Positions 1 through 27,888 of a stretch of DNA of 27,888 nucleotides are shown here, piece after piece (position 1 is the first letter of the stretch; every line of letters begins with the position of its first letter). The stretch is taken from positions 1 through 27,888 of the IMG/VR virus record IMGVR_UViG_3300044676_006333. One strand, written 5' to 3'. The DNA is from a virus (Duplodnaviria; Caudoviricetes). The notes under the pieces were generated by a model. That model did not search any database. It saw nothing but the letters and a program-made list of their open reading frames with translations, and had not been told where the DNA came from. The translations under genes and the position numbers were made by a program.

Positions 1-487
1 GGTTTGAACCACGGTCATTGTCGATAGACGAGTCTGAGTTAGAGTCTGTCAAACCACCAAGGCCAGATGGATCTGAGCTTTGTGTATCTGAAGAGTCGCC
101 AGCAAATGTAGTATCTGCTTCGTTGAATAGCGCTTCAGCTGCGCCAGTTGTACCTGATGTGTAGCGTGATTTCATTGCGAAAATCAAGCCTGTTGGACCA
201 GCCATTGGCTGAACGCCACATACGTCATATGCCATCATGTTTGGCATTGCGCGGCGGACCAATGAGATAAGGACTGGGTCCCAATTTGCTACAGAAGAGT
301 TACCTACAGATGTTGCAGGTGCTTCTGACAAAAAGTTTTGTTGTGCACGTTCTTCACGAAGTGCTTTTTCTGTGTTCTCCAGAACGACAGCGGTAACTGC
401 ACGCTTATGCGTGTCAGCGATTTCACCAGCTGCTGATTCGTTCAAAACTGGAGACCATTTCTCTACGAGACGATCATAAGTTTCCAT
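1..487 (-). CDS. g23: Major capsid protein gp23 (N-terminal part; truncated by window edge; missing from ORF track)
   Basis: Manual translation from ATG at 487: METYDRLVEKWSPVLNESAAGEIADTHKRAVTAVVLENTEKALREE...NWDPVLISLVRRAMPNMMAYDVCGVQPMAGPTGLIFAMKSRY, the hallmark T4 gp23 motifs. AGGAG RBS upstream; follows g22. Confidence 0.98.
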   Translation of the reverse strand, partial: METYDRLVEKWSPVLNESAAGEIADTHKRAVTAVVLENTEKALREERAQQNFLSEAPATSVGNSSVANWDPVLISLVRRAMPNMMAYDVCGVQPMAGPTGLIFAMKSRYTSGTTGAAEALFNEADTTFAGDSSDTQSSDPSGLGGLTDSNSDSSIDNDRGSN

Positions 488-502
488 AATAGGATCTCCT
501 AA

Positions 503-1444
503 TTACTTTATTGATTTACGGATTGCTTGGATATACTGAGCCATCGCATCAGAAACATCTTCTTGAAGAGATTCTTCTTCTGTTTCTTCGTCGATTACTG
601 ACTCAGCTGTTTGTTTTTTGAAATATGATTCTTTGACAGTTGCTACTTTTGATTCAAAAGTTTCTGCATCTACAAAGTCCATATCTTCTACTAATGACTT
701 AAGCTTTGCAACTTGAGTTTCTGCTAAATCTTTAGAAGCTTCGCGAATAATCGCTTCACGCTTATATGTTTCTAGCTCTTCTGCAAGTTCCATAGTTTTT
801 GCTACTGCTTCATTGAATTGCTCTTCAAGCTCTTCGTTGTCTGCAGATAGTTCGTCAATTAGGTCAACTTTGGAATCTGGAACTTCAACATAAGATTCTA
901 CAAATAGGTCTTTCAACTTATCCATAAAGCCTTCTGCGATTTCTGTGCGTAAGCCAGATTGAATCGCAAGTTTATTTTCTTCCATCCAGTTCTCAACAAC
1001 ATAGTTGAGGTAGCTATCAACTTTCTCTACAAGGTCGCCCTTGATTGAAGCAACTTCTTCGTCTAGTTGAGTGCTATACTCAGATTCTAGGCGATTAATT
1101 TCTTCAGAAAGTTTTGATTTTACTGCTGCTTCAAAAATTACAGCTGTTTTGGCTTTAAACTCTTCAGAAAGAGTTGCCTCAGATTCCACCAAAGCATTTA
1201 AGTCTTCACTAAAGTCTCTATTAAATTCAATAGACTCGGCTTGTGGTGCAGCTGGTTTTGTTGCTGCAGGAATTACTGCTTTTTCGCCGCCATCTTTATC
1301 ACCCTTACGCTTTTTAGCTTTAGGGCCTTTTTCTTCGGCAGCATCTACAGAGGCGACAGATTGTGCTTCTGCATTTTTTGGATCATGAGCTTCTTCGATT
1401 TCCTCGTCGAGCTCTACATCCTGGTCTTGTACTTGATCAGTCAT
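503..1444 (-). CDS. g22: Prohead core scaffolding protein gp22
   Basis: Very acidic and coiled-coil; motifs LSEEFKAKTAVIFEAAV, VDSYLNYVVENWMEENKLAI, GLRTEIAEGF; lies between g21 and g23. Start moved from the GTG at 1453 to the ATG at 1444 because AGGAG sits 8 nt before that ATG. Confidence 0.93.
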   Translation of the reverse strand: MTDQVQDQDVELDEEIEEAHDPKNAEAQSVASVDAAEEKGPKAKKRKGDKDGGEKAVIPAATKPAAPQAESIEFNRDFSEDLNALVESEATLSEEFKAKTAVIFEAAVKSKLSEEINRLESEYSTQLDEEVASIKGDLVEKVDSYLNYVVENWMEENKLAIQSGLRTEIAEGFMDKLKDLFVESYVEVPDSKVDLIDELSADNEELEEQFNEAVAKTMELAEELETYKREAIIREASKDLAETQVAKLKSLVEDMDFVDAETFESKVATVKESYFKKQTAESVIDEETEEESLQEDVSDAMAQYIQAIRKSIK

Positions 1445-1459
1445 GTTTGACACTCCTAA

Positions 1460-2116
1460 TTATGATCTTTTCAACAACGAGAGGAAATTCTTAAACTCAC
1501 GTGTCTGAACTTCGTAAAGATCAGAACGTGGAGCTGCTTTAATTTCAGTCTCCATTTTATCAATTACTTGAGCTTCAATGATTCCATTATTCCAAACCCA
1601 TTCGACACCTTCCATTATTCCATTAACAAAAGCTGTTGGTGCAGATGGATCTTGTACAATATCAACTGTATTAAGAATAAAGTCATCCTTGACGTACATA
1701 GTTCCGTTACGTTGCTCAAGGCTACCCATACCACGAGTTGAGACACCAAGTTGAACACCACCTTCAAGCAAACCTTTTACAATGTTTCCCATTGGAGTAT
1801 CCAATATTTGTGCCTTACCCACAACATCATTACCATTCCATTCTAGTTTGGTAATGAGGTGGGATACTTTATCTAAGTTTACTGTTGGTCCATCTGGATG
1901 GTTTAACTCACCAACTGCGCGCTTAGTATTAATTTGTTCTGTAACGTATTTTCCTACGGCTTTCTCCATGATTGCCTTAGGGTAAATACGTCCATTTCGG
2001 TTTTTCTGTTCTGACTGCATAAAAATGCCTTCAATAAAGTGATTCTTGCCGCCACCTTCTTTGGCTTCAACAATACACTCTAAACTTTGGTCATTATATT
2101 CTGCAATCAGCTTCAT
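1460..2116 (-). CDS. g21: Prohead core protease gp21
   Basis: Motifs IEGIFMQSEQKNRNGRIYP, GELNHP, VSHLI, GVSTRGMGSL and DIVQDPSAPTAFV match T4 gp21. Confidence 0.97.
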   Translation of the reverse strand: MKLIAEYNDQSLECIVEAKEGGGKNHFIEGIFMQSEQKNRNGRIYPKAIMEKAVGKYVTEQINTKRAVGELNHPDGPTVNLDKVSHLITKLEWNGNDVVGKAQILDTPMGNIVKGLLEGGVQLGVSTRGMGSLEQRNGTMYVKDDFILNTVDIVQDPSAPTAFVNGIMEGVEWVWNNGIIEAQVIDKMETEIKAAPRSDLYEVQTREFKNFLSLLKRS

Positions 2117-2120
2117 GTTT

Positions 2121-2306
2121 TTAACCTTTATATTGTTTGACGAATTCTTTCGCCATTTTTATAGCTTCAGCTTCTGACTTATATTTATCTAGCCTATCGC
2201 CATCAATAAAAACATCGTATACGTTTTTGTTCTTTTTGATTTCAACCGGTATCCGACCGATTTTCATCTTCTTAGAACTTTCACGTATTTGATTAAATGT
2301 TTTCAT
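2121..2306 (-). CDS. Small basic protein at the g68 position (possible prohead core protein)
   Basis: 61 aa, Lys-rich, begins MKTFNQIRE; lies between the g67-like gene and g21, downstream of a late promoter box. Assigned by synteny only. Confidence 0.6.
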   Translation of the reverse strand: MKTFNQIRESSKKMKIGRIPVEIKKNKNVYDVFIDGDRLDKYKSEAEAIKMAKEFVKQYKG

Positions 2307-2328
2307 TTTATATACTTTCGTTTGAATT

Positions 2329-2336
2329 TATTTATA
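2329..2336 (-). promoter_or_regulatory. T4-type late promoter (TATAAATA)
   Basis: Exact TATAAATA on the minus strand, intergenic, upstream of the head assembly genes. Confidence 0.8.
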
Positions 2337-2360
2337 ACATTTCAAATTTGTAAAATAAAT

Positions 2361-2693
2361 TTATTCTTTATATCCTAAACGTATCATCTCGGCTTGAATC
2401 TTACCTTCTTGATTCATATCCTGAATTTTTTGAAAATCTTCTTCAACTTCAACTTCAGTTTCTTCTTCATCAGATTCAAAATCTTCATCTTCTTCATCAG
2501 ATTCAAAATCTTCATCTTCTAAGTCAAGTTCAAGTTGTTCTTCTTCGCCATTAAAAACTTGCCCAGCTACTTCAATTTTCGCTTGATCTAAAGCGTCAGT
2601 CATTCTTTGGCCAATTAATTCTTGGAATACATCATTTGCAGCATTAAAGTCTTGGTTTGCTGCGTGCCCAATCATTGTTTCAATATCACTCAT
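2361..2693 (-). CDS. Acidic prohead core protein, gp67-like
   Basis: 110 aa, extremely D/E-rich, with an N-terminal helix (ANDVFQELIGQRMTDALDQAKIEVA); immediately downstream of g20, as T4 g67 is. Confidence 0.7.
   Translation of the reverse strand: MSDIETMIGHAANQDFNAANDVFQELIGQRMTDALDQAKIEVAGQVFNGEEEQLELDLEDEDFESDEEDEDFESDEEETEVEVEEDFQKIQDMNQEGKIQAEMIRLGYKE
2461..2520. repeat. 27-bp in-frame tandem duplication (about 2.2 copies)
   Basis: tcttcttcatcagattcaaaatcttca at 2461-2487 and 2488-2514, plus a partial copy; encodes the duplicated EDFESDEE peptide. Confidence 0.92.
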
Positions 2694-4224
2694 TTTTATC
2701 TCCTTGAGGTGCTGGATTTATATGGTCATCATCGTGACCAATTTCTCCAGATTTTAATTCATCATCAATCTGATTACGCATTTGTTTAATATCGTCGTCA
2801 TCAAAATGAAGTACATTCTTCATAACCCATTCTTTTGAATAGAACTCACCAACATACTGTTGCATAATATCTAACGTTTGTAAACGTTCTCTTAAAATTT
2901 CGGCATCTTTTAATTCTGAAAAATGATTATCTCTAATATAATCAACAAGAATATCGTTTGACCATTCATTCCAATCATCTTCAGTAATAATACCTTTTAA
3001 AATTAATTGTTTTTTAAGAATATTATAAAAGAAATGGTTGAATCTAGATCTAAGCCTGTCAATAAACTTTTGAAATTTAAGTTCATCCCGATTAATTTCT
3101 GTAGATCTGCCAAGAGAAAATTGAGATTCTTGTTCTAATCTATTAATTGGAACGTTTAAAGATCTATATAGGCGTTTTTGAAAGTAAATAATATCGTCAA
3201 TTTGGCCAAGGTTTTCACCTCCTGGCAGTGTTGAAATCTCGGTGCCTCGGCCGCCTTCTCTACGAGGAAGCCAAAAATCTTCAAGCATTGACATATGTTT
3301 ACGGTCATCTTTAATTGCGCCTGTTGATGCGTCATAAACTAATTTATTACGGTACTTAGCCATAATGTTTTTCATATATTCTTCAGACTTACCCTTTGGC
3401 AAATTACCAACATCAATATAGAATATACGGCGCTCAGGAGCTCTAGCTAATCTATAAATGACTAGCGAGTCTTCCATCATACGTAATTGATTAATTGGTT
3501 TTAATGATTTATGTAAGTGTGAAACAACTCTTTTTCTGCGCTCATCTAATAAGCCAGAGGTAACATATGAAACGGAATCTGTTGTAAGTTTTACGCCTTG
3601 TGCCTGAGCACCAGGTTTTTCTTGGTAAATAAAGAACTCATCAACATTTTTAATAACTGAAACGCCTGATACTGGATCTTTTTCTCTTCTTACTTGTTTT
3701 ACTTTACGAATCTTAGAAGCATCAATTGGTCTTATTTCTTGAATACCAGCTTTTGCATTTTTATCATCAATAACCAAATGGTGATACATTCTACCATCAA
3801 CATACCAACGCTTAAACATGTCGTGCCCATGTTCGCCAAATTGAATCATTCTATAAACGTTATCGAATTCTTCTATAATTTGTTTTTTAATATTATCAGG
3901 TGCTTTTACTTTATCTAAAACTAAAGAAACGTTTTGCTCTTCATTTGAAGAAGTAATAGATTCGTTGATAATATCTTCTACCGCTGCGTCTACCTCAGGG
4001 TGAGTAGCTACAGCTCTATATTGTAATATAAGTTGCTGGTCATCTTTAGTTTTATCGTTACCTTCAATATCGACGTACGTACCAAAATGTGCTCCAGCCG
4101 CAGTAATATAGCCAGCGCCGTCATCGTCCAATGGAGGAACGATTGAAGGTAACATATCTTTGTTAACCTTTTTACCGGCTCTTTTAATCTCAAAACCAAA
4201 TAATGTTAAACTATTGTCTGCCAT
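2686..4224 (-). CDS. g20: Portal vertex protein gp20
   Basis: Motifs WYVDGR, KPINQLRMMEDSLVIYRLARAPERRIFYIDVGNLPK, EDFWLPRREGGRGTEISTLPGG and RDELKFQKFI. Confidence 0.99.
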   Translation of the reverse strand: MADNSLTLFGFEIKRAGKKVNKDMLPSIVPPLDDDGAGYITAAGAHFGTYVDIEGNDKTKDDQQLILQYRAVATHPEVDAAVEDIINESITSSNEEQNVSLVLDKVKAPDNIKKQIIEEFDNVYRMIQFGEHGHDMFKRWYVDGRMYHHLVIDDKNAKAGIQEIRPIDASKIRKVKQVRREKDPVSGVSVIKNVDEFFIYQEKPGAQAQGVKLTTDSVSYVTSGLLDERRKRVVSHLHKSLKPINQLRMMEDSLVIYRLARAPERRIFYIDVGNLPKGKSEEYMKNIMAKYRNKLVYDASTGAIKDDRKHMSMLEDFWLPRREGGRGTEISTLPGGENLGQIDDIIYFQKRLYRSLNVPINRLEQESQFSLGRSTEINRDELKFQKFIDRLRSRFNHFFYNILKKQLILKGIITEDDWNEWSNDILVDYIRDNHFSELKDAEILRERLQTLDIMQQYVGEFYSKEWVMKNVLHFDDDDIKQMRNQIDDELKSGEIGHDDDHINPAPQGDKNE

Positions 4225-4235
4225 TTTGAATTCCT

Positions 4236-4268
4236 AAAATAAAGATGTAGGGCCTGTGAAGGCCCTAC
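4236..4268 (-). terminator. Stem-loop with U-rich tail between g19 and g20 (intrinsic terminator-like)
   Basis: Minus strand reads GTAGGGCCT-TCAC-AGGCCCTAC followed by ATCTTTATTTT; perfect 9-bp stem at 4247-4255/4260-4268. Confidence 0.7.
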
Positions 4269-4276
4269 GATATTTT

Positions 4277-4284
4277 TATTTATA
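4277..4284 (-). promoter_or_regulatory. T4-type late promoter (TATAAATA)
   Basis: Exact TATAAATA just after the g19 stop, upstream of g20. Confidence 0.75.
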
Positions 4285-4287
4285 CTA

Positions 4288-4815
4288 CTATGAAGTAGTT
4301 GCTGCTTCCCAGTATTGTACTTGGAATTCAACAGTAAATCTTTCAATTTCATTTTCTGAAGCATAGCTTAGATCAATTGGTGAAATAGCTGTTGGGAAAG
4401 CGCCACGGAAATTGTATGTTTTTAGTGTGCTTCCATCTTTGTCAATTTGCTCAACAAACAGATCAGCTTCATAATCAGTGGGGTTTGTTAGACCGGTATT
4501 TGCAGAGTGTGCATTCATACCATTCATCCAACGCTCCATTGCGTTACGAACATTAAAATCTGTATCGTTAATAATTGTTGGAGTCCATACATCAAATGTA
4601 CGATCTCCAGCCATTTTTAATTGACGCCCCCGGAAAGGAACAATAATTGTTCCCATTGTTGATCCTGGTAACTGAGCTGCTTCACATAAGAATGAAGTAA
4701 GCTCTATATCGCCACCAGCATATCCTGGAAATGTAATTGTAGATTTAAAGAGATTAGGGCGTGCGCCTCCACCTCTTAGTTTTGCTTTAAAATCATCAAC
4801 ACCTAGTACTGCCAT
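4288..4815 (-). CDS. g19: Tail tube protein gp19
   Basis: Motifs GGARPNLF, FLCEAAQLPGS, VPFRGRQLKMAGDRTFDVWT and IERFTVEFQVQYW; lies between g18 and g20. Confidence 0.96.
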   Translation of the reverse strand: MAVLGVDDFKAKLRGGGARPNLFKSTITFPGYAGGDIELTSFLCEAAQLPGSTMGTIIVPFRGRQLKMAGDRTFDVWTPTIINDTDFNVRNAMERWMNGMNAHSANTGLTNPTDYEADLFVEQIDKDGSTLKTYNFRGAFPTAISPIDLSYASENEIERFTVEFQVQYWEAATTS

Positions 4816-4826
4816 TTTTTATCTCC

Positions 4827-6446
4827 TTATACCTGTAGTCCAGCGACTTCTTCAAAGTCCACACCGGTTCTAACAGCTACAAAGTTAAGAGTAATGTAGT
4901 TAATAGAACGTGCAGGTTTAATGAAAATGTTTGCAATAAATTCATTTCTATCGATTACAGCTGCTGTGTTATTTGTTTCGTCACATACGACACGGAAGTC
5001 TGTAATACCTCTCCGTCCTTTTACTTCTCTTAAAAATGGCTCAACGATACTTACAAATTCTGCTCTTGTAAATTCATCGTTAAATTCGAACATTGTGTTT
5101 CTCGCAGCCAAAGCAATTGATCTTTCCAAAACTAAAAACAGGCGACGTACGTTAATACGATCAAATGCTGATGGTCTATTCATGTGAGTTTTATCACCAA
5201 ATAGAAGCACACCTTGTCCTGGCATATTTGCAATTGGATTAATACCTGCTTTATACAGCGTATCTCTTTGAGCTTTTGTTGGTGTGTATGCTAGGTTAGT
5301 TACGCCTAGATAGTTACCACGTCTTGGGCCAGCTGGTGAGAACCAAGGTGCTGCGTTTGCATCTGATGCCGCCATAATACCGGCTGTAGATGATGATGCA
5401 GGAATATGAATGTATTTGTCGTTATATTTATCATACACCTTTAACCAGTTATTATCAACAACTAAGTATGAACTGTATGTATAATCATCAACATCTGCTA
5501 CAGTAGCAGTAACAGGATCTGATGCATTTACAACAGAAGCGCTAGCTGGAGATGTTACTACAACACAATCTTTACGTGTTGAGCTAGCAGTTGCAACTAA
5601 ATCATCAACAACTGTTTCTTGAGCAGACGCAGTGGTCATACCTGGTGCAATTAAGAAATCTACTTCAATTGTATCTTTATCTTCAACTTGATTATAAGCA
5701 GTTGTATAATCGCCTGTTGAAATCGTGCCGTCGTGGCCAAATGCAAGCGAAGCAGAATCTTTTGCGTCTGCAAAGGAAGCACCATTATACCAAAGCCAGT
5801 TTGATCTAGCATTAATAACGTCTTTTGCATAGTTTGTTGAACCATCAGCGTTTGTTGCTGAAGCTGAAGTTGATAAGAATGAATATCTTTCTAGTACACT
5901 ATTTGAAGTACCTGTAATTACGCCATCCTCATCAAGCACGAGAACGTGAACTTCACCTGCATCTGGTTGTCCATCAAATTGCGCTTTAAATGATGCTGCA
6001 TCTGTAGCCCAAGATCCATTATTAAGAACAGCGTATTTTAAGCTGTTTCCTAGTGTTCCTGGATATTTTGCTGTCCAATCAGCAAGTCCAGTAAGTGTAT
6101 CTCTATGGTCAGCATTCTTAATAAGATCTGCTGAATCTTGGCCTGCGAGGCCTGCGGCAGCGTTTGCAGCGCTGTCTCCATCTATTGCACGAACGACTTG
6201 AAGTGCATTAGAATATTTTAAAAAATATGCAGCTGTATGGAAGTCAACTGCGCGGTTGTCGTCTGGTGCGCCAAAAGTTGTAGCTAGTTCAGTTTCTGTA
6301 CTGATCTTAGTAGCTACTTCCGCCGGGCCCCAACGAAATTCACCAGCATATGCGCCAGTAGTAGATTGAACGTTAGGCACACCGCCTGTTAGATCTACTT
6401 CTTTGACGATAATAGCTGGAGATTCGGAAGGTACGCCTATTGCCAT
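4827..6446 (-). CDS. g18: Tail sheath protein gp18
   Basis: Motifs SPAIIVKEVDLT, GEFRWGP, AKYPGTLGN, PWFSPAG, LFGDKT, SAFDRINVRRLF, FEFNDEFTR and IKPARSINYITLNFVA. Start set at the ATG at 6446 (MAIG) after an AAGGA RBS; the ORF track gives 6473. Confidence 0.98.
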   Translation of the reverse strand: MAIGVPSESPAIIVKEVDLTGGVPNVQSTTGAYAGEFRWGPAEVATKISTETELATTFGAPDDNRAVDFHTAAYFLKYSNALQVVRAIDGDSAANAAAGLAGQDSADLIKNADHRDTLTGLADWTAKYPGTLGNSLKYAVLNNGSWATDAASFKAQFDGQPDAGEVHVLVLDEDGVITGTSNSVLERYSFLSTSASATNADGSTNYAKDVINARSNWLWYNGASFADAKDSASLAFGHDGTISTGDYTTAYNQVEDKDTIEVDFLIAPGMTTASAQETVVDDLVATASSTRKDCVVVTSPASASVVNASDPVTATVADVDDYTYSSYLVVDNNWLKVYDKYNDKYIHIPASSSTAGIMAASDANAAPWFSPAGPRRGNYLGVTNLAYTPTKAQRDTLYKAGINPIANMPGQGVLLFGDKTHMNRPSAFDRINVRRLFLVLERSIALAARNTMFEFNDEFTRAEFVSIVEPFLREVKGRRGITDFRVVCDETNNTAAVIDRNEFIANIFIKPARSINYITLNFVAVRTGVDFEEVAGLQV

Positions 6447-6509
6447 CTTTGTTTTCCTTTTCCAGTGAAACAATTATAAGTAATCATGATACGAATATTC
6501 AATTACTAG

Positions 6510-6517
6510 TATTTATA
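6510..6517 (-). promoter_or_regulatory. T4-type late promoter (TATAAATA)
   Basis: Exact TATAAATA in the g17-g18 intergenic region. Confidence 0.8.
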
Positions 6518-6521
6518 ATTT

Positions 6522-8129
6522 TTAAAAATTGGTGTGACTAGGGTCATATTTAACTTCCATGTCACCATCTAAAGACCAAGAATTTTCTGGAATGTCTTCA
6601 GTTTCTTCTACCCCGTCATCAATAAACCCAAATGGCACGACATCGGCTTCAATTTCTTCCATTCTCTGTTTAAACATCATTTCTTTTAAATTAATATCAG
6701 TAAGATTTCTAAAATAATCTCCTGTTGCAAAATAACCAAACATAACTAAATTCATCATTAAGTCATCGTGGTTGCCATCTGAAGCTTCGTATGATTGACC
6801 TTTTGCCACAAATGTAGATATTTCTAATATAGTATTTTCATCATATATTTCTAATTTATTTTCTTCTAATATATCTTTTATAGCAGAACAACCAAGTCGC
6901 TTGACTTTACGAGTCATTTCAACCCCAAGCGCATTTGCTTTAATAGCTGACTCAATAAACAGATTTTCATATTCTAGTTCATGATATAACCCATTGCATA
7001 CAACCATGCCTTGGTCATTAGATTCTACTACAACCATTGCTTCATTGTATAGTTTTGCATATTTATAAATAATATTTGGGAAGAGTAATGGAGAGATAGT
7101 GTTATTGCGATATACAGCAACCTGTTCAAACGGGCGCGCGCTAATATCGATCAAATTAAAAGTTGAATAATCCTGTCCTCTTCCCCTCGAAACATCGACT
7201 GTCATAACGTAGTCATGTTCTTTTTTAGGTTCTTCATAAATATATAATGAATTAGATTCTAACAATGCTTTAGATGGTTTAGCTCTAAATTCTAATAGTT
7301 TATTTCCAGATATTAATGTATCACCCGTGCCAAAAAATGTATTACCAAACTCTTGGTCAAATTGCATCTGAGATGTATTAGCAATGGTTTGTTTTTTCCA
7401 TTCTATATCTCTTCCAGGAACATCCCACCAATCTACTTTAAATGGCGTAAATTCATTTGTTTTTTGGACAGCGCCTTCCCATATCTTTTGAAATGTATTA
7501 CCAATACCATTTGCTGTTGATGTAATAATAATTTTAGTATTTTTACCAGATGATACAACTGGATATGTAGATGTGTAAAATTCTGCTGCTCTTTCAACGA
7601 AAGCAAATTCGTCAAGGTATAGAAGGTTAACAGACATACCACGAATAGAACTACCAGATGTTGCCGCAGCAATAATACGAGAGTTATTACTAAATTCTAT
7701 AGAACCTTTATTAAGTGCTTTACATCCTGGCTGTAAAAAGAACGGTAAATTTTCAAGTGTCATAGTTACTCGAGATAACATTTCACGAGCAGTTGCCCCT
7801 TTATTCGCAAGGATAGCAATTGTTTTTTCTGGATTAAAAATAGCAAACCATAGCAAATACACAACTGAAGAAATTGATTTACCAGACTGTCGGCATGCTA
7901 GTACAATATTAAATCTGTTATTATTAAAATGGCTAAACATTTTTTCTTGATATGGATAAAGCTCAAATGGAACTAATCCTAAATCAAGAGAAATAATTTT
8001 ACAATATTTTGATGCAAAATATGCAGGATTGTTCATGCACTTAGCGTATTCTTGCACTTCATGTTCAGTCCAATTTTGAACAATCCCATCGCGCTTTACA
8101 TTAGGATTGCCAAGATAAGTGTCATTCAT
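6522..8129 (-). CDS. g17: Terminase large subunit gp17
   Basis: YLGNPNVK N-terminus, Walker A CRQSGKS, Walker B LLYLDEFAF, IITSTANG, and nuclease residues in VDVSRG and HDDLMM. Confidence 0.99.
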   Translation of the reverse strand: MNDTYLGNPNVKRDGIVQNWTEHEVQEYAKCMNNPAYFASKYCKIISLDLGLVPFELYPYQEKMFSHFNNNRFNIVLACRQSGKSISSVVYLLWFAIFNPEKTIAILANKGATAREMLSRVTMTLENLPFFLQPGCKALNKGSIEFSNNSRIIAAATSGSSIRGMSVNLLYLDEFAFVERAAEFYTSTYPVVSSGKNTKIIITSTANGIGNTFQKIWEGAVQKTNEFTPFKVDWWDVPGRDIEWKKQTIANTSQMQFDQEFGNTFFGTGDTLISGNKLLEFRAKPSKALLESNSLYIYEEPKKEHDYVMTVDVSRGRGQDYSTFNLIDISARPFEQVAVYRNNTISPLLFPNIIYKYAKLYNEAMVVVESNDQGMVVCNGLYHELEYENLFIESAIKANALGVEMTRKVKRLGCSAIKDILEENKLEIYDENTILEISTFVAKGQSYEASDGNHDDLMMNLVMFGYFATGDYFRNLTDINLKEMMFKQRMEEIEADVVPFGFIDDGVEETEDIPENSWSLDGDMEVKYDPSHTNF

Positions 8130-8457
8130 GATCTATAATTTTTTCTTCTTGTTTTAGCATTCTTTGTAAATCTGTTGTAGATCCAATGAATACATTATTT
8201 GTGGTTTGGCCTTTAGGCAACTCCGTCAATTCATCCTTTTTATCAAAGTCTTTTTTCTTTTTATGAAGATCTAATAAATTTCCATTAATATCAGCCACAT
8301 GTTTCATCATATTAGAAAATACTTCAAACGCTCTAGGATGTTCTGTTGCTCTAGCAACTTCTATCATCTCATCAAGCGCATCAGTGCCTTTTGCTAGTAA
8401 GTCATGGTAATTTCTTCTAGCATATTCAAAATCATTATCGGGTGTATCAGAATCCAT
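8122..8457 (-). CDS. g16: Terminase small subunit gp16
   Basis: Motifs DFEYARRN, EHPRAFEV and NNVFIGSTTDLQRML; overlaps the g17 start. Confidence 0.95.
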   Translation of the reverse strand: MDSDTPDNDFEYARRNYHDLLAKGTDALDEMIEVARATEHPRAFEVFSNMMKHVADINGNLLDLHKKKKDFDKKDELTELPKGQTTNNVFIGSTTDLQRMLKQEEKIIDHE

Positions 8458-9245
8458 TAAGCACTATCACCATAATAAGTTATTGTTTCAGTAAATCCAA
8501 AGTCGCTATCTGCCAAACCAATCGTATCGATTGGATTTGGGGTAACAGATATTTTTTCTAAAGCAACATCTGAATCATTAAGCCCATTGTCAATTTGATA
8601 AAGATTAGTATCCGCTTGGCGAATAATAGTTTTAGAAGAAATAGGCCCATAAAAATTGACTTTCATATCAAAGTCTAAAGTATATATTATTGTGCGCCTT
8701 TGCTCTTGAGTTCCTTCATAATCATCAGTAAATGAAATCCCAGATAAAGAAATTGGAATATCTTCTTTTATATTTGAATAATCATCAAATGGCTTAATCG
8801 TCAAAGTATATTGAGGCGTAAAATAAGGAAATATTTGTTCTACAATTTGTAAAGCATCATCTTGGTTTTTTGCATAAACACTTAATTGAAAGCTAATAAT
8901 ATATGGAACATAAGAGTTAAATTTATTTCTTTTATTAACATTTGACCCAGCTTGGGAAAAGGTGTTATTCTTTTGAAGTTGCCTTGTTAAATCATATGCA
9001 ATAGCCGTGATTTCAAAAGACATTCTTGGTAGTTTAATTGATACTTTTGAGTCATCAACTAAATCTGGTTGCTGATTAATTCTTTCGAGAAATTTTTGTT
9101 TTGGCCCATATGCTAATGGAACTTTCATTTGATTGATTACAGATCCCGAAGAATTTTTACGAATGACATAAAGATTATTAAATAGCGCGCCAAAAATAGC
9201 TACGCTTTTTCTAATTTTTTCGTGATAAAAGTGACCGCCGAACAT
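8457..9245 (-). CDS. g15: Tail sheath stabiliser / tail terminator gp15
   Basis: Motifs HFYHEKIRK, KVPLAYGPKQKFL, LPRMSFEI, DALQIVEQIFPYFTP and RRTIIYTLDF. Confidence 0.96.
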   Translation of the reverse strand: MFGGHFYHEKIRKSVAIFGALFNNLYVIRKNSSGSVINQMKVPLAYGPKQKFLERINQQPDLVDDSKVSIKLPRMSFEITAIAYDLTRQLQKNNTFSQAGSNVNKRNKFNSYVPYIISFQLSVYAKNQDDALQIVEQIFPYFTPQYTLTIKPFDDYSNIKEDIPISLSGISFTDDYEGTQEQRRTIIYTLDFDMKVNFYGPISSKTIIRQADTNLYQIDNGLNDSDVALEKISVTPNPIDTIGLADSDFGFTETITYYGDSA

Positions 9246-9247
9246 AT

Positions 9248-9508
9248 CTAACCTTTATATATTTGTTGAAGCTTTGTTTCAAATAATTCTATTTTTTCTA
9301 ATCTATTTGGCCACAGAATATATTCTTTTTCTGGATTTTTCTTTAAATTATTTAAAAGTGGAACTACAGAATTATAAAGCTTATCTAATCTAGATTGAGT
9401 AGTCATAGCTAATTGCTCAGCATTATGTGCTACTGCAGCAGTTTGTTGTACTGTTTGAAGCTCATCTTCATCTACGGCCGTAAAGCCAAAATCAAACATT
9501 TCATCCAT
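9248..9508 (-). CDS. Hypothetical protein between g14 and g15
   Basis: 86-aa ORF tightly packed between its neighbours (FDFGFTAVDEDEL...NLKKNPEKEYILWPNR); function not recognisable. Confidence 0.8.
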   Translation of the reverse strand: MDEMFDFGFTAVDEDELQTVQQTAAVAHNAEQLAMTTQSRLDKLYNSVVPLLNNLKKNPEKEYILWPNRLEKIELFETKLQQIYKG

Positions 9509-10407
9509 TATTCAGGATCTCCAAATGGATTAGATTCAGAAAAATCTAAGAAATCAGTAAGTGTATCAAAATATGTATTTTGTTCGGTGTTTGATAATTG
9601 ATTATCTTCAGCTACTGATACTACATTAGACAATGCAAATAACTCACCAGCTGAAGTATCTAAATCTGTTGTACCTACAATTGATCTGCCACTAACAAAT
9701 GTATGATATAATCCATCATCAGCGCCAGCATTAATAACTCCAAGAATAAGATCTGAATCACTCCAACGAGAAACTTCGCCAGACATTACAACACCATCCG
9801 AGAAAGTTTGATTTACAGTTTCGCCTAATGCAAAACCACCACCATCTGAATCTAGTGTAAGTAAATACTCATAGCCATAATCTCTTGCTATATCATCTAC
9901 GTCAGTAATATCAGTATCAAAGTCTTCACCACTAAATTCAAATAGTTCGCAACGCAATTTATATGTTGGTAAATCTTTTAATTGGTAAAACGGTTGTTCA
10001 TGCTCAACATGCGTAATTTCAAATAATTTTTTAGAAAACGGAATGTAAAGTAAATCACCTTCAAAGGGTCTTACACCTTCAAGTTCATTATCATATCTTG
10101 CAACAGTTTGCTCCCAACGTTTTTTTGCCACAATAAATGTGGCCTGATCTCGTATTTCAACTCCAAATTTTGTAAATAGATCTCCTTCGCCGTCAAAACC
10201 TTCAATGTTTTCAATGTACATTTCAATTTTATATGACGAATTAAAACGAGAATTAGCATCCTCATTTAAAATATTATCTTTATTTACTATATCGCGCGGG
10301 AGATAGTAAATATCTTGGCCATAGATTTTTAGAGATTCAATTATAATTTCTTCATATAATTGTTGCTCTGGCCTACTGCCTTGGCTGAAATACATATTAG
10401 TTGCCAT
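9508..10407 (-). CDS. g14: Neck protein gp14
   Basis: Motifs EQQLYEEIIIESLKIYGQDIYYLPR, FTKFGVEIRD, RPFEGDLLY, PFYQL and the C-terminal DFSESNPFG. Confidence 0.96.
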   Translation of the reverse strand: MATNMYFSQGSRPEQQLYEEIIIESLKIYGQDIYYLPRDIVNKDNILNEDANSRFNSSYKIEMYIENIEGFDGEGDLFTKFGVEIRDQATFIVAKKRWEQTVARYDNELEGVRPFEGDLLYIPFSKKLFEITHVEHEQPFYQLKDLPTYKLRCELFEFSGEDFDTDITDVDDIARDYGYEYLLTLDSDGGGFALGETVNQTFSDGVVMSGEVSRWSDSDLILGVINAGADDGLYHTFVSGRSIVGTTDLDTSAGELFALSNVVSVAEDNQLSNTEQNTYFDTLTDFLDFSESNPFGDPE

Positions 10408-10410
10408 AAT

Positions 10411-11163
10411 TTACCCCATAAAAAAATCTGATGGGAATTCATGCTCTAAACGAATAGATTCTCTTAGCCGTTCTAAATCTTGTTGTGCATCTTCAAAGAT
10501 TTGTCTGCCATTAAGAGTTACGCCACCAGGAAGAGTCATACCTTCAAACTTAATTAAATTAGAACCCCATTGCCTTTTGAATAATGCTGTTGTGTATTCT
10601 TTTAACCAGCGATCATTATAAATTGAAGTGTTTGTATTAGGGTCTAAAATCTTATAAACTTCTGCTACAATGTAATCATCCTTTTCAATATCTTTATCTT
10701 CGAAATCCCCATAAATATAAAGTCTATTTTCTCTTCTTGAAAATTGAACTTGAGGAGTACCATTTAACTTCATATCAATTAATGATAAGTATTGCTGCAT
10801 TTGTTCATAATAAGCTAAATCGCCCATATATGTATGAAGGTTTGCAATGTCATTTAAATGTAATTGGTATTTAATATCGAAAAAATCTTTTGTGACCGCG
10901 CCGCCTTTTATTGGAAACAGTCTAGATACATAAGTAATACTACTATCTAAAGAAATATATTGATTTGTAACATCGTCTTCTGTTACTTTATGTTTTAAAT
11001 ATGTCCTTAAAGTCGCATCAGAATGAAACTCTTGATAATATTGAAGAGCTTCATCTACACGATCTTCTTGTTGTTCAGGGTCAATATTGATTTCAATTAC
11101 TGGATCACCCAATGAACGCATTACGTAATCAATTAAACTCTGCCTGCTGGTTGGATTAGCCAT
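10411..11163 (-). CDS. g13: Neck protein gp13
   Basis: Motifs PTSRQSLIDY, LGDPVIEINI, WLKEYTTALFKRQWGSNLIKF and LPGGVTLNG. Confidence 0.97.
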   Translation of the reverse strand: MANPTSRQSLIDYVMRSLGDPVIEINIDPEQQEDRVDEALQYYQEFHSDATLRTYLKHKVTEDDVTNQYISLDSSITYVSRLFPIKGGAVTKDFFDIKYQLHLNDIANLHTYMGDLAYYEQMQQYLSLIDMKLNGTPQVQFSRRENRLYIYGDFEDKDIEKDDYIVAEVYKILDPNTNTSIYNDRWLKEYTTALFKRQWGSNLIKFEGMTLPGGVTLNGRQIFEDAQQDLERLRESIRLEHEFPSDFFMG

Positions 11164-11189
11164 GTTTAAAACCTTTAAATCTTTTTACT

Positions 11190-11197
11190 TATTTATA
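11190..11197 (-). promoter_or_regulatory. T4-type late promoter (TATAAATA)
   Basis: Exact TATAAATA in the short gap upstream of g13. Confidence 0.8.
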
Positions 11198-11198
11198 C

Positions 11199-12713
11199 TT
11201 ACGTATTTGCATGACCATATGACCCTGCATAATAACCTGAGCGGAGATAATTAGGGTAGAATGATAATGAAGGTTGATAGCTATCAAAGGCAGTAACCGA
11301 AACAAAAGAAGAATATGGAAAAACAAAAGTCTTTTCTGTTTCACTATTAAAATTAAGAGGGTATGTATTCGGTGTTATAGCTAGCGTGGGTGATCCAATG
11401 TGATACATAGCTTGATGGGCATCCCCGCCGCTAGATACTTTTCCGCCGTAATGGCCAACATAATTAGTATCTCCTAACGTTGTGGCTTCGCCATCAGCTG
11501 TTGCGTGCGGATAGACTCTTACTTTTCCAATTACAGCAGAAATAGTGTTTGGACAGCCGCTGTTAGCTGACCATCCACCCCAAACATAACCCGAGGACGC
11601 ACTGCTAGTGGCGGCGTGTGCTCCATATGTGCCTTGAGGCCCTCTGTTGGTAGAACCAGATCCAGTTTGAGGTACTAAGCTTTGCCCCATGTCTGCTTGA
11701 GGTACGCTATAACTGTTACCATATGGAAATGCAGCATACGGAAATTGAACTGTTTGTTCTCTAAGACCATTACTATTTCCTGGATAATATTTATGAGCTG
11801 GGCCACTGCCAACAAAAATTTTAGCATATGTTTTTGATGATGCTGCTTGACCATGATTCCACGAAAAATCCCCAGGAGCATTGTACTGAGAGGCATAGTT
11901 TCCACCTGATTGAAAAGAAGTATCAGACGAATATGGAGTAGTCAGCCAGCTGCTAATATTCCAAACATGTATTCTTCCATTTGTATCTTCTGAATATGGA
12001 GTGCCTACCCTATTGGATGGAATAGATGATACTGGCTGCAAAATAAATTTTGTCGGATAAGAACTGATAGATGGATTTCCTATTGTCTCAATTTGATGCT
12101 GTTTTGACATTTTCCAAAAAGTATTGGAGAAGTTGTTGCTGCTTGGATATTGGGCGCCACGCATCCAATATACATGAGTAGGTGATGCAGCTTTATGCGA
12201 TTCCGTCAGGCCGTGGTGTGCTGGTCCGGCAGTACCTACCATTATAGAAGTTTTATTTGCAAAATTAGTATAGAAGACATTCTGTCTCGTAGTGCTTTTA
12301 CTGCCGCCAAGTGGTGCGTTATTGACAAGCGGGCTGTTGGCGCCGCCACTAAACCATCCAGTTGTACCAATCATATCTTTATTAAAATATGGCTGTAATC
12401 CAAGACCTTTAATTCTCCCACCCATATTCATTTTTACAAAACTTGGAGAGTTTACAATAAAGTAACTGCCAAATGTAAAAGAAGCATATTGATAGCCTCC
12501 ATTACGTGGCGTCACACCCTTTCCGGGAGCTAGATTTGGCATAAACGCTGAAGACGCTTGGGCAGGTCCAGCAGATTTTATTGAATAATGCGTGGTGTTT
12601 GGCGTACCAAAAGACATCTGAAATGCGTAACCATTGTTCGCTTGATTAGGATTACCAGGACTCGGCGTCGTGCTGCTTCCCCCAGGATTTCTTTGTAAAA
12701 AACGTACTACCAT
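11199..12713 (-). CDS. Putative virion structural protein, G/S/P/N/Y-rich, possible beta-propeller
   Basis: 504 aa with few charged residues; degenerate repeats such as SSASSGYVWGG...VRVYPHATADG, TTGWFSGG...FYTNFAN and TVQFPYAA. The fold is inferred. Confidence 0.6.
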   Translation of the reverse strand: MVVRFLQRNPGGSSTTPSPGNPNQANNGYAFQMSFGTPNTTHYSIKSAGPAQASSAFMPNLAPGKGVTPRNGGYQYASFTFGSYFIVNSPSFVKMNMGGRIKGLGLQPYFNKDMIGTTGWFSGGANSPLVNNAPLGGSKSTTRQNVFYTNFANKTSIMVGTAGPAHHGLTESHKAASPTHVYWMRGAQYPSSNNFSNTFWKMSKQHQIETIGNPSISSYPTKFILQPVSSIPSNRVGTPYSEDTNGRIHVWNISSWLTTPYSSDTSFQSGGNYASQYNAPGDFSWNHGQAASSKTYAKIFVGSGPAHKYYPGNSNGLREQTVQFPYAAFPYGNSYSVPQADMGQSLVPQTGSGSTNRGPQGTYGAHAATSSASSGYVWGGWSANSGCPNTISAVIGKVRVYPHATADGEATTLGDTNYVGHYGGKVSSGGDAHQAMYHIGSPTLAITPNTYPLNFNSETEKTFVFPYSSFVSVTAFDSYQPSLSFYPNYLRSGYYAGSYGHANT

Positions 12714-12714
12714 A

Positions 12715-13851
12715 TTAGACTCCTAACTGGGTAATTGGTCGACCAGAGTTATAAGCCTGGTTTGCAGAAGATGAAATCGGATAAAATCCACTACCATCTG
12801 TTCTCGCATAATATTGAACACCTGGAGATCTTAGTCTTATTGTTCCAGAGGCATTATAGTTTGGTGTAACTTGCCCCCAAGTTACGTTCATTTGAATTCC
12901 GCCTGATCCTGGATATGTAAATGGCGTACTAAATGTAAACGTTTTTGCGCCTGAACCAGACCACGTATAGGGCGTTGGGCCAAAATTAATAGTAGATGTA
13001 TAATAACTGCTACTAGTAGTAGACGCGGCGTTAGGAGTAGGGCCCATTGCAATTGTAAATTGCGGAGCCACTGGGCGGTTAGGCGCGGTGTTTAAATACC
13101 ATGAACACGAATTAATTGTTTTAGAACTAGAAAGCCCTGCTGTGGTCAATTCAGCTGATGGATAATTAAATCTTACAATTCCTCTTCTATACCAAGTATT
13201 AGCAATAGAATGTGTACTGTTTGGATTTGTAATGTAAGGGGTGCTGGCATATGGCGAGCCCCCAGGAAGAAAGAAAGGCCCTGAACCACCACCACTTGGT
13301 GTAGGTGTTACAGAAGTATCGCCAACCGTAACTGTAATATTTTGACCGCTTGCCCCAGTTCCATCAGCCGGATATGCTGATGGAACTGAAAAGGTCATTG
13401 TCTCAGTGCCTTCAGTCGTTAAATCATTTTGGAATTGGTAAGGAATAGCAGTTCCAAGAGTAGCTGTTCCAGAAGTTGGAGTACCAGTTGGGTTAAAATC
13501 AGGACTTGTAACACCAGTAATACTATATGGAAATGGGGTAGTGGCGCCATCAGAGGCGGTCATTGTAATTGTTACGGTATTTCCTTCATTTACGGTGGCA
13601 GTAGGAGATTTAGTTAATGTGTAAGATACAGGCACCGTCCCTGCTCCCCCCTCGCCGCCATAATCACCTGGAGATAAATCAGCATACAAAATTCCGCCAC
13701 CCATATTAATTGTGCCACTAAAATTAGTAGGCTCTAATACACCAGTCTGCGAGGTGTTAGGCGTAACAATTGTTATATCAGGGCCAACGCTATTTGAAAA
13801 AATAGTGGTTGTGGTTGTTGGTGTGTTTGATGATGTAATAGTAATTGCCAT
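12715..13851 (-). CDS. Putative virion/fibre-associated protein with a Calx-beta/Ig-like domain and a C-terminal beta-sandwich
   Basis: T/S/P/G-rich; YTLTKSPTATVNEGNTVTITM...DLTTEGTETMTFSV...VTVGDTS is a Calx-beta-like pattern seen in phage tail proteins. Start set at ATG 13851 after GGAG; the track uses TTG 13866. Confidence 0.65.
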   Translation of the reverse strand: MAITITSSNTPTTTTTIFSNSVGPDITIVTPNTSQTGVLEPTNFSGTINMGGGILYADLSPGDYGGEGGAGTVPVSYTLTKSPTATVNEGNTVTITMTASDGATTPFPYSITGVTSPDFNPTGTPTSGTATLGTAIPYQFQNDLTTEGTETMTFSVPSAYPADGTGASGQNITVTVGDTSVTPTPSGGGSGPFFLPGGSPYASTPYITNPNSTHSIANTWYRRGIVRFNYPSAELTTAGLSSSKTINSCSWYLNTAPNRPVAPQFTIAMGPTPNAASTTSSSYYTSTINFGPTPYTWSGSGAKTFTFSTPFTYPGSGGIQMNVTWGQVTPNYNASGTIRLRSPGVQYYARTDGSGFYPISSSANQAYNSGRPITQLGV

Positions 13852-13855
13852 TTTT

Positions 13856-15349
13856 TTAAACTCCAAACATGCCCATGTTGCGGCGAATTAGTGGTGTTGG
13901 CACCTGAGCATAAGTGTTTACAAATGATGCATAAGGAGTTATAGTCGGAACTATTCTAATTTGGCCACCAGAAAATGTATTATATCCTCCACCCATATAT
14001 AATTTACTATCTCCTCCAGACACTATATGCGAAGGTGACCCATGCGGCAGCATGGTGCTTGACGTTGAGGACCCGGGAAATGTGACAGGCGTTGGCGCAA
14101 GCGGCCTATATGATGTAAATACCGGAGCATTAATTGTAGTATTACTAGCAGTTGAATACTTGACTATTGCCCACTGATTCGTCCCTGTCGATGGTGGGCT
14201 AGGCGCGTATGTTCCACCACCTGCAAATATATTACCGCCACCGACATCTTGACCAACACCACTTTCATACATGCCACGGCCGTCAGGTGTTTTATGCTGA
14301 GGACCCAGTTGAGCTGCAACACTAACTGAATTAACAGATGCCGTTGGATATTTGACAAATCCCCCTTGGCCCCAGACTGTTGACCTAACAGCTGATCCGC
14401 CACCCATATGAATAGAATTATCTCCTTCTGAGTAAAAATTCCATGCACCTGAAGAACGATAATACCATCCATTTGAAGCCGGCGCCGCAGCACTTACCCA
14501 TTGTGGTAATGAAATGTTTGTTGCCAGCTGAGTTGCTATTTCACTAGCAAAAGGAAAGGTTGTGTACGTTATCTGTGGTGAATATGACGGAGAAGGCATA
14601 GTACTAGTAATTGGAACAACTGTATTGGAAAAAGTCTTAATTGCATGTAATTTATCTGGCGCAGATCCCGAGCGCTTTCCACCAGTATACGTTACTGGCT
14701 GGGGTAAATATGTGCTGATAATATTACTAGTTGAAACCGGTGCGCCATCTGTTAAACTAAGAGGAACTTTATACCATTGGCCAGATCGCGGCGCGAAATT
14801 TGGATTATAATATGGATAAAAAGTAGAACTACCGGCTTTTGCCATATACGCATTCACCGAAGAGGTGCCAGTTCCAAAGCCCCCTTGTGGCGCATTAGAT
14901 CCATAAGTTGATCCAATAACCGTTACTGTAGCACCTGGCGTTGCGGCAATTGGCATATAATGCATTCCATCAGAGCCATAACCTGCTGGATTACTGTTAC
15001 CCGTAAGACCTGCAAATTGATATATTCTTATATTAGCTTCTTCGTATGGCTCATCTCCTACACCGTGAGCATATTCTGTAGCCCATATATAACCTGGCCC
15101 GATTGCCCAACCCTGTGGAGTAGCCTGAAAAGATGTATGCTGTACGTTGCCCGGCGCCGGATTGCCGGCATATGGCGACTCTCCGGTTGCAATCACTCCT
15201 CTAATCAAATCTAAAGGACCAAATTGAGTATTTTCTCTATATTGAGGTTGTGTCGGACCAGCTGGTCCGCCAGGGTTTGTAGTAGGGGAAAATGAGTCAG
15301 GTATCCCACCATACAAGATAATACTATTTCCGGTAATCATAATAGGCAT
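13856..15349 (-). CDS. Putative virion structural protein, G/S/P/T-rich, possible beta-propeller
   Basis: 497 aa; recurring WYKVPLS, YTTFPFAS, FVKYPTAS and IVKYSTAS, often preceded by x-MGGG/AGGG; composition resembles 11199..12713. Confidence 0.6.
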   Translation of the reverse strand: MPIMITGNSIILYGGIPDSFSPTTNPGGPAGPTQPQYRENTQFGPLDLIRGVIATGESPYAGNPAPGNVQHTSFQATPQGWAIGPGYIWATEYAHGVGDEPYEEANIRIYQFAGLTGNSNPAGYGSDGMHYMPIAATPGATVTVIGSTYGSNAPQGGFGTGTSSVNAYMAKAGSSTFYPYYNPNFAPRSGQWYKVPLSLTDGAPVSTSNIISTYLPQPVTYTGGKRSGSAPDKLHAIKTFSNTVVPITSTMPSPSYSPQITYTTFPFASEIATQLATNISLPQWVSAAAPASNGWYYRSSGAWNFYSEGDNSIHMGGGSAVRSTVWGQGGFVKYPTASVNSVSVAAQLGPQHKTPDGRGMYESGVGQDVGGGNIFAGGGTYAPSPPSTGTNQWAIVKYSTASNTTINAPVFTSYRPLAPTPVTFPGSSTSSTMLPHGSPSHIVSGGDSKLYMGGGYNTFSGGQIRIVPTITPYASFVNTYAQVPTPLIRRNMGMFGV

Positions 15350-15739
15350 TTAGAATATAATACCTTTATTTTCTATATCTTCATGATACCTAATTAATTC
15401 ATCCCACTGGTCTGAGGCCTCAATTCTACAAGAATCATCACTCATTTTTAATGGATAACCATTACTGTCGTATCCAAGAATTGAGCCATCACTATCAAGA
15501 AGCAAAAACTCTCCAATATTTGAATATTTAAGATTTGATCTTCTCTCAATATAAGAAGCACTATCTAAATAAACTAGAGTGTTCGGGACGTGAAAAAAGC
15601 TGTCGGATTCTTTTGCAATATAACCCACATAGGTGTAATCAGATTCATTAAAGTCATAACCGCCAGAAGAAATAAATTCCGGCGTTTTGCCCATTTGATT
15701 TTGCGTGTCTCTATGAAGTTTATATTCAACAAAAGGCAT
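15350..15739 (-). CDS. Hypothetical protein
   Basis: 129-aa ORF abutting its neighbours (MPFVEYKLH...); no recognisable family. Confidence 0.75.
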   Translation of the reverse strand: MPFVEYKLHRDTQNQMGKTPEFISSGGYDFNESDYTYVGYIAKESDSFFHVPNTLVYLDSASYIERRSNLKYSNIGEFLLLDSDGSILGYDSNGYPLKMSDDSCRIEASDQWDELIRYHEDIENKGIIF

Positions 15740-15744
15740 TTTAA

Positions 15745-16725
15745 TTAGTCCTTATTTAATAGTGGTTTTTCTTCACTAGCGTCTTCAACATGTAAAGCAA
15801 CAGGTATAATAGAAGCTGCGCCAGCATCAGGTTTCGGATTTAGTCTAGTAATAGATAGTCTTGTTTCGCTTACTTTAAGATTGCGAGCTAAATCATTAGC
15901 TAAAGAATTTACAAATTCAAATAATTCTCGCGTATCCCAATTATCGCTGTTCTCTTCTCTAATTAAATAGTTTTTAATAGCATTAAGCAGTTTTGAAGGA
16001 TTAATTCCAATTTGTTCTAAGTATTCCTGTTCACCCTTAGTAATAGATCCGCTTTGCCTAACATCCCGAATACATTGTTGGATTGATCTAGACATATGTG
16101 CATATGCTTGATCTTCTTCGATTTCATATTCAGTAATTCCTGAAACCGTTTTATTAAGCTCTTCATAATTTCCTTTAATTGCAATTAGATCTTTCATAGC
16201 ACCTTCTAACATAAGAAGATCGCGTTCTTCTGAAGAACGCATTGAGCCTAATGCTAGCATTAAACGCATTTTCTTAAATCTTTGTTGCGGAATAGATTCA
16301 TCTAATTGACCAAGTTTATGTTCTACTTCTTGAATTTTAATTTGAGTTTCTAAAACATTCCATTTTGATTGATCGACAATATCAGCTTTATTTTGAATTT
16401 CAGCAGATATTTGGCGCATATTTAAAATAGGGTCAAAGTTAGAAAAGTTAATATGTTTCCATGCATATTGAGTATGCGCATGATTCCAAATTTCATTTAG
16501 ATTAGTTGCAATCTGAACAGCTTCATCACAAAGCTTAGCATTTTCTACTAGACTTTTACCTCCAAAGCTTTTCCTGCCAGCATACATTCCTTTACTATAA
16601 ACTTCAGCAATTGAGAGCTTTACGCCTCCACCTAATTTATCTGGATCAGTTAAAAGATTTTCAATATTATCTAGAATTGATAAATCTTTTTTACCATCAA
16701 TTTTTTTCACAGCGTTCTTTGCCAT
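15745..16725 (-). CDS. Hypothetical alpha-helical/coiled-coil protein
   Basis: Heptad-like central part (ETQIKIQEVEHKLGQLDE...LEGAMKDLIAIKGNYEEL). Start set at ATG 16725 (MAKNAV) after AAGGAAG; the track start at 16758 overlaps the upstream gene. Confidence 0.75.
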   Translation of the reverse strand: MAKNAVKKIDGKKDLSILDNIENLLTDPDKLGGGVKLSIAEVYSKGMYAGRKSFGGKSLVENAKLCDEAVQIATNLNEIWNHAHTQYAWKHINFSNFDPILNMRQISAEIQNKADIVDQSKWNVLETQIKIQEVEHKLGQLDESIPQQRFKKMRLMLALGSMRSSEERDLLMLEGAMKDLIAIKGNYEELNKTVSGITEYEIEEDQAYAHMSRSIQQCIRDVRQSGSITKGEQEYLEQIGINPSKLLNAIKNYLIREENSDNWDTRELFEFVNSLANDLARNLKVSETRLSITRLNPKPDAGAASIIPVALHVEDASEEKPLLNKD

Positions 16726-16735
16726 AATACTTCCT

Positions 16736-18118
16736 TTATCTAAATCTACTTCTGCCATGTACCCAAATAACTAGGCAATATCTTGTCCCTTCTTCAATGG
16801 GCTTGACCATATGCGGCAAATAACTTGGGAACATATTAATTGCACCCTTTTCTTTTGAGCCTATGACTTCCATACCATTGTTATTTATAATAAGATCGCA
16901 CCCTTTATATTCTGAAGGATCTGTTAACTGAATTACAATTGATAACTTACGAGTTGCTGATTCGCCTGGACCAACATCCATATGCCAATTATAGTAATCT
17001 TTTTGTTCTGCGGCTGGATCAAATTTGTATTCTAACAATTGTATATTGTTATGGAAACCAACTAATTCAAAGTCGTAATAAAATTTATTTACTACTTGTA
17101 TAGCATTTGCTATCTTATTAAAAATTCCAACTGTTTTTTCATCTTTCATAACACCATAAACTTTACAGCTTCTAATTTGTTTTGCGACTTGAGCGCCGGT
17201 CATATTAGATCCTACTCCAGCATCCGTCGCATATTGTTTACTAACAACTTCATCCATCAGCATTTGGATATCGTCAGGCGTAAGAACTATTTGAGAATTA
17301 TGCTCATCTGGGGTAATTGACAAATGTCCAGGTAAATCATGATCTTTAGGACTAAGTACTGTCATATCATGATAAATGCTGCTAAAAGTTCTTAGTTGAG
17401 TTTTTGCATATTCTTCTAATTCACCATACATCTGGTCGTTATTAGCGCCTTCTTGAACTTTTTGGTTAGCTGGGCGTTCACCGAGATTATTTCTTCCATC
17501 TTTATGCATATCTTTATGAGGGCCATTAGCATCGACATAATGAAAAAATACTTGAACTTGCCAATCACCTTTAAATTTATCGCGATAATGATCGAGTTCG
17601 CACCCACGGTACAAGCACAAATCGCCTCTATCTAAAATAACATTTCTAGCATCGCCCATATGAATAGGCCAAATTGGATAGTCAGAAAAATCCACTGTCA
17701 TAGTGGCGCTAATTTCGCACGAAGGACGATCTTTATGAATTTTTAATTCTTCTCCTTTGTAATAAATTCTGGAATATGTATATGTTGGAAGAAGATCAAT
17801 GCCAACCATTTCGCCGAGCGGTTTAGCTAATTCTTCAAGCATTTTATCCCATTCAGGATCTCCATAGATAGAATCAGACAAAGGGCATTGTGGATCTTTT
17901 TCTGTTTTTCCCGCATCGCGTAAATCAAACATATGTTTAGAAAGTTGTTTACACCGATCTTCTGGAATAACGTCAGTAATAACAAGAAATCTTTGCTCTT
18001 CAAATGTTTTAGCTGGGGTCATCGCCGGCCCAGCCATATCTTGTTGTATCATTTGCTTTGTGTGTTCCACTTGCTCTGTGTGTTTCACTTCTTGTGGTTT
18101 AGTTCCTAGTGTAATCAT
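16736..18118 (-). CDS. Tandem (two-domain) 2OG-Fe(II) dioxygenase
   Basis: N-domain: TYSRIY...HKDRPSCEISAT...GDLCLYRGCELDHYR. C-domain of PKHD/P4Hc type: WHMD...RKLSIVIQLTDPSEY...FPSYLPHMVKPIEEGTRYCLVIW. Confidence 0.88.
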   Translation of the reverse strand: MITLGTKPQEVKHTEQVEHTKQMIQQDMAGPAMTPAKTFEEQRFLVITDVIPEDRCKQLSKHMFDLRDAGKTEKDPQCPLSDSIYGDPEWDKMLEELAKPLGEMVGIDLLPTYTYSRIYYKGEELKIHKDRPSCEISATMTVDFSDYPIWPIHMGDARNVILDRGDLCLYRGCELDHYRDKFKGDWQVQVFFHYVDANGPHKDMHKDGRNNLGERPANQKVQEGANNDQMYGELEEYAKTQLRTFSSIYHDMTVLSPKDHDLPGHLSITPDEHNSQIVLTPDDIQMLMDEVVSKQYATDAGVGSNMTGAQVAKQIRSCKVYGVMKDEKTVGIFNKIANAIQVVNKFYYDFELVGFHNNIQLLEYKFDPAAEQKDYYNWHMDVGPGESATRKLSIVIQLTDPSEYKGCDLIINNNGMEVIGSKEKGAINMFPSYLPHMVKPIEEGTRYCLVIWVHGRSRFR

Positions 18119-18130
18119 TATTAAATTCCT

Positions 18131-19150
18131 TTAAATCATAAGCCATCTATCATTAGATAGGGTCCAGTTAACTACTTCTTCAATTCTTTTTTGCACAGGT
18201 TTTGGTTCCCATCCAAGCGATTTCATTTTAGATCCGTCAAGAGCATAGCGTAAATCATGGCCAGGACGACTTGTATGAAAGTCAACCATTTCATAATTAA
18301 GTTTTTTGCCTTGAGCATCAGCAATCATTTTTGCCAATTCTAGGTTATTTATTTCATTTGCTCCGCAAATATTAAACTTAGGGCATTTGGCTCCAGTGTT
18401 GTCAGCTACTGCTTCAAACTTATTTTTTAACAAAAATAAAGTAGCATCTGCCACATCTTCGGCATGAATATAATGACGAGATCCTGGAGTTGTTTTTGCG
18501 GCATCAGAATGAATTGTTACTGTTTCTCCATCTCTTGCTTTCTTAATACACATTGGAAAAAACTTTTCAGGGTGTTGTCTTTGACCAAACACATTCATAG
18601 TATGCGTAATGTAAATTGGCATTCCATAAGTATTTTCATATGCTACTGCTAATTCTTCGCCGCCAGCCTTCGAAGCACTATATGGATTTGTACAATTGTA
18701 CCTATCATTCTCTTTATATTTAATTCCATCAGGAGCTGGACCAAAGATTTCATCTGTTGAAAAATATAAGAAACGTTCTAAATTATCTTGCTGTCTAGCA
18801 AATTCTAGTACGTTACATGTACCAACAACATTATCCATTACAAATTCCATTGGTCTATCAATGGAACGATCTACATGTGAACCAGCGGCAAGATGCGCAA
18901 CAATATCTACTTTACCAATATCTGATTTAAGCATTGGATTGATTTCAGCTTTAAAATCATGGTAGATTGTGCGAACTCTTTTACGTTCAGCTGGAGCATA
19001 ATCTTGTAGCAAATCATGCAATCGATTTAAATTACCACTATAATCAAGACGATCTAGTGTTACAATTTCCCAATCAGTCCGTTTTAGAACTTGTCCAATT
19101 AAATGATGGGCAATAAAACCTGCACCGCCAGTAATTAAAATTCTTTTCAT
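18131..19150 (-). CDS. rmlB: NDP-glucose 4,6-dehydratase (RmlB/RfbB-like extended SDR)
   Basis: Rossmann motif ILITGGAGFIA, HLAAGSHVDRSI, catalytic STDE, YSASK (YxxxK) and RPGHDLRYALD. Nucleotide specificity (dTDP vs UDP) cannot be determined by eye. Confidence 0.9.
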   Translation of the reverse strand: MKRILITGGAGFIAHHLIGQVLKRTDWEIVTLDRLDYSGNLNRLHDLLQDYAPAERKRVRTIYHDFKAEINPMLKSDIGKVDIVAHLAAGSHVDRSIDRPMEFVMDNVVGTCNVLEFARQQDNLERFLYFSTDEIFGPAPDGIKYKENDRYNCTNPYSASKAGGEELAVAYENTYGMPIYITHTMNVFGQRQHPEKFFPMCIKKARDGETVTIHSDAAKTTPGSRHYIHAEDVADATLFLLKNKFEAVADNTGAKCPKFNICGANEINNLELAKMIADAQGKKLNYEMVDFHTSRPGHDLRYALDGSKMKSLGWEPKPVQKRIEEVVNWTLSNDRWLMI

Positions 19151-19160
19151 TCATTCACCT

Positions 19161-20423
19161 TTAAATTTTCAAAACATGTGGATAGCGAATGCTATCATCT
19201 TTTACAGCTGTTAACCAAGCTGTTGTAACTAATACTTGTAAATTTTCCATCCAATCATTTGGATAATAAGTTTCTTTACGAAATTCCTGAAAACGAATTT
19301 TATCATTATCAATAAAATCTCCGAGATATTTATCAGTATAATATAAGAAGCTATTTTGGTTCCAATAACTTACATGAGTTGGATCTTGAAATGCACCACG
19401 GCCATCTGTGCTTGGTACTTCAATAAATGCCCAACCACCGTGCGCCAATACTCTATGTATCTCTCCCATAATTTTTGTCTTATCATGTAGATGTTCAAGA
19501 ATATGACTTGCATTTAAAACACCGACACTGTTATCAGGCAATGGAATTCCGTCATTTAAATCTGCGACAGTATCTGCATTTTTTCTTGTGTCAACCGTAT
19601 GATAACCGGGATATGGATTTAATCCTCCTCCAATATCAATTTTCATCAAGCCACGTAAATCGGCATCTCTTTCAGCAAGAAGCTGGCCATACTCTCTAAA
19701 TAGATCTACAGTTTTTATTTGAATTGCTTCATTACGTTCTAACCATGTATTATTACCAGTAATTCTATATAAGTAAAGGACTTTTGGTATGCGTTTCATT
19801 TTAGTAATAAGGTAAGTACGAATCATAAGCTCGTGGTCGTCACAAATAGAAAGGTCATTATTGTGGCCATCAACTTCTTCATAAATATCTTTACGCCAAG
19901 AACGAACATGATCTGGAGCGTACCATATATAAGATAAAGATTGAGCGCTTGGTTCAAAACTATGCATGGCCTTTAGCGTTTGGCCTTTCCATTCAAACTC
20001 TCTCCAAGTCCAACCGCCGTCTTCGCCATATGGAATAAATTCTCCTTCCATTTGTAATACAGCATTATCGCTATAAACAAATCCAACTTCAGGATCAGAT
20101 TCATACGCCTTTTTTAATTCTTCTAAACAATCAGGAGTAATTAAATCATCGTGATCGACTTCTACTAAAACATCGCCTGTACCAATACCAAACGCTGCTT
20201 TTTTAATTGCACCAATATTTGTATCAGTATCGTGCGTACGGAATATAATTACCTGAGCATGATTTTTTATTTGATCTGGAATGTGTTCTACTTGAATTTT
20301 ATTATTCAAATATAAAATCCACTCCCAATCTTTGTATGTTTGATTAAGAACACAATCAAATAATTCTAAAAGAAAGGGAATGTTACCTGGATCATGTTCA
20401 GGTGTAATAATACTAAATTTCAT
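19161..20423 (-). CDS. GT2-family glycosyltransferase fused to a C-terminal class I SAM-dependent methyltransferase
   Basis: N-terminus: FSIITP, LNQTYKDWEWIL, DxD motif VEVDHDDL, VGFVYSD, CDDHEL. C-terminus: KIDIGGG, DLNDGIPLPDNSV, ASHILEHL, EIHRVLAHGGWAFIEVP. Confidence 0.88.
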   Translation of the reverse strand: MKFSIITPEHDPGNIPFLLELFDCVLNQTYKDWEWILYLNNKIQVEHIPDQIKNHAQVIIFRTHDTDTNIGAIKKAAFGIGTGDVLVEVDHDDLITPDCLEELKKAYESDPEVGFVYSDNAVLQMEGEFIPYGEDGGWTWREFEWKGQTLKAMHSFEPSAQSLSYIWYAPDHVRSWRKDIYEEVDGHNNDLSICDDHELMIRTYLITKMKRIPKVLYLYRITGNNTWLERNEAIQIKTVDLFREYGQLLAERDADLRGLMKIDIGGGLNPYPGYHTVDTRKNADTVADLNDGIPLPDNSVGVLNASHILEHLHDKTKIMGEIHRVLAHGGWAFIEVPSTDGRGAFQDPTHVSYWNQNSFLYYTDKYLGDFIDNDKIRFQEFRKETYYPNDWMENLQVLVTTAWLTAVKDDSIRYPHVLKI

Positions 20424-20458
20424 AATATACTATCCTGGTTTGAAAAGCTGTTACTTTT

Positions 20459-20487
20459 ATTATATACGGTTTTGCTGGAATGTAAAC
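20459..20487 (-). promoter_or_regulatory. Sigma70 / T4 early-type promoter
   Basis: Minus strand reads GTTTAC (20487-20482), 17 nt spacer, TATAAT (20464-20459), in the only sizeable gap of the enzyme cassette; matches the T4 early consensus. Confidence 0.72.
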
Positions 20488-20490
20488 AGT

Positions 20491-21225
20491 TTATTTCGTA
20501 TTATACCAAATAACTGCATGAGGATCTGACTTTTCTTCTTCTGGTCTATCTTCAGTATAATAATACAGAGCAAGTGAATATCTAGATACAGTTTCAGGAC
20601 ACTGGAGAGGCTCTGGATGTCCATGAAATGCGTCGTCTGTGATATTGAATACCACCGCTCTATTAAAAATAGGTTCTACTTTAACACAACACTTTGAAAG
20701 ATCTTTATCCCATAATTCAAGATGTCCATTCCATTCTGGATTCCAATCTTCATTTAAATAAATTAAAACATTAATTCTACGATGAAGGTTATTTACAAAG
20801 TTAACATTAAAATCTGCATGGACACCTAACTTACCACCTCTTGAAATTTTATGCATTCCTGCGCCTAGCCAGTTTTCATCTGGTAACAATCCTTGAATGC
20901 CAGTTAAATCTTCAAGAAAGTTTAATACTGTTTCAGAATACATGTAATCTAAAATAAGTTTTGTTTTAGGAGCATACTTAGCTAAAATTTCAACGTCATT
21001 CGGATCTGCTACTACATCAGGCGCATATTGTTTTAAAATTTGAAATTCTTCTACCCATTCTGACTCATCTTGTCTCCAGTGTTGATAGTTTTCTATTTCA
21101 GGGATAGCCTGTCGGAGCATCCAAGGATCTAGGAAATTATCCAATATGGTATGAGGAAACGGATACGCTTCTCTATAAGAAGCAACAGATGTGTCTAGTA
21201 CTGATAAGATTTTATTGTTAAGCAT
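20491..21225 (-). CDS. 2OG-Fe(II) dioxygenase (prolyl-hydroxylase-like, 2OG-FeII_Oxy_3 type)
   Basis: PFPHTILDNFL, HAD, RRINVLIYLN, FNRAVVF, FHGHP and RYSLA give a full HxD...H...RxS set. Confidence 0.9.
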   Translation of the reverse strand: MLNNKILSVLDTSVASYREAYPFPHTILDNFLDPWMLRQAIPEIENYQHWRQDESEWVEEFQILKQYAPDVVADPNDVEILAKYAPKTKLILDYMYSETVLNFLEDLTGIQGLLPDENWLGAGMHKISRGGKLGVHADFNVNFVNNLHRRINVLIYLNEDWNPEWNGHLELWDKDLSKCCVKVEPIFNRAVVFNITDDAFHGHPEPLQCPETVSRYSLALYYYTEDRPEEEKSDPHAVIWYNTK

Positions 21226-21227
21226 GA

Positions 21228-23273
21228 TTAATCAAAAAAGAATAAGTGTGTGAGTCTGCTGTCGTGTAAGTCTTTTCCAAAATATTCTCCAGCAGAATGA
21301 ATATGCCTTGCATCAAAAATAGCAAGACGATTAAATAAATTTCCTACAGTATCAAGAGTATGAAATCGAGTGGAATCTAGAAAGTTTCCATCAAATGCGT
21401 CATCAATAATATCTGCATCTTCTATACTGTGCTTAGCTTTATTTATCTTAGAAATATGTAGGCGTGTTCCGCTTTCATATGGAGCGTTTGGCGACAAATA
21501 AATCATTGCAGCCCAACGTTGCTGGTCAAAATGCCAAACTTGTGGATCTTGTGCTCTTGTAACTTGGAATACGCCATTCATACCGCCATCCCAATCTACA
21601 ATTTTTTCACCAATGATATTTTCAAATCTATATTTTAAGTCAATTGGTCGATATTTTTCTTCTGAACGAAACCCTTTGTACCATCGGCTATCTTCTTGAA
21701 AATTAAGGCTAGTTAATGCCCAGTCTCTTAGTTCATCTGGTCTTTCATAAAAGTTATCTACAACCCATACTCTTTTTGTTGGAATTTTATTTACTGCAAA
21801 ATATGTAACATCTTTTTTAGAGTTTCTTGCTTGATTTAAAGTTTCAGTATCTTGCTGAATCAATATAGGTTTAGGTGATGCTCTATTTTTTACATCAGGG
21901 TGGCTAAATAGCCATTCCTCATTTAGTCTTTCAATGTTAATTCTTTTACATATTTGATGAAGGTAATCCAAATTAGAATCTTTTGAAATCCAAATTCTAG
22001 CAATATAATCTCCCAATGGCGTAACGTTTTTAGTTCCATCCCAATCTTGAACATCTATTTTGCCTTGCTTCCAATAGCTTTTTGCCCAAGGACATAAATC
22101 AATTATAGAATCAAAATACATTTCCCAATCAGTAGATTCTTCTTCAGGGTACATTTCATTTAATCTAGTAGCTTCTTTATATAACCTTTGAACATCGCCA
22201 GTTCCGTCAACATAATGTTTTCTGTCAATAAAGTTACAATATTGAGGAAATGGAAATGTTCTTTCAGGATCCATCATTATTGTAGTTGTGTCCAACATTT
22301 TTTTATATTGTTTTGTTTCCTGATATAAATGAACCATTTGCCATAGATGGTCATTTCTTCCAGGAGCAAATTGTTCAAGCATTGAATATGCAGTTATAGC
22401 TTCTTTCTTTTTTCCCATAAAATTATAGCATTCACCAGCCATAATTCCAGCCATATAGCACATCTCATCTATACCAATATCACCCTTTTTATTTTTCATA
22501 GTTTGATTAATATATTCGTTTAAATACCAAATAGATCTACGGGCATATTCGTCTGCTTGTTTTTTCTTTAATGGAAAAGCAGATGATTCCATTGCATCTC
22601 TATAGCTCTTACCAATGTACCAGAAATGATACATATTTTCTAAAAGGTTTTGCTCACGGATAAGTTTTTCTTCTAATCGCAAAGCATCTGAAATAAATTT
22701 AGTAGGAACTGCCCACGACATTCCGTCATTAGATCCAATTTGATTAAAACCTAACGGCAGTGGATAAGCATTATAATTATGGTCAATTTCTGGATCTAGG
22801 CAATAAATGGTTTCATGACAAGGATCGTGATTAAACGCCCATTGTAAATCGTTATTCCATAGCCAAGTTCTATAATAAACACCAGTTCCACTTACTGCTG
22901 GAATATTAAACCCATGAATTGTTTTATCATTAAATACAGACCAATCGAAATCATCATAAACTTCTAAAGTTTCATCGCAGTCCATTTTAAGAATCCAATC
23001 ACACCCATGATCGACTTCATTTTGGCAATATCGAATTAAATGATCTCGGTTCCATCCAAAACCTTTCCAGCCTTCTTCCACTTCATAAAGAACTCCTGGA
23101 ATATTATTTTCCTTAGCCCAATCTTTTACAATATCTGGAGAACCATCTGTTGAGCCATTATCTTGAATTACATAATAATCAATATATCCAAGTACAGAAT
23201 CAAGCATCTTTCGAAGAACAGGCGCCTCATTCTTAAACATGGCGACCATAACAATTTTACATTCTTTATTCAT
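21228..23273 (-). CDS. Multidomain protein: GT2 glycosyltransferase + TPR-like helices + small insert domain + C-terminal 2OG-Fe(II) dioxygenase-like (DUF6445-like) domain
   Basis: GT2: MFKNEAPVLRKMLDSV, DNGSTDGS, FGWNRD, LKMDCDE, HETI. TPR-like: WYIGKSYRD, EAITAYSMLEQFAPGRND. C-terminus: VVDNFYERPDELR, WHFD, AAMIYLSP, FNRLAIFDARHIHSA, RLTHLFFFD. Confidence 0.85.
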   Translation of the reverse strand: MNKECKIVMVAMFKNEAPVLRKMLDSVLGYIDYYVIQDNGSTDGSPDIVKDWAKENNIPGVLYEVEEGWKGFGWNRDHLIRYCQNEVDHGCDWILKMDCDETLEVYDDFDWSVFNDKTIHGFNIPAVSGTGVYYRTWLWNNDLQWAFNHDPCHETIYCLDPEIDHNYNAYPLPLGFNQIGSNDGMSWAVPTKFISDALRLEEKLIREQNLLENMYHFWYIGKSYRDAMESSAFPLKKKQADEYARRSIWYLNEYINQTMKNKKGDIGIDEMCYMAGIMAGECYNFMGKKKEAITAYSMLEQFAPGRNDHLWQMVHLYQETKQYKKMLDTTTIMMDPERTFPFPQYCNFIDRKHYVDGTGDVQRLYKEATRLNEMYPEEESTDWEMYFDSIIDLCPWAKSYWKQGKIDVQDWDGTKNVTPLGDYIARIWISKDSNLDYLHQICKRINIERLNEEWLFSHPDVKNRASPKPILIQQDTETLNQARNSKKDVTYFAVNKIPTKRVWVVDNFYERPDELRDWALTSLNFQEDSRWYKGFRSEEKYRPIDLKYRFENIIGEKIVDWDGGMNGVFQVTRAQDPQVWHFDQQRWAAMIYLSPNAPYESGTRLHISKINKAKHSIEDADIIDDAFDGNFLDSTRFHTLDTVGNLFNRLAIFDARHIHSAGEYFGKDLHDSRLTHLFFFD

Positions 23274-24004
23274 AATGATTTCTCAGCCCGTTTTTTAATA
23301 AACTCAATAATATCATCGTTATTTATTTGATCTTTTCGTGGACTATACAAAGCCCTAGGTCTATCTACCGCGGTATCAGCAATAGGCGACAAATAATACA
23401 TAGCAATGCTTTTTCTATATATTCCATTAGGGCAATTAATAGATTCTGGAAATCCATGCCATGAATTTTGTGTAGTATCAAACAAAACTGCTCTATTAAA
23501 TACGCAGTCAATAGAAGATGAAATTTCATGAGCTTGGTTTAATTCTGGATTATGACTCCAAAATTCAAGATTCCCACCCCATTCTTTTTTCCAATTAGGA
23601 GTAAGATATATAATGATGTTCCATTTCCTTTGCATATTTGCCATAGGATGAATAGAATAATCTTGATGAATATTTAAATGGTCTCCACGTTTACTCATAT
23701 GCCAACCAGCACCGTGCAAACCATAATCAGGTTTTAAACATTCATCACCTGTCAGTTTTCTTAATTTGTCTGTAAATTTTTCACAGCATAAAGATAAAAA
23801 CAATTGATATGTTTCTGGAGGAAATGATCCCCAAGTTTGAATTGCCTTTTTTCTTTCTAATGGATTGTCATAAGCAAACCATTTTTCAGATGAATGCGAT
23901 GGAAATTGTTTTGATAATGTATGAGCTAGATCTGCTTTTAAAAAGTTGTCTATCACGAAATGTTTAAAAGGTGCTTCATACTCTTTTGCATGACTTAAGT
24001 CCAT
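23270..24004 (-). CDS. 2OG-Fe(II) dioxygenase (paralogue of 20491..21225)
   Basis: Motifs PFKHFVIDNFL, HQD, RKWNIIIYLT, FNRAVLFDT, WHGFP and RKSIA. Confidence 0.9.
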   Translation of the reverse strand: MDLSHAKEYEAPFKHFVIDNFLKADLAHTLSKQFPSHSSEKWFAYDNPLERKKAIQTWGSFPPETYQLFLSLCCEKFTDKLRKLTGDECLKPDYGLHGAGWHMSKRGDHLNIHQDYSIHPMANMQRKWNIIIYLTPNWKKEWGGNLEFWSHNPELNQAHEISSSIDCVFNRAVLFDTTQNSWHGFPESINCPNGIYRKSIAMYYLSPIADTAVDRPRALYSPRKDQINNDDIIEFIKKRAEKSL

Positions 24005-24573
24005 TTTGGTCCTTCAAACCACGCAGAAATACTATAGCGAACCCCTTTTGTTACAGGTAAAGCTCTATGACTTAAAACTGAAGGAAAATATATAAATGTT
24101 CCTTGAGCCTTATAATCATTTGGATCCGGTGGATTGGATGAGCCAGTAATTTCTAATTCGCCACCTTCATAATCATTTGGATCTGATAATTGTAAAACAC
24201 AAGATACTTTTCTATGATGTGATGGATCATCATTCATCCAAAATGTATCTACGTGTTCTTTATATTCGCCCTGAACGGCCGAATTATATTCAGCAAATTG
24301 CACGTATTCAAGTCTATTGACGTGAATATTAAAAAAATCTTGATTTGCTTGTATTTGTGTTTTCCATAAAGTATCAAAAAGTTTTTGGAATTTCCAATCA
24401 CCAGCTTGAATAAACGATACTTTACTTTTACGATATTCTGTAAGGTGCGCATCTTCGCCCAGACCAACTACAGCATCTTGTGATGGTAATAGTTTAGCCT
24501 GAGCAATAATTTCTTCGCAATCTTCTTTACTTAAATACGAACCAAAATAACACCAGTCGCCGTCCCATGCCAT
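23995..24573 (-). CDS. 2OG-Fe(II) dioxygenase, PKHD/P4Hc-like
   Basis: Motifs HVD, RKVSCVLQLSDPNDYEGGELEI and FPSVLSHRALPVTKGVRYSISAWFEGP; GAGGTG RBS. Confidence 0.92.
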   Translation of the reverse strand: MAWDGDWCYFGSYLSKEDCEEIIAQAKLLPSQDAVVGLGEDAHLTEYRKSKVSFIQAGDWKFQKLFDTLWKTQIQANQDFFNIHVNRLEYVQFAEYNSAVQGEYKEHVDTFWMNDDPSHHRKVSCVLQLSDPNDYEGGELEITGSSNPPDPNDYKAQGTFIYFPSVLSHRALPVTKGVRYSISAWFEGPKWT

Positions 24574-24599
24574 AAATCACCTCTTTTATTATAATTTAA

Positions 24600-24854
24600 T
24601 TAAACTTCAAATTTAATATATACGTGTGTAGTATCTTCATCATATTGATGAATATATCTTTCGCCATCTTCTAAAGTTGCTTCATCTGGCGCTTCAGTTA
24701 TTGCTTCTGCTGCAGTAAATTGCGCTTCAGAGTTTTGTGTCAATTTCCACCAACCCGTTGCATTAATTGCTGCGTCTATGGCAGCTTCGCCTTCATTAAA
24801 AAAGCCTTCTTTACTATTTAAGCCTAATTCTGATGTTGTTAGATCAATTGCCAT
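24600..24854 (-). CDS. Small acidic hypothetical protein coupled to the collagen fibre gene
   Basis: 84 aa; its start overlaps the end of the fibre gene; no motif recognised. Confidence 0.7.
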
Positions 24855-26646
24855 TTAACTTTCCTATTCTAGATTTTAAATCATTAATTTGATTTTTTTG
24901 TTCTTTTAACGCTTCAACCACCAAAGGAACAACTCTTGCATAATCTACTGTAAGATATTTCTTACCTGATTTACTATGCCCGTGTCTATTTATATCAAAT
25001 GGAGCACCACGAACAACCTCAGGTAAAGCCTTCTCTAGTTCTTGAGCAATCAAACCAATTTTTCTACCAGACCTATCTCCAGCAATATTCATGGCTAATT
25101 TATTTGGTGAATAGAAATAGCCATTTAATTTACTAATTCTTTTAATAGGATTATCAATTGGACCTTTTACATTTTTTAAGCGCCTGTCTGAATACCCAGC
25201 AACAATATCTAATTGGGCGCGAACATCGCCTGAGACCATTCCGTCATCTACAGGAGCTGGAGATCCAATTCTTACAAAACCAGTGGTTTCATTAATTACT
25301 CCAGGTGTACCTTGATAACCTTGATAGCCCTGAACACCTTGATAACCACCAACACCACCTCCGCCTCCTACACCTGTTCGTCCTTGATAACCACTTGCTC
25401 CAGAAGCGCCACCACTGCCCTGTGGTCCTCGTGGACCCTGCGGACCGCGATACCCTGTTGTCGGAGCACCCTGTCTACCTTGATAGCCTTGGACACCTTG
25501 ATAACCTTGAACACCAGTTACACTACCAGCAGCACCAGTTGCGCCAGTTGCTCCGGATGGTCCTTGCGGTCCTCTTCCACCCTGCGGTCCACGATGGCCA
25601 GATCTACCAGTTGAACCTTGTGTACCTTGTCTGCCTTGAACACCAGTTGCGCCCTGAGGTCCTCTAGCACCTTGTGGACCTCTTCCGCCCTGTGGACCGC
25701 GTGATCCTTGCGAACCCTGTGGTCCTTGCGGTCCTCTTCCACCCTGAGCACCTTGTCTACCTGTTGCACCAGTAGATCCTTGTCTACCCTGTGGACCTCT
25801 TCCGCCTTGTGGTCCTTGCGGACCTTGGACACCCTGTGGTCCAGTTCCACCTTGAGAACCTTGAACACCTTGAGTACCCTGAGCGCCTTGAACACCTTGC
25901 GGTCCTCTTCCGCCTTGCGGTCCTCTTCCACCTTGAAAACCTTGTGCGCCGGTTCCGCCTTGTGGCCCTTGAGCGCCTTGAGCACCTTGTCTGCCCGTCG
26001 GCCCTTGTGTACCTTGCCTACCCTGAGGTCCTCTAGCTCCTTGCGCGCCTTGCGGTCCTCTTCCACCTTGTGGGCCTTGATTGCCAGTGTGGCCAGTAGA
26101 TCCTTGAACACCTTGCCGACCAGCAATACCAGTTGATCCGCCAGCACCGCCTGATCCTTGGACACCCTGTGGTCCAGTTCCACCTTGAGCACCTTGTCTA
26201 CCAGCAACACCACCAATACCACCAATACCAGTTGCGCCTACTGCGCCCTGAGCACCTATTGGATTATTACCCTGCCTACCTTGCGGTCCTTGTGTACCCT
26301 GCCTACCTTGCGCGCCTTGTCTACCGGTCGACCCTTGCGGCCCTTGCTGGCCAGTTCTACCAGTTGCTCCTTGCGGACCTTGTGGTCCTTGTGGTCCTTG
26401 AGCACCTTGAACACCAGTTGCCCCTTGAACACCTTGAAAACCTGGTACTCCACCTACACCTTGAAAACCTGCAGCGCCAGTTTGACCAGCAACACCAGTA
26501 AAACCTTGAATACCACTTCTACCCGTTGGCCCTTGTGGTCCTTTAATATTATTATTAACAGAGCCAAGCCAAACACCGTCGCTGTCAACTAGATCAGTAC
26601 CGTTAATGGTAACACCATTTTTGACTATGAAGGGTTGCTTAGCCAT
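24844..26646 (-). CDS. Collagen-like fibre protein with a C-terminal peptidase S74 intramolecular chaperone
   Basis: Gly-X-Y from about residue 36 to 449, then YSDRRLK (Ser/Lys dyad spacing), [22 protein letters not shown] and [18 protein letters not shown] coiled coil. Confidence 0.93.
25300..26541 (-). repeat. Gly-X-Y collagen repeat (about 135 triplets; 9-bp periodic, GC-rich DNA)
   Basis: [18 protein letters not shown] triplets with a few interruptions (GNNPIG, GSVTG, GAPTTG). Confidence 0.95.
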
Positions 26647-27886
26647 TTAATTCTCTTTGTTCTACTTTTTGTCTTAGTATATTTATTTGTGCTTGCTGCT
26701 CTTTAATAGCTTGCAATAATAGCGCAACAACTCTATCATACTTGACAGTTTTATATTTTTTATTAATAGGCGCAGTTGCAATAAGTTCAGGAGCAACCTC
26801 TTCAATTTGTTGAGCAATAAGGCCAAGTTTACGTCCATCATCTGGCAAGCCTAAACTTTTACCTAACCCATTTACTGTAAAATAAATTCCAGTGATTGAT
26901 TTTAATTTTTGAACTGCATCTTTTATTACTTCAATTTGTTCTTTTAATCTTTCATCTGAATAACCAGCAGTAATTCCGCCCCCTACCCAAATAGATCCTG
27001 TAGGACTTGACCACTGCGAAGAGTTAGTGCCAATTCTTAATCTACTACCAGTCAGCTCGTACGTTACAGAATCTGCGCCGCCCGGACCCTGCGGGCCCTG
27101 TGGTCCTCGTGGACCCTGTGGACCGCGATAGCCCCCAGGGCCTTGAACACCTTGATAACCTTGAGGACCCTGCGCACCTTGGCGTCCAGCTACGCCAGTT
27201 CTACCAGTAGGACCAGTTCCGCCTTGCGGTCCTCTTACGCCAGCTGTACCCTGTGGTCCTTGCGGTCCTCTTGAACCCTGTGGACCGCGCAAACCCTGCG
27301 CTCCTTGTCTGCCAGTATATCCTTGAACACCAGTTCTACCAGTAACAGACCCACTCGGTCCAGTTCCACCCTGTGGTCCTTGAACACCTTGAGCGCCAGA
27401 AGCTCCTTGAGTACCTTGATAACCTTGAACGCCAGTTCTACCACCCGTGCCAGTTACGCCACTAGATGCGCCAGTAACACCACCAACACCTGTTGCGCCC
27501 TGAGCACCAGTTGTGCCTGTTGGATTTGTACCTTGTCTACCTTGAAAACCAGAAACACCCTGAGCGCCCTGTCTACCACCAGCACCAGTTGCACCAGTTG
27601 CACCGGCTGGAGGAAGATTACCTAAACCAAGAAGATTAGCAATTGAAGGTTCGTTCCCGTCTATTTTATCTACGCGAGGATGGGCAAACTGTTGGTTAGT
27701 AGATGTATTAGTAGAATAATAAAGATATGTTCTATGCGTAGCGCCATTAGCATTAGCAGACCAAACGAAGTCACTATTTGATGCAATTTTATGTCCATCA
27801 GTAGTCCAAACACCAGTATCAGCGTCATTTGAACCAATACCTGTTCCAGCTGCCCAAACGTGACCTACAACTAAATACCATGTATC
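26639..27886 (-). CDS. Second collagen-like fibre protein with an S74 chaperone (N-terminus beyond the window edge)
   Basis: The frame is open from 27886 to the stop at 26639 (the track start at TTG 27292 is internal): [14 protein letters not shown]...HRTYLYYST...[18 protein letters not shown], then Gly-X-Y, then YSDERLK...[16 protein letters not shown]...[18 protein letters not shown]. Confidence 0.93.
27077..27604 (-). repeat. Gly-X-Y collagen repeat of the second fibre
   Basis: [15 protein letters not shown]...[16 protein letters not shown], with interruptions GTNPTG, GASSG and GSVTG. Confidence 0.93.
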
Positions 27887-27888
27887 AG

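Follow-up and report, generated by a model that had tools for sequence, protein, structure and literature searches.

Upstream of the neck gene g13, an uncultured marine T4-like phage (Caudoviricetes; IMG/VR record IMGVR_UViG_3300044676_006333) carries genes for collagen-S74 fibre chains together with a set of enzyme genes. The conserved core of this module consists of collagens, one or two 2OG-Fe(II) oxygenase genes, a GT2-TPR-DUF6445 fusion and a GT2-methyltransferase. Because the enzymes recur beside collagens in many related phages, the phage likely sugar-coats its own fibre. In its full form, held at about even confidence, this reading is SgtA/BclA3-like O-glycosylation of the phage's own collagen fibre by the adjacent conserved enzyme set, with the glycan extended and methyl-capped. 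Judging from rod composition, the acceptors are probably threonine and serine rather than those of the animal lysine/proline route. The original prediction, that the phage modifies its own fibres or virion surface, is sustained in part: a conserved module with collagen and a GT2-TPR enzyme resembling protein glycosyltransferases were found, while its animal/Mimivirus L230 chemistry and its bracketing by S/T/P-rich substrates were not borne out.

Few accessory genes are as common in aquatic phages as those for 2OG oxygenases and glycosyltransferases, which are usually classed with host metabolism or LPS; one survey terms the use of prolyl 4-hydroxylase by viruses cryptic (PMC9301287). The module supplies a candidate substrate, enzyme order and acceptor residues. 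If the reading is correct, many of these genes serve to construct the virion, bacteriophages too have collagen O-glycosylation, and a cytoplasmic kit for glycosylated, perhaps mixed-chain, collagen becomes available.

Gene layout and collagen chains

The window, meaning the whole 27,888-nt stretch of DNA analysed, holds the features listed in Table 1. From 11199 to 27888 every gene lies on the minus strand with intergenic gaps of -23 to +67 nt, as expected of the predicted one-strand, tightly spaced cassette, and the predicted tally is also right: seven enzyme ORFs encode six 2OG-Fe(II) domains, two GT2 domains, one methyltransferase and one RmlB-like dehydratase. The proposed order of collagens, enzymes and S/T/P-rich genes stands, but the three blocks are not directly adjacent, the 84-aa ORF separating collagens from enzymes and the 337-aa and 129-aa ORFs separating enzymes from S/T/P-rich genes. 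The 337-aa protein has no Pfam, PHROG, NCBIfam or Atlas match; its gene also lies upstream of g13 in phages lacking collagen or GT2, where the 129-aa neighbour occurs too.

Table 1. Features of the module and its surroundings, by descending position
Feature	Position	Strand	Remarks
Collagen-S74 fibre chain B	26639..27888	-	3' part alone in window; cut by window end
Collagen-S74 fibre chain C, 600 aa	24844..26646	-	137 triplets
84-aa ORF	24600..24854	-	no known family; restricted to window's own lineage
2OG-Fe(II) oxygenase, 192 aa	23995..24573	-	PiuC/PKHD- and P4H-like; core module, 27/48 lineages
2OG-Fe(II) oxygenase, 244 aa	23270..24004	-	OGFOD1/PHD-like; core module; family in 35/48 lineages
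GT2-TPR-DUF6445(2OG) fusion, 681 aa	21228..23273	-	SunS/ThuS-like GT-A+TPR, OGFOD1-like oxygenase
Second 244-aa oxygenase	20491..21225	-	OGFOD1/PHD-like; 29% identical to first; few relatives have it
GT2 fused to SAM methyltransferase, 420 aa	19161..20423	-	chondroitin polymerase/WrtF/TarS/SpsA-like GT2
RmlB-like NDP-glucose 4,6-dehydratase, 339 aa	18131..19150	-	lineage add-on
Double 2OG-Fe(II) oxygenase, 460 aa	16736..18118	-	phrog_2954-type + PKHD-type; add-on
337-aa protein	15745..16758	-	no known family; separate module
129-aa protein	15350..15739	-	no known family; co-travels with 337-aa gene
S/T/P/G-rich protein, 497 aa	13856..15349	-	
S/T/P/G-rich protein, 383 aa	12715..13866	-	S+T+P 39%; no family
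S/T/P/G-rich protein, 504 aa	11199..12713	-	no family; 7 homologues in protein database
T4-type late promoter motif TATAAATA	11190..11197	-	precedes g13; block end
Neck protein g13	10411..11163	-	boundary marker

The motif TATAAATA was matched 8 times against 4.1 expected, and TATAAAT stands ahead of g13 in 21 of 34 module lineages. Copies at 24987 and 16882, considered and rejected as late promoters ahead of enzymes, fall within genes. Between collagens and enzymes the motif was found in just 3 of 24 relatives, and this lack of a separate conserved late promoter fits a single transcript shared with the fibres. Metatranscriptome contigs from three runs (two studies) cover cassette and structural genes patchily and are uninformative on strand, level or timing.

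The predicted collagen fibre genes are real, with longest Gly-X-Y runs of 82 and 30 in the window's two genes (maxima of 11 and 8 in 1000 shuffles) and a C-terminal Peptidase_S74 domain in both. Their number is not two, since the near-identical contig L478 (99.92% identity to the window over 10,269 nt) has three: a further collagen-S74 gene of 589 aa lies upstream, and chain B in full is 812 aa long with a 227-aa inserted domain that has no Pfam match. The Y positions of chain C hold 76 Gln, 22 Thr, 13 Arg, 5 Ser, 3 Pro and no Lys. In the three rods pooled (405 triplets) there are 3 Lys and 3 Y-position Pro, and Thr or Ser occupies Y in 98 triplets (24%); 48 chains from relatives (6661 triplets) have Thr or Ser at Y in 1409 and Lys in 8. 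Thr is not enriched near the enzymes, the median Y-Thr being 16.3% with enzymes nearby and 15.6% without.

Trios of A, B and C chains with matched rod lengths occur in 16 relatives, and the rods of this phage measure 455, 450 and 460 residues. The coefficient of variation within trios is 0.022 against 0.238 after shuffling, with none of 10,000 shuffles as low. In a chain tree each genome contributed one of each type in 17 of 17 sets; A and C had support of 100/98 and 99/98, and B was placed between them without a starred branch. Interruption patterns differ among the chains of most trios. Recent copying is an unlikely source of the equal lengths, because the chains have at most 41 of about 1,700 24-mers in common and S74 identity is lower within one genome (50%) than within one chain type (59-64%). 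It is likely that the three chains come together in one equal-length set and, to judge from sequence, possibly in a single heterotrimer (ABC triple helix). A bolder proposal, which we rate as rather improbable, is that of an ABC heterotrimeric fibre, here of about 130 nm, whose register is set by three distinct S74 chaperones; the GT-TPR-oxygenase would hydroxylate and glycosylate it via a non-lysine route, and the second enzyme would extend and methyl-cap the glycan. Viruses of a widespread T4-like aquatic group would then have invented mixed-chain collagen, together with a maturation pathway, independently.

Enzymes and their known relatives

The domain and structure searches suggested with the original prediction were run, and the GT2-TPR enzyme best matches the peptide glycosyltransferases SunS and ThuS. 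The GT2 domain of this 681-aa protein (PF00535, E 1.8e-11) keeps D98, D100 and E101 invariant in 21 sequences, the two GT2 motifs of the cassette being DCDE and DHDD; its TPRs had been overlooked. In the predicted structure (pLDDT 81.8), SunS/ThuS are the top Foldseek matches (E 2e-14), aligning over residues 2-317 with Z 20.6, rmsd 3.2 and 271 aligned residues across GT and TPR (next GT2, Z 16.1), and the TPR directly follows the GT, packed as in SunS. SunS/ThuS (PDB 7msn, 7msp, 7msk) reach Z 19-21, and GmaR (22ao) is the best sequence-profile match and sole GT match of the profile in the PDB (E 7.6e-6). The phage enzyme differs from these at 13-16% identity and in having a C-terminal oxygenase after the TPRs, and no glycocin-like precursor was recognised near its gene. 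An insert of about 110 aa (residues ~380-490), with no Pfam match, is missing from aligned relatives. On this model the enzyme looks like a protein/peptide glycosyltransferase.

Among the closest known systems is that of Clostridioides difficile SgtA, a GT-A+TPR enzyme that is encoded next to bclA3 and in vitro adds sugar to Thr/Ser in the collagen region (PMC7157674). Here too such an enzyme lies beside a collagen-like gene with predicted Thr/Ser repeat acceptors, a likeness drawn from domain build and published description. Unlike SgtA, the phage enzyme carries a fused 2OG domain and is accompanied by a second GT2-methyltransferase and more oxygenases, and its rod is Gln-rich (Gly-X-Gln 54%) with an S74 chaperone end where BclA3 has Gly-Pro-Thr. 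No published description of this collagen-enzyme module was found in the literature covered, mostly non-subscription papers.

The GT2-methyltransferase adjoins GT2-TPR in 47 of 48 lineages. Its methyltransferase domain is of class I with a DIGGG motif, and its GT2 best resembles sugar-chain glycosyltransferases, including those of cell wall and capsule. Chlorovirus PBCV-1 A064R likewise joins a viral glycosyltransferase to a methyltransferase, which caps a glycan of the virion; its domain 1, however, is of GT34-like type with a capsid N-glycan as substrate (PMC9614988), whereas the phage enzyme is a GT2 of predicted activity.

All six 2OG domains contain HxD...H. For the 192-aa protein the motif residues are H107/D109/H169, for the two 244-aa proteins H113/D115/H183 and H136/D138/H201, and for DUF6445 H581/D583/H659; the 460-aa protein has two sets. 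A P4H-like 2OG domain (HxD...H plus a basic residue) is present, but PiuC or OGFOD1 outscore P4Hs. PHROG labels such as 'ferrochelatase', 'DNA endonuclease V' and 'minor coat protein' were set aside for these genes, because their products have 2OG oxygenase motifs and folds. The 460-aa type is also present next to 129-aa homologues where the GT core is missing (L142). 2OG oxygenases beside collagen-like or tail-collar genes, predicted as their modifiers, are also described in the predicted hydroxylase/sulfotransferase operons of Iyer et al. (2010); those are bacterial, with other oxygenase families and sulfation, the word 'glycosyltransferase' is absent from the text, and cyanophage arrays were assigned there to small metabolites (PMC2938197). 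The RmlB-like protein carries GGAGFIA, TDE and YSASK motifs and scores 252.8 bits against TIGR01181, under the cut-off of 365. RmlC was found in neither of two partial records searched, and the host could supply missing rhamnose-pathway enzymes.

Taken in the order that seems most plausible, GT2-TPR would likely grip the rod and place the first sugar on Y-position Thr/Ser, the second GT2 would likely lengthen the glycan, and the fused methyltransferase would likely cap it. The oxygenases may hydroxylate either the rod, at X-position Pro or at Gln, or the glycan, and what they target is the weakest step of the scheme. In this lineage alone, RmlB would provide the precursor of a 6-deoxy-sugar. 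Glycosylation would happen during assembly of the three collagen-S74 chains, the likely gain being a shielded, protease-resistant long fibre.

Recurrence beside collagens

Among 124 GT2-TPR loci grouped into 48 lineages, collagen was nearby in 28, the flank was too short to tell in 14, and no collagen was nearby in 6; every neck-region lineage with at least 8 kb upstream had collagen. The cassette had been proposed to co-occur with collagen/S74 fibres upstream of g13, and it does so as a conserved module across many lineages. The same module adjoins collagens in phages whose g13 is just 33-43% identical to the window's, and most close g13 relatives without collagen also lack the module. Across 64 g13 lineages, drawn with three g13 anchors of which two stem from loci that bear the module, GT2 was found in 10/12 with collagen vs 9/52 without (Fisher p 3e-5), the cassette's own GT families in 4/12 vs 5/52 (p 0.055) and 2OG genes in 5/12 vs 11/52 (p 0.16). 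Phylogenetic correction left 6-8 independent pairs, 4.4-5.4 in the same direction and 0-0.4 in the opposite one (median p 0.125 and 0.0625), and the collagen-enzyme link is not significant once so corrected.

Five collagen lineages close to this phage have an unrelated GT4-GT2(-FkbM) protein in the same position. In 57 lineages chosen by collagen alone, the second GT2 family of the cassette was in the fetched flank of 22 and neither enzyme class was nearby in 29; collagen records without nearby enzymes had them elsewhere in just 2 of 20. Collagen-free islands contain other glycosyltransferase, sulfotransferase and methyltransferase cassettes, so the region is generally enzyme-rich. Independence of the cassette from collagen, which would count against the prediction, was seen in part. 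Several of the six long-flank lineages without nearby collagen adjoin ribonucleotide reductase/ThyX genes, the GT pair there having no collagen inside 10 kb, yet these cases trace to about two branches. Of 12 longer records of this kind, 8 have collagen elsewhere, and the 4 with none are 20-67% complete. In S-CRM01 the GT2-methyltransferase lies about 50 kb from the collagens, and in cultured Tunturi_5 and DSL-LC02 related enzymes adjoin collagen fibres. One GTDB scan, limited to close relatives, gave three loci, two of which appear to be binned phage contigs that carry collagen next to the module.

Alternative readings

SunS-type enzymes use existing Ser/Thr/Cys. A possible but less favoured reading keeps the same substrate with another linkage: the DUF6445 oxygenase or its PHD/P4H-like neighbours would hydroxylate X-Pro or the Gln in Gly-Pro-Gln, where the GT2-TPR fused to DUF6445 would then attach sugar. 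Glycosyltransferase and oxygenase share one chain (947 profile relatives), and the DUF6445 fold resembles OGFOD1/Tpa1 (Z 13.9). The 244-aa family has OGFOD1 and prolyl hydroxylases as top PDB matches, the 192-aa family PiuC and then P4Hs; X-Pro accounts for 26% and Y-Gln for 53% of the relatives' triplets, and DUF6445 stays beside GT2-methyltransferase even without GT2-TPR (L007, L024, L048, L056). Yet SunS-type enzymes act on pre-existing residues, as do SgtA-type enzymes on Ser/Thr (PMC7157674), the 2OG genes fail to follow collagen across the g13 lineages sampled, and DUF6445 stands alone without collagen in L236-L246.

RmlB is a common O-antigen enzyme. It would suit a cassette that altered host LPS or envelope glycan against superinfection and shared with the fibres only a plastic host-recognition island, a reading we consider unlikely. 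Pelagi- and cyanomyophages have a host recognition cluster of fibres and glycosyltransferases at the same site upstream of the neck genes, and its glycosyltransferases were assigned to host O-chain modification (PMC7029224). The second GT2, with its cell-wall and capsule relatives, and the GT pair beside nucleotide-metabolism genes would agree. That assignment, however, rests mainly on GT8 rather than on a SunS-like GT2-TPR, and no description of the fixed module or the trio was found there (PMC7029224). The module also keeps its place beside collagens at low g13 identity, is mostly missing from close collagen-free relatives, and lacks a conserved late promoter of its own.

General coating of the virion, with S/T/P-rich proteins, other fibres, capsid or tail tube as targets, appears quite unlikely, though mycobacteriophages are reported to have glycosylated capsids and tail tubes (cited in PMC12619734). 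The predicted richness is genuine (S+T+P 29-39% in the three adjacent proteins vs 5.5-20% in core structural genes g13-g22), but recognisable homologues turned up solely among close g13 relatives of the window, against 48 lineages for the GT core, and the 497-aa protein gave a weak Kelch/BNR-type beta-propeller lead (feature score 0.85, low-confidence model) rather than a mucin-like one. The S/T/P-rich genes, RmlB (2/48 GT2-TPR lineages) and the double oxygenase (1/48) are lineage add-ons; because they are missing from nearly all core relatives, bracketing by S/T/P-rich substrates is not supported as a feature of the system.

The animal/Mimivirus-type route, 4-hydroxyproline at Y and hydroxylysine bearing Gal or Glc, is very improbable and for Lys largely refuted: L230, from a collagen-bearing virus, and human LH3/PLOD3 do join glycosyltransferase and 2OG oxygenase in one chain (PMC9614988), P4H structures are among the 192-aa family's matches, and Y-Pro ranges from 0 to 28% per chain among relatives (median 5.5% in module collagens vs 0.8% in others), but the analogy fails because this phage's rods are nearly without Lys and Y-position Pro, the phage enzyme has another GT family and a TPR spacer, neither cassette GT2 has PLOD/LH3 as best match, no cassette gene matches GT_PLOD or GT25 in Pfam (such a fusion does match in phage L131), and LH3 ranks 20th against the 681-aa model with TM 0.18.

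Structural region and core module

The window covers the minus-strand structural region, from g22 to g13, of a T4-like uncultured phage whose portal is 67% identical to that of phage C48C1 and 52% to that of Pelagibacter phage HTVC008M. The RNA runs that hold the stretch are of marine origin. The enzyme/collagen block lies upstream of g13, a position named the host recognition cluster in PMC7029224. The seven-enzyme cassette of the original prediction is present, with six HxD...H 2OG domains, two GT2, one class I methyltransferase and one RmlB-like dehydratase, and its genes are, as described, closely spaced behind two collagen-S74 genes within the window. Beyond that description, the 681-aa protein is a GT2-TPR-DUF6445 protein; its ~110-aa insert is missing from aligned relatives, is modeled with low confidence and had no match in a Pfam search. 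The metagenome contig L478 (99.92% identity over 10,269 nt) prolongs the window and carries three collagen-S74 genes, whose products are 589, 812 and 600 aa long and contain 137, 131 and 137 triplets, respectively; a 227-aa insert sits in the second.

The 124 fetched GT2-TPR gene loci, all clustered at 90% identity, form 48 lineages. Their commonest gene order is three collagens, the 192-aa and 244-aa oxygenases, GT2-TPR-DUF6445, the GT2-methyltransferase (second GT2) and g13. The GT2-methyltransferase family adjoins GT2-TPR in 47 lineages, while the 244-aa and 192-aa families are nearby in 35 and 27, RmlB in two (weaker RmlB-like genes occur in L256, L296 and L307) and the double oxygenase in one. 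Two modules are distinguished: this conserved core, and separate genes between it and g13, which in the window phage are RmlB, the double oxygenase, 337-aa and 129-aa genes and three S/T/P-rich genes. The 337-aa and 129-aa genes are also found apart from the core, for instance in a 121-kb record with neither collagen nor GT2, so the bracketing by candidate substrates that stood out in the original prediction is a local trait.

Positions of features in the window and in loci of relatives
Feature	Record	Positions	Remark
~110-aa insert of the 681-aa protein	window	21800-22140	between TPR and DUF6445; shared with L478 and L480
227-aa non-collagen domain, chain B	window	27620-27888	chain cut by window end
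227-aa non-collagen domain, chain B	L478	8810-11248	
227-aa non-collagen domain, chain C	L482	8816-11248	
Six tandem S/T/G-rich genes, 410-550 aa	L139	1-9936	one with Kelch match; then 337-aa and 129-aa homologues
GT4-GT2(-FkbM) protein	L135	6698-9970	before g13; also in L143, L147, L148, L151
105-aa phage tail-collar domain gene	L032	9374-9691	just upstream of GT pair; ribonucleotide-reductase-adjoining lineage
641-aa GT25 + PLOD-GT fusion	L131	8037-9962	directly before g13

Co-occurrence of glycosyltransferases and collagen

Three g13-anchored scans, two of whose anchors were drawn from module-bearing loci, gave 96 loci with at least 7 kb upstream, or 64 lineages. GT2 is found in 10 of 12 lineages with collagen versus 9 of 52 without (p = 3e-5). 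Five of these nine carry the core module, and their collagen lies farther off than the 10 kb fetched or the contig stops before it. Speaking against linkage, the g13 tree yields only six independent pairs (strict; median p 0.125) or eight (hand-coded extensions, five truncated loci dropped; median p 0.0625). 2OG genes do not track collagen in this sample (5/12 with, 11/52 without).

Collagen lies in the fetched flank of 28 of the 48 GT2-TPR lineages, in 24 of them in the neck region; of the rest, 14 have less than 8 kb upstream and six have long flanks and no collagen. These six speak in part for a cassette independent of collagen, which the original prediction named as refuting; the unlinked lineages need two changes on the GT tree. 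One is a single clade adjoining ribonucleotide reductase/ThyX, the other L256/L307, which have short downstream flanks and whose sister L296 has collagen 7 kb away. Twelve longer records hold the second GT2 without a collagen close by, and 8 of them have one elsewhere (G017, with collagens at the record's opposite end, was excluded). A 735-kb phage (L476, L477) has both GT types and no collagen within 12 kb. Related enzymes are known from three cultured phages (S-CRM01, DSL-LC02 and Tunturi_5), all of which encode collagens, adjacent to the enzymes in two.

Among 57 lineages found by collagen alone (73 loci; partial scan), the second GT2 family is in the flank of 22 and neither enzyme class is nearby in 29; enzymes are wholly missing from 18 of 20 records, all partial, of enzyme-free collagen lineages. 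An unrelated GT4-GT2(-FkbM) protein is paired with collagen in five close relatives, and the collagens beside it are richer in Y-Thr (34%) and X-Ser/Tyr/Phe. Other tailoring cassettes sit in collagen-free islands; those before g13 in L366, L404, L433, L114 and L099 comprise sulfotransferase with APS kinase and UDP-galactopyranose mutase, a heptose or Kdo pathway, or carbamoyltransferase.

The collagen trio

Across 20 distinct complete trios, triplet counts range from 58 to 269 between genomes with ~2% spread within one, a match reached in 0 of 10,000 shuffles, and large inserts fall outside the matched rod length. The median length difference is 20% in eight other adjacent collagen pairs versus 2.6% in trios. 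Chain types A, B and C are each represented once in every one of 16 module trios and in the window phage; the C-terminal helix has an acidic mean charge in A (-1.2) and a basic one in B and C (+1.3 and +1.4). Length matching, chain set and helix charges fit one ABC triple helix, to which we give about an even chance. Three separate fibres kept to one length also fit, and break patterns that differ by chain type agree with them. Collagen rises ~0.29 nm per residue, which puts rod length at about 130 nm.

The 227-aa inserted domain is a candidate receptor-binding domain, and proteins other than collagens (L483, L484) contain pieces 41-42% identical to it. Another family of collagen-S74 trios (L165, L166, L189, L205) is likewise matched in length but has longer N-termini and no enzymes within 10 kb; one record of this family, G084, carries GT2-TPR and the second GT2 elsewhere.

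Acceptor residues and proposed chemistry

The 405 triplets of the window-phage rods contain Y-Gln 217 times, Y-Thr/Ser 98, X-Pro 80, Arg 69, Y-Pro three and acidic residues two times. In 48 chains of relatives, Y is Gln in 53%, Ser/Thr in 21% and Pro in 7%. Thr/Ser are ready acceptors, with no enrichment over collagens without nearby enzymes.

In structure prediction, SunS and ThuS rank above every sugar-acceptor GT2 as matches to GT2-TPR, and GmaR is the sole GT match of its profile; GmaR and SunS act on proteins or peptides, as PDB titles indicate. The likeness of the second GT2 to chondroitin polymerase, WrtF, TarS and SpsA fits chain extension. SgtA, which has the same build as GT2-TPR, is described in PMC7157674 as glycosylating Thr/Ser within the collagen part of BclA3, its neighbor. 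The methyltransferase fused to the second GT2 recalls chlorovirus A064R, whose methyltransferase caps a glycan (PMC9614988). Most probably the module places O-glycans on Thr/Ser of the phage's own collagen fibre, and the glycan would then be lengthened and capped, much as SgtA/BclA3 would work with an A064R-type cap; we hold this at roughly half confidence.

DUF6445 and both 244-aa proteins look like prolyl hydroxylases of the OGFOD1/Tpa1/PHD type, and the 192-aa oxygenase like PiuC and P4Hs; a common fold does not reveal the substrate. An initial hydroxylation of Pro or Gln ranks next, as an unlikely alternative. Modification of the host surface is somewhat less probable still, and other virion targets of the module are improbable. 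The animal-type collagen route can be dismissed almost entirely, since the rods nearly lack Lys and Y-Pro; Lys, at 3/405 triplets here and 8/6661 in relatives, leaves L230/LH3-type chemistry, to which the cassette had been likened, no substrate, and the module is not a member of that system. For 4-Hyp at Y, the window-phage rods offer hardly any site. Literature searches returned no description of this module; a kindred idea was predicted for bacterial operons by Iyer et al. 2010 (PMC2938197). The L131 fusion comes closer to the collagen glycosyltransferases of animals than the window enzymes do; it is from a marine relative, is accompanied by radical SAM and 2OG genes, and has a collagen further upstream in its record.
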